Assembly (NCBI RefSeq): GCF_004010195.1
Contig: NC_057719.1
Location: forward strand, 8,517,604 to 8,581,603
Origin: Chiloscyllium plagiosum
Taxonomy: Eukaryota
Length of the DNA: 64,000 nucleotides
Direction of reading: 5' to 3'
Below are positions 1 through 64,000 of the stretch, in pieces. A program made the translations under genes and the position numbers. The notes under the pieces are model-generated. The model searched no databases and was not told the origin of the DNA. It was given only the letters and a program-made list of their open reading frames with translations. Numbering within the stretch: the stretch's first letter is position 1; each line of letters starts with the position of its first letter.

Positions 1-114
1 TATATATATATATTTCTGTATAATATATATTTTTGATTGTGTCTCCTTTTTTGTGTCATATTGTTGTTCAATTCTCCTTCCCCTCTTTTGTTAGTTTGTT
101 TTCTTTTGTCCGCT
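1..114 (-). other. Start of neurexin 3' UTR with (TA)n tract
   Basis: Directly follows the TAG stop on the minus strand. Confidence 0.8.
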
Positions 115-416
115 CTACACATAATACTCTTTATCCTTGTTTTTGTGCTTCTTACTGCTGCCTTTAGCGCTCTGCTGTTTCTCCTTGACAACAGAGCCGT
201 TGGTCTGTGCGGAGTTGCTGATATAATTGCGAGTCTCGTCCACCCGGTAGGAGCCTTCATCTCTGTTGCGGTACTTGTACATGGCATAGAGGAGGATCAG
301 GATGCAGAGAGCTGCTGCCGCCACAATCCCCACCACCATCCCGGTCGTGCTGCTGGATTCCCGCACCACCTCTGAGGCCCCAGGGCCCCGGCGCACTCCC
401 GGCTCCGTGGGGTTGG
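115..416 (-). CDS. NRXN3: Shortest acceptor form of the terminal exon (starts A-N-P-T)
   Basis: gtaatgtacccacag|CCAAC at 417/416, phase 1; this is the canonical SS5-minus junction shared by neurexins. Confidence 0.85.
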
Positions 417-737
417 CTGTGGGTACATTACGGAACATGGGTGAGGTGACTAGGGGACTCTTCAGCTTTGTACTGTCTACCTCGTACGCGGTGGGCAGGG
501 GAACCAACACCAAGCCGGGGTAGGGCTTCTGCTCACGCGTGTTCAACTTGCCCGCGGGCACTTTGGGCAACTTTCCGGGTGGCGCGGAGACTGCGGAACT
601 GAGCAGCTCAGGGGGAGAGGCCGTGGTAGCAGTCCTACCGGATTCAGACGCTTTGCTAGGTCTAAAGTCCTTGTACTCCCACTTGGGTGCGTGCGCTTTG
701 TAGCCACCTTCAAAGGCCGATGTGGACAAGGTCTTAT
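115..737 (-). CDS. NRXN3: Alternative internal acceptor of the terminal exon (starts D-K-T-L-S-T-S)
   Basis: ccttgtccttggtaacag|ATAAG at 738/737, phase 1, in frame; same position as the mammalian NRXN3 'DKSLSTS' acceptor. Confidence 0.65.
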
Positions 738-1037
738 CTGTTACCAAGGACAAGGTGGTGTGAAAATCTTCATCATCAGTAGGGGGTAGATTAGAGTCAA
801 GTGCCTCCCCTGAGCCATAACCAGATATCACCAAGCCAGCATCACAATCACCGTGGTCCTGCTCCGACAGGCAAGGTAACCCCACCTCAGGGATCATGGA
901 CAGGGAATCTTTGGTGTTCTCAATAATGGTGAGAAGGGGACGGAAGGTAGGGAGGAGGGAGATGAAGGGTGCACGAGTGGCGAGAGGAGGGATTGCTAAG
1001 GCCTCTTCTGTCACTACAGGGAAAACTAATTCACCTC
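115..1037 (-). CDS. NRXN3: Neurexin-3-like terminal coding exon (long SS5 form): O-glycosylated stalk, TM helix, cytoplasmic tail ending in PDZ-binding EYYV
   Basis: Translation GGELVFPVV...[11 protein letters not shown]...[57 protein letters not shown]...KNKDKEYYV* is the neurexin C-terminus, and the long insert is NRXN3-type. Acceptor ttctttctccttcaatcctag|GA at 1038/1037 is phase 1, matching the upstream exon. Stop TAG at 115-117. Orthology (NRXN3 vs a sister paralog) is not certain. Confidence 0.93.
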
Positions 1038-2079
1038 CTAGGATTGAAGGAGAAAGAAGCAAGTTAGAGACGAGAGACATGCTCGATCTTCCACACATAC
1101 GCACGTTTCTCTCCGGCCAAAGTAAAACCAAACCAAAGTCACACCACACAGAGATGCAATAGCTGAAAGGAAAGCACAGCCCTTAAACTTCCTCAGAGCA
1201 CAGCAAATCAAAAGTAAAAAAACTTGACACTAAACATTACAGTTTAAACATCAAGATTCAACACACACTTAACATAAGCAGTTATAGAGGAAAATGAATC
1301 AGAGTTTTTTTTATTATAAATGAAATTAACACACACACACACTAAAAAAAAAGCAATCCGGCCTACAGTACATCCAAGAAAGAAGAGAGGATATATATAT
1401 ATATACACACATATATATATATATGGTTTTATATATATACATTTACAGAAAAAATATATACCATGTAATTCTTCATCAACTTACATCAACAAATTGCCCG
1501 CATGATTTTGGCATGAAGAAAGAATTTATAAAAAAGAAAGTTGTGTAAGATGCTTTTGGACAAGATTTCTATATTGTTGTTGTGTTTGTACTTAGCAAAA
1601 AAAGTTGCTCGTTGACAAAATGATCACAAGGGGAGGCAACATCACATATACATCCACACCACACAACATGAAAAGTAACTCTGTACTAATAGATTATTCT
1701 TTACTGCTGTCGTCCGTTTTTAAAATATTTTAGGTATTACAAAAAAAAGACTGTACATTGTTTAATCTCGAACATCTCTTTTTGCTTGTTAAATATCTAC
1801 AAATCTAACACTTTCCTTTATTTTTCAAAATCTTTTACGCTGATATATATTTTCCTTTTTAAATTAAATCCTCTTTTGTTTTTAAATGTCTTTTCCTATT
1901 CTGACTTTGAAAGACTGGACGACTGATACTGTACATTTTTGTCAACGCTGCTAAAAGTTTTGGGGGGAGGTGGGGAGGTGGTGGAGGAGATGAAGGAGTG
2001 AGTGGGTGGGTGAGGAGGGGGTGGTGTGAAGGGAAGGGAAATGGTCTGTTTTAAAATGCTTTTTTTTTCAGATTCCACC

Positions 2080-2189
2080 CTATGAGTGCACTATGTGGGG
2101 GATGAAAATGACAGGAATGAACGTGTATAAAAGTTGCCATGTCCAGGTAAAGGTGGGACGTAGCGTTCTGCCAGCGTTAGAGCTTTTAG
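2080..2189 (-). CDS. NRXN3: SS5/AS5 alternative stop exon encoding a GPI-signal-like C-terminus: AKSSNAGRTLRPTFTWTWQLLYTFIPVIFIPHIVHS*
   Basis: Acceptor ccccatcccttccttacag| at 2190/2189, phase 1. The 36-aa peptide aligns without gaps to the mammalian NRXN3 insert as I recall it (ARSSNAARSLRAALTWTWRLTYTFTPIIFISCVVHS*). It is too short for the ORF track. Confidence 0.9.
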
Positions 2190-3951
2190 CTGTAAGGAAG
2201 GGATGGGGGATATACAAACAAATGAGCATATACATGCCCATCTATGGAAAAAAAACATAACTCTAACACTGACATTTCACAAACCCTAAACTGCAACTTC
2301 TTCATCATGCAGTCCATAGAGAGAGCAAGAGAGAGAGAGAAAGATAAATATTCTTTTTTAAAAAAAAACTTTTAACAGCTTTTCCCGAAAAAAATAAATA
2401 ATCATTAAAATCGTTCCAACTGCTCCCTCTACGTGAAACCACTTCAAACCGTGTGCACTGTAACTCTTCAACTTTGTTTTCCCACAATCTCCATGTGCTC
2501 CTTTAGCTGAAAATATTTCACTGGGTGCCAATGAATCCTGAGCATATCTTTCTCCTTTCTCGCCATTCTGGCAGGAATCAGCGACTAGGTGGAATTGGGG
2601 AATGTGGACAAAAGGCCCAAGTAAAATACACATGAAAAAGAATGTAAAAACAGCCATCCCATATGGAAGCAAACTTGAAGTTTGACTGGGAGAAAGGGAA
2701 CAAAGTCCACTGTGACTGGCCAGGAAAGGAGGTCTTATGATGTTGGTATCGCCTGGTAGATGTCTTGGATTCGAAAGGGTAAAACCAGAATTCCAGGGTA
2801 ATTATGGCGCAGTGTTAGCACCCCTACCTCTGAGCTTGGAGGTCCCAGTTTGAGTCCACTTGCTCCAGAGTTGTGTTGTATCATTCCTGAACTGGTTGCA
2901 TCATAGGAAGTTACTATGCAGTTACGGCAAGTAATGAGGAAAAGTAACTGAATCCAAGAGCAGGGAGCTTATGCTTCAGGACATTGATAGGACCACGTCT
3001 GGAGTACTGTGTATAGTATTGATCACCAGACTTACAGTAGTACTTTAAAGCATTGGAAGAAGTTCAGAGAAGGGTGGCATGGTGGCTCAGTGGTTCAGTG
3101 GTTAGCACTGCTGCCTCACAGCACCAGGGCCCCAGGTTCAATTCCTGCCTTGGGCAACTGTCTGTGTTGAGTTTGCACATTCTCCCCGTGTCTGCATGGG
3201 CTCCCTTTGGGTGCTCCAGTTTCCTCCCACAGTCCAAAGATGTGCAGGTCAGGTGAATTGGTGATGCTAAATTGCCTGTAGCGCTAGGTGAATTAGTCAG
3301 AGGGAAATGGGTCTGGGTGGGTTACTCTTCGGAGGGTCGGTTTGGACTGGTTGGGCTGAAGGGCCTGTTTCCGCACTATAGGGAATCTAAGGTTTACGAG
3401 ACTAATTCCTGGAATGAGCAGATTGCCTTATTAGGAAACATGAGAAAGAGATGGCCTTTTTCAATCCTTAGGGGACTTTTCTGATTGGATGCTGAAAGGA
3501 TGTTTTCTGTTGTGGGAGAATCTAGAACTAGGAGTCACAGTTTAAAAGAGAAGGGGGTGCACATTTATAACAGAGATGGGGAACCATTTTTTCTCTCAGA
3601 GGGTTGTGAGTATTTGGAATTCCCTTCCTCAAAAAGGCAGTGGATACAGAAGCTTTAGATATTTTTAAGGCAGAGGGAGATTATTGGGAATAGACTGAGG
3701 GGTGAACTTCTTGACGTTTATAAAATCATGAGGGGCGTGGATAGGGTGAATAGTCAAGGTCTTTTCCTCAGGGTAGGAGTCCAAAACCACAGGGCATAGG
3801 TTTAAGGTGAGAGGGGAAAGATTTTAATGGGACCTAAGGGGCAACTTTTTCAGGCACAGGGTAGTGCGTGTATAGAACAAGCTGTCAGAAGAAGTGGCGA
3901 TGGTGGGTACAGCTACAACATTTAAAAGGCATCTGGATGGGTATATGAATA

Positions 3952-4151
3952 TGGGAAAGTGAGGACTGCGGATATTGGAGATCAGAGTCGAGAGAGAGGT
4001 GCTGGAAAAGCACAGCAAGTCAGGCAGTATCCGAGGAGCAGGAGAATCAACGGTTCAGGATGATGAAGGGCTTATGCCTGAAACGTTGATTCTCCTGCTC
4101 CTCGGATGGTGCCTGAACTGCTGTGCTTTTCCAGCACCACACTCTTGACTC
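3952..4151. mobile_element. Palindromic Penelope-derived element inserted in a CR1 3' end; degenerate hammerhead
   Basis: Same arms as the other copies; 14-bp direct repeat tgggtatatgaata (3938-3951, 4152-4165). Confidence 0.8.
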
Positions 4152-4250
4152 TGGGTATATGAATAGAAAGGGCCAAATGCTGACAGATGGGACTAGATTA
4201 ATTTAGGACAGCATGGATCAGAGGGCCTGTGCTACTGTAAGACTCTACCA

Positions 4251-4570
4251 TGGGCGGCACGGTGGCACAGTGGTTAGCACTGCTGCCTCACAGCGCCAGA
4301 AACCTGGGTTCAATTCCCGCCTGGGGCAACTGTCTGTGTGGAGTTTGTACATTCTCCCCGCGTCTGCGTGGGTTTCCTCCGGGTGCTCCGGTTTCCTCCC
4401 ACAATCCAAAAATGTGCAGGTTAGGTGAATTGGCCATGCTAAATTGTCCTTAGTGTTAGGTGAAAGGGTAAATGTAGGGGAATGGGTCTGGGTGGGTTGC
4501 TCTTCGGAGGGTCGATGCAGACGTGTTGGGCCAAAGGGCCTGTTTCCACACTGTAAGTAATCTAATCATA
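4251..4570 (+). mobile_element. HE1-type tRNA-derived V-SINE, full length
   Basis: A box ggtggcacagtggttagc, B box gggttcaattcc, V-domain gtgtggagtttg...ggtttcctccgggtgctccggtttcctccc, and a 3' tail shared with the CR1/HER1 LINE. Confidence 0.92.
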
Positions 4571-7500
4571 TTGAATGGTGGAGTAGGGCTCAAAGGGCCG
4601 AGTGGACTACTTCTGTTCTTTGTGCGAGAAGAACATTTCTACCTTGAGGTTCCATCTGCTCCATAGGTGTTTAAGAACCCCTCTGAACAGGTTCGTGAGA
4701 AATATAGTCATCCGCACATTGTAGGGATGACATATAAAACCAGAATTCTGGATGCATTCAGACAGTAAAAAACATTTGGTCTTGTTTATACTGGAGTCAA
4801 TGGACCAACACGGTACACGTGGATGCATATCAAGGTGGTTTGACAGCGTTTGGCCGAAGTGGGGAGGTCAGGCACAGGCTGGAGTTGGGGAAGGGGTGGG
4901 TGCACGATGGGGTGGAAGTGTGGGAGGCATCCAATCTGCCCTGATCCACCGCCTCATCCAAGCTGTGAAAGAGATTTGCTTCAACAGGCCGATCGCCACG
5001 GTAACCATCCGGCAAAGGGAGAAACGGGCATTTTCTGGATAAATACGTATTTTAAAAAAAAATCCCCCAGCCACCCCTCCCACCCCACCGTATGGAATCT
5101 GCTGTCACGCATTGAAGTGGTTTGACCCTCACAGAAAAAAAGAAGAAAATTATCAGCACAAATATTTTGGTTTTTTTTCTCAATAAAATGTTAATCAGAA
5201 TCCAAAAAAAACTTCACAATTTTAAAAAAGAAACAAAGGCACCCAAACATTAAAAAAGTTGACAAAAACAATGACTTGTTTCCCCCAGAAACTGGGAGGA
5301 AAGTCTAAATCAAAGCAAAATATTTTAACCCCTTCACCTCCTCAACACATTCTTCATAGAAAACCAGCCAAGTACACAGCTACAGAGAGTAAATGGGAAC
5401 TCAAATATTTCCTGGTGAATTGAGGCGACTTTATCTCTCATTTACTGCAATTTCTCCTTAAATTTTACTTTGTTTTTAAATGAGAGAGAGAGAGAGAAAA
5501 AAAAACTTTTGAAAATTTTCTGTGTGTAAAAGTGAGTGCGGTCTGGTTGTACGTCAATACAGAGGTTGAAGAATTGGCTGAAAGTGGGGTCATCTTTATT
5601 GCAAGTGTTAATAATGCATGCTTAAAGTAAGTTGCATTTAGGGCAAGTTTGAGAACAGAACAGCAAGCTAGAGCAAAGGTTAGCAGGAGAGAGAAAGGTC
5701 AAAGGTTAGGAGAGCACAGTGTTTTTATATTAAACAGCATCATTTGGCAAGTCATTCTGGGGGAGGGGGGGAGGGGGGAGGCAAGAAAGGGGGTTGGCAG
5801 GGGAATTGCAATAATTCCACAAAACAGCACTAAGTTTTGCAAACACAGGAAAACATCTTCAGAAGATATCACAAATACATTGGTTTCTTTTTTCTCCAAT
5901 TGCTTAATTTCTGAACGTCTGGTCAAATTGACCATTTTCACAGCTGCAAATGCTTTTCACAAAAGGAATCTGTCCTATCTCCAGATGCTGATTAGTACCA
6001 GTGATAAACATGGCTTGTCCCAGACATTAGCGCACACTGTGAAGCCAAATGGATTAAGCTATGGGTTTTTTTTTCGCAAACTCCCTACTTGCTCTGAGGA
6101 TGGAAACTCACTCCCCCCTCTGCGCACCCCAATTCCACAGCACGACGCAAATTAAATTTCAAAACTTAGCCACCTTCTGCGCCTCACATTTATTTCCCAA
6201 GGGGAGCTTCTGATCTGACACTCAAGCCATCAGCAATGCCACCTCGGTAACACCAACCCAATTCACTGCTGTCTCAGCTCATCCACTGTGGAAGCCTTCA
6301 CTCATGCTTTCATGCCTTACTTGAGAAGGGTGGCAGTTTAGACAAGGTTCACTAGATTGGTTCTGGAGATGAGGGGCTTTTCTTATGAAGAGAGATTGAG
6401 TAGTTTACTGTCTTGAGTTTAGAAAAATGAGAGGATGTCTAAATGAGAATGACAAAGCAGACACAAGGCAGATGCTTCTGCATGTGGGACAATTTAGAAT
6501 AAGAGGTCATAAGTCATAGATAAGGAAGCAGGTTTGAAACAGAGATGAGGAGGAATTAGGTCTTTCGGAGGGTTCATGGAATTCAATACCCCAGAGTCTG
6601 ATGAATGACAGGGCAATGAATATATTTAAGGAGGAAGTGGATGTGGTTTTCATCAGCAATGGGTTAAAGGGTTCTGACAGCATACACCTTTTGTAAAACC
6701 TGTACCTTTGGCCAAACATTTGGTGATTTTACCAACTTCCCTGGAATGATATTGCCTTGTTATGTGGACCTCTGAGGTGGCAGGAGTCTGAAAACCAGGA
6801 GTGGACAATGGGCACTCCGATTGGAGTGCACAGAACATCTGAAGGGGCTATGTTGCTTAGAGGGACTGTTGCTGATAACTCCCTACATGGCTCAGTATCA
6901 TAATGGAATGACCCTGGGAAGCAGCTTCAGAGGTTTCATTATCTTAAAGCGGAGACATCAATATAACTTGTTTGCCGCTGTTGCTTTTGTTCGTTATTCC
7001 CAAGCAGAGAATTTCTGGAAGGATAGCAGGAGAGATGGCCATTCAGCCTCTTTAGCTCTCTGTCCTAGCATTCAATCAAATCTGACTGATCTGTATCTTA
7101 ACTCCATTTACCGGCCTTGACTCCATTTCCTTTAATGCATTTGTCAACTAAAAACCAACTGCTGCAGTTGCCTGAATTGGCAGTGAGCATTCCAACACCA
7201 ATTAAATGGAATAGCTGAGTGGGTAATGACAGCTCCAATTCCATGCCCCTGTATCTGTGGCTATCTGCCAACCATTAATCAGCCTGGCGACGTTCAACTG
7301 AAGAATCTGCCAGCAACTCTCCATCGGACAAGGTTCGTTCCTGGCTGGCAAGAAGTATCAATTTGGCTATTGGTCACTATTGGTGGCACAGTGGCTCATT
7401 GGTTAGCACTGTTGCCTCACAGTGCCAGAGACCTGGGTTCGAATCCAACCTTAGGCAACTGTCTGTGTGGAGTTTGCACATTCTCCCCGTGTCTGTGTGG

Positions 7501-8799
7501 GTTTCCTCCAGTGCTCCAGTTTCCTCCCCCAATCCAAAGATGTGCAGATTAAGTGAATTGCCCGTGCTAAATTGCCCATAGTATTCAGAGATGTGTAGGT
7601 TAGGTGCATTAGTAATGTAATTGTGCATCTTCTGTGGAGGGTCGGTGTGGACTTGTTGGGCTGAAGGGCCTGTTTCCACATTGTAGGGATTCTATGAACC
7701 TGTGGCCATTATTTCAGTGGTGAGTGTTGCAGACATTAGACCTCAGACCGATGCAGGTTTATATCTTCAGTGTGCTTTAAAGTGTCTGTTCCACGCTCCT
7801 TGTTGTAGTCTCTGGCAATCTCTCTATTTCATTAGACTTCTCTCTCAAGTTGCAGACCTGGTCAGTCTGTTATACTACTGGGGGAGAGTGGTGCTGTCCA
7901 AGGTGCTGCCCGTCAGCGAAGGTGGAGGAAGAGGCCATGTGGCTGATAGCCAAACATCATAAAACTGCATCAAACGTCTTTTCATTTTCAAATTGGTGTA
8001 ACAAGGTAGTCTGTCATAAACTTGGAAGCATTTTATTAAAGAATAACTTTATTCATACATGAGATCTGAGCATCTGGGCCAGCATTTACTGATAGTTTGG
8101 GGCTAGTGGATGGGTTCAATGATGGTAACACCATTGAAATCCAAGAAGTGATGGCTAGATTGTCCCCTGTTGGAGATGGACATTGCCTGGAACTCTTATG
8201 CCATGTGTGTAACTTGCCACTTTCCAGCCCAACCCTGAATATTGTCCACATCTTGCTGCATTTAACCACCAACAGTATCTGAGGAATCGTGAATGGTGCT
8301 GAACGTTGTGCAATCATCAGTGAACATTTCCATCTTTGACCTTATGATGGAGTGAAGAACATTGATGAAGCAGCTGAAGATGGTTGGGCCTAGGACACTA
8401 CCCTAAGGAACTCCTGCAGAGATGTCCTGGAGCTGACATAACTGACCTCCAACAGTCACAACCATCTTCAGCTATGACTCCAACCAGCAAAGAACTTGCC
8501 CCCTGAGAACCATTGATTCTAATTTTGTTAGGGATGCTTGATGCCACACTCAGTCAAATGCAGCCTTGATGTCAAGGGCTGTAATTTGCACCTCACCTCA
8601 GGAAATCAGCTCTCTTGTTCATGTTTGAACCAAGGCTGTAATGAGACCGGGGCTGAGTGAGACTGGTTGAACCCAAACTGGTTAACCCTTCCATCACTTT
8701 ACTAATGATGGAGAGTAGACTGATGGGGCAGTAATTGGCTGGTTGAATTTGTCCTGCTTTTTAAAAACAGCTGGGCAATTTTCCACATTGTCAGGCAGA

Positions 8800-10148
8800 T
8801 GTCCAGATTACAGAGGAGGAAGTGCTGGATGTCTTGAAATGGTTAAAGGTGGATAAATCCCCAGGACCTGATCAGGTGTACCCAAGAACTCTGTGGGAAG
8901 CTAGAGAAGTGATTGCTGGGCCTCTTGCTGAGATACTTGTATCATCGATAGTCACAGGTGAAGTGCCGGAAGACTGGAGGTTGGCAAACGTGGTGCCACA
9001 GTTTAAGAAGGGTGGTAAAGACAAGCCAGGAAACTATAGATCAGTGAGCCTGACATCGGTGGTGGGCAAGTTGTTGGAGGGAATCCTGAGGGAAAGGAGG
9101 TACATGTATCTGGAAAGGCAAGGACTGATTCGGGATAGTCAACATGGCTTTGTGCGTGGGAAATCATGTCTCACAAACTTGATTGAGTTTTTTGAAGAAG
9201 TAACAAAGAAGATTGATGAGGGCAGAGCAGTAGATGTGATCTATATGGACTTCAGTAAGGCGTTCACAAGGTTCCCCATGGGAGACTGATTAGCAAGGTT
9301 AGATCTCACGGAATACAGGGAGAACTAGCCATTTGGATAAAGAACTGGCTCAANNNNNNNNNNNNNNNNNNNNNNNNNNNNNNNNNNNNNNNNNNNNNNN
9401 NNNNNNNNNNNNNNNNNNNNNNNNNNNNNNNNNNNNNNNNNNNNNNNNNNNNNNNNNNNNNNNNNNNNNNNNNNNNNNNNNNNNNNNNNNNNNNNNNNNN
9501 NNNNNNNNNNNNNNNNNNNNNNNNNNNNNNNNNNNNNNNNNNNNNNNNNNNNNNNNNNNNNNNNNNNNNNNNNNNNNNNNNNNNNNNNNNNNNNNNNNNN
9601 NNNNNNNNNNNNNNNNNNNNNNNNNNNNNNNNNNNNNNNNNNNNNNNNNNNNNNNNNNNNNNNNNNNNNNNNNNNNNNNNNNNNNNNNNNNNNNNNNNNN
9701 NNNNNNNNNNNNNNNNNNNNNNNNNNNNNNNNNNNNNNNNNNNNNNCGTCGGAGGCTGAGGGGTGACCTTATAGAGGTTTACAAAATTATGAGGGGCATG
9801 GATAGGATAAATAGACAAAGTCTTTTCCATAGGTTCGGGGAGTCCAGAACTAGAGGGCATAGGTTTAGGGTGAGAGGGGAAAGATATAAAAGAGACCTAG
9901 GGGGCAGCTTTTTCATGCAGAGGGTGGTACGTGCATGGAATGAGCTGCCAGAGAAAGTGGTGGAGGCTAGTACAATTGCAACATTTAAGAGGCATTTAGA
10001 CGTGTATATGAATAGGAAGGGTTTGGAGGGATATGGGCCGGATGCTGGCAGGTGGGATTAGGTTGGGTTGGGATATCTGGTCGGCATAGATGGGTTGGAC
10101 CAAAGGGTCTGTTTCCATGCTGTACATCTCTATGACTCTATGACTCTA
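8800..10148 (+). mobile_element. 5'-truncated CR1/HER1-type LINE (RT region plus 3' tail), contains assembly gap
   Basis: KSPGPD...GNYRSVSLTSVVGK...QHGFVRGKSCLTNLIEFF...YMDFSKAF; ends in a (ctctatga)n tail. Confidence 0.93.
9354..9746. other. Assembly gap (393 N)
   Basis: Run of N. Confidence 1.
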
Positions 10149-11404
10149 TGTTGTAGGGGCTTGGCTATGGGAGCGGCATGTTATTAGAGCACAAGTCTTC
10201 AGTGCTATTGCCAGAATGTTGTCAGGACCCATAGCCTTTGCGGTATCCAGTGTCTCCAACTGTTTATTGAAATCATGTGGAGTCAATCAAATTGACCCAA
10301 GACTGGCATGTGTGATCTGGGGACCACTGGAGGAGGCCGAGATGGATTATCCACTTGGCATTTCTTGCTGAAGAATATTGCAAATGCTTGAGCCTTTGCA
10401 CTGAGGTGTTGGGCTGTCCCATTATTGAGGATGGGGACATTTGTGGAGATCCCATCTCTTCTTGGTTACAGGACTATCCAGCACCATTCATGACTAGATA
10501 AGAACCTAAGACCTAGGAGCAGGTGTAGGCAAATCGGCCCCTTGAGCCTATTCTAGCATTTAACACAATCATGGCTGATCTCATCTTGGCTTCAACTCCA
10601 CATTCCCACTTATTCTCCATAACCTTTCAACCTGTTACTGATTAAATATTTGTCTATATCCTCCTTAAATGCAGTCAGTGTCCCAGCATTCATGCACCAG
10701 GGGTAGTGAATCCCACAGATTCATGATCCTTTGAGAGAAATAATTCCTCTTTATCTCAGTGTTAAATCTGCTACCCTTTATCCTAAAGATATGATCTCTC
10801 GGTCTAGATTGCCCCAGGTAAGAGACTATTTTCTCTGTGTCTACTTTGTTCATCCCTTTTAGTACCTTGTTTACCTCAATTAAATCAACTCTCATCCTTC
10901 TAAACTTGAGACAGTGTAGGTCCAAACTGCTCAATCCCTCCTCATATTTCAAGCCCTTCATCTCTAAGGATCAATCAAGTCAACCTTCTGTGTAATAGGG
11001 GACTATGGAGCTTCGATCTGATCCATTCACTGTGGGATCACTTAGCCTGGTCTACTGCATACAGCTCCTGTTGTTCAGTATGCAGGTTTTCCTATGTCGT
11101 AGGTTCACAAGGTTGACACGTCATTTGTAAGAACTTGTCATTGAGTCAGGGTTGATCCCCTTCTTGGATAGTAATGGTTGAGTGGGGAATATGCCAGGCC
11201 ATACGGTCACAGATTGCAATTGAATATAATTCTGCTGCAGTTGGAGCTCACGTGGATGCCTAGGTTTGGGTTGCTAGATCTGTTTAAAGTCTGTCCCATT
11301 TAGCACAGTGACAGTGCCACACAACGCGATGGGTCATCTGATATTGTGATGGGCAAATACATCTGCTGGGTGGCCAACTGTGGGGTAGGTGGATGGGGGG
11401 GAAA

Positions 11405-11548
11405 TGTGTGTGTTTGTGTCCCTATCTGTGTGTGTCTCTGTGCGTGTGTCTCAATGTGAGTACATTTGTGTGTGTCTGTGCGTATGTGTGTGTTTGTGTT
11501 TGTGTCTCTGTGTGCGCGCATGTGTGTGTTTGTGTTTGTGTGTGTGTG
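11405..11548. repeat. Degenerate (TG)n microsatellite
   Basis: Seen directly. Confidence 0.9.
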
Positions 11549-12759
11549 GTCTTGCAGGGGACTGTGGTTGGAGGCTGGAGATCATTGTATGAGATTTCCA
11601 GGACCATGTCCAACTAGAATTTGCAATAACAAGTCTTCAGCCTTCCCTGCTCACCATGGTGAGATATCTCAATGTGGAATTGATTGTTTGCAAATAAAAT
11701 GAGGAAACAGGCTGGAGCTCAATGAGAAGACAGTGAGGGATGACTTCGGCAGAGGTCTATGAGATTATGAAGAGGTTGATGTAAAAACAGTTACTCCCCA
11801 TGAATATAAGATAATCACGAATAAACCCAATGGAGAGTTCAGGAGAAATGTCTTTAACTACAGGGGAGTGACAATGTAACAGGGAGCATAGTTCTGGTCA
11901 AGAGGAACTTCAACCAACATACTGATGGGACCAAGTGAAGCAACAGCAATTGGAACATACATCATGCCAGGTGTTGTTGGGCCGAATGGCCTGTTGCTGT
12001 TCTATAATTGTTATCTGTTACTTTTTTGTGATCATCCAGCTATCACTCAGCTCATTCACTCGATCATCCCTCCCCCTCTCCCACTTTCCTAAACATCAAG
12101 ACTCAAGCCTTCCTGACTTGGAACGATATCAGCGTTCCTTCAGTGTCGCTGGGTCAGAGTTCTGGGCCTCCCAAGTTAACAGCACTGTCAGTGAAACCTA
12201 CAGCAGCAGTTCCACCTCCTTCCTGATGCTAATTGTCAAACCAATGATACCCACATTTGGTGAACTAATAAAGAAACAGCTGTACATTGTGTGGGAGTAT
12301 TAACAGTGAGAATTCTGGCTGATTTCATCTTTATACGTCGAGGGAAGACAGCTGGGTGGATATTCTGGCTGACCCCTGGCAAACCCTGATGAGTCATGTA
12401 TTAATTTCAGCATGCCAAGTATGAAGACATACTGATTTTATTTTTTTTATTCACTCACAGGATGTGAACCTTTCTGGCTAGGCCAGCATTTACTGCCCCA
12501 TTCTGAAATGCCCAGAGGGCAGTAAAAGGTCAACCACATTGCTATGAGTTCGGTAGGCCAGACCAGGTGAAGATGACAAGTTTCCCTCCCAAAAGTGAAC
12601 CAGTGTTTGAATCAAACAGCATGTTCCGACAAAAAAAAACAGACGGTGCTGGAGAAGCTCAGCAGGTCTGGCAGCATGTGTGGAGACAGAATCAAAGTTA
12701 ATGCTTGTGAGTCTCATATGACTCTTTGGAATATATCTCTCAAGCTGTTCAGAATAGGT

Positions 12760-12900
12760 AGAGGACAGACTGCACTCACACAGCTTGTTTTTGCAAACTC
12801 AAAGCAATTCGCCCACTGTTGGACATGATTGGGAAGCACTTGCTGAACAATCCAAAGTGTGCTGATGGTTATGCTAATAACAAGGTTAAAATAATCAGTC
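12760..12900 (+). mobile_element. Penelope-like element coding remnant (C-terminal GIY-YIG endonuclease region)
   Basis: Peptide IGKHLLNNPKCADGYANNKVKIIS resembles the SAIGxHL...FKII motif of PLE endonucleases and sits next to a PLE-type terminus at 12630-12730. Confidence 0.55.
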
Positions 12901-13701
12901 ATAGAGCCACAGAAATGTACAGCACGGAAACAGACCCTTTGGTCCAACCTGCCCATGCCAACCAGATATACCAACCCAATCTAGTCCAACACCCACCCCA
13001 TATCCCTCCAAACCCTTCCTATTCATATACCCATCCAGATGCCTTTTAAATGTTGCAATTGTACTGGCCTCCACTCTTAGGTCATAAACTCATAGAGATG
13101 TACAGCACGGAAACAGACGCTTCGGTCCAACTCGTCCATGCTGACCAGATATCCTAACCTAATCTAGTCCCATTTGCCAGCACTTGGCCCATATCCCTCT
13201 AAACCCTTCCTATTCAGGCTTGATGGACTGAATTGCCTACTCTTTAAACATTTTAAAAAAATCTATCAATCTCAACCTCGAATATATTCAATGACTCAGC
13301 TCATCTCTGGGGTCGAGAATTCCAAAGATTAAAGATTCATTGGGAGTAGAAATGTCTCCTCATCCTCAACTTAAGTGGCTGGTTCTTTCTGAAACTATGT
13401 CTCCTCGGTTTGGGTTTGCCCATTTGGAGAAACACCCTCTGGGCACTTGTCTCATCAAGCCTCCTTAGTATGTGATATGATTCAATAAGCTCACCCCTCA
13501 TTCTTCAATATTCCAATGAGTTTAAGTTTGTTTATCCAGCCTGGGAATGCAATTCAACCTTTCCTCATGAGACAACCACTTCATCCCCGGAATCAGCCCA
13601 GTGAAACGGCTCTGAACTTCCAGAAATATAAGCATATCGCCCCTTAAATAAGGAGACTAATACAGTACACTGTAATCCAGGTGTGGTCTCACTAATGCCC
13701 T

Positions 13702-13903
13702 GTTGAGAGTGTGGTGCCAGAAAAGTACAGCAGGTCAGGCAGCATCCGATGAGCAGGAAAATCGACTCATCTCATTCCTGATGAAGGGCTCATGCCCGAA
13801 ACGTTGATTCTCCTGTTCCTCGGATACTGCCTGACTGGCTGTGCTTTTCCAGCACCACACTTTTCGACTCTGATCGACAGCATCTGCAGTGCTCACTTTC
13901 TCC
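13702..13903. mobile_element. Palindromic Penelope-derived element with intact plus-strand hammerhead core at ~13774-13809
   Basis: CUGAUGA (13778-13784)-A-GGGC(UCAU)GCCC-GAAAC-GUU-GAUU between inverted arms. Confidence 0.78.
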
Positions 13904-13944
13904 TCCATTTTGGCCCTTCTGGTCAATGTCAGTGTTTACATTCT

Positions 13945-14265
13945 CCAGACCACTAATCCAGAGACACTCAGGTAATATTCTGGGGACCCGGGTTCGAATC
14001 CCACTGCAACAAATAGGGGAGTTTAAATTCAATAAATATCAGGGATTAATAGTTGAATGATGACCATTACCAATTGTCAGAAAAACCCATCTGGTTCACT
14101 AATCCCTTTTAGGGAAGGAAATCTGCCATCATTACCTGGTCTGGCCTATGTGTGACTCCAGACCCACAGCAATGTGATTGATTCTCAACTGCCCTCTGGG
14201 CAATTAGGGATGGGCAATGAATGCTGGCCTAGCCAGTGATGCCCATATCCCGTGAGTGAGTTAAA
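13945..14265 (+). mobile_element. Second tRNA-derived SINE family (possibly SacSINE1/DeuSINE-like); other copies ~12440-12600-, 26010-26330-, 29550-29730+, 32905-33200+, 36345-36715+, 49660-50000-, 52445-52760+
   Basis: Shared text gggttcgaatccc...aaaacccatctggttcactaat...ggaaggaaatctgcc...gtgactccagacccacagcaatg. Family name is tentative. Confidence 0.7.
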
Positions 14266-16334
14266 GGTAAAGAGCTTTGTCTCACCTTCCTCCAATGCAC
14301 AGCACCAACATATCCTAATTTAAGTCTTCTTATTTAAGGGGAGCCATGTGACATGATGGCTTAATGGTTAGCACTGCTGCCTCACAGCGCCAGGGACCTC
14401 GGTTCGATTCCAGCCTCAGGTGACTGTCTGTGTGGAGTTTGCACATTCTCCCCGTGTCTGTTTGGGTTTCCTCTGGGTGCTTCAGTTTCCTCCCACAGTC
14501 TAAAAATGTCCAAATTAGGTGAATTGGCAATTCTAAGTTGCCCGTAGTGTTCATGGGTGTGCAGGTTACATGCATTAGTCAGAGGTAAATGTAGAGTAAT
14601 AGGATAGGGGTATGGGGCTGAAGGGTTACTCTTCGGAGGGTCAGTATGGACTTGTTGGGCCAAATGGCCTGCTTCCACACCGTAGGGATTCTATGAAATA
14701 TGATCCTTCTGCTCTTTTCTCCCTCATGTATCCACCTCGCTTTCCTTAATACAACTGTGCTCTTTGCCCCAGCGACATTGTGAGCTACAATTTTTCCACA
14801 TTCTTTCCACGCTTTGAATAAAGATTATCTCTTACACTCCATGTTAGATTAACTGACTTGTATCATACCTTCATTACCCACAGATGGATTTCTGCAGGGC
14901 CTCTGGGGATGGGCTCTGAAGTTGGAAGACTGGCAAACGTACGTGGAAAGATGTTGCGCAGTGTGCTTGATGGCATCCCGATGCCATGCCATCTTGCCAA
15001 AGGTCCATTGCTAAAGCAAGCCACTTTAGTGGCCAAATACAGGCCTCTGCCCAACGTCCTCCACCTCAACCCACCTCCCCACCCACCCCTCTTGCCCACA
15101 CCTTGACTGACTCCTGTGCCATATGGGAAATTTGGCAATGGCAAACTGTGGGTGAATTAGTGGGTGATTCACTCTGGGCACACTTTGGTTCACCACCCTG
15201 GGTCTACCTGCCTGCAGCCCTCTCACCCAGGCCGTGGTACCCCAGCATCACTCCCTCCCCAAGACCACTAACCACCATCAGTCCACCCCCTCAGCCCCCA
15301 AACTCACTCCCATGCTCTCACTAAACCTGATTATGAAGGTGCTCATCTATCAATGTCTTTTCCTCTTTGAAGTGCATCCCCAGTGGCTGACCATCACCAG
15401 GGGATGGCACTACCGGAGCTGGTGCCCTTGAATTCAGCTGGCAGCTTCTGGGAGGTGTTCGCTTTATAATAGGCTGAGAGACCTGACTTCATTCCTCACA
15501 GCTCCTTCAGCTTCCTCTCCCTCAACAAGCGGCAACAATTCTCTACTTCTTCAATGGTAAACCCTTCAGGAAATGCGAAATGTCCTCTTTTTGAGGCTTG
15601 TTCAATCTTTCATGATAGTTTTAGCTTTGCCTTTCCATAATCTTTGCAGAAAATACTTCTGTTTGCTCCTCCAGCAGTCCCTGCATGTCCTTTATGGGCT
15701 CTTTGTAAGAGATTTCATGCTGTGATTGGCCCATGTCCCAATGACTTCAATAGAGTGTAGAAAGAAAGATCAGCAACATGAACCACTAACTCCTAACTCT
15801 AACTCTGTTCAACTGCAATGGAGTAAATTGAAGAGAAACTCTTTCCAATGACAACATGATTTGTAACTATATGACCAAGATTTAAGGTAATGAACAAAGA
15901 ATTTTGAGGCAAAATGAGGACCATTCTTATTTTCTAACAAGGTATGAATTGTTGTGATCTGGGATGTACTTTCTGTGAGCATGCCCAGAAACATATTCTT
16001 GTAATAATTTTACAAAAGGCTATTAAGGGCTTTTGTGCCTCAGTGGTAGCATTCCTGCCTCAAGGTCAGAAGGTCTGGATTCAGGTCTCCTTCTGTCTCA
16101 GAGGTGTATGTTCAATGTTCAATGTTCAATGAACAGGTCAATTCAGATTAGGAATTGGTGAGGTGAGATGGAAATGAAAGGCGGGTATTAGAAATCTTGA
16201 AAATACAAACAGAAAGTTCTGGAGAAACTCAGCAGATCTGGCCTCATCTGTGGAGCATAGAGAAAATTTAATGTTTAGAGTCCAAGGTGACTTCTTCAGA
16301 ACAATATGTCTTCTGCTTCATTGTTCCTTTAGTG

Positions 16335-16993
16335 TGGTCCTAGATAGACAGGATAGTGAAGAAGGTGTTTCGCATTCTTGCCTTTATTGGTCAGTGCATT
16401 GAGTATAGGAATTGGAAGGTCATGTTGAGGCTGTACAGGACATTGGCCAGGCTACTTTTCTGTGCAGTTCTGGTCTCCCTGCTATACGAAGGATGTTGTG
16501 AAATTTGAAAGGAATCAGAAAAAAATTGACAAGGATGTTGCCAAGGCTGGATGGTTGGAGCTATAGGAGAGGTTGAATAGGCTGGGGCTGTTTTCCCTGG
16601 AGCATTGCAGGCTGAGGGATGACCTTATAGAGGTTGATGAAATTATGAGGGGCGTGGATAGGGTGAATAGGCAAGGTCTTTCCTCAGGGTAGCAGAGTCC
16701 AAAACTAGAAGGGATAGGTTTAGGGTGAGAGGGGAAAGATTTAAAAGGGGCAATATTTTCACACAGTGGCTGGTGCATGTATGGAATGAGCTGCCAGAGG
16801 ATGTGGTGGAGGCTGTTACAATTACAACATTTAAAAGGCATCTGGATGGGTATGTGAATAGGAAGGGTTTACAGGGATATGGGCCAAATGCTGGCAAATG
16901 GGACTGGATTAATTTAGGATATCTGGTTGGTATGGACGAATTGGACCGAAGGGTCTGTTTCCGTGCTGTACATCTCTATGACTCTATGACTCT
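16335..16993 (+). mobile_element. CR1 3' fragment
   Basis: WNELPEDVVEA..FKRHLDGY motif and ctctatgactct tail. Confidence 0.9.
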
Positions 16994-19900
16994 TCGGTAG
17001 AGTGAGTCTCATTGGCCAGCTGCTTTAACACGGTAGCACGCGTGTGATGGTCTGAACAGCCTCATTTGTGATTCCACAATTCTGGATCTCTCCTGAGGCC
17101 CCAGCATAACACAGTCCATGCTCAAAATATATTAGACTGCGCACAGCTTCCGTCAGACCCGTTCAGGAGTACAGTGCTCAGTTTTGGATGGTGTGTCCTT
17201 GGTAACAACATTCCCGCACAGTAACACCAGAGTGATACCAGAGCTGCCAGATTTCTCACCACGTTGCCATTCTCTGGACAACTGAATGGTGTCAATAGGT
17301 CACGATGCAGAAAATGTTAAAAAGGATTAGGGTTAGGATTAGAATTAGATAGAATGGCCAGCTATAGAGAAACTATATTGTCTGGCAAGTTTGGGCTGGG
17401 GGATGCAGAGCAATATTGAGGAATAAGGGGGGGACCCAAGCTTTAGGTTAGAATTGAGTCCTTTAAGGCTGCAAGGGGGTAGAGCTTAAAATGTACTGGA
17501 AATCTTGCACATTCTCCCTCAACGGGTGCTTTCATTTTGAGATCGACAGGTAAGGATATTCAGGGTTACAGAACCAAGGTGAACTCCAGCCCAGTCATGA
17601 TCCAATTCGTAGAATTATAGAATCCAACATAAGATTTTGTGGTAATTTGATACCGTGCAATATCTCAGCTATGCAACCAGTAATTTAATGTGAAATATTG
17701 AAAGTCATCTGGAGAGCTGCTTTGTGAAGAGTCAGTGCAGCCTATGTTTTGGCAAGATAAAAGATAAATAGCAAAATTAGCTCGAATCGGTGAGAAATTT
17801 TGAGAGGATTGCACAGGGACCTGTGAAGGATTCATTTCTGAGCAAATTCTAATCAGCATTTTTCTCAATCACCATGGCATTTGATTGCTTGACATTAACC
17901 AAACGCATTCAAATTTACAGATGTATGAGACGAATATTAAAAGATTGACTCAGGGCTCATTGAAAAGACGGAGAATACAAGTGTGAAAGACTGGTGCCTG
18001 GGGATTAATAAATTATCACTGACACCACGATAGTGATCAGTTTCATCAAATAAGACAGCAGTAATCCTGAGTGCAGGAAGTCACGTATTAACAGAAGCAG
18101 AGGCAGAAGAGAAGGGCATTCAGTCCCATAAGCCTGCTCTGTCAGTCCATTGGGTAGCTCAGTGGTTAGCACTGCTGCCTCACAGTGCCAGGGACTCTGG
18201 TTTGATCCCACCCTTGGGTGACGGTTTGTTTGGAGTTTGCACTTTCTCTTCGTGTCTTATAGGCTTCCTCCCACAGGCCAAAGATATGCAGGTTGGCCAT
18301 GCTAAGTTGCCCTGTCATACTCTTCAGAGGGTCAGTATAGACCCAATGGTCCAAATGGCCTTCCTTCCAACTTGTCCATGCTCCCAGACTAAACTAGCCC
18401 CACTTGCCTGCATTTGGCCCATTTCCCTCTAAACCTTTCCTATTCATGTACAAGTTCCAAATATCTTTTAAATGCTGGAACTGTACCTGCGCCTCCTCTG
18501 TCAGTTCATTCCACATAAGAACCAACCTCTGTGTGAATTTCTGTAGTGCATCTTGTAGATAGTACGCACTGCTGCTACTGAGCGTCAGTGGTGGAGAGAG
18601 TGGATGTTTGTGGATGTGATGCCAATCAAGCGGGGCAGCTTTGTCCTGGATGGTGTCAAGCTTCTTGAGTGCTATTGGAGCTGCACCCACCCAGACAAGT
18701 GGGGAGTATTCCATGACATTCCTGACCTGTGCCTTGTAGATGGTGGGCAGGCTTTGTGGGGTCAGGTAAGTTATTCACTACAGAATTCCTAGCCTCTGAC
18801 CTGCTCTTGTAGCCTCTATATTTATGCATGGTCCAGTTGAGTTTCTGGTCAATGGTAACCCTTGAGGATGTTGATAATGGGGGATTCAGAGATGGTGAAG
18901 TGTCAAGGGGTGGTGATTAAATTATCTCTTATTGGCTGCTTAATGGTTTCAACTCGCTACCTCCCCAAACCTTCTCTGCTGTGGCTGAGACAGCTTAGAA
19001 ACTGGGGTGGCCTGTCTGATGGGTTTAAAGGTGGCAGGGTAGGTTGGGGTTTGGCTTCAATTGCCTTAATGGTAGGGGAAATTGAGTGCATGGATAGTGG
19101 GTATAGAAGTGGCTTCCACAAGCCTTGCTTTTGATCCTCTCTCACATTATTGTATACCCTCTCATTGTAGCTCAGGAATAGACCTTGACAGAAGGTCCTT
19201 AGGCCAGAGTTGTTACCATCTTCTGAATGGCTGGCACTTCCTGGGCACCTCAGAACAGAAATAAAAACCCTGTAAAACTTACAAATAACATACCCTAGTC
19301 TAACTTACTTAATACCACAGAATAGTGATCCAGTTCAACTCGGGCATTCATTTCCAAGTGTATGTGTCTTGTTTTCTCTCTGGGACAGTAGTTTTGAGTT
19401 GTCTGTTAGAGCAGGAAACTCACTAATGCTTTGTCTAGCAGCTTTTCAATGTATTGACGGGCATGGAGAGTCATCTCATTGGTAGGGCTTCTGTGTTTGG
19501 AACCACCTTACACACTTACTCACACTCTGAGGAAAATGATTGGGAAAATCAAGGCCAAATTATTGCATTTACTTCTTTCAGGTAGTGCATTTCACATCAC
19601 AACAACCCACCACGTTAAAAATAAAGATCATTTCTCCACATTTCCCCCCCCCCCCCCCCACCCCCTTTGCCAGTTATGATGATTGTCTGAAAAGCTGATG
19701 AAACAATTGGTGCTGTTGAGAGATGCAAGTGATTATTGATCCTGACTCATCTCCACAGGACACCATAGAGGCCCTTGACTAGAGGCATTTAGAGACAGCA
19801 CTAAATAGGGCCATGTGAAGGCTTGGGGACTGCAATTACTTTGCTATCTTGGAACCTGGACTCAAGGGAAAAACTGCCTGGTACTTTCTGCCCCTTATTG

Positions 19901-20009
19901 CTATCGCGTCGAGTTGTTGAACCAGAATCGTCAAGGGAAGCACCTTTAACAGAGCATGGGGAGAATAGCTGGCACCACACTGCTTCTTAGCCCTTTCATT
20001 AGAGGCTGT

Positions 20010-20230
20010 CTCATTAGGTAAAAGGTAAAGTTTCCCTAGTCCTATTCTCTTATCAGAGAGAGAGAGAGAGAGAGAGAGACGACTGGGTGGTGGTTTAACT
20101 TGAGGCTCATCATACCTCAGCTGAGAAAGAGAGTCCTTCATGGGAACCTCAGATGGTGTGGGAATTGAACCTCTGCTGTTGGCATCACTCTGCATTGCAA
20201 ACTAACTGTCAGGCAACTGAGCGAACCAAC
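20010..20230 (-). mobile_element. Third SINE-like family; other copies ~52310-52880+ (split by a SINE), 44760-44850-, 45500-45620, 60760-60880+
   Basis: Shared ggttcaattccc...tgaggtt..catgaaggactc...ctcaggttaaacca...tctctctct motif. Confidence 0.6.
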
Positions 20231-21341
20231 GTCCCCCCTGCCTATCAGTATAAGCTCACTGCACAAGTAGCATTTCTGAAGTATCTGTTCTACGATTGTA
20301 CAAATACGTGCTCTGAAACCAAATTTCAAAACACCACTGTGCTTTGAGTCAGCATCTGAAATGGTCCCTGCTGAACAGGAGAATCTAGGTGGTAGTAATG
20401 TAGAGGTTTAATCTTCATAGCAGAGCAGCAGGAGCGCTCTGAATAAAAGGCAGTAGACTGGGATTTCAGACACGCAAAACGAAACTGGAGTACATGGATG
20501 CAGATGTTATGCTGCAGTTATAAAACCCTGGTTGGACCCCACCTGGATTACTGAGTTGGGCACCACAGATTTGGGCATCACCACCTTAGGAAGATACATT
20601 GGTCGATGAAATACAACACGGGTTCACAACAATGATACCTGGACTTCAGGAGTTCAGTTACGAGCAACGATTACACAAACTAAGCCTGTTTTCTCTAAAC
20701 ATTTAAAGGGTGAAAGGGTGATCAGATGGAAAACTTCAAAATATTAAAATGTCAGATAAAGCTAAACTGTTTCCACTGGTTGAAGTATCTAGGACTAGGG
20801 GGAATGATCTGGGTATTAGGCTCAGACTGTTCAGGGGAGATGCTAGGATGCACATCCACACACAAAGGGTGGCAGAGGTCTGGAACTCTCTTCCACAAGT
20901 GGCAGTGGATGCTGGATCAGTTGTTGTTTTGAAATCTGAGATAGATATATTTTTGCTAAGGAAAAATACTAAGGCATATGGGCCAAAGGCAGGTATACTG
21001 AGTTAGGCCACAGGTTAGCCAGCAAGTTATTGAATGGTGGAACAGGCCTGAAGGGGCTGAATGACCTATTTTTGTTCCTATGTTCCCACACCACCTGAAA
21101 TTTTAATTTCAGATTTGATGCAGAATTACATGGAGTGTGCATTGTAGAAACAGGCCGCTTAGTCCAAATGATCCGTGCTGGTGTCCATGCTCTGTGTACG
21201 CCTCCTCCCATCTCATCCAGATCTAACCCGAACCATCTGATTCCTTATCTGATTTCCCTTTAATGCTGTTCACCTCAACAACACAGGTGAAGCTGTGGGT
21301 TCCATAGCCTAACCACTCCTACTGGGCTATGAGTGAAAATT

Positions 21342-21557
21342 GTTGAAACTTTATTGCTGGAACAGCACAGCAGGTCAGGCAGCATCCAGGGAACAGGAGA
21401 TTCGACGTTTCGGGCACAGGCCCTTCTTCAGGAATGAAGAAGGGCCTGTGCCCGAAACGTCGAATCTCCTGTTCCCTGGATGCTGCCTGACCTGCTGTGC
21501 TGTTCCAGCAATAAAGTTTCAACTTTGATCTCCAGCATCTGCAGACCTCACTTTCTC
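21342..21557. mobile_element. Palindromic Penelope-derived element, young copy, with hammerhead core
   Basis: Perfect 89-bp inverted repeat (21342-21430 / 21435-21523) with a 4-nt loop and a one-sided ~34-nt tail. Flanked by the 17-bp direct repeat ctatgagtgaaaattgt (21327-21343, 21558-21574). Confidence 0.85.
21400..21435 (-). ncRNA. Minimal type I hammerhead ribozyme motif
   Basis: AUUC-CUGAAGA-A-GGGC(CUGU)GCCC-GAAAC-GUC-GAAU: conserved core, 4-bp stem II, 4-bp stem I, palindromic ACGU stem III. Predicted cut between 21404 and 21403. Confidence 0.75.
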
Positions 21558-22294
21558 CTATGAGTGAAAATTGTAGATTTATAATGTGAGGAAAATTTGA
21601 TGTCTAATGCATCCAAGAATGCTACATCTAAATCCAAGTAATGGGTTCCTCAGTGGCTCCCATTGAATCTTCCAAGAGCCAATATGATTACATGGGATAA
21701 ATAGCTCAGCTGAAGGACAACTGTTACATGACAAAAAGGCCGTTTGACCCTTGCTGTCTCTCTGACTCTCTGAGCGTTTTAACTTTGTGCCAATCTCATG
21801 CCTTTTCCAGCCCATCCTTGACACACTTGCCGAAGGACAAACGCCATGCGTGCTGTTTCCATTGAAATTATTATCACCACATCTCCAGGCAGTGCTTTGC
21901 CGATCTGAATTGTGTGAAATCATTGTTTCTCATTTGCTACTTCTGCAAAATATTGTGCTCTCATGTGCAAGAACAGAGTACGTAACTATCCTGCACAGAC
22001 GTGACATAATCTTGAAAAGCTATCTCTGATCTCCTTTGAGCCACCTTCTCCTCAAGGAGAATGGTCCTAATCTTTTCAATCTATCCTCATACTTTAAGGT
22101 TTTCATCCCTGGAAGCAGTTTCATGAACCTTGTCCATGTGCTCTCCAATGTATTCACATCTTTCTATAGCGTTGTGCCCTTAACAGGATACAACAACCCA
22201 GCTGAGGTCGGACAAATGTCCTATCTAAGTTCAGCATCACCACCTTACATTTGCACTTTATGCCTCTATTAATGAAGATACTTGGGTAACAATT

Positions 22295-23110
22295 GATTCT
22301 GGTCTCCCTCCTATAGAAAAGATGATATGAAATTTGAAAGGGCTCAGAAAAGATTTACAAGGATGTTGCCAGGGTTGGAGGGTTTGAGCTATAGGGAGAG
22401 GCTGAATAGGCTGGGGCTGTTTTCCCTGGAGCGTCGGAGGTTGAAGGGGTCACCTTAAAGAAGTTTATAAAATCATGAGGGGCATGGATAGGGTAAATAC
22501 ACAAAGTCTTTTCCACAGAGTAGGGGATTCCAACACAAGTGTGGACAGGTTTAAGGCGAGGGGAAAGATTTGAAAGAGACCTGAGGGGCAATGGTTTCAT
22601 GCAGCAGATAATGCATTGATAGAATGAGCTTCCAGATAAAGTAGTGGACGCTGGTACAATTACAACATTTAATTGGGCATCACGATGGCTCAGTGATTAG
22701 CATTGCAGGCTCACAGCACCAGAGACACGGGTTAAATCCCAGCCTCGGGTGACTGCCCTTGGGGCGTTTGCACATTCTCCTCGTGTCTGTGTGGGTTTCC
22801 TCCCACAGTCCAAAGACATGCAGGTTAGGTGGATTGGCCATGCTAAATTGCCCCATACTGTGCAAAGACATACAGGCTAGCTGGATTAGCCATGGGCATT
22901 AGAGGGGTGTGATGTTCTTTGAAGGGCCAGTGTGGACTTGATTGGCCGAATTCACACCACAGGTATTCCAAGAGGCATCTGGATGGGTATATGAATAGGA
23001 AGAGTTTAGAGGGATATGGGCCAAGTGCTGGCAAATGGGACTAATTTAATTTGGGATATCTGGTCAGCATGGATGAATTGGACCGAAGGGTCTATTTCTG
23101 GACTGCACAC
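22295..23110 (+). mobile_element. CR1 3' fragment interrupted by an HE1 SINE (~22680-22950)
   Basis: CR1 text stops at acaacattta and resumes at agaggcatctggatggg after the SINE. Confidence 0.82.
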
Positions 23111-24581
23111 CTCTGCCTGTCCTAACACCTTTAATGACTTATGTTCACATACTCCCAGATGTCTCTGTTCCTGTATGCCCTATATTTGACACTGTCTGTT
23201 CATGTTCTTTGTACAAAAATGTACTACTTCACACTTATACACAGTGAACATCATCCTCGTCTGAATCTGCACTCAACCTCCCCAAACCTCCTGGTCAATA
23301 GAATTGTACCATTCAGACAACATTGCCGTAACAAGCAATCTTTGAGATGGTATATTATCGTTGCTGAATGTGGAACGAATCCTTCTCTACACCAGGTAAG
23401 CAGGGGGAGAAAGGTGAGGCAGATTAATCTCTCATGATCAATAACACTTCGAAACCAGTCACATCATCGTGCTGTGCATTTAGTAAGAAATGATGAACAA
23501 CAAATCACTTAGCCATCCCTTCTCTTTGTCAAGGTAGTTCCAGTTTAATTACTGAAGCAGTTATTTACGACCCCAAATGCAGTGGACAAACAGAAAGTTA
23601 TTACTTTGGGAAGGCTTCTTATATACATTGTAAATCAGGGCATTATTAATAAGCTAGTGATCTTCCAAACTCAATGGCCTGTTCAAAGGAAATGGATTAA
23701 GTCTCTCTCCACATTCAGACGTTGTTTAGGAGTGCTGGAGATTTACGACATCCCATTTGTGTAGAAGCCAATGCAGAGAAAACACAGCAAAGCAAAAGGC
23801 CTTAATTGCCACACTTTTCTTTCTGGAAGGTTCTGTGAAGTTGTTAAAAAAAGCTGTCATTGGAGCGACATGGAGTTGGCCAGTTTCAAAGAAATGTTTT
23901 CCAACCTGAAGCTTAGGACGGAGGGTGCAGGTGATTAACATGATGGCTAGCCTCCACGCTCTAGACTCTCAGCTGGCTCATTGCTACAATCTCTTCCTAT
24001 ACTAAGCCGCGCAGCATTCGGAAGTCAGAGTCATCCAACCAGACCATAATCCCAAACTAAAATTAGTCCCACCTGCCTGCTCCTGGCCCATGTCCCTCCA
24101 AAGCTTTTTCACACAGAGGGTGGTACGGGTATGGAAGAGAAAGTGGTACAATTGCAACATTTAAGAGGCATTTGGATGGGTATATGAATAGGAAGGGTTT
24201 AGAGGGATATGGCAGGTGGGACTAGATTGGGTTGGGATATCTGGTCGGCATGGACGGGTTGGACCGAAGGGGCTGTTTCCATGCTGTACATCTCTATGAC
24301 TCGATGACTCTATTCATGTAATTATCCAAATGTTTTTTAAATGTGCCCATATCCATCACTTCCTCAGGAAGTTCATTCCAAAAGCCAACCGCCCTCTTTA
24401 TAAAAAATCAAACCCTCAAGGCTTTTTTCAAATCTCTCTCCTGTCACGGTAAATATGTGCCGCCCCACCCCAGTCTTGAAACCCCAATCCTAGGGAAAAG
24501 CCACTAATCGCATCTACGCACTCCCCCACCTCTCCCCCATGATTTTATAAACCTCTATAAGGTCACCTCTCATCGTCCAGT

Positions 24582-24766
24582 GACAAAGTGAGGACTCCAG
24601 GTGCTGGAGATCAGAGTCAAAACGTGTGCCGCTGGAAAAGCACAACGAGTCAGGTAGCATCCGAGGAACAGGAGAACTCATGAAGGGCTTATGCCCGAAA
24701 CGTCGATTCTCCTGTTCCTCAGATGCTGCCTGAACTGCTGTGCTTTTCCAGCGCCACACTTTTCGA
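24582..24766. mobile_element. Palindromic Penelope-derived element nested in a minus-strand CR1; hammerhead core mutated (CUCAUGA)
   Basis: Shared arm sequence gctggaaaagcac...ggcagcatccgagg and its inverse. Confidence 0.75.
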
Positions 24767-25407
24767 TGCTCAACCTCCTACGCTCCAGTGAAAAAAGTCC
24801 CAGCCTTTCTTTGGAACTCAAACCTTCCATACCCGGCAACATCCTGGTAAATCTCTTCCAAACCCCCTCCTGCTGAATAGTATCCTTCCTGTGTCGAAAC
24901 ACAAAGGCGAGGGATGGAGAAGAAAAAGAGAAGGCACAATTTCAAACTATTTTGAATGCGAACTGGAAACACAGGAATTCATAACCCGGCTGAATCGTAA
25001 CTTAGGGATTCACAGGCAATTGCCGGCCTTTACTGACACTCACCATGTCTTTGCATTGGAGGGGTTACATTTTGTCGGAAGTGAAAGATGAGGGCCAATT
25101 TTGTTTCCCATTTTATTCATGCATGGCATGTGTGTATCACTGGAAAAGCCAGCATTTGTCACTTGCCCTTAATTGTCCTTGAACTGGGTGGCATGCCAGG
25201 TTGCCTCAGAGGGTGGTTGGAATTCAAAAGGCATGTTGTCAGCATGGAGTTGGGCAGGCCTTCTCTCGTCTGCCTGTGGTGTGGCTGCATCCTTTCTTGT
25301 ATGCGGTTTGGCTGGCATCCTGGTTGGCATTTGTCCCTTGACCGGTGTGTCAAGGATGGGTTGGCTGGTTCTTCATCCACTGCTGTTTGCAGGAGACTAT
25401 TCTCCAC

Positions 25408-25840
25408 AGGGAGAGGCTGAATAGGCTGAGGCTGTTTACCCTGCAGCGTCGGAGGCTGAAGGGTGACCTTACGGGGGTTTATAAAATTATGAAGGGCATG
25501 GATAGGATAAATAGCCAAGATCCTTTTTCCAGGATAGGGAAGTCCAAAACTAGAGGGCATAGGTTTAAGGTGAGAGGGGAAAGATTGAAAGGGGACTTAA
25601 CGGGAAACCTTTTCACGCAGAAGGTGGAGCATGTATGGAATGAGCTGCCAGAGGAAGTGGTGGATGTGAGTAAAATTACAACATTGAAAAGGCATTTGGA
25701 TGGGTACATGAATAGGAAGGGTTTAGAGGGATATGGGCCAAGTGCTGGCAAATGGGAACTAGATTAATTTAAGATATCTGGTTGGATGAGTTGGGCTGAA
25801 GGGTCTGTTTCCATGCTGTACATCGCTATGACTCTATGTC
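25408..25840 (+). mobile_element. CR1 3' fragment
   Basis: RRLKGDL..GHRFKVRGER..WNELPEEVV and tail. Confidence 0.88.
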
Positions 25841-26469
25841 TCTTTGGTAGAGTGAGGCTAATTGGCCAGATGCTTAAACAAGGTAGTACACGTGTGATGG
25901 TCTGAATAGCCTCATCTGAGTTAGTGGATCAACCATGATCATGTTGAATAATGGTATGGGCTTGATGCGCCAAATGACCTACTGCCGCTCCTATTTTCGA
26001 TTTTTCTATGTAAGCCAGACAGAGTAACATTAGCAGATTTCCTTTCCTTTAAAGGGGATTAGGAACCAGATGGGTTTTTACAACAACTTATAATAGTTGC
26101 ATGGTCACCAGCATGGAACGTTACACTGCAGAAGGAGGCCATTTGGCCCATCATGCCTGGACTGACTCTTCAAATGAGCACTTAGTGCCAGTCTCCTGAT
26201 TTTCCTTCTGCTAAGTCCCTCACTGAGATTAGTTTTCAATTCAACTTGACCCTGTGTTCACACAGCACCATCCTGGGTCTTTGGATGACCAGTCCAGTGC
26301 CATTGTGCCCAATCATCTCCCCACATCGATCGTTGACTTCAGCTGACAACAGAAGCTATCATTCATTTTGAATGATCCTGGTACACCAGCCATGTTAACA
26401 GCAGCAGGCCATTCAGCCTCTTGATCCTGTACCTCTATTTAATTAGGTTACAGCTGACTTGTACTTTTA

Positions 26470-27062
26470 TTCATGTTGCGGCTGTAGAGGACATTGGTTA
26501 GGCCACTGTTGGAATATTGCGTGCAATTCTGGTCTCCTTCCTATCGGAAAGACGTTGTGAAACTTGAAAGGGTTCAGAAAAGATTTACAAGGTTGTTGCC
26601 AGTGTTGGAGGATCTGAGCTATAGGGAAAGGGTGAATAGGCTGTGGTTGTTTTCCCTGGAGTATTGGAGGCTGAGGGGTGACCTTATAGAGGTCAATCAA
26701 ATCATGAGCAGCACAGATAGGGTAAATTAACAAGGTCTTTTCCCTGGGGTCAGGGAGTCCAGAACTAGAGGGCATAGGTTTAGAGTGAGGGGGAAAGATA
26801 TAAAAGAGATCTACGGGGCAACGTTTTCATGCAGAGGGTGGTACGGGTATGAAATGAGCTACCAGAGGATGTGGTGGAGGCTGGTACAATTGCAAAATTT
26901 AAGAGGCATTTGGATATGTATATGAATAGGAAGGGTTTGGAGGGATATGGGCCGGGTGCTGGCAGGTGGGACTAGATTGGGTTGGGATATCTGGTCAGCA
27001 TGGATAGGTTGGGCCGAAGGGTCTGTTTCCATGCTGTACATCACTATGACTCTATGACTCTA
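26470..27062 (+). mobile_element. CR1 3' fragment
   Basis: [28 protein letters not shown] and 3' tail. Confidence 0.9.
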
Positions 27063-27653
27063 TTTTATTGGTTCATATCCTTTCAAGGAATCTTGGAGCA
27101 CAGAAGGTGACTCTTTGGTCCATCATTCTGTGCCCATTCTTTGGAAGAGCTATGGGATCAGACTCATTGGCCTGCCTCTCTCTCTCTCTCTCAATCACCG
27201 CAGACATTATCCCCTCAATAATTCATCTCATCCTGTTTCAGGAACTACATTCAAATCTGCTCCACCACCTTCTCAGGCAATGCATTCCGAACCACAACAA
27301 CTCGCTGCTTTAAGAATATTTCTCCCTGTCTCCCTCAATAGATCTTTCACCAATTAGCTTAAATCTATCTCTTCTGGTTAATGACCCTCCTTCCAGGAGA
27401 AATAGTGTCTCCTTATTCTCTCCAGCGAGTGATTACAGTCATTGCTCTGTACCTGTGAGGGTTCTGCTCCTGAGAATCTCTGTGAATGATGAAGTACATA
27501 TCAGTGTGGTGATTGTTTAAAAATAGGTTAAAAATCTTCGATATGCAACTTTTCCTGCAGACGCTGAATTTTTTTTGGTTGCTATTTATTTGTTGTCATG
27601 GATAGGCAAATTTGCGTGATTTCATAAATGCTGAGGATTTACTAAATCTACTA

Positions 27654-27798
27654 GGAGAAAGTGAGGACTGCAGATGCTGGAGACCAGAGCTGAAATATGT
27701 GTTGCTGGAAAAGCGCAGCAGGTCAGGCAGCATCCAAGGAGCAGCACTCTGAAAGCTCGTGCTTCCTATCAAACCTGTTGGACTATAACCTGGTGTTG
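27654..27798. mobile_element. Chimeric fragment joining arms of the two Penelope-derived families
   Basis: The left part matches the 3952/24582 family. The right part (ggagcagcactctgaaagct...gttggactataacctggtg) matches the 54040 family. Confidence 0.65.
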
Positions 27799-29864
27799 TG
27801 TGATTTTTAACTTTGTCCGCTATTCAATGAGATTGTGGCCCCAACTCCATATACCAGCTTTTGGCTCATTTCCCTTAATACCTTTGCTTAACAAAAATTA
27901 ATCAGTCTCAGATTTAAAATTGAAAACTGATCCGGTGTCCACTGGCATTTGTAGAGGAGAGTTCCAAACCTCTCCCACCCTTTGTGTGCGGAAGTGCTTC
28001 CTAACATCTCTCCTGAACGGTCTGGCCTGAATTCTCAGACCATGCCCCCTAATTCAAGAATCCCCAACTGATTGAAATAGTTTGAGACAAAAAAAACTGC
28101 AGATGCAGATGAATTGAAATAATTTGTCTTTATCTACACTGTCTCTTCCTGTTAATATCTGTGAGAAAATTTCACTCCTGTATTGCTCATTCTGAATGTT
28201 AACATGATTTCCTGTCCTGCATATCTTTGTGACTGTGAGAGGAAACTGGGGCACCCGAAGGAAACCCACGCAGACACGGGGAGTATGCGCAACACCAAAC
28301 AGACAGTCCCCCAAGGCTGGAATCGAACCCAGCTTCCTGGTCCTGTGAGACAGCAGTATTAACTCTGCATTACAAACCAGCTATCCAGCCAAATGAGCTA
28401 ACTAGCTCTGGCATAATCCCAGTGAATCTGCACTGGACCCCTTCGATGGTCAAACTATTGGTCCTATGATTCAGCCCTGAGAACGGAAGCCTATGTGTCT
28501 GACCGAAACTCCATACAAGTGAAGACCATCTCATTTCACTACCCTTCGCGATGGAGCTTCTAAGACAACACAAAGCCATACTCAAATAAAACTCCGCACA
28601 AAATTCTCTCCATATTGTAAAAGATTCCCCAAATCACATTTATTCTCAATGTGTGGTCAACACTGCTGCTCTGACAGCTGACTGGGTTCCTAGGTTACGT
28701 TTATAAACTCATAGGGATTAGGAACAGATGTAGGTCATTGAATCTGACTTGCCATTTGATAGGATCATGGTGGATCTGATTGAAGCCTTAACTCCATTGT
28801 CTTGCCTGTATACCCCTCCCCATAGTCCTTACAATCCCTTCCCTTTTGACCAAAATTCGACTTAACTCAGCCTTTTTCTATCCAATCTCTGCTGTTCACC
28901 ATGAAAGAGAATCCCAAAGTCTAACAACGCTTTGGGAGAGGAAATTTCTCCTTCTTTTCAGTGGTGACTACTTGGGGTTGATAGAAGGGGTGATGGTGCT
29001 GATGATTAGCATCAGAATGGGGTCATAGGGATGCCCTCAGGCCAGCAGACCCCAACCTCAAACTGAGGAGGAGGAGAGTGCTCAGGTCAGGAAGCAGTCG
29101 GCTGTCCAGATTGGAATGGGGCAAAACAAAACCACAGCAGATGGTGCAACATAAACTCAATGAATTCAACTTTGAATATAAGGGTCATCTCAGTAATTAG
29201 AATTAGAATCTCTACAGAGTAGAAACAGGCTCTTCGGCCCAACAAGTCCACACTGACCCTCTGAAGTGTAACCCACCCAGATCCATTCCCCTCTTACTTG
29301 ACATTTCCCTCTGACTAATGCAGCCAACTACATAATCCCTGAACACTATGGGCAATTTAGCATGGCCAATTCACCTGACCTGCACATCTTTGGACTGTGG
29401 GAGAAAACCAGAGCACCTGGAGGAAACCCATGCAGACACAGGGAGAATGTGCAAACTCCACACAGACAGTCACTCAAGGCTGGAATCAAACCTGGGTCCT
29501 TGACACTGTGAGGCAGCAGTGCTAACCATTGAGCCACCATGTCACCCTATACTGTTGTTGTAAAGACCCATCTGATGCCTTTTGGAAATCTGTTGCCTTT
29601 ACCTGATCACGCCCACACATGACTGCAGACCCAGTACAACTCTTGATTTTCCACTGAAATAGCTGAGGAAGGTAACCAGGTGAAAGAGATGGACAATGAA
29701 TGCAGTCTTTGTCAGTGACACTCAGACCCTACGAAAGCCTGTTTAAAAATTATGACTACTTTAATCTTTATTGCCTACTGCCTCTTCTCATTTAATGCAA
29801 TGAGGGAATTTCAATTTACAACTTATGTTATCTGTGAGTTATATAAACTATATTAAAGTCAGAA

Positions 29865-31580
29865 AATCATAGAAATGTTCAGCATGGAAACAGACCCTTC
29901 GGTCCAACTCGTCCAGGCTGACCAGAAATCCCAACCCAATTATCCCACCTGCCAGCACCCGGCCCATATCCCTCCAAACCCTTCCTATTCATATATCCAT
30001 CCAAATGCCTCTTCAATGTTGCAACTGTACCAGCCTCTACCACTTTCTCTGGCAGCCTAGTCCATACACGTATCACCCTCTGCGTGAAAAAGTTGCCCCT
30101 TAGGTCTCTTTTATATCTTTCCCTGCTCACCCTAAACCTATGCTCTCTAGTTCTGGACTCCCCCCACCCCAGGGAAAAGACTTTATCTATTTATCTTATC
30201 CATGTCCCTCATGACTTTATAAATCTCTATATGCTCACCCCTCAGCCTCCGACTCTCGAGGGAAAACAGCACCAGTCTATTCAGCCTCTTCCTATAACTC
30301 AAATCCTCCAACCATGGCAACATCCTTGTAAATTGTTTCTGAACCCTTTCAAGTTTCACAACATCTTTCCGATAGGAAGGAGACCAGAATTGTACGCAAT
30401 ATTCCAACACTGGCCAAACCAATGCCCTGTACAGCAGCAACATGACCTCCCAACCCCTGTACTCAATACTCTGCCCAATAAAGGAAAGCATACTAAACGC
30501 CTTCTTCACTATCCTATCTACCTGCGACTCCACTTTCAAGGAGCTATGAACCTGCACTCCAAGGTCTCTTTGGTCAACAACACTCCCTAGGACCTTACCA
30601 TTAAGTCTTGCTAAGTCCTGCTAAGATTTGCTTTCCCATAATGCTGCACTTCGCATTTATCTAAATTAAACTCCATCTGCCACTTCTCAGCCCATTGGCC
30701 CATGAGATCAAGATCCTGTTGTAATCTGAGGCCACTTGCTTCACTGTCCACTACACCTCCAATTTTGGTGTCATCTGCAAACTTACTCACTGTACCTCTT
30801 ATGCTCACATCCAAATCATTTATATAAATGATGAAAAGTAATGGACTCAACACCGATCCTTGTGGCACTCCACTGGTCAGAGGCCTCCAGTCTGAAAAAC
30901 AACCTTCACCAACACCCTCAGACTTCTACCTTTGAGCCAGTTCTGTGTCCAAATGGCTAGTTCTCCCTGTATCCCGTGAGATCTAACCTTGCTAATCAGT
31001 CTCCCAAGGGGAACCTTGCCAAACACCTTACTGAAGTCCACATAGATCACATCTACTGCTCTGCCCTCATCAATCCTCTTTGTTACATCTTCAAAAAACT
31101 CCATCAAGTTTGTGAGACATGATTTCCCATGCACAAAGCCATGTTGACTATCCCTAATCAGGCCTTGCCTTTCCAAATATATACACATCATGTCCCTCAG
31201 GATTCCCTCCAACAACTTGCCCACCACCGATGTCAGGCTCACTGGTCTATAGTTCTCTGGCTTGTCTTTACTGCCCTTCTTAACAGTGGCACCACGTTAG
31301 CCAACCTTCAGTTTTCCAGCACCTCACCTGTGACTATCGATGATACAAATATCTCAGCAAGAGGCCCAGCAATCACTTCTCTAGCTTCCCACAGGGTTCT
31401 AGGGTACATCTCATCAGGTCCTGGGGATTTATCTACTTTTATGCATTTCAAGACTTCCAGCACTTCCTCCTCTGTAATATGGACATTTTTCAAGATGTCA
31501 CTATCTATTTCCCTACAGTCTATATCTTCCTTGTCCTTTACCACAGTAAATACTGATGCAAAATACTCGTTTAGTATCTC
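29865..31580 (-). mobile_element. 5'-truncated CR1/HER1-type LINE with frameshifted RT
   Basis: ORF pieces [47 protein letters not shown]; 3' tail at ~29865. Confidence 0.95.
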
Positions 31581-34500
31581 TTTTCTTTCATTAAAATCAT
31601 TGAATTAAATTGTGAATGATTGAGATGTTTTCACATCCCTAGGGAATTCCAGTTGTCACCTCATTACAGTCAGAGTTGTTGCCCAATAATCCAATGCAAT
31701 TTCTCTGAACTCAAGCCAACTTCCAAGCTACATTATAAGGCTATCTCCATTGCAATGCAATCTGCCAACAATCTGTTGTCAGCAACATCATTGAGAAGTC
31801 CATATAGAAAGCATCCACTGATACTACTGATTAATGATATCCTCAAAAAATCCAACAGGATGCTGGATGTTCTGTTGAATAATATTACGCTGGTGCTCCC
31901 TGATCAGTTCACACTTTCTCATGTACTCAATCTCATCATTTCAACTGACTGATTTGATTTCAACTGAAAAATATATGAACCTTGAATTAATCAAGCTGAA
32001 AGGTAAAAATGTCTATTTATCCAATCAATCGAAAAAAGATTGAAAATTCAGTAAGTTTTGCATCCAGGCACACTTAAAATTCAAGTGCCAATCAGAGAAA
32101 TCTGTTCAGTATTAAAGGACTGAATATCAAATGAATATAAATGCAGTTAATATTAACGCAGGGACATGTTTTTGACATCAAATTTCTCTTTCAGTGGCAA
32201 CAAGTGAATTAAAAGGCAGTTAAATAGTCTGAGACATGTTAAGAGGTGGGATGCATTTTGTCATTGAGGGTTTGGACTGAACGATCCACTGGGGGCTTCA
32301 TGTAGATATGATGAATAGGACAGCTCGGTTATTTTTGAGTTATCTAAAACAGAAGCAAACTGAACGTTCCACAGTGGAGATAAAGTGGCAGGGAAAATGT
32401 GTGGAATAACCTGTAAACTGGTGGACATTGTGCAACTCATCATGAATTTTTGATCTGAGGGAGTTTGGGCCCATAACCAGGTGGCAGCCATCTTTGTCAG
32501 GATGATAGCAGAAGACTTGAAGGATTGAATGGACTGTGCCTGGAAATGGAATAGAGGTTGGAATTGGATAGGGGGAATACAGAATTCCAAAGACTTATAG
32601 ACACTCTGAGAGAAGAAATTCCTCCCCATCTTTCTCTTAAATATGAGACCGTTTATCTTGCCAGAGTGAATGCTGAGATGATGTTAACCACGTCTAGATT
32701 TTGGATTTTCGCACAAGGGGAATGTCATCTCAGCATTCACTCTGGCAAGGTGCCTTAGAAATTTATTGACGTAAAAAATTCCAAGTTCCAATGTGTATGA
32801 GCCCAATCTGCTCAACCTTTCCTCATTCAACAACCCTTTCATTTCAGGAATCGGCCTTATTTTCAGGAGTCACTTGTATGAAGAGCCCTTATTATATTGG
32901 AAGGAAAGGAGATAGTGGGAATGTCACTGAGCTACAATGCAGAACTTCAGGCTGATGTTCTGGGGTTGTGTGTTTGAATCCCACAGACAGCAGGTGGTGA
33001 AATTTGAATTTTAAAAAAATGCCAGCCTAATGTTGACCATCTATCCACTGATGGACATTATGAAAGAAATAACTCCATTTCATTCACTAATGTCATTCAG
33101 GACAGGAAATCTGCCTTCCGTTCCTGATCTGGCTCACATCCTGACTGCTAACTGCTATTAATTATTGGAATTAATGATGGCCTAGCCAGCAATACTCACA
33201 AACCTCCACTGTCTACTGAAACAATGGCGCAAAATCTCCATTACAACACATTTACTAATCTCCAAAGATTAGCAAAACTCCACTGTCTTCATCCATTTCC
33301 ATCATTCAGCTGATTCTCTTGAAAACATTGATGGGAGCTGGATAGAGCAGGGCTAGATTTCGACTTAACAACGGGTTTGAACTGGGGATGGCAGGATTGA
33401 TGAATGGGGAGAGACTGAACTAGTTGGTTTAGAAGAATGAGGGGAAGTAAGGGCAGATCTGTGGCTCAGTGGTTAGCACTGCTGCCTTACAGCGCCAGGG
33501 ACCCGGGTTTGATTCCACCCTCTGTGTGGAGGTTACATATTTTCCGTGTCTGCGTGGGTTTACCCTGGGTTCTCCGGTTTCCTCCCACAGTCCAAAGATG
33601 TGCATATTAGGTGGATTGGCTGTGCTAAATTGCCCCATAGTGTCCAGGGGCTAATAGGTTAGGTGGAGTAGCCATGGTTAACACCGGGTTGTGGGGATAG
33701 GGTGGGGGACTGGGTCTGGTTGGGATGCTTTCCGGAGGGTTGGTGCAGACTCAATGGCCCTGTAGGGATTCAAAGATCTCATAGAAATCTCTAAAATTCT
33801 GATTTGACCAAATAGAGTAATTGCAGGAAATATGTTCCATATTACCAGGGATTCTAGAGCCAGGGGTCACAGTCTAAGACTATGGAATGGGCCAGTTAGT
33901 ACTGAGCTGAGGAGAAACTCGTCACCCACAGAGTGGTGAGCCTGTGGAATTCTCTGCCACAGAAAGAGGTCGAGAGACCAAAGCGTTGAGGAAGGAGTTT
34001 GAGATAGCTCCTTGGGTTAAAGGGATCAAAGGTAATGGGGAGAAAGCAGAAACAGGGCACTGAGTTGGATGACCAGCCATGGTCATATTCAATGGTAGAC
34101 CAAGCTTGAAGGGCTGAATGGCCTACTCCTGTTCCCATTTTCTATGCTCCTATGTTTAATGAAGGTACAAAGGAGCTTATTTACGTTATTTGTTTTCCGG
34201 CATTTTCGGAAGGGAGAACTGACCTAATTACTGACTGAAAAACTGTTCACAATTGCAAGAAGTGGTCATCAAGTTTGGAAAAGGGGAGAATGAATCATAA
34301 TTAAAAAAGGAAGTAGAAGGAATATAAGTGAGAACATCACACAAGAACAGCACAGTGCAGCAGAGCTCTCGTATAAATGCGATGGTGTATGAATCAGCCA
34401 TTTGCTGTCTTGCTGTCAGATGGCTGAGACAATGAGCTGCTGGCAGCTTTGTTTCCCCCAGCAGGGAAGGGGTGTGATTAGTTATAAATTTAACAGGTAA

Positions 34501-36860
34501 AGATGAGGGACATCAATCCTCTTTTCAAGTGGAATACCATGTAGCCTTGCACTTAGTTCTTCAATACAAGGTAATATACGCATCCTAACTGTTTGTTGAC
34601 ATACGTACCAACTAATAAGCAACATTTAGTGGCCCAATTCATTCTCGTCTGACTGTAAAACCACCACATGACAGAGTGGCTGGAGGACATACTTCAGTCA
34701 GCACAGAATGTACACTGCAGAAACAGCCCATTCAGCCTGCATATATCCTCCATACAAGTCTCCTGCCAGTTAATGTCATGTCACTTGAATTATTAAGTTT
34801 AAGGATATACAGGCTGGAGAGAACTCATTGATTGGGAATCTTGAGCAAACATAGGAAGAGACTTTAGGGATGCTCACCACTAGTGAGCATGGAGACACAC
34901 ACCTGTAATGCTGCATTCTGTCATTAAATCTCATATTAGTGCTCTCTTACTTTAACAAATGGTTTCAGAATGGATTCATGCTTCCACTCCTTTGCCTCTC
35001 ATTCCATCAGACTGGACATGAGATGATATGCAATCGATTTATGTCCTTGACTTTTAAAAATTTCTTGCATGCTTAATATAGGGTTTGAATTATAAAGAGA
35101 GGCTGGATAGGTTGTGAACTTTTTCATTAGAGTGTCGGAGGTTGACCTTATACAGGTTTATAAAATAATGAGGGGTATAGGTATTGGCAGGTATCCTTTT
35201 CCTACAATGGGGAATTTTAGGATTGGGGGCATATTTTTAAGGTGAGAGGAGATAGGTTTTAAAAAGATATGAAAGGAATTTTTTTTACACAGGGAGTGGT
35301 TTATCTGTGGAATGAACTTCCAACGGAAGTGGTGGATGTGGGCACAGTTACATTTAAAAGACTTTTGGATACGTACATGAATAGGAAAGGTTTGGAGGGA
35401 TATGGGCCAAATGCAGGCAGGTGGGGCTAGTTTAGTTTGGGATTATGGCCAGCATGGACTGGTTGGACCAAAGGGTCTGTTTCCAAGCTATATGACTCTC
35501 TGATTCTATGACTAGAACTGAGGATCATAAATACTAGAGCCTCAAATAAATCATAGCAGGGAATTCAAGAGAATGTCATATTCTGAGAGAATGGTTAGAA
35601 TGTGGAACCTATTACACATGATACTGATTGATGTATCTAGCACTCAAGAAGAATCTAACTAAACATACGGGAGAGGAAAGGAATAGGAGAACATATTGAT
35701 CCAGAGAAATGAAGAAGGAGGTTCATGTAGAGCATAAAACCAGCATTTATATGATAGGCAGAATGGCCTGTCTCTGTACTCAAAATGCTAAGTAACAATG
35801 GAGTGCATGATTGGATTTCTTTAGCCCACAGTACATGGCTGCCCCTAGAGAAAAGGACTGTTAGTCAATAATTACTATCTGTCTTCCATTCATATTTTCC
35901 ATTCAAGGTCATGGTGAACCCTAAATCTTCAATCAATTCCACTATCATGTTGAGGAGGTACTCACTCTTGATCTTTCCCTATGGGGAAGATAAGGTCCGA
36001 GTCTCAATGGTCAATGCTGAGGGCTCTTGGGTCAGGACCAGTCCGTTACAAAAAAAAATCACACGGAACTTTCAGTCAGATGTAGGCCACTCAGGTCAGT
36101 CCAATGAAAATGGGCTAGGTTAGGTCAAGTTCCCTTTACACTCACCTCAGTCCCAACATCTATGTCTATTTCCCACATTACAACAATGACCAGGCATCAA
36201 AGATGCTCCATTGATTTTAAAACATCCTCAGAAGGGCACTGCAGAAGTGGATGTTTTTCTCTCCTTCTATATTGTATGTCCCACAACCAATCAACACAAC
36301 CCTGCAACTCAGCGCATTAGCACGTTTTCCTGCTTCCTCTCAAGAGAGGAGGCAATGATTGAGTGGTATTGTTAATAGGCTCATAATCCAGAGACCGTGT
36401 AATGTTCTGGAGATGTGGGTTCAAATCCCACCATGGCAGATAGTGGAATTTGAATTCAATCATTCAAACCATGATAATTCAATAAAACAAAAACTGAAAC
36501 TGAATGTTTAATTACGATGAGGTGACCACTGGCAGTTATCATGAAGTTCCCTGGTTCACCAATGTCCTTCAGGGAAGGAAATCTGCTATGCTTACCTGGT
36601 CTGGCCTACATGTGACTCCAGACCCATAGCAACAGTCTCTGGTTAGTTAGAGGTGGCCAATAAATACTGGTCTGGCTGGTGATGCCCATCGACCATGAGC
36701 GAATGAAGTAAAAAAAAGCCCAGTTTTACGAGTTTCAAATCAAATCAATGGTAAAAGTATCACTCTCAATCTCCCACTCCCCACTGCAACACTTAACAAG
36801 TGATAAGTGTACTTGGCAAGACCTACATCCCCAGCACACTCTGTGTTAAAACAGCATGAA

Positions 36861-38729
36861 CATGCATTAATGTTATTATACTTACACAACCCTTCCCTGA
36901 GGCATGTCCCCGCCTGGTTGAGTGCTTTGCAATTAAAAAAAATATGGGAGAAATATGTCTTTTTATGAAAACTTCAAGATGAGGCTTCAGGCCAATCTAT
37001 GTCCAACAACCTGCTCCGAATACTCTGCTCACATTCTGACAAATCCCACGTCAGCAGCTGAGGCGATCCACAAAATTCGAAAACAACCATGGTCTAACTA
37101 AAATAATCCAAAACACTCCAAAGAAACTGTCAAATAATTCTAAAGGAATCCTTTAAAAGTTTCAGGATTTAGATCTGCATGTTTGCTAAAGGCAAATCGA
37201 TTTTTGCCTGAGCCGTACCCTGTTTGTTTGCCAATATTCATTGGAATACATCCATTAGATTTAGAGAAATCTACAGATAGACTAACAAATGGGAGTGAAA
37301 TTATTCTGTCTGCCACTCAAGAGCACTGCAGTGTGAAGTCATAGCGCGGAAACAAAAATATAATTTCATGCAAATGCATCTACAAGTTCCCAGTATTTCC
37401 AACATCTAGTAGCTTGGGTATAGTATGGGCAGCTTCCTACCACTTCTCAATTTCCATTACCATACATGTGCCAATTTATCATGGTTCAGCACCTGGTAAC
37501 ATTGACATTTAAAGCGCTTTCCAATTGGTAAGAGTTGGAAAAGTAATCACAAAACAAGTGCAGTCACTTTCCAAAACAATACACTTTCTTTTGCCTGTTG
37601 CTCTTTTGGGAATTTGCTTTACCCTGGAAGAAAGAATTGGGAAAGGGAACAAGGTAGGATTGCAGGGTCTGGGGCAAGAAGATGGGAAAGTTTTAACAAA
37701 CCTCTACAAAAACAGAGAACAGAATCACATGACGTCACAACATCAAGAACAATAACAAACCACGGACACAAACCAAGGATATCACTGGTTCCCCAACCGG
37801 GAATTTAAAAATAAACACAGGAGCAGGTGGATAGGCAGCAGCTCCCGGGCCATGACCACACAGACACCAAAACAAAATAAACAGTTTCTGAGCAAACACA
37901 GCAGAGCGTATGATTGACCCCCAACAACTCGCTATGTGTCACAGCAATGGCCCCCATCACAGTCCATGCACTGACTGCGGAGTCATGAAAAGGGTGGGTT
38001 TTCTGTTTTGGCAAAGGAACTACTGCTGCAATGTGCCAATGATGAATTTTTTTTCACGAGATCAAACATGAATTCGCAATTGTTTGGCAGGTAACAATGC
38101 TTCCTGACAATAAAATTCTTTTTATGCCATCTGCATTCTCTTTAACAGAAAGTAAGTTGTTACTCAGCACCAATAAAGATATTTGGAGGGGATAGAGATA
38201 AACGTAAAGGCTAGACAGAGCAGTGACAGTGAGAAAGAAGTAGAGGATTGGGAAGGCAAGGAGAGGAGGGGCAGAGTGATTGTGTTTCAACCTTCTACAT
38301 AATTCAATTTTTAGTCTTTCATACACAACTCTCTTTGGCAGCCCAGGGCAGTAGTCACCACCCATCCTGCCTAGTTCGATGGCAAGAAAGGATTTTGTTG
38401 CCTCTAAACATAAAAAAATGTACTTTTTTTGCATTAAAAAAAATTCAATTGAAAGAAAAAACGGAATTCTTAAAAATGGAAAAGAAATTGCCTCCAAAAA
38501 TTCAAAATTCTTGTTTTGTTTTACAAAATATATATGAAGATATGATATATATATGTGTCATGTGCATATATATATATACATATACAAATCTCGTCATACC
38601 ACCAAAATTACATGCAGTGCATGATGAAGTGTGAGAGCAAATAATACCAGCTATAACTGCTGCTTAACGACAACATAAACTGAACTATAAACCACACATG
38701 CATTAACAGTGAAAACGACACTGCATGCA
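36861..38729 (-). promoter_or_regulatory. Cluster of six sense-strand UGCAUG (RBFOX) motifs
   Basis: CATGCA on + at 36861, 37367, 37965, 38611, 38697 and 38724, downstream of the Cys-loop exon in repeat-free DNA. Function is inferred. Confidence 0.5.
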
Positions 38730-39895
38730 GTTGTTCAAGTTTGCTGATGCTGGGGTTAGAAATGAGGGAGTGAATTTCTGTGTAAACATATGATTTGATG
38801 GTGAGGGACTGCTGACATCTGTCTTTTTCTTAAAAAAAATATTTTTCCAAAAAAAAATTCCCCAAAAATTAAATTAAAAAAAATGCGGAAAACTTAGGGA
38901 ATCTTAAGTCTTAGGAGTTTGATCATCCTGTACCAAATATGTTTACTTTTTTTAAAAAAAAAGCAAATGTGAGCCCAGTAAAATATTTTTGCTATCAAAA
39001 TCTTTTGCTGAATATCTCTTTATATATCTGCGCTATTGTTTATATATCAATATATGTACAATCATACATATGTGTACATATGTACATATTTAAATATGTA
39101 GGTAAGCCTGAAAAAATTATGCTAGGTTAAAAAAAAAACATACACAGAAATTCTTTGATATCTGTTCTCTATTACAATGGCCTAACCCATGGCAAGCCTT
39201 AAGAGAGATAGAGAGAAACGAAAAAAAAAAGGACAAGCCTAATATTTGCAATAAATCAGCTCAATATCACTAGTTCGTTTGGCAGTGACAGTCAAAATGC
39301 TTCCGCCAGTGAACAGAAAAAGTAACTGGAGTGGGGAAGCAACAGAGAAAGGGGAGGAGGTTATCTCAAGGAGGGCAATCAATCATGTGACTGACGGCAG
39401 GCATTTTGGGGCATCAGTCAGATTAACATGGCCCCGGTCTATTACTAATTTCGGCTATCTGTAGCTGGGCTCAGCTCCGGCAGCGGCAAAATTAGTGCCA
39501 AAACGATACCATGTTAACTGCACTAGAGGTCCCATGGATCTGTGTGTTATCACCAAAGAACAGGAGAACAATTAGCAGGCTTAACGTGAAATCTTTAATT
39601 ATCCCCAGCATAAACATTTCATTCATCATGATGAGACTCCCGAGAGGAATCTGGGCAGTAATTTCAATTTGTCAAATGTCTTATTCCATTTTAAATTCCC
39701 ACTTTTTGGGTTCCATCATGTGGAAGTGGTCATCATTTAGATCTCAAGTTCCTCCTCAACTTCCTTCCCCACACTGGTCCATGGGACCTGATGCCTTGGG
39801 CTTGGATTCTGCTATCCAATTCTATCAGTAATTACTGTTCAACTTCTATCGGTTAATTATCTTTGCGAAAGAAGGAGCAAGCAAAAAGGACTGAC

Positions 39896-39904
39896 CTAAC
39901 CCAC
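39896..39904 (-). CDS. 9-nt alternative donor extension adding GGL
   Basis: TCAG|GTGGGTTAG|gtcagt: a second GT donor 9 nt downstream keeps phase 1. Analogous to GGL in NRXN1 and GRS in NRXN3. Confidence 0.8.
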
Positions 39905-39983
39905 CTGAGCTGGGCTCGCACTCATCGAGGTCCTCATCGTCACTTGCACACTCAGCTGAGGAGACAATAAGGTCATCGGTGAC
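39905..39983 (-). CDS. NRXN3: Neurexin cysteine-loop / heparan-sulfate attachment exon: [26 protein letters not shown](G)
   Basis: Acceptor ccccttttctcattgcag|GTC (phase 0), 79 nt, donor G|gtgggt. The peptide matches the neurexin motif DDxxVxSAECxSDDEDxxxCEPS. Confidence 0.93.
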
Positions 39984-40359
39984 CTGCAATGAGAAAAGGG
40001 GGAAAGAAATGTTACAGAAAATGTCACGTACTCATCCGACAATTTGAAACAGAAAAAGAGCAAATTTCTATTTATATAACCACAATACAGACAATTTTCA
40101 AGATGTCACATTCTATTTCCCCACATTCTGTATCTTCCAGACCTTCTCCACTGTAAACACTGATGCAAAATATTTGTTTCGGACCCACCCACCCATCTCC
40201 TGCTGTTCCACACGTGAATTGATGTGCTGATTATTGAGGAGTCCTGTTCTCTTCCCATTTACCGAGCAATCACTTCCCACCGACTTTGAGGGTATATCTG
40301 ATCAGGTTCTGGGGATTTATCCAGACATTCAGTACCGCCTCCTCCATAATATGGACACT

Positions 40360-40858
40360 TATGAAACTTGAAAGGGTTCAGAAAAGATTTACAAGGATGT
40401 TGCGACGATTGGAGGATTTGAGCTACAGGGAAAGGCTGAACAGGCTGGGGCTGTTTTCTCTGGAGTGTTGGAGGTTGAGGGATGACCTAATAGAGGTTTA
40501 TAAAATCATGAGGGGCATGGATAGGGCAGATAGACAAGGTCATTTCCCTGGGGTGCAGGAGTTCAAAACTAGAGGGCATAGATTTAGGGTGAGAGGGGAA
40601 AAATTTAAAAGGGACCTATGGGGAAACCTTTTCACACAGAGGATGGTGTGTGTGTGGAACAAGCTGCCAGAGGAAGTGGTGGAGGCTGGCACAATTGCAA
40701 CATTTAAAAGGCATCTGGATGGGTATATGAATAGAAAGGATTTTGAGGGATATGGGCCAAGTGCTGGCAAATGGGACTAGATTAGTTTAAGATATCTGGT
40801 TGGCATGGATGAGTTGGACGAAAGGGTATGTTTCTGTGCTGTACGTCTCTATGACTCT
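40360..40858 (+). mobile_element. CR1 3' fragment
   Basis: [13 protein letters not shown]...WNKLPEEVVEAG and tail. Confidence 0.9.
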
Positions 40859-40956
40859 AATCATCTTTCACAGACCGCACCTGGAGTATTGTGCACAGTT
40901 TAGGTCACCTTATTTGAGGAATGATTTAGTGGCATTGGATGCAGTTCAGACAAGGT

Positions 40957-41510
40957 TGCTATAGCCCAGGCCAGACCCCCCTCAAAACATATTAAGAACG
41001 TAGCCCAGACCCTAACTTTTCATTTTTTGTAAAGACAGATGTACAGTGGATACTCCAGGAGTGATGCAGCTGGTCAAATCACTCTGCTTTAAACAAAACA
41101 GAATTTACTTAAGTATTACATCTGAAATGCAAACAAAAGTGAACCGAATTTAGAATAACAACTAATTTGATAACCCAACTGAGACTTAACGAAGCTGTTC
41201 CAATCCCTGCAACGTCCCATAAACACACCCCTTGGCAAAAGATAAATTCAAACACGGGTTCTTACAGACAGGAGAGGATTCAGGGAGAAAGTTCAGGCAA
41301 GACCCCTGTTGAAACATGGAACCTCTTTTCACTGCAGCTGCCTCTCTCGGTGCCCGACTAAAACTAAACTAACTCAGAAAAAAAAACTTGAACTGAGAGA
41401 ACTGGCCACTCTACTGCCACTATTCCCATATCTGATACCACTGCCTTTATGACCCCTCTTGGAAAATACCAAGGACACCTTAACCTTCTTAAACGGGCAG
41501 CATTATCACA
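40957..41510. mobile_element. Solo LTR (554 bp, Gypsy-like) interrupting a CR1 fragment
   Basis: TG...CA ends (TGCTATA...TATCACA) and 4-bp TSD aggt (40953-40956, 41511-41514). Removing it restores the contiguous CR1 text ttcagacaaggttcactagattgatccc. Confidence 0.8.
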
Positions 41511-43584
41511 AGGTTCACTAGATTGATCCCAGAGATGAGGGATTTGTCGTATGAAGAGAGATTGAACAGTTTAGGCCTGAACCCCCTGGAATCTAGAAGA
41601 ATGAGGGGAAATCAAATTGAGGTATTCAAGATGATGATAGATGTGGATAAAATAGACGTGGAGCGGATGCTTCCTCTTGTGGAGCATTCAAGGATGAGAG
41701 GTCATATTCTTAGGATAAGAGTTAGCAAATGAAAGCAGAGTTGAGGAGAGACTACTTCTCCTAAAGGGTTGTGAATCTGTGGAATTCGCTATCCCAAAGT
41801 GCGGTGGATGTTGGGATAATGAATAAATTTAAGGACGAGTTAGACAGATTTTTAATTGGTAATGGGTTGAAGGGTTATGGGGAGAAGGCAGGAAAATGAG
41901 GGTGAGAAGCATTTCAGTCATGATTGAATGGGTCGAATGACCTAATTCTGCTCCGATAACTTATGAACTTATGAACTTCACAATGCTCCAAAAGATTTAA
42001 CAGCCAATGAAATGCTCCGATTGTCAAAATGTCGGAAATAGAACAGCCAACTGGCATGTAGCACACCCAGACAAATGACAACACAATAATGACTAGATCT
42101 GTTATATGTGCACTGTTAGCTGGAAAATAAATGATGGCTAGCTAGCAGGGCGAGTATATCTGCTCTTTGATATAGAATGTGGAATTGTTGGGTGGCTCGG
42201 TGGCTCAGTGGTTAGCATTTCTGCATCACAGCACCGGGGAGCAGGTCTGATTCCAGCCTCAGCTGACTGACTGTGTGGAGTTTGCGCATTCTTCCCGTGT
42301 CTGCGTGGGTTTCCTCTGGGTGTTTCGGTTTCCTCCCACAGACCAAAGATATGCAGGTTAGGTGAATTGGCCATGCTAAATTGGCCATCATGTTCAGGGA
42401 TGTGTCAGTTAGCTGCATTAGTTTAGGGTAAATGTAGAGGAGTAGGGGAATGGGTCTGGGTGGGTTACTGTTCGGAGATCGGTATGGACTTGCTGGGCTG
42501 AAAGGCCTGTTTCTCCACTGTAGGGATTCTATGATTCTATGTTCACCTCCACCTCAGAGACGAGGCCTCAATTTAACAAAGGTAAACTGATTGCTCAGAC
42601 TTTTGAGTATAGGACATGTTAAGGTTGTACAGGACTTTGGTGAGGCCTCTGAAAGTCATAGAGATGTACAGCATGGAAACAGACCCTTCTGTCCAACCCG
42701 TCCATGCCAACCAGACATCCCAACCCAATCTAGTCCCACCTGCCAGCACCTGGCCCATATCCCTCCAAACCCGTACCACCCTCTGTGTGAAAAGGTTGCC
42801 CCGTAGGTCTCTTTCATATCTTTTCCCTCTCACCCTAAACCTATGCCCTCTAGTTCTGGACTCCCCGACCCCAGGGAAAAGACTTTGCCTATTCACCCTT
42901 TCTATGCCCCTCACAATTTTGTAAACCTCTATAAGGTCACCCCTCAGCCTCCGACACTCCAAGGAAAACAGTATGGAAGGTTAGAGTTACAGCTTTGAGG
43001 CTGGGTAGGTTGGGACCTATTTCACTGGCATGTAGGAGGTTGAGGGGTGACCGAACAGAAGCTTATAAAATATTGAGGATTATAGATAGGGCTAATGGTA
43101 GTTGTTTTTCCCCTGGAATTGGGGAATTTCAAGACTAGGGGGTACATTTTTAAAGAGTGATTTAAAAAAGACACAAGTGGCAAAGTTTTTACACAGAGGA
43201 TGGTTCGCATATGGAACTTCCTAAGGAATTGGCGGATGTGGGTATAATTACAATGTTTAAAAGACATTTGGATAGGTACATGAATAGAAATGGTTTGGAG
43301 GGATATGTGCCAGGAGCAGGCAGGTGGGACTTGTTTAGGTTGGGATTATGGTCGATATGGACTGGTTGGACCGAAGGGTCTGCATCCCTGCTGTATGACT
43401 CTATGACTCCATGACAGTCCTGTCACCTGAAATCTTTGGCCCCAGATTATCGACCATTTTTAAATTTGTTCACAAGATGAAAATCTCCGCCCCCCCCCCC
43501 CCCCCCCTCCATTGCCACTGGGTCAAAATTCTGGAACTCCCTTCCGAACTGCACCCTGAGTCTATTTAAACCTCAAGGACCACC

Positions 43585-44750
43585 ATTGCTGGGAAATGAG
43601 GCTGGAGTAGCAGTAATGGAGAACACAGAAATGGCAGAGAAACTGAATAGGTACCATGCACCAGTCTTCATGGTGGAAGACAGAAGTAGCACACCAGACT
43701 TACAAGAGAGTCAAGGGGTAGAGGTGAGTGTAATGGCCATCACTAAGGAGAAGGTGCTGGGGAAGCTGAAAGATCTGAAGGTGGATAAGTCACCCAGACT
43801 GGATAGACTACATCCCAGGGTTCCGAAGGACATAGTTGAGGAGATTGTGGAAGCTTTGGTGGTGATCTTTCAGGAATCATCGGAGCCAGGAAGCGCCCCA
43901 GAGGACTGGAAAATTACTAATGTAACACCTCTGTTTAAGAAATGATTGAGGCGGAGAACAGGAAATTATAGGCTGGTTGGCCTGGTCTCAGTCGTTGGTG
44001 AGATTTTCAAGTCCGCTATTAAGGATGAGATTGTGGGGTACTCGGAAGTGTATGGTAAAATAGGACTAAGTCAGCATAGCTTCGACAAGTTGGGGGGGGT
44101 GGTCATCACACCTGACAAATCTGTTAGAATTCTTTAAGGAGGTAATGAGTTAGACAAAGGAGAGCCAGTAGGCATAAACCATTTGGATTTCCAGAAAGCC
44201 TTTGACAAAGTTCCACACAGTAGGCTGCCAAATAAAATAAGAGCCCGTGGCCTTAGGGCACGGTGCCAGCATGGATAAAGGATTCATTGACTGGCGGAAG
44301 GCAGAGGGTGGGGATAAAGGGGTCTTTTTCAGGATGGCAACTAGTGACTAGTGGACTTCTGCAGTGGTCAATGTTGCGACCACAACAATTCACGTTGTAT
44401 ATTGATGAAGGGACTGAGGTCATTGTTGCTAAGTTTGCAGATGGCACAAAGATAGGTGGAGGAAGAGGTAGTGTTGAGGAAGTGGGGAGGCTGCAGAAGG
44501 ACTTGGACATGCCAAGAGAGTGGGCAAAGAAGTAGCATGTGGAACATGATGTGGAAAAGGGTGCGGTTATGCACTTTGGTAGGAAGAATCGAGGCATCGA
44601 CTATTTTCTAGACGGGAAAGGCTTTGGAAATCTGAAGCACAAATGAACTTGGGAGTTCTCATTCAGGATTCTCTTTAGATTCAGTTGGCAGTTAGGAAGG
44701 CAAATGCAAAGTTAGTGTCCATTTCTAGTGGGCTCGAACACAAGAGCAGA
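43585..44750 (+). mobile_element. Decayed CR1 LINE RT fragment (older subfamily)
   Basis: LKVDKSPRLDRLHPRV, GNYRLVGLVS, KFADGTKIGG with stops and frameshifts. Confidence 0.85.
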
Positions 44751-44869
44751 GATGTGGTTTGGCTTTGCCTAAGGGTCACCACATCTCAGGTGAGGGGCTA
44801 GGCTTGGAAGGTGCAGCATTCATGGTAACCTCAGCCAATGTGGGAATTGGGAAAAAAAAGCCTAGTGCA

Positions 44870-45495
44870 TGCTTATCTTCATTGGAAGGGGCATTGCATC
44901 TAAGGATAGACAAGTTATGTTGCAGCTTTATTGAACTTTAGTTAGGCCAAATTTGGAATATTGTGGACTATTCTGGTCTCTATACGACAGTAAGAATGTA
45001 GATGCTTTGGAGAGAGGGTACAGAAAAGGTTTACCAGGATGTTGTCTGGTATGGGGGATTTTAGCGATGAACAAAGGTTGGATAGACTGGGTTTGTTTTC
45101 ACTGGAACACAGGAGGTTGAGGGCAATCTGATAGGAGTTTATAAGGTTGTGAGCGGCATGGATAGAGTGGAAAGTATTAGGCTTTTTTCCCAGAATAGAT
45201 GGGTCAGTTACTAGGGGACACAGGTTCAAGGTGCTAGGGGGGGAAAAGAGATGTATGAGGCAGGTTTTCACACAAAGGATGGTGTGTGCCTGCAACGTGC
45301 TGCCAGAGAGGGTGGTGGAAGCAGACACAATAGCAGCGTTCAGGAAACACCTGGATGAATACATGAATAGGAAGGGAATAGAGGGATATGGATCCTATAA
45401 GTGAAGGCAGTTTTAGTTTGGAAGGGCAAAACATGTTGGCGCAGGCTTGGAGGGCCGAAGGACCTATTCCTGTGCTGTATTGTTCGTTGTTCTTT
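44870..45495 (+). mobile_element. CR1 3' fragment (different subfamily)
   Basis: gagagggtacagaaaaggtttaccaggatg...gggccgaaggacctattcctgtgctgta tail. Confidence 0.85.
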
Positions 45496-46121
45496 AATCT
45501 GTGCTGTTGGGCACGACTTTTATTGCAAACCAGCTGTCCAGCCAATGAGCTAACCAACCCTCCCCTCTCCTCCAATCTAAGAGCAGCCCCCTGGTCCGTT
45601 AGGACTGTGGAACCTTTACTTAGTTACACTTCAAAAGCAGCTGATTGGCTATGGACAGCTTTGGTGTCACAAAAGGCACTTCGTAAGTGTAAAGTTTAAT
45701 TTTCTTCCAGATTGTGATGCTGATAATTCTCAGTTTAGCATAAAAACCATGCATGGCTGTTCTCCCAGGGTTCAAATCCAACCCAGGTCGAAGGGATGTC
45801 ACATTTCCCATTGTAATGCCAGAAGAATGGAAGCCAATTTGGCCACATCAGGTTCCGACAAACGACAATGACCAGAATGTATTCCGTTTGGAGATGTTTC
45901 TCGAGGGAGCTGTATTGGTCAGGGGCCCCCTGCACCGATACGGTAAAACATGGAGTAGGAGCAGGATGTAGACCGCATGGGTTCCTTTGAATAGCTAGCT
46001 TGGGATCCTTCCTGGGTTTAACGTCACATTCAAAAGCTGTGAGCCCAACAGTGCACAACCTCAACTCTGGAAGAACGGCCACTCCAGGCTGTACACTCAA
46101 TCGAGGTTTGAAATCACAAAG

Positions 46122-46321
46122 TGGGAAACAAAAAGTGCTGAAGATCACAGCGGGTCAGGCAGCATCCATGGAGAGAGAGCAAGCTGACGTTTTAAGTATA
46201 GATGACTCTGATGAAGAGTTAGCTTGCTCTCTCTCTCTCTCCACACAGATGCTGCCCGACTCGCTGTAATCGCTAGCATTTGTTGTTTTCAGTACAGATT
46301 CCAGCATCTGCAGTAATTTGC
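46122..46321. mobile_element. Older degenerate palindromic Penelope-derived element
   Basis: Inverted arms (cagcgggtcaggcagcatc / gatgctgcccgactcgctg), central ctgatgaagag and ccagcatctgcagta tail. Related half-copies lie at ~12630-12730, 16200-16302, 54580-54633, 55465-55618 and 55993-56074. Confidence 0.6.
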
Positions 46322-48166
46322 CCCCACATTCTCGAAGCTCCCCACTGGAGTCATGGCTGGTCAATGACTAGACTCATAATGTAAAATACAAGCATTAAGT
46401 TGTTAGGACAGATTGATCCCTCACTCATTCATCTGTTGCCTCAGTTGGGAACAGCATGAGGTAGACTCTTATGGAGAGGATCCACAATCCCTGGGCAGCA
46501 TTTCAGTCAGCTGGCTGCCTCCAATGGGCCTCAGTGTTCCCAGGTTAAGGACAGACCAAACCAGGAAGGTTTCTGTTGCTGTCAGCTTGAGTTAAGGGCT
46601 GACAAACATAGAACCTAGAACAGTCCACAGGAACAGGCCCTTCGGCCCACCATGTCCATGCCAACCATGATAACATTCTAAATTAATCCTATTTGCCCGC
46701 ACATGGTCCACAGTCCTCTCTTTCCTGCCTGTTCATGCTCGTTAAACATTGCTATAGTATTTGCTTCTATCCCCTTCCCTAGCAGTGTATTCCAAGCACC
46801 TACTACTCTCTCTGTAAAATACTGTCTCTCCCACAGTCCAAAGTTGTGTAGGTTCAGTGGATTGGGTGAATTGCCCAGTTGTGTCCCTGGATATGCAAGC
46901 CAGATAGATTAGCCATGGCAAACACGGGGTTATGGAGATAAGGTGGGGGTCTGGCTCTTCAGAGGGTTGGTGCAGATCTGATGGGCCACCTGACTCCTTT
47001 TTGCACTGTAGGGATTCTATGATTTAATGATTTCCTTAAACATTCTCCCTCCTACCTTAAACCTATGACCTGTAGTATTTTACATTTCCAATCGGGAAAA
47101 AGACTCTGACTATCCACCCTATCCATGCCTCTCATAATTTTATACACTTCTATCAGGTCACCCCTCAGCCTCTGAAATTCCAGCAAAAACATTCCAAGTT
47201 TGACCAACCTCTCCTCATAGCTAATATACTCCAATCCAGGCAACATCCTGGTAAACCAGAAAGGTTTCTGTAGATGTTGCCCTGAATTCATCAGTTTGCA
47301 GGTGTTGCATTGAAAAGTGACACCAACTAACCGATGATAAATTTTGGCTGCGCATTTTTAAGAAGTGTGCATGCTCAATAATAAAGCCAATTTCAATAAT
47401 TAATGAAAAACTACTACTTTATTTAATGGTTTTCTTTCTCTTCACTAATAGAATTTCTCTCCTTTTCAATTTTTCAGGGTCTGTTCAGTTTTGATCACTC
47501 TTTATTTCAATTTAATTCCCAGAGTTAGCTGCTGCTATGCTTGCTCCTGGGTGTGAGCAAAATGCAGCCGTGAGTATTATATCCATGTACCAAATCCACA
47601 CACCAGAAAAAAGAGCCTGGGATGAATTCAGAAGGTTTCATTGGTCTAGCAGCACGACCAGCTCTGTTTCTCAATTCTTACGACTCGGTAAGCTTCTTCC
47701 ACTGTTTCTTCGCAAGGACTTCATAATGGACTTTCCACGTTTTCCAATTTGAGATTTTTGCCATCGTGAGCATTCCCATTTGATCATCTCTATTTAGTCA
47801 CTTCCTCTCTCACTTCTCACTACACCTTGAGGATAATATCCACTCAGAGAACCATACAGCACAGAAACAGGCCATTTGGTCCAACCAGTCCACGTTGACC
47901 ATAATCCCAAACTAAACTAGTCCCACCTTCCTGTGCTTGGCCCATATCCTATGTACTTATTAATGTACTTATCCAAATGTAACTGTACCCCCATCCATCA
48001 CTTCCTCTGGAAGTTCATTCCACACATGAACCATTTCTGTGCAAAACGGCCCGTCATGTCTTTTAAATCTTTCTCCCCATCCTAAAAATATGTACCCCAG
48101 TCTTTAAATCCCCCACCTTATGGAAAAGACACCGGCCATCACTTTATCTATACCCCTCTTGATGAA

Positions 48167-48393
48167 GTAAAAACAATGACTGCAGATGCTGGAAACCAGA
48201 TTCTGGATTAGTGGTGCTGGAAGAGCACAGCAATTCAGGCAGCATCCGAGGACAGGCAAAATTGATGTTTCGGGCAAAAGCCCTTCATCAGTTTTTATTC
48301 CTGATGAAGGGCTTTTGCCCGAAACGTCGATTTTGCCTGTCCTCGGATGCTGCCTGAATTGCTGTGCTCTTCCAGCACCACTAATCCAGAATC
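48167..48393. mobile_element. Palindromic Penelope-derived element with hammerhead core
   Basis: 93-bp arms (48199-48291 / 48301-48393, 2 mismatches) and a 9-nt spacer; 14-bp direct repeat cccctcttgatgaa (48153-48166, 48394-48407). Confidence 0.85.
48297..48332 (+). ncRNA. Minimal type I hammerhead ribozyme motif
   Basis: AUUC-CUGAUGA-A-GGGC(UUUU)GCCC-GAAAC-GUC-GAUU. Confidence 0.7.
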
Positions 48394-50485
48394 CCCCTCT
48401 TGATGAAAACTAGAAGGCATAGGTTTAAGATGAGAGGGGAAAGATTTAAAAAGGACCTAAAGGGTAACCTTTTTCACACAGAGGGTGGTGCCTGTATGAA
48501 ACAAGCTGCCAGAGGCTGATACAATTACAACATTTAAAAGGATGGGAATATGCATAGGAAGAGTTTGGGGGGGATTTGGGCCGGGTGCTGGCAAATGGGA
48601 TTAGGTAAGGATATCCTGTCGGCATGGAGGAGTTGGATGGAAGGGTCTGTTTCCATGCTGTACATCTCTGTGACTCTAAGTGCTTGAGGCTTTCCTGAGA
48701 TTGTCAGAGAGACCACTCATCAGCAGTTGTTCCTTTTTGTCTTTTCAAGATAGCAAGGGACAAATGCAGAACACTCCAGTTTATCTGATAATCTCTGAAA
48801 AGGAAATGGTGTTTGTTATAGCTGTGCTGTGAGAGACTTGGTGGGCATGGCTCCCATATTAACAATGCGGTTGACCCTGAGCTGCTTTCTGAATGGCCTA
48901 TAACATGCCAATCACAGCTCAAAGGGTAACTAAGGATAGGCAATGAACGCCTACATTCCCTTCAACAAATATAAAACAAATCTCTGAACAGCAACTAATT
49001 GCCCCCTTCTACAGCAGCCCTTCCCAAAGTGGGTACCAGAAACCCAAGTCAGGTTTTGAGCTAAAGATTTAGGGTCATGACCTCCAAGGAAAGGGCCCCT
49101 CTCCCACCCCAAGACCCAACCCCTAAGAAACCTTTGCCTCCCGTTGCCACATCTCACTCAGGGGAGTGATCAAACCTCGAGTCACGGCTCTGGTGGGAAA
49201 AAACAGTTAGGGAAACATTAATCTCAAATTAAACTGAATGTTCAATGACAAAGATAAAGGAAGAGTGGATTTATAAAGGAAAGAGAGAACTTGTGCAGTA
49301 AGATTGGGGAAATATAAAGTTTGTTTCTAGCTGTCACTGCATTATATTGGAGTCAGGGTTTTGTTGATAAAGTGAACAGTGTATTCACATGCAGCTTCAG
49401 CCTGGCTGCTGCTATCAAACGGCTTGGATTACAAATGTCACTCAATCCGAGAAGATTAGCTCCCTGTGCTTGTTCAAAGAGAACCTTTCAGTAACAGCCT
49501 GCATTATACCAGCTGTCCAATTGGAAATTAAATCTGTATCACCGCATCAACCTTGTGGGCAATTGTTTTCTTATAATCTCCTGACCCTGGATATACACAC
49601 AGCATGAATTCCCTTGCCCTCCCCCGACATACAAACTTACTTTTATTGACTTTTTCCTATTGATTGTTTGGCAAGACTAGCATTTATTGCTCATCCTTTG
49701 GTACTAAGTGGCTTGCTTGGCCATTTCACAGGGCAGTTAAGAGTCAACCACAATGCTGTGGGTCTGGAGTCACATGTACTCCAGACCAGGTAAGGATGGC
49801 ACATCCCCATGCCTAAAGGACACGAATGAACCACATGGACGTCTATGATAATTGACAATGGTCATCTGCGAACGTTTTAATTCAAACTTTCTACTGGATT
49901 CAAATTTCACCATATACCACAGTGGGATTTAAGCCCAGAACATTAACCTCAGGTTAACCGGACTACTAGCGCAGTGATGTTATCGCTATGTCATCACTTC
50001 CCCAGGTCACCATGGTCATAGAATCATGCAGTCAAAGAGATGGACATCATGGAAACAGACCCTTTGGTCCATCTCATCCATGCTGACCAAATATCCGAAA
50101 ATTAATCTAGTCCCATTTGCCAGCATTTGGCCCATATCCCTCTAAACCCTTCCTATTCATATACCCATCCAGATGTCTTTTAAATGTTGTAACTGTACCA
50201 GCCTCCACCACTTCCTCTGGCAGCTCATTCTATACACACACCACCCTCTGTGTGAAAACTTGTCCCTTAAGTCCCTTTTACATCTTTCCCCTCTCACGTT
50301 AGACCTATGTCCTCTAGTTTTGGACTCCCTTACCCCAGGGAAAAGCGCTAAAAGTTATTGTTTAATTTCAGCTTCATTAATTGAATTTAACTTTTACCAG
50401 CTGGCATTGCATGTAGTAAAATCATGACTGATCGGATTGTGACCTTTACCCTTATCTCCTGTCTGTCCCACAAAACCAGCACGGT

Positions 50486-50792
50486 GGGCGGCATGGTGGC
50501 ACAGTGGTTAGCACTGCTGCCTCACAGTACCAGAGACCTGGGTTCAATTCCTGCCTCAAGCGACTGACTGTGTGGAGTTTGCACATTCTCCCCGTGTCTG
50601 CGTGGGTTTCCTGCGGGTGCTCCGGCTTCCTCCCAGAGTCCAAAGATGTGCAGGGTAGGTGAATTGGCCATGCTAAATTGCCCGTAGTGTTAGGTGTAGG
50701 GGAATGGGTCTGGGTGGGTTGCGCTTCGGCAGGTCGTTGTGGACTTATTGGGCCGAAGGGCCTGTATCCACACTGTAAGTAATCCAATCTAA
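50486..50792 (+). mobile_element. HE1-type V-SINE, full length
   Basis: Same head, V-domain and tail structure. Confidence 0.92.
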
Positions 50793-53700
50793 ACCCTGGA
50801 CTTTATTGTCTATTGAGAATCTGTCTAACTCATCCTTGAATATGTTCAATAACCCTGAAGACGTTTAATTCAGCCTCTACTGCTCTTTAGGGAAGTAAAT
50901 TCCAAATGAAGAAGAAATTTCTCATCATCTCTGTCCTAACCTGGAAACGCCTTATATTGAAACCATGTTCACTAATTCCAGATTCGGCCATGAGGATTGC
51001 CTAGATTTTCACAATGATGGTGCCCTTCTCTGTGACTGGACAAATAATGGATGAGAGGGTGACTGATATTGGAGTCTGGTTGCATGACTAATTTCATAAC
51101 CTTCCATTATCATAGCAGAGCTCCTGCCATTTCATAGATTAATGAACAGCTTCAACTGGTTATGGATTCCTTGAAATGGGATCAGAAGTTCCAATGCTTG
51201 CTGTTAGAAGGGATCATGCAGTTGAAGGGAGCCAAAAGCCAGTAAAACTTTTTCTCATGAATGAAATTGTACTTTCAATCTGAACTCTGCAAAGGATAGT
51301 TAGATATTTCAAAAATTATTCATTCTCAGCATGAATCCTCAGATCTGCCTCTGGGTGGGTTGCCATGATAGGTGCAGTTACAAAGTGTGGTTAGGGTCAG
51401 GTGGGCTTGGGTCGAACTGCAGATCCTTCCTTTGGGGAAGCACGGTGGCTCAGTGGTTAGCACTACTGCCTTACAGCACCAGGGTCCAAGTTCGATCCCA
51501 GCCTCGGGTGACTGTCTGTGTGGAGTTGCACATTCTCCCCGTGTCTGCGTGGGTTTCCTCTGGGTGCTCTGGTTTCCCCCCATAGTCCAAAGATGTGCAG
51601 GTCAGGTGAATTGGCCACGCTAAATTGCTCATAGTGTTAGGTGCATTAGTCAGAAGGAAAATGGGTCTGGGTGGGTTACTCTTTGGAGTGTCGGTGTGGA
51701 CAGGTTGGGCTGAAGGGCCTGTTTCCACCCTGTAGGGAATCTAATCTAAGGAAACTGAAGCTGTACACAGTACTCTAGGCCCACACGAGCACACCACCTG
51801 AATGTTCAGCCATCCCCTTCAGCAGATACTTCTATTACCTCTTGCTTCATATCTTTACCTAGCTTCTCCTTAAATGCATCACTGATACTTTCTTCAACTA
51901 TCTGCTTCTGGTAGCAGTTCAACTGCCTAACCACATTTTGGATGAAGAGGTTTATCCCAAATTCCTCACTGGGTTTATACGGGATTGTCTAGTTTTCATT
52001 TCTGCTCATGAATGGAAATATGTTTCCTTCATCTCAAAGACCTTTGTCATGTCCAATACAAGTCAGGAGTGTGACTCCTTACTGACCTAGCTGAGTGAAG
52101 CTCCAAACACCATTGATCAGAAACTGAATTGGACCAACCATAAACATACCACCACTAAAAGGTCAAAGGCTGGGAATTCTGTGACTCACCTCCTGTCTCT
52201 ACCACAGCCTTTTCTATAAATGAAATGAATGCCAATGTTGTTGATGACCTGTAGGTAAGTTGACAGCATCCCACGTGACAATCCTGAATGTACTGCCCAT
52301 AAAAGCTGCAAGCAGTTGGTTAGCTGAGTTGGCTAGACGACTGCTTTGCAAAGTGATGCCAACGGCATGGGTTCAATTCCCACCCTGGCTGAAGTTACTA
52401 CTGAGGGACTCTTCTTCCCAACTGTTCTCTGGGGAAAGAAACTGCTGAGTGGTATTATCGCTGGAGTGTTAATCCAGCGAGCCAGGTACTACTCGGGGGA
52501 ACCTGGGTTCAAATCCTGCCATAGCAGATGATTGAATTCAATACAAATGGGGAATTAAGAGTCTAATGATGATCATGAAGGGATTGTCAGAAAAACCCAT
52601 CTGGTTCTCTAATGTCCTTTAGGGAAGGAAACTGCCATGCTTAACTGGTCTGGTCTACATGTGACTCCAGACCCACAGCAATTTGGTTGATTCTTAACTG
52701 TTCTATGAGATGGGCAATGAATGCTAGTCAGTGATGTCTGTGTCCCATGATTGAATTAAACAGACCTCTCCCTTTGCTTGAGGTGTGGTGACCCTCAGGT
52801 TAAACCATCCCCAGTTGTCTCTCTCTAATGACAGAAGAGCCCAATGATCTGGTAAAATGATAGCAACTTTACCTTTACTTTGCAGTACAAGTGGAGAGGA
52901 ATATCTGGGTTGTTGCAAGAAAATCCTCAAGTTGATGATTGAGTTGTGGACCAAGTGAAGGGGTAATGATATCCTGTACTCCAGTCACCTGTACATTACA
53001 CTGCGACACACTGTTAACAGCGTGAGATATTTGTACAGCTTTTCCTTTCTACATGGAAGCATCTCTCTGAGATCCATTTACAGATTTTCAAAGCCCTGTG
53101 CATAGCTGATGAATATTAATTTGCCCTGCCATGACTGTGAGAGACAGTATTTTGTGAAAGCACAGCAGCCTGGACTGCAAAGGCTTTCCCTGTTCAATCT
53201 GTGCTGGGTTCAGTGCATGAATGAATTGCACAGCGTCTTACTGAGTCTGCTGATTAGGACAGTGTCTGCTCAAACATTGGATCAGAGATAAGAGAGGATG
53301 TGTGCAAGCTCGCACCCAGGAGAGAGGGAAAGAAAGAGAGAGAGAGAGAGAGAGAGTGAGAAACAAAACAGCAAGTGAGGAGGACTGTGTGAGGGAGTGA
53401 ACACGAAATGAATGTATCTGCATGATGAGGAAAATACAGGATAAGAAAATGTCAGCAAGAATGGGAGATAGCAAGTATATAGAGTCATCCAGCACAGAAA
53501 CAGACCCTTCAGTCCAACTCATCCATGCCAACCAAAAATATCCTAAACTAATCTAGTCCTATTTGCCAGCACTTGGCCCATATCTCTCTCAACCCTTTCT
53601 ATTCACATTACCATCCAGATGCCTTTTAAATGTTGTAATTGTACCAGCCTCCACGACTTCTGGCAGCTCATTCCATACACACAGCACCCTCTGTGAGGGA

Positions 53701-54039
53701 AAGTTATGCCTCAAGTTATCCCTTACATACGATTGCAGACCCAAATCAACATGGCTGCCTCTTATCCCCCCCACTATGAACAACTGGGGATGTGCAGTAA
53801 GTGCTCGCCTAACCACACATCCCATGAATAAAACAAAATGCTGATTGATCTTGTTGACCATTTGTGAGACCATATATAAAGTGCTTTCTTCATATTACAC
53901 CCAATAAGTAACCACCTTTGCTGCCATAGATCGTCTGCAATATTTATGTTGACAGTGGACATCAATTGTTATCTTCAGATTTTCAATCAATCATTACTTT
54001 CATGAATGTCAACAGGATCCTGGGACTTTGTGAATATTG

Positions 54040-54256
54040 TCAGAAGTCACACGACACTGGGTTATAGTCCAACAGGCTTATTTGAAATCACAAGCTTTCA
54101 GAACACTGCTCCTTCATCAGGTGGACCGCTTTTGTCACCTGACGAAGGGGCAGTGTTCCAAAAGCTTGTGATTTTGAATAAATCTGCTGGACTATAACCG
54201 GGTGTGGTGTGACTTGTGACCTTATCCACCCCAGTCCAACACCAGCACCTCCACAT
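54040..54256. mobile_element. Second-family palindromic Penelope-derived element with back-to-back hammerhead motifs
   Basis: Imperfect inverted arms. Minus strand 54089-54123 reads CAC-CUGAUGA-A-GGAGC(AGU)GUUCU-GAAAG-CUU-GUG. The plus-strand copy has GAAA mutated to AAAA. Confidence 0.75.
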
Positions 54257-57200
54257 TGTGAATTTTGACAAGTTATCAGCATTGCAATAGACAATACATG
54301 CTTAAAGTGCCTGGCTTTTCAATAGCCACACTGAGAAAATCTAGATTTATACAAAACGCTGGTCTCGCCAGTAATGGGCAGACCCTCTGGAGATATGGGC
54401 AGGGTTGGGAGTTGCTGGTTGAGAGGGGCAACAGGATGAGATCTCAGATCAGAGGCTCCCCACAAGTTCCATTCCCATCGGTGTTATGGGAGGAGGGCAG
54501 CTCTCAATTTGGTAACCTCCACTTCTGATTGAATTCAAGACCACTCTTGGACTAGTGGTGTCGCTCAGTGCTGACATTCTGCAGCGAGAAAAACAGAACT
54601 GATGGTTCAAGTCCAGTGACCTTTCATCAGAACCCAGTAACGCCGCAGAATCTGCTGTCATTCTCCCTTCCCCTGTGTAGTGTGCTGTTCTGTGAAGTTC
54701 TATAAAGACCTCTATCCTGCGATTCATGGACTGGCTCTTTGCCTGACCATCAAACCACCCTCGTTACTCCTTCCCCTTCCATGACAGATAATCATCCAGA
54801 TTTTGCATTCACATGCCAGTTAGATTTTATAACAATTTCTTAAAAAAAAAGCAGTGTGGAGTTTGTTGTGCTTTCCAGTGCTGTCACTGACTGGCCCTTG
54901 CTGTGTTGACTATATTTTGATTTATTTTACAGTTGTAATCTCAACAATTGGGGCCTCAAATTTAATATTAAACCGCAGCAAGGCAATGTTATTATCTATA
55001 TTTATATATATCCTAATCTTTCAACAGCAAGCCATTTGAAGGATTATTGTGTAACGGATGTCGTATTCACTTAGCACTAACTGAGCAAACAATATCAAGT
55101 CAGGAGGGAACGATGTGATCTGACCTCAATGATCAGATTTAAGATGGGAATTCTAATCTGTTCAATGTCTAATCACTCCTGTTCTCAGAATCCTCCTATG
55201 AATCATCACTGTTAGATAGTGTTTCAGAAGGTTCTGTTAATGTCACTTTAATTTGACTTTGCGGTCAATATGGTGACCAGAATTGATTTCGTGTACATTA
55301 TGAAACAGCAGACCTGATTCTACATCATACTTGCCTCCCTCCACCTTCCTTTCCCGTTGGTGTTACTGGGGAATTTGTTAATATCCACCTATTGTTTTAA
55401 TCTTAGAGCAGTGGCATAGCTCAGTGCTAAAGTTCTTTTAGCTTAAGGCAGTGTCTGTAGTCAGTCAAGCAGAGTTGGCATTTCAAGGCGAGTGACTCTT
55501 CATCGGAACTCAGTAGTTCTGCTTCTCTCTCCACAGATGCTGCCTGCCTTGCTGAGTTTCTCCAGCACTTCCTGCTTTTGTTTCAGATCTCTGGAATCCA
55601 CAGTACTTTGGTTTATTCTTGAGGTTGGACTTCAGGCTGGACAATTGTGGCTTCAGGTTTTACTGACTTCGATGATTCACCGAGGGAGTGCAACAGTGTC
55701 AGTGCTGGCGTTTGGACCACACGTTAAAGCACAGCCCAATTTACCCTGCGATGCAGACCCAAGTGGATCTATGTGAATGACTTGGATTAAGGAACTGCCT
55801 GGATTGTACCCAAATTTACTGACAAAGATAGATTGGAGAACAGATTGTGTGGGGGACACAAAACATTCTGCAAAGAGATATAGACAGGTGAAGTGACTGG
55901 ACAGATGAGAGGTTGGATGTCAGAACAAGGATGATACCTGGTTTTGGCAAGAACTTGCCTGAGAAATGCTTTCACATTTCGTGGCCATTTAAAGTTCTGA
56001 ACAAGAGGCACACTGGATTTCAAATGCTAACTCGGTTTCACTCTCCGTAGATACTGCCAGACCTGCTGAGTTTCATAGAATCCCTACAGCATGGAAACAG
56101 GCCATTCAGCCCATACTGACCCTCCAAACAATATCCCACCCAGACCCACCTATCCATGTAAACCTGCATTTCCCCATGGCTAACCCATTGAGTCTGCATA
56201 TCCTTGGACACTATGAACAATTAAGCATGGCCAATCAACCCAATCTGCTCACCTTTGGACTGTGGGAGGAAACTGGAGCATTCGGAGGAAACCCACGCAG
56301 GCATGGGGAGAACATGCAAACTCCACATAGACAATCGCCCGAGACTGGGATCAAACCCAGGTCCCTGGTGCTGTGAGGCAGCAGTGCTAACCATTGTGCC
56401 ACAGGAATTGCTGGAATCTTTCCACTAATTTTGCATTTATTCCTACTATCTGCTTTCTATCAATCCTCAAACCATGCTACAATTTACCCAGGCACTTTAT
56501 GCACTGCATACATATGCATCATGTTATTCATTTGTCAGACTCTTAACCATCTGTACAGTAACTTTCCTTCCCCCTTCCCAATACTTACCAAGCTTATAAA
56601 CAAGATTGCTAAAAGCAAGTAAAACAGAAAACACCACTCTATCTGGTGCTAATGTATGACTTTTAAAAAAAAATTAGATTACCTATAACATGGAAACAGC
56701 TCCTTCGGCCCAACAAGTCCACACTGACCCTCCAACCAGTAACCCTTCCAGAATCATTTTCCTTATCTTCCCCTGACCCGCACATCTTTTGGATTGTGGG
56801 AGGAAACCAGAGCACCCAGAGGAAACCCACACAGACACAGGGAGAATGTGCAAACTCCACACAGAACAGTCACCCAAGGCTGGAATCAAACCAAGTCCCT
56901 GGTGCAAGGAGGCAGCAGTGCTAACCATTGAGCCACTGAGCCACCGTGCCACCCCTTATACACAGGGTTTACTCACAGTATCCTGGATATTTGTCTCTAA
57001 CAGCCAGAGACCCCCAGTGTTGATCCAAAATGAATATCTTGAATGGATGACATGTGTCCCTCACTTTACTATCATCAGTCGACATTTCCGAACTGTTGCT
57101 ATGCAACAAAACACTGGCATTCATCGTTGAAGTATGCTTTTTTTAGAAGCTTCCTGGCACGTGGTAATGTAATCGTGTCCAGGAATCTTTTTTTTTACTA

Positions 57201-58084
57201 ATCTCTGCATTTAGAGCACCCTGCGTGCTGCAGAACTGCTGAGTGATGTCCAGTCTGCCTTGCTTTCACTCGAGTGCAGTCAATCATGCCCTTTGGCAGT
57301 CAAAGCTGGCCTTGCACAGACACAAAGAACAAAGAACAGAACAGCACAGGAACAAGCCCTTCAGCCCATGATGTTAAGCTGAACAGGCTGCCAAATGAAA
57401 CTAATCCCTTCTCCCTGCCCTTGCTCCATATCTCTCCATTCCTTGCATATTTATGTGCTCATTGAAAAGTCCCTGAAACAAATTAATCATATCTACCTCC
57501 ATCACCACCCCGGTCACGTATTCCAGACACTGTGTAAAAACCTGCCCCTCCAATCTCCTTTGAACTTAACCCCTCTCTCCTCAAATGTATGCCCCCTTGT
57601 TTTAGATATTTCAACTCTGGGTAAAAGATTTTGACTGTCAACCCTACCTGTGCATCTCAAAATGTTATTGACTTCTATCAAGTATTCCTGTCAGCCTCCG
57701 CTGCTTAAAAGAAAACGACTCGAGTTTTTCTAGCCTGTCCTTATAGCTCATGCGTTCTAATCCAGGCAGCATCCTGGTAAACCTTTTCTGCACCCTCTCC
57801 AAAGCCTCCACATCCTTTCTGTAATGTGGCGACCAGAGTTGACAGCAATTCAAAAACGAAGCTGCTTTGATCACCAGCCCATCCACCAATTTAAGCATTC
57901 ACTAATTCCTCCTCCACCACTCACTGGTGCTCTGCAACAACTCATCCTGCTTCACCCTTCCAAAAGCACACTCACTACCATCTGGAAGGACAAGGGCTGC
58001 TGATACTTAGGAATACCACCACGTGGAAGTCCCTCTCCAAACCACTCTGATTTGGAAATACATCATCATTCTTTCACTGTCTAA

Positions 58085-58675
58085 AGAGTCATAGATATGT
58101 ACAGCATGGAAACAGACCCTTCGGTTCAACTTGTCCATGTCGACCAGATATCCGAAATCAATCTAGTCCCATTTGCCAGAACTTGGCCCATATCCCTCTA
58201 AAGCCTTTCTATTCATATGCCCATCCAGATGCCTTTTTATGTTGTAATTGTACCAGCCTCCACCACTTCCTCTGGCAGCTCATTCAATACACAGACCACA
58301 CTCTGTGTGATAAAGTTGCCCCTTAGGTCTTTTTATATCTTTCCCCTCTCACCCTAAACCTATGCCCTCTAGTTCTGGACTTCCCCCACCCCAGGGAAAA
58401 ATCCTTGTCTATTTACGTTATCCATGCCCCTCACGATTTTATAAACCTCTATAAGGTCACTCCACAGCCTCCGATACTCCAGGGAAAACAGCCCCAGCCT
58501 AGTCAGCCTCTTCCTGTAGCTCAAACCCTCCAACCCTGGCAAGATCCTTGTAAAGCTGTTCTGAACCCTTTCATGTTAAACAACATCCTTCTGATTGGTA
58601 GGAGTCCAGAACAGCACACAATGATCCAAAAGTGGCCTAACCAATGTCCTGTAGTGCAACATGACCTCCCAACTC
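58085..58675 (-). mobile_element. CR1 3' fragment
   Basis: Reverse complement of the same CR1 3' consensus. Confidence 0.88.
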
Positions 58676-61600
58676 AATGTCGCTGGGTCAAAATCCTGGA
58701 ATTCCTTCAGGAACCACTCTGTGCACTGCCTACGCCATATGGATTGCACCTTCTTAGGAATGGTGATCAATGTTGATGCAGCTGCTCGTGCCCCCATCCT
58801 GTTTGTGATAAAATAAAAGCTTGTGTGCAGTACAGTAATTGCTTGGTCATATTAGTGAGAGCAGAATTTGTGCTGTAAAGGGATGGATAAAGCAATGGCC
58901 ACAGTTTACTGTCTAATCTTCCAGTTATCTGCGCCCAATCAACACGCAACACAATCCATCACAATGTGAGCTCCAATTGATTCTGAATGCAGTGTCATCG
59001 TAACTTATAGCTGCAGACTCCTGTCTTGACAGCAATACAATAGCATTCTTATTCATTTCATTACACTCGTTACCCCGAGTACACCCAATTTATGAGGAGC
59101 ACAGCTGCCAAATGGAAATTGGTTATTTCATCAGGCACACTGTTTTACAGAGGGAGCACACACTGCCCGAAACCTCTGGTATGATTTAGGCTGCGGCAGG
59201 AGCTCAGTGGGTTCACCCAATGTTGAGATGGCGTACAGGGTGTCCCCCGAATTAAGACCTGACCTGATACAAGCCGGCCGCCTGGGGGAATGGGGGAAAA
59301 CAAAAACCCACTTCAAGAGCAATGTTCACAACATCAGCTATGCACATGCACGAGCCACTGCTGCCAAGTAGAAAACCAGGTCACTGACGTACAGGCACAG
59401 CAAGACTCCACTGACAAAAATGAGATCATGAGCAGTTATAGAGTCATACAGCACGGAAACAGACCCTTCAGTCCAACTCGTCCATGACAACCAGATATCC
59501 CAACCCAATCTAGTTCACCATCTTTGTCAATGTGGAGTAGGACAACAGAATTCTTACAATGTGAAAGCAGGCCATTCAGCCCACACCAACCCTCCAAAGT
59601 ACACCCACCCTGATGCACCTCATTCCTGTACATCCCTGGGCAATTTAGCATCGCCAATCCACCTAACCTGGACATGTTTGGACTGCGGGAGGAAACCAGA
59701 GCACCCGGAGGAAACCCAAGTAGATACGGAGAGAAAATGCAAATTCTATACAAAATCACCAGAGGCTGAAATCGAACCCTGGTCCCTGGATCAGTGAGGC
59801 AGCAGTGAGCCACCATGTGGTCACAAGGATTGAGGGATAAATTTTTACCAGAACTGATCAGGAAGAAATGAGATGATATCATAATTTTCTCATTGCTTTT
59901 TTGGTGCACTCAAGGTCAGCTGTGTTTTCCTAAATCGGGACATTCCCAATGACAGGGGAGTCTAGAACCAGGTGTCACAATCTAAAGATACAGGGTAGGC
60001 TATTTAGGACAGAGATGAGGAGGAATTTCTTCACTCACAGAGTGGTGAGCCTTAGTTCTTCAGGCTAAAGAGTTCAAAGCCATGATTATACTGAATGATG
60101 GAGTAGGCTTGAAGGGCCAAATGGCCTCTTGCTAGTCCTATTTTCTATGCTGGCATGTTTACAACATTGACTACACTTTAAAAGTACAGTCTAATGATCA
60201 AGCAGAAGGTGGGGTCAGGGGTCACAGGAAGATAATGCCATGGTGACAGAAGACCCAATCTGCATGTGCCCTCCAGTTGGATAGGGACCTAAACTATTGC
60301 CTGCTTTCACTCACCAGATTAGGCTTAATGGGGTAGAAATTCACTGAAAGGCAGTCACGCCAAATGACCAAAAACATATTAACAAATTGTAGTGTGATTG
60401 AGGCGGGGGGAGGTTAAAAAAGACTGTTTCATTACCAGCATGATTGTATGACCACACAGGAGCAACACATATCCCAACGTTCAGTTGGTTTCTCTTGTGA
60501 CGTTTGCCTGGGTTATTTGAGGGATACAATGCTGGTTAATCTCTTTCACGTCAAACATCATCTCTTGGTCTTGGTGGGTTAGTTTTACAGCCAATCCCTT
60601 CTTGCTGCCAACTCTCCTCTGGCTGTAGACTGGTTAAAGTGATGGGCAAATGAAAGAAGGGTGGAGGGAAAAAGATCATTTCCACACAGTGGGTAGTTAT
60701 GGTATGGAAATACCCTAAATACCTGCGAATATGGGGGAGGGAAATTCAACCAAGGCATTCAAGGGGACATTCTCCTTCTCAACCTCTCACCTCACCTGAG
60801 GCACGCCAGATTAAACTCACTCCTGGTCAGCTCTAATGCAAGACCAGCCTTATGGCTCATTAGGACGAGGAGGACTTCACTTTGAGGATGATTATTTGGA
60901 GGTGTGCAAGGATATAGGCAAAAGGCAGGAGATAGGCATCGGATGATCACGCTTCTTGCAGGCACGATGGACCAAATGAACTCCTTCTGTGCCGTCACAA
61001 TTCTGTGATTGGGTTACTTCAGACAACGAGTTTGGATGGACTTAAAGAGGAAGCTAACTAAATGCAGGTAGGAGAAATGAGAAACGAAGGACATTTTGAC
61101 AAGATTAGATGAGGAGGGTTAGGAAGAGTGGGGCGAATCAACATGGGTATGGACCAGATGGGCCAAATGGCCTGCTACTCTGTTGCGAGAACATTACATA
61201 AACCAACATTGGAATTCAGCAGCTGTCCCATCGTACTTAACCTGCTCTTGCCACTTCTGGTTTGTTCTGCAGCTTTCGTCACAGGTACGGTCAGTATGAG
61301 GGAGGGCAGACAGTGACCAAAGAAATAAAACCTTCACGGGTTGGGACATTGCAATGGGAGCCCACCCAGACCTACCGCATCCCTCTTTTGGATGTCTTGG
61401 TGACTACTTTTTATCAATGTCTTCTCAATTTGCTCTTCCCCATGACAGAGAACATTCTCTCATCCAACCTTAAGCAATTTTGAAGACTTTATTTTCTTTA
61501 TTTCTTCTTTGTACTTTAATCAGGGGATGTGGGCCTCACTGACTAGTTCAGCATTTATTGTCTGTCCCTAATTGACTCTGAGGAAATGAGGGTGAGTGGC

Positions 61601-63324
61601 ATCCTTGAGCCACTGCAGTCCACAGTGCTGTTAGAGGGGGAGCTCAGATTTTGACCCAGCCACAATGTAGGAAAGACAATGTAAGTCCATAAAACCAAAA
61701 GACATAGCAGCAGTAATGAGGCCATTCAGCCCATCGAGTCTGCTCTGCCACTCAATCATGGCTGATAAGTTCCTCAACCCCATTCTCCTGTTTTCTCCCA
61801 GTAACCCTTGTTCCCCGTGATACTCAAGTACCTATCGATCTCAGTCTTAAATATACTCAATGACCTGGCTTCCACAGCCTTCTGTGACAGTGAATTCCAT
61901 CGATTCACCATTCTCTGGCTGAAGAAGTTTCTCCTTATCTCCGTTCTAAAAGGTTTTCCCTTTACTCTAAGGCTGTGCCCTCAGGTCCTAGTCTCTCTTA
62001 CCAATGGAAACATCTTCCCAACCATTCCGTATTCTGTATGTTTCAATTAGATTCCCCCCTCAACCTTCTGAACTCCATCGAGTCTGGACCTAGAGTTCTC
62101 CAATGTTCCTCACATGTTAAGCTTTACATTCCTGGGACCATTCTCGTGAACCTCGTCTGAACACGCTCCAGGGCCTGTGCATCCTTCCTGAGACATGGGG
62201 CCCAATACTCCAAATGTGGTCTGACTAGAGCCTGTAGTTCCTAATCAGGATGGTGTGTGGTTTGGAGAGGAATTTGCTGGTGGCAGTAATGCTTCCATGT
62301 ATCTGTTGCCCTTCTCCTTCTGCTTGGTACCACTCTTAGGTTTGCTAGGAACAGTCAAAGTCGCCTTTGCAGTGTATCTGGTAGATGCTACACCCTGCTG
62401 CCGCTGGGCATTGGTGGTGAAGGGATTGAATGGTGAAGGTGGTGGACGGGATGCCAAAGCAGACTGCTTTGCCCTGGATGCTGGTGAACATGGATGCTGA
62501 GATGTAAGGCATAAGACCTTCTTTGTCCGAGTCAAATGGACTCATTTAACCTGGTTCGCAAGACAAACAAAAGCAGCTGGTGCGCAGGCATTGAGTGGGT
62601 GGTGTGTGGAAATGGTGGTGGTGATGGAGGGACAACATGGTGGCTCAGTGGTTAGCATTGCTGCCACATAGCACCAGAGACCTGGATTCAATTCCCGTCT
62701 CGGGTGACTGTCCATGTGGAGTTTGCACATTCTCTCCGTGTCTGTGTGGGTTTCTTCTGGATGCTCCGGTTTCATCCAACAGTTCAAAGATGTGCAGGTT
62801 AGGCAAGTTGACCATGCTAAATTACCCTTAGTGTTCAGGGATGTGTGGGTTAGGTGCATTAGTTAGAGGTAAATGTAGAGTCATAGGGTTGGTGAATGGT
62901 TCTGGCTGGGTTACTCTTCGGAGGGTCAGTGTGGGTCTCTCAGGTCAAATGGCCTGTTTCCACACTTTAGGAATTCTGTGACGTGACAAGGAACTGTGGT
63001 TGGGCCTTTTACCAATCCCTTGCCTCTGTTAGTGTAGATAGATGGGATATAATAGAGAACATATAATTCTGTTGTGAAGATGTGCTCCCTTAATGTCCTC
63101 AAATCTAGTTGCTGTTAAGTAATCAGCGGATGAGGTAATGTCGAGATTAACTGTTGCTTTGCTATGTGCCTTTGCATATTGGAGGTCAGAGACAAGCGAC
63201 ATTTTAGGAATGCTTTATAGCAAGGAGGACTGGGGTGCAATATCAACACTGTGAGTCTACCTAATCGTGGAGTGTTGTCAAGTTATTCAACTTGCCACTG
63301 CATGGTATATATTATACATATAGA

Positions 63325-63420
63325 AGTGCTGGTAGTATGTGCTGGCAGCATGATATATATATGCTGGTGGCATGGTATGTATGCTGGTGGCATGGTGTAT
63401 ATTGCTGGTGGCACACTATA
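63325..63420. repeat. Short minisatellite, ~20-nt unit atgctggtggcatggtatgt, 4-5 imperfect copies
   Basis: Seen directly. Confidence 0.75.
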
Positions 63421-64000
63421 TATATAAAATATATATGTGCATGTGTGTGTGCGCACACGTGCTGGAAATGTGTTGGGGGCAGGGTGGCTCAATGGTTAGC
63501 AATGCTGCATCAGGAACCTGGGTTCGATTCCACCCTCGGGCAACTGTCTGTGTGGAGTCTGCACATTTTCCCTGTGTCTGCGCAGGTTCCCTCAAGGTGC
63601 TCCGGTTTCCTCTCACAGTCCAAAGATGTGCAGGCTTGGGTGGATTGGTCAAATTATATTGCTCTTAATGTCCAGGGATGGTGCAGGCTAGGTGGATTGG
63701 CCATGGGAAATAGAGGGGAGGGGAAGGGTCTGGATGTGGTGCTCTTTAGAGACTCGGTATCGACTCGATGGGCCGAATGGCCTACTTCCACGCTGCAGGG
63801 ATTCTCTCATCTGAACTTGGAGTAACATCATAGCCTATCTAGGTTTGACCCTGTGCCCGAAACAGCGCAGTTTGCAGCAACAGTTCTTGTTAAGTTAGCA
63901 TGAGCCTGTTGATACTGAAGTTGCTTGCAGCAACATACAGGAGCTTAATTCTCGCAGTCTCCGGGATTGCAACTGCCAGCTGTTAACCCTTGCCTTCGGC

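Follow-up and report, generated by a model that had tools for sequence, protein, structure and literature searches.

The closest described counterparts of the elements reported here are endonuclease-bearing Penelope elements (PLEs), whose insertions carry an inverted 5'-truncated copy and a one-sided tail of 30-40 bp (Craig et al. 2021, PMC8557442) and which in rotifers form head-to-head pLTRs with target-site duplications (TSDs) of 8-10 bp (Arkhipova et al. 2013, PMC3846280). The PLE protein, a predicted dimer, nicks and extends both strands, and its reverse transcriptase (RT) starts at two internal sites bounding the tail, with ribozyme cleavage not needed (PMC11167929). That work concerned Poseidon of Anolis carolinensis in vitro (Frangieh et al. 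2024, PMC11167929), for which two fixed 3' start points lie roughly 90-130 nt beyond the ribozyme, targets are AT-rich and both strands are nicked and extended; the available part of the report does not describe palindromic products. Metazoan PLEs carry minimal hammerheads, with a stem II of 7-8 bp in Schistosoma (Cervera and de la Pena 2014, PMC4209133, in which we found no mention of sharks). Metazoan non-LTR retrozymes are small and non-coding, with type-I hammerheads, TSDs of >4 bp and a suspected PLE partner (Cervera and de la Pena 2020, PMC7229834), traits that the elements here have in common with them.

Like the PLE units (PMC8557442; PMC3846280), the elements in the window, that is, the whole 64,000-nucleotide stretch of Chiloscyllium plagiosum DNA analysed here, combine a head-to-head inverted copy, a tail at one end, a variable TSD and a terminal-repeat hammerhead. 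They differ in that both copies are cut to the terminal module, which leaves a ~200-bp palindrome without an ORF, in their longer TSDs (14-17 bp, against the 8-10 bp of the rotifer examples), in an apparently very high copy number and in a stem II of 4-5 bp. They appear to share with Poseidon the two fixed 3' start points bounding the tail and the nicking and extension of both strands; they differ from it in that the ribozyme was not found to run on into the start of an ORF. Retrozymes are head-to-tail tandems with canonical hammerheads and circular RNAs (PMC7229834), whereas the copies here are head-to-head and their hammerheads minimal; retrozyme identity was rejected because the paired copies among the nhmmer matches are all inverted and none is tandem. 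Our literature search found no description of such elements in sharks and, by title and abstract, nothing linking PLEs to twin priming.

Palindromes and solo arms in the window

The system comprises seven palindromes of ~200-230 bp, a chimera, an atypical old copy and four solo arms, which fall into three families with a uniform palindrome design. All seven palindromes named in an earlier note on this DNA are present (two of them, given there as 21342 and 24582, begin at 21344 and 24580). The elements presumably sit in one or more long neurexin introns, 5' of the exon that heads the list; palindromes and the chimera are listed without strand.

115..1182, minus: host context, neurexin 3' coding exon (Neurexin-1, E 1.4e-43)
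3952..4151: family A palindrome located in the 3' end of a LINE; left arm carries the tail (about 3952-3982) and ends +17 from C3; right arm begins at the hammerhead core (4060)
12626..12733, minus: old family C solo arm, decayed hammerhead
13702..13903: family A palindrome; C3 at 13778 (plus); tail on right arm; left arm ends +25; no TSD found
16202..16302, minus: old family C solo arm
21344..21557: family A palindrome, the youngest; tail about 21524-21557; complete hammerhead on the minus strand, C3 at 21431
24580..24768: family A palindrome lying in a LINE fragment; left arm tailed and ending at +30
27652..27820: chimera of a family A tailed arm (minus) and a family B arm (plus), joined via a shared 7-nt word (about 27738-27744); no TSD
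46122..46325: palindrome of family C; right arm tailed and with an internal deletion in its stem II; TSD search negative
48167..48393: A-related subfamily palindrome; 9-nt spacer; tail 48167-48198; hammerhead cores on both strands (48291 minus, 48301 plus)
54040..54252: family B palindrome; cores at 54120 (minus) and 54139 (plus); 12-nt spacer; tail on right arm
54578..54634, minus: short solo copy of family C bearing a hammerhead
55446..55612: atypical old palindrome of family C; left arm short, its hammerhead on the minus strand; right arm begins past the ribozyme and bears the tail
55993..56084, plus: old family C solo arm, decayed hammerhead

All seven regular palindromes consist of adjacent, inverted, 5'-truncated copies placed head to head, with both arms reading outward from the centre, and each bears on exactly one arm an unpaired tail of about 31-37 nt. 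Arm complementarity was 100% in the 21344 copy, 98% in 48167, 90% in 3952, 85% in 24580, 83% in both 13702 and 54040, and 78% in 46122. Another inverted repeat (42862-43125) was rejected as a member of the system, as it is LINE sequence.

Target-site duplications and an empty site

The clean TSDs of 14, 17 and 14 bp reported in the earlier note proved exact, and all lie above the maximum of 11 reached when the same search was run on 400 random 210-bp intervals.

3938-3951/4152-4165, plus: 14-bp TSD of the 3952 copy, exact
21327-21343/21558-21574, plus: 17-bp TSD of the 21344 copy, exact
48153-48166/48394-48407, plus: 14-bp TSD of the 48167 copy, exact

The 54040 copy has a possible, borderline 15-bp TSD with two mismatches (54025-54039/54253-54267); for mismatched repeats of this type, 14 was reached in 2 of 400 random intervals and 15 in none. 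For the 24580 copy the TSD is a degenerate one of 10-11 bp (24569-24578/24769-24778); aligned to an uninterrupted LINE copy, its two flanks share 11 bp. No TSD was found in searches at 13702, 46122, 27652 and 55455, so that two of the seven regular palindromes (13702 and 46122) lack one and two have only a degenerate one. Microhomology with the ends of the element makes the position of TSD edges uncertain by 1-2 nt. The AT content was 71-73% in three of four TSDs and 50% in the other, against 56% for the window.

A contig that came from a different sample labelled as the same organism (run X6, record 20) contained the exact empty site of the 21344 copy. Positions 21147-21326 correspond to record positions 215-394 and positions 21558-21771 to 1-214, with no gap; the contig lacks the 214-bp element and one copy of the 17-bp TSD. 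The TSD of this copy is therefore real and its insertion very recent. Contigs of organism B (run X13) that end at 21324 and begin at 21558 fit the empty site without bridging it and were left uncounted. The elements are real, recent insertions.

A hammerhead predicted to fold in single arms

A strict minimal-hammerhead descriptor matched four sites (13778 plus, 48301 plus, 21431 minus and 54120 minus), compared with a mean of 0.03 and a maximum of 1 in 100 first-order shuffles. Stem II reads GGGC/GCCC with the loops UUAU, UCAU, CUGU and UUUU, as the earlier note had it, except in the 3952 copy, where the 3' side is GCCU; the second type that it recognised, GGAGC/GUUCU with AGCU, is our family B. 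Stem I showed compensatory changes between families, across four related lineages. The pairs were read by anchoring on the core, since the MAFFT alignment misregisters families B and C, and B54139 and C16299 were left out of this reading. An Rfam search gave no hammerhead match; its 13 matches (12 microRNA families and one UTR family) were all below gathering score and were rejected as generic hairpins.

The arms do not always meet at the hammerhead core, as had been proposed: one arm often ends +17 to +35 from C3, inside or past the ribozyme. Cores on both arms occur only in 48167 and 54040, each having one or two substitutions in one of its copies, and several palindromes have no complete core on either arm. 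The predicted pairing probability of stem II was 0.98-0.99 in three single-arm RNAs, compared with <=0.001 in whole-palindrome strands (six of eight strands, those in which the motif matched). Palindromic RNA thus cannot fold the hammerhead, and structural selection, which the earlier note had suggested for the system at large, would have acted on a single-arm source RNA and not on the palindromes.

Centres, tail ends and genome-wide contigs

The centres differ in all seven palindromes, and even three copies of the same subfamily differ (+17/0, +25/-11 and +30/0 from C3). Neither arm is nested within the other in four of the seven, although in 48167 this holds provided that the 9-nt spacer is counted as part of the right arm, and the tailed arm is the shorter one at the centre in four (3952, 21344, 24580 and 48167). 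The 13702 copy shows nesting, its tailed arm having an 11-nt loop, as fold-back of cDNA predicts; 46122 and 54040 are ambiguous.

Contigs of run X1 had loose, mutually unlike flanks behind 21558-21560 (282 + 615 + 533 contigs, agreement 0.33-0.34); these flanks were AT-rich. Such flanks in 1,430 contigs indicate a fixed, sharp tail end at many loci. No joint was dominant: each of the best 15 of 295 joints occurred in 0-3 contigs of any one run, and the fillers differed. Among the contigs listed, none spans the centre of the 21344 copy; palindromes are collapsed in short-read contigs. The earlier note had asked whether the palindrome replicates or arises de novo, and the differing centres within a subfamily, together with the lack of a dominant joint, lean towards de novo origin. 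In run X1, 47,774 contigs aligned to a 1.1-kb stretch with depth concentrated on the element, and copy number appears very high, depth ratios not being taken as copy number. In a poly(A) single-cell RNA run, of which about 2% was read, 2,671 reads aligned with no pile-up of starts or ends, and 97% of them ran on into unlike sequence (other copies).

In old family A copies, within-element identity (75-88%; 88, 82 and 84) was not above between-element identity (75-90%), and thus there is no sign of gene conversion between arms.

A Penelope family in other contigs

Metagenome contigs held nine loci of another PLE family (L004-L012) and none of the families of the window, with which these loci have only the ~28-nt core in common and not the arm. 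In L010, a GIY-YIG ORF (PF01541, 25.2 bits, cut-off 22.6) precedes the same hammerhead core by 678 bp, and L007 is a further case. Copies of this family end at +98 or at +160 to +174 and include a one-tailed palindrome; in L009 the tailed arm is shorter at the centre (+60 versus -3). ORF-linked copies and copies that start at -3 to -5 are 96-98% identical, and two short copies end at contig ends. In the window itself, tblastn with four PLE ORF pieces found no significant ORF remnant (best E 0.17).

Three matches to the core pattern in viral contigs were GC-rich and without ribozyme context, and three in Algoriphagus genome contigs had, by eye, no similarity beyond about 26 nt; all were rejected as chance. 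The arm pattern had no match in viral contigs.

Origin of the palindromes

The variable long TSDs and asymmetric ends, the minimal hammerhead of PLE type and the occurrence of its core after a GIY-YIG ORF in contigs from elsewhere support the earlier proposal that these are not MITEs but extremely truncated Penelope products, inverted pseudo-LTRs mobilised via RNA. Judged by core and anatomy, the families are probably PLE derived. We consider each palindrome to be one insertion made by the RT/GIY-YIG protein of an endonuclease-bearing PLE with a terminal pseudo-LTR module as template, and put the probability of this reading at about 0.78. The template would be only the terminal module of ~130 nt (minimal hammerhead, ~60-nt arm and 31-37-nt tail). 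The protein would nick both target strands 10-17 nt apart; duplications of 14-17 bp are observed, one of them confirmed by the empty site. Reverse transcription would then be primed from both 3' ends, at the outer (tail) start site for one and at the inner site for the other, and the sharp tail end and two head-to-head copies with a tail on one are what the elements display. Both cDNAs probably end within or just 5' of the hammerhead, near which the 5' ends are found, and would be joined through microhomology or filler and repaired, the centres being variable. A palindrome would thus be made at insertion and be mostly a dead end, the hammerhead being conserved in the single-arm source RNA.

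Random truncation leaves the clustering of 5' ends at the upstream edge of the ribozyme unexplained. A non-autonomous, SINE-like source, in which solo copies of a hammerhead-headed single arm of ~130 nt are transcribed and mobilised in trans, would explain it, with palindromes still made at insertion. This is compatible with insertion by the PLE protein and differs in the nature of the source. Upstream of C3, similarity among the ten copies of the window that were compared extends over at most about 5-11 nt, the abundant run X1 contigs concentrate on the element, and with internal RT initiation the RNA's 3' end is irrelevant and 5'-truncated templates are active in vitro (PMC11167929). The near identity of ORF-linked and short L-family copies, however, means that truncation at this edge occurs alongside long elements, and a search covering whole tRNA genes only found no promoter or tRNA head; we regard such a source as a tentative possibility.

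With the same PLE origin, the second arm could instead stem from fold-back (self-priming) of the first cDNA or from an antisense template, with non-nested centres produced by later cruciform or microhomology deletions. Self-priming has been proposed for head-to-head junctions (PMC3846280) and an antisense template for rotifer Penelopes, and the nesting of 13702 agrees. Later central deletion could also yield varied, non-nested centres, and the internal deletion near the centre of 46122 and the apparent microhomology deletion in 27652 indicate that such deletions occur here. Yet four of the seven palindromes, including the two youngest (98-100% arms), carry sequence at the centre on the untailed arm alone, and this cannot come from copying the cDNA primed at the tail. 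The non-nested arms thus favour two RNA-templated priming events, one per nick, and fold-back seems rather unlikely.

Replication of the whole palindrome as a unit, whether as a hairpin RNA or as a circle like that of retrozymes, its hammerhead being under selection, would fit the uniform size and design across three families, and host-intron read-through would transcribe copies; it is highly improbable given that the hairpin abolishes stem II, that centres differ in all seven copies without a dominant joint, that several copies lack a complete core and that there are no head-to-tail repeats. MITEs of a DNA transposon with a chance hammerhead-like motif, to which the short, non-coding, high-copy elements with inverted arms bear a likeness, can be practically dismissed in view of the tail on one side in 7/7, the lack of symmetric TIRs defining both ends, a TSD that varies in length (14, 17, 14, ~15 and ~11 bp) where it should be fixed and short, the solo arms, the variable inner truncation and the PLE-type core.

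Returning to insertion by the PLE protein, an extended version, which we would wager against at present, is that the palindromes may be the direct imprint left in the genome when a dimeric PLE protein primes from both nicks on one short RNA module, at the outer start site for one and at the inner for the other. The hammerhead-to-tail unit of ~130 nt would then be a self-sufficient cis-element that, at very high copy number, continues to move in a vertebrate, perhaps as a SINE-like family lacking a promoter, with its 5' boundary set by the ribozyme fold and not by cleavage.

Significance

The anatomy, with a minimal hammerhead, an inverted 5'-truncated copy and a one-sided tail of 31-37 nt, matches published PLE insertions, and surprise is limited because this architecture is already known; new here is the exact empty site of the 21344 copy. 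The origin of inverted and tailed PLE insertions has been stated to be undefined (PMC8557442) and the later steps to be unvalidated (PMC11167929). In annotation, such elements would be mislabelled as MITEs or microRNA hairpins. They are mostly ordinary, yet useful for testing PLE insertion: a vertebrate genome with very many ORF-free, partly polymorphic minimal insertions is a natural data set, in which TSD length would report on nick stagger, tail side on priming order, and centre nesting on two-ended priming versus fold-back.

Hammerhead palindromes and their repeat context

The palindrome system is real and well supported. The seven palindromes named in the earlier note were all recovered (7/7), with arm complementarity of 78% to 100%, and searches with arm-derived profiles added one chimera, one old atypical palindrome, and four solo arms:

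27652-27820, chimera of family A and family B arms, joined via a 7-nt word common to both
55446-55612, old atypical palindrome
Starts at 12626, 16202, 54578, and 55993, solo arms

Three families were distinguishable, A (with the subfamily of the element at 48167), B, and C, with a short arm segment common to A and C; their combined span is 2,069 bp (3.2% of the window). A strict minimal-hammerhead descriptor found 4 sites, against 0.03 expected from 100 shuffles. In the chimera, the B arm is inserted into a LINE end. Because the left flank holds no convincing LINE remainder, a microhomology deletion between neighboring insertions is likelier than template switching across families.

The source organism, a shark-like fish, carries a stop-free frame at one end of the window:

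115-1182, minus strand, matches Neurexin-1 over its C-terminal 100 residues (E 1.4e-43)

The frame is the final coding exon of a neurexin gene and includes an extended in-frame region rich in Pro, Ser, and Thr before the transmembrane segment. The remainder of the window is rich in repeats, including numerous LINE fragments, presumably CR1-type. Two overlapping inverted LINE fragments at 42862-43125 (106-nt arms, 71% complementary, 52 nt apart) are unrelated to the hammerheads, as is an inverted repeat at 32657-32749, whose 25-bp arms match perfectly across a 43-nt spacer; it may be what is left of a small DNA transposon, or else a conserved hairpin. The 48167 element adjoins or occupies a junction of antisense and sense LINE fragments (48060-48520), and an N-filled assembly gap of 393 nt (9354-9746) lies within another LINE fragment.

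Arrangement matches that of Penelope-like elements

From the center outward, each palindrome runs from hammerhead to arm and, on one side only, to a tail of about 31-37 nt. Exactly one tail was present in 7/7 regular palindromes (probability of about 0.008 if arms were tailed independently at 50%). Penelope-like elements (PLEs) are described as carrying an inverted 5'-truncated copy beside their 5' end, together with a tail of 30-40 bp that is often one-ended (PMC8557442). The window palindromes match that arrangement, which supports the suggestion that they are Penelope products. In rotifer examples the target site duplications (TSDs) measure 8-10 bp (PMC3846280), and PLE-type minimal hammerheads, mostly found on truncated copies, have an additional nucleotide after position 9 and a palindromic 15.2-16.2 (PMC4209133). 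No ORF remnant was found in the 64-kb window, and searches confined to the literature returned no description in sharks.

A core-motif scan of metagenome contigs yielded nine loci of one other family (L004-L012), with only the ~28-nt core in common with the window. At L010 an ORF whose GIY-YIG domain exceeds the Pfam cut-off precedes the core by 678 bp, and the L007 core is likewise associated with a GIY-YIG ORF; L004, in three pieces, had no Pfam match. L009 is a palindrome with a single tail and lacks a TSD. One PLE family thus includes both ORF-linked copies and short palindromes. Copies in this family terminate either at +98 or between +160 and +174, counted from C3, the hammerhead position used as zero. 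The tail is about 62-76 nt, compared with the usual 30-40 bp, and several copies or contigs start 3-5 nt upstream of C3.

Target sites and an empty site

Exact TSDs of 14, 17, and 14 bp, as first proposed for three copies, exceeded a null of ≤11 bp in 400 trials. Among nine elements tested against this null, three had exact TSDs, two more had degenerate repeats, and four had none.

Contigs of four sequencing runs were mapped to 20900-22000, around the 21344 element. A 394-nt contig from X6, a different sample and study bearing the same organism label, matches 21558-21771 over record positions 1-214 (0 differences) and 21147-21326 over positions 215-394 (2 differences). It lacks 21327-21557, that is, the 214-bp element and one 17-bp repeat copy, so the repeat was created by insertion. 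This shows that the insertion is very recent and, provided the organism labels are correct, polymorphic. In organism B (X13), contigs end at 21324 and resume at 21558, and none spans the junction. From run X1, 47,774 contigs mapped to this interval, which shows that the family is very large. Unrelated flanks immediately behind 21558-21560 in 1,430 X1 contigs (24 of about 1,537 loose-end rows listed) identify the tail end as a fixed boundary.

The second arm and the source RNA

Whether the palindrome itself replicates had been posed as a matter of spacers common to loci versus unique ones. With boundaries assigned to within 1-2 nt, centers within one subfamily lie at +17/0 (3952), +25/-11 (13702), and +30/0 (24582) from C3, and those of two young copies (21344 and 48167) at 0/-3 and 0/-9. 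Genome-wide, the best 15 of 295 joints each occurred in ≤3 contigs per run, with differing fillers, in short-read contigs that collapse palindromes. Within each young element the arms are identical across the core segment, yet the two elements are 71% alike. The varied centers, the lack of a dominant joint, and the identity within elements fit a second arm built anew at each insertion, from a template common to both arms.

Stem pairs were read by anchoring on the core. Stem I pairs 1-3 are C-G/U-A/U-A or U-U in family A (two copies have the U-U mismatch at pair 3), C-G/A-U/C-G in B, U-A/U-A/G-C in C, whose old copies have decayed, and U-A/G-C/U-A in the L family; in this purely descriptive comparison, the differences between lineages appear compensatory. 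Predicted stem II probability was 0.98-0.99 in three single-arm RNAs and ≤0.001 in 6/8 whole-palindrome strands where the motif matched. The loss of stem II in palindromic RNA implies that selection on the fold acted on a single-arm source RNA; the earlier proposal of structural selection holds for that RNA and not for the whole palindrome.

Relative to C3, one group of 5' ends lies at about -11 to +1 and a second at about +17 to +35, with the predicted cleavage site at +28. Upstream of C3, the ten window copies compared had at most about 5-11 nt in common. The first zone may therefore be a template RNA start or a stall, and a SINE-like short element could be the source.

Proposed insertion by two-nick priming

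A PLE protein in vitro nicks and extends both target strands (a dimer is predicted), reverse transcription begins at two internal sites bounding the tail, and ribozyme cleavage is dispensable (PMC11167929). Both nicks would prime, one per start site, and the two cDNAs would then be joined at the palindrome center. On this scheme the arms should lie head to head, only one should carry a tail, and TSD length should match the stagger between the nicks. An earlier proposal was self-priming on an antisense template (PMC3846280). Simple fold-back of a tail-primed cDNA would always leave the tailed arm longer at the center, as in 13702, but this fails in 3952, 21344, 24582, 48167, and L009 (46122 and 54040 are ambiguous), although subsequent central deletions could blur this nesting test and no listed contig spans the 21344 center. 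The empty site and the ORF-linked analogue family are new here, as are the conflict in folding and the test of nesting.

Follow-up and report, generated by a model that had tools for sequence, protein, structure and literature searches.

The window analysed here, a 64,000-nucleotide stretch of the genome of the shark Chiloscyllium plagiosum, raises the question of what kind of neurexin gene it carries. The initial annotation described a tail of NRXN3 type joined to a Cys-loop exon (exon 23) resembling that of NRXN1 and NRXN2, and offered two explanations: (i) shark NRXN3 retaining ancestral states or (ii) a fourth paralog left by whole-genome duplication. Phylogeny, divergence distances, chromosome identity and outgroups all favour the former. 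In the window lie the three final exons of this species' NRXN3 ortholog, and a tblastn search with 10 stored neurexins found no further neurexin exons in it. With a probability of about 95%, we consider the locus to be an ordinary NRXN3 ortholog, already annotated, with ancestral features.

The features identified in the window are collected in the table below. Positions 39896-39983 of the minus strand translate to 29 residues including GGL. A pyrimidine-rich acceptor AG stands directly before 39983, and the two GT donors, 9 nt apart, give an exon of 79 or 88 nt. Stored neurexin proteins of sharks are identical to the exon (100%) across 28-30 residues, with E values of 2e-10 to 1e-11, and both kinds of isoform, with and without GGL, are present among the shark RefSeq models. 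Judged from its sequence, the stretch 39896-39983 is a genuine exon, and the translation, the splice-site reading and the full match to shark proteins show that the initial annotation had described it exactly, GGL donor extension and coordinates included. It contains the stalk serine adjoining the loop and the two cysteines that flank an acidic stretch.

Features of the NRXN3 locus in the window
Feature	Position	Strand	Basis
NRXN3 exon 23 (Cys-loop exon), short form, 79 nt	39905..39983	-	100% to RefSeq shark nrxn3a proteins
9-nt tandem-donor extension, GGL, used with the second donor	39896..39904	-	donors AG/GTGGGT (after 39905) and AG/GTCAGT (after 39896)
Intron to the GPI acceptor, ~37.7 kb, LINE/SINE-like fragments abundant	2190..39895	-	repeat classes by eye from translations
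Second exon 24 acceptor, farther upstream; leads to the short tail DGHVYAHLFVYPPSLPYS and a stop	2185..2241	-	AG before 2241
Exon 24, GPI-signal form: AKSSNAGR..., hydrophobic C-terminus, stop	2080..2189	-	likeness to skate GPI-type isoform
Terminal exon 25: transmembrane helix and cytoplasmic tail to EYYV	115..1037	-	100% to C. plagiosum neurexin 3a
Exon 25 acceptors	1037 (long), 737 (middle), 416 (short)	-	each used by RefSeq isoforms

Two further observations concern the borders of exon 23. In shark and ray isoforms the three residues directly before it are variable, being either there or absent; no micro-exon for these residues was found in the window, and the variation is therefore probably due to an alternative donor of exon 22, beyond the window. 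Three proteins of Mustelus asterias (P0128, P0161 and P0189) have a four-residue extension, GGHV, alongside the GGL form, which suggests a third donor or a model artefact.

At the sequence level, the AS5 cassette of NRXN3, with the GPI exon 24 and several exon-25 acceptors, is present. The GPI form of exon 24 shares 66.7% identity with P0132, a GPI-type isoform of skate (E 6e-11), and its hydropathy in the C-terminal 15-residue window is 2.08, versus 1.95 in skate and 2.17 in platyfish. The alternative acceptor opens a frame other than that of the GPI form, which yields the 18-residue tail DGHVYAHLFVYPPSLPYS and a stop. With one change, the same tail ends the stingray RefSeq isoform P0498 and is thus kept between shark and ray. 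GPI-type tails occur in 6 stored proteins, every one of NRXN3 type; among the retrieved proteins GPI-type isoforms came only from two skates and platyfish, and no GPI-tail isoform was found among the retrieved Chiloscyllium proteins. The splice choices given here for sharks are those predicted by RefSeq models. We also considered the tail of the Petromyzon proteins P0510 and P0520 as a homolog of the GPI exon and rejected it (shuffle p 0.17, 0.019 and 0.67 with three queries): it is a non-transmembrane tail after the Cys-loop, with a slight resemblance to how exon 24 begins and an end that is not hydrophobic.

The intron between exons 23 and 24 contains an assembly gap (393 N, 9354-9746). Broken reverse-transcriptase-like frames and repeated SINE-like stretches were seen at ~29880-31600 of the minus strand and in many shorter stretches. 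Judged by eye, the intron repeats are of CR1/LINE type, typical of shark introns.

Within the top-scoring 120 of 8000 proteins, the terminal exon agrees fully (100%) with the C. plagiosum 'neurexin 3a' of RefSeq; other sharks and rays reach 90-96% identity, bony-vertebrate NRXN3 78-80%. A query with the Cys-loop region (43 residues) brought up proteins named NRXN3 and no others (82/88 candidates), and since the word filter of this search misses NRXN1/2, it provides no evidence on the nearest paralog. An ML tree of 19 rows (LG+G4), rooted with hagfish and lamprey, used only the part of the protein that precedes the Cys-loop exon. The NRXN1, NRXN2 and NRXN3 clades (N1, N2 and N3) are each supported at 100/100, and the four elasmobranch rows are sister to the five bony NRXN3 rows, so that the shark gene groups with bony NRXN3 even with the trait region left out. 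A mixture-model tree of 31 rows with invertebrate outgroups likewise unites shark and bony NRXN3 at 100 SH-aLRT. It also joins NRXN1 with NRXN3 (89), but with a long-branch warning, and without the invertebrates the 19-row tree does not settle the order of N1, N2 and N3; we therefore make no claim on which two neurexins are the 2R sisters. AU tests reject the grouping of shark N3 with N1 and N2 (p 1e-6) and that of shark N3 with N1 (p 2e-5).

The position of a sister group alone cannot tell an ortholog from a 2R sister, and for this reason divergence depths were compared. If cartilaginous fish had lost the true NRXN3 and kept instead a fourth 2R ohnolog, its sister (hidden paralogy), the shark gene would also stand as sister to all bony NRXN3. 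Such retention has precedents, as chondrichthyans are reported to keep ohnologs lost in bony fish in 19 cases (Marletaz et al. 2023, PMC10115646, in excerpts), and exon 23 does keep characters that are absent from bony NRXN3. The depths argue otherwise. As three genes remain from two doublings, one pair of them should be 2R sisters, and with paralog distances of 0.51-0.54 in all five pairs measured, the 2R depth would be ~0.5. The tree distances between shark and bony N3 are 0.265-0.281, about half as large as those in any paralog pair measured and on a par with the ortholog depth of NRXN1 (0.259-0.299 between shark and amniote N1). The divergence between shark and bony NRXN3 is thus of speciation depth.

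Comparisons along the protein can be read beside these distances. Over 748 gap-free columns, the shark gene is 82-86% identical to bony N3, 75-77% to N1 and 68-75% to N2, and the identity between catshark N1 and amniote N1 is 86%. The shark gene is nearer to bony N3 in 12/12 windows along the protein. At 16 gap-free diagnostic sites it has 8 states of N3 type, 4 ancestral and 4 of its own, after 39 gap columns, produced by different SS5 isoforms, were dropped (with them the counts are 10/40/5). The 4 ancestral sites are spread along the protein, with 0/4 in exon 23. A stricter count upstream of exon 23 gives 4/2/1 of 7.

The chromosomal context was assessed with the little skate as a proxy, whose nrxn3a lies on a 70,835,176-bp sequence, the same size as Leri_9C. 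The marker genes of Leri_9C belong to human 14q, where SNW1 lies near NRXN3, and a megabase-size NRXN3 would be expected after Snw1. In the tables of PMC10115646, Leri_9C carries Alkbh1, Sptlc2 and Snw1 (13.4-13.5 Mb) and Flrt2, and likewise Zfyve1, Dact1, Max, Vash1, Dync1h1 and Bcl11b; the same paper, in excerpts, assigns LER9 to CLG-A1, 1alpha, and reports extensive conservation between skate and bamboo shark chromosomes. At chromosome level, and for skate only, the ortholog therefore shares a chromosome with the usual NRXN3 neighbours Snw1, Alkbh1, Sptlc2 and Flrt2; Cep128, Dio2 and Adck1 have 0 rows in the skate gene table as accessible. After Snw1, the tabulated Leri_9C models amount to one per 500-kb bin in three bins (14.0-15.5 Mb). 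This sparse 1.5-Mb stretch suits a very large gene, the place of NRXN3 there being taken from gene order, and it lies where the large NRXN3 would be expected. The skate copy is thus on an alpha chromosome and not on the beta segment, where a 2R sister would belong, and the context points to the ordinary alpha copy of NRXN3. Synteny, which the initial annotation had named as one means of telling the two explanations apart, points to NRXN3, as seen at chromosome level in skate.

Among the matches listed, each of 15 elasmobranch species has one NRXN3-like locus, on chromosome-scale contigs of 70-406 Mb, and in none of them was a second such locus found; the C. punctatum gene appears additionally on older scaffolds. 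No chimaera neurexin was found among these matches. Separate NRXN1 and NRXN2 genes were found in catshark and skate, respectively. The Amblyraja radiata protein P0371 (XP_032871115.1, on a 15.6-Mb contig) is 'neurexin-1-beta-like' by name, but falls within NRXN2 in the tree (100/100), and it is probably a misnamed skate NRXN2. In a literature search by title and abstract that covered few subscription journals, we found no work devoted to a fourth neurexin in vertebrates or to the evolution of neurexins in sharks. Were there a true fourth neurexin, it would amount to a lost synaptic organiser, and a retained 2R sister would make the switch between GPI and transmembrane forms older than the second genome duplication, as the initial annotation had considered. 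With a divergence of half the paralog depth and the skate copy on a 1alpha chromosome, we regard such a paralog as very improbable, and the evidence dates the switch only to the jawed-vertebrate ancestor.

If the locus is an ordinary NRXN3, the likeness of its exon 23 to NRXN1/2 calls for explanation. The one-residue difference in length from NRXN3, noticed in the initial annotation, is real: among the matches listed, 107/110 bony-vertebrate NRXN3 proteins have one residue fewer ahead of the first Cys (of the others, 1 has an insertion and 2 are without the motif), whereas the long form occurs in 119/119 NRXN1, NRXN2 and cyclostome matches. It also occurs in 15/15 elasmobranch species, letter-identical in 14, and a GGL isoform is predicted in 12/15 of them, again among the matches listed. 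As the long form is shared by N1, N2, hagfish and lamprey, it is ancestral, and the deletion is a novelty of bony-vertebrate NRXN3. By its distribution among these proteins, the shortening of the Cys-loop exon by one residue unites bony-vertebrate NRXN3 as a shared derived character.

The BLOSUM scores of exon 23 are 102-114 with N1/N2, 98-117 with hagfish and lamprey, and 83-98 with bony NRXN3. The exon is thus nearer to NRXN1/2 by raw score, as the initial annotation had it, but the characters behind this likeness are also found in lamprey and hagfish, and they are therefore primitive and not borrowed. This bears on the further reading that, in the shark lineage, gene conversion or exon exchange replaced the Cys-loop exon of a true NRXN3 with that of NRXN1 or NRXN2. 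That reading could draw on the score of 114 with shark NRXN1 and on the EPSS-GGL common to shark NRXN1 and shark exon 23. However, a lamprey paralog scores as high (117), which marks the likeness to NRXN1 as primitive, and at the sole position of the exon that separates all bony NRXN3 from all NRXN1, NRXN2 and cyclostome-A rows and at which the shark agrees with one side, the shark has the NRXN3-type serine and is without the proline common to N1, N2 and cyclostomes. One lamprey paralog, of the second cyclostome type, has the NRXN3-type serine too. GGL or GGI persists in ray-finned-fish NRXN3, and the catshark paralogs lie, among the matches listed, on different chromosomes (NRXN3 on one of 289 Mb, NRXN1 on one of 314 Mb). 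Derived NRXN1/2 characters confined to exon 23, on which the mosaic of the initial annotation depended, are not borne out, as the characters are shared with hagfish and lamprey, and we give exchange of the exon even less credence than a fourth ohnolog. Besides these comparisons, we observed that P0230 and P0365-P0367 (lampreys) and P0246 (hagfish) form a second, diverged type of cyclostome neurexin.

The tail of an ordinary shark NRXN3 has ancestral traits as well. The initial annotation had called the terminal and GPI exons NRXN3-like, and this 'NRXN3-type tail' is partly ancestral too: the long stalk insertion is found in teleost and skate NRXN2, and a lamprey has a segment resembling the middle one. 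The extension after the loop also varies within NRXN3, being GGL in sharks and in the platyfish NRXN3-type protein P0370, GGI in sturgeon and paddlefish, and GKS in birds. In mammalian NRXN3 the extension is GRS, which did not occur among the stored proteins. Directly after the loop, GGL is present in 57/98 NRXN1-type and 0/18 NRXN2-type matches among those listed.

Based on these observations, we conclude that shark exon 23 has kept the ancestral vertebrate neurexin length together with the ancestral GGL tandem-donor extension, and that bony-vertebrate NRXN3 lost one residue before the loop after the split from sharks, while its extension drifted (GGL, GGI, GKS). To judge from the peptides, and from DNA in the shark, the three extension residues are probably set by the way in which the two donor signals overlap, as the first would fix Gly and the second would need a codon ending in A, which would place GGL, GGI and GKS only a few bases apart. 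As all three fit one overlapping-donor template, few base changes could explain them.

In excerpts of Montoliu-Gaya et al. 2021 (PMC8024894), heparan sulfate is attached to the serine directly before the Cys-loop, and the loop together with the adjacent residues is bound by CA10; the loop cysteines are required by FAM19A, according to excerpts of PMC7480106. By analogy with mouse and human, shark exon 23 would supply both the heparan-sulfate serine and the Cys-loop bound by CA10 and FAM19A. Excerpts of PMC9275415 describe how inclusion of exon 24 yields GPI-anchored NRXN3 and its skipping joins exon 23 to the acceptors 25a/b/c. Splice site 5 of the shark gene would, on the same analogy, pick one of the two donors and then exon 24 or exon 25. 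The choice of exon 24 would lead to a stop and a GPI-anchored protein, and that of exon 25, with its three acceptors, to transmembrane proteins whose stalks are long, middle or short. We infer that the shark cassette may work as it does in mammals.

The gene itself is already known as an annotated ordinary ortholog. RefSeq neurexin 3a of C. plagiosum (XP_043552965.1 and isoforms) matches the terminal and Cys-loop exons at 100%, and its isoforms with and without GGL, as well as all three terminal acceptors, are already annotated. The closest described system is the AS5 of mouse Nrxn3, with exons 23-24-25a/b/c (Hauser et al. 2022, PMC9275415, in excerpts), which has the same order as the shark and shares with it a Cys-loop exon, a GPI exon with a stop and hydrophobic end, and several last-exon acceptors. 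In comparison with mouse Nrxn3, however, the shark has one residue more in exon 23 and GGL as its extension, and GPI anchoring in the shark is predicted. Shark exon 24 resembles the exon-24 alignment in Fig. S1I of the same paper, which, in the portion seen, comprises human, macaque, mouse, garter snake and zebrafish; the word 'shark' has 0 occurrences in the searched supplements of PMC9275415. The stalk of NRXN1 with the SS5 GGL insert, as excerpted from PMC8024894, has the same exon length and GGL as shark NRXN3. Unlike NRXN3, the NRXN1 matches listed lack both a GPI tail and a long insertion in the stalk behind the loop, and the rest of the shark protein is closer to NRXN3 (82-86%) than to NRXN1 (75-77%).

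What the locus adds is limited to a jawed-vertebrate minimum age of the GPI switch and a bony-vertebrate-specific deletion beside the Cys-loop. The NRXN3 splice-site-5 cassette, GPI exon included, is found in sharks and rays, and the published alignment, in its accessible part, ends at zebrafish. As the two donors, the GPI exon and the three acceptors occur in sharks and rays, the cassette is at least as old as the last common ancestor of jawed vertebrates. Since the deletion adjoins the residues bound by CA10 and the heparan-sulfate serine, shark NRXN3 is a natural comparator for any effect of the deletion on ligand binding.
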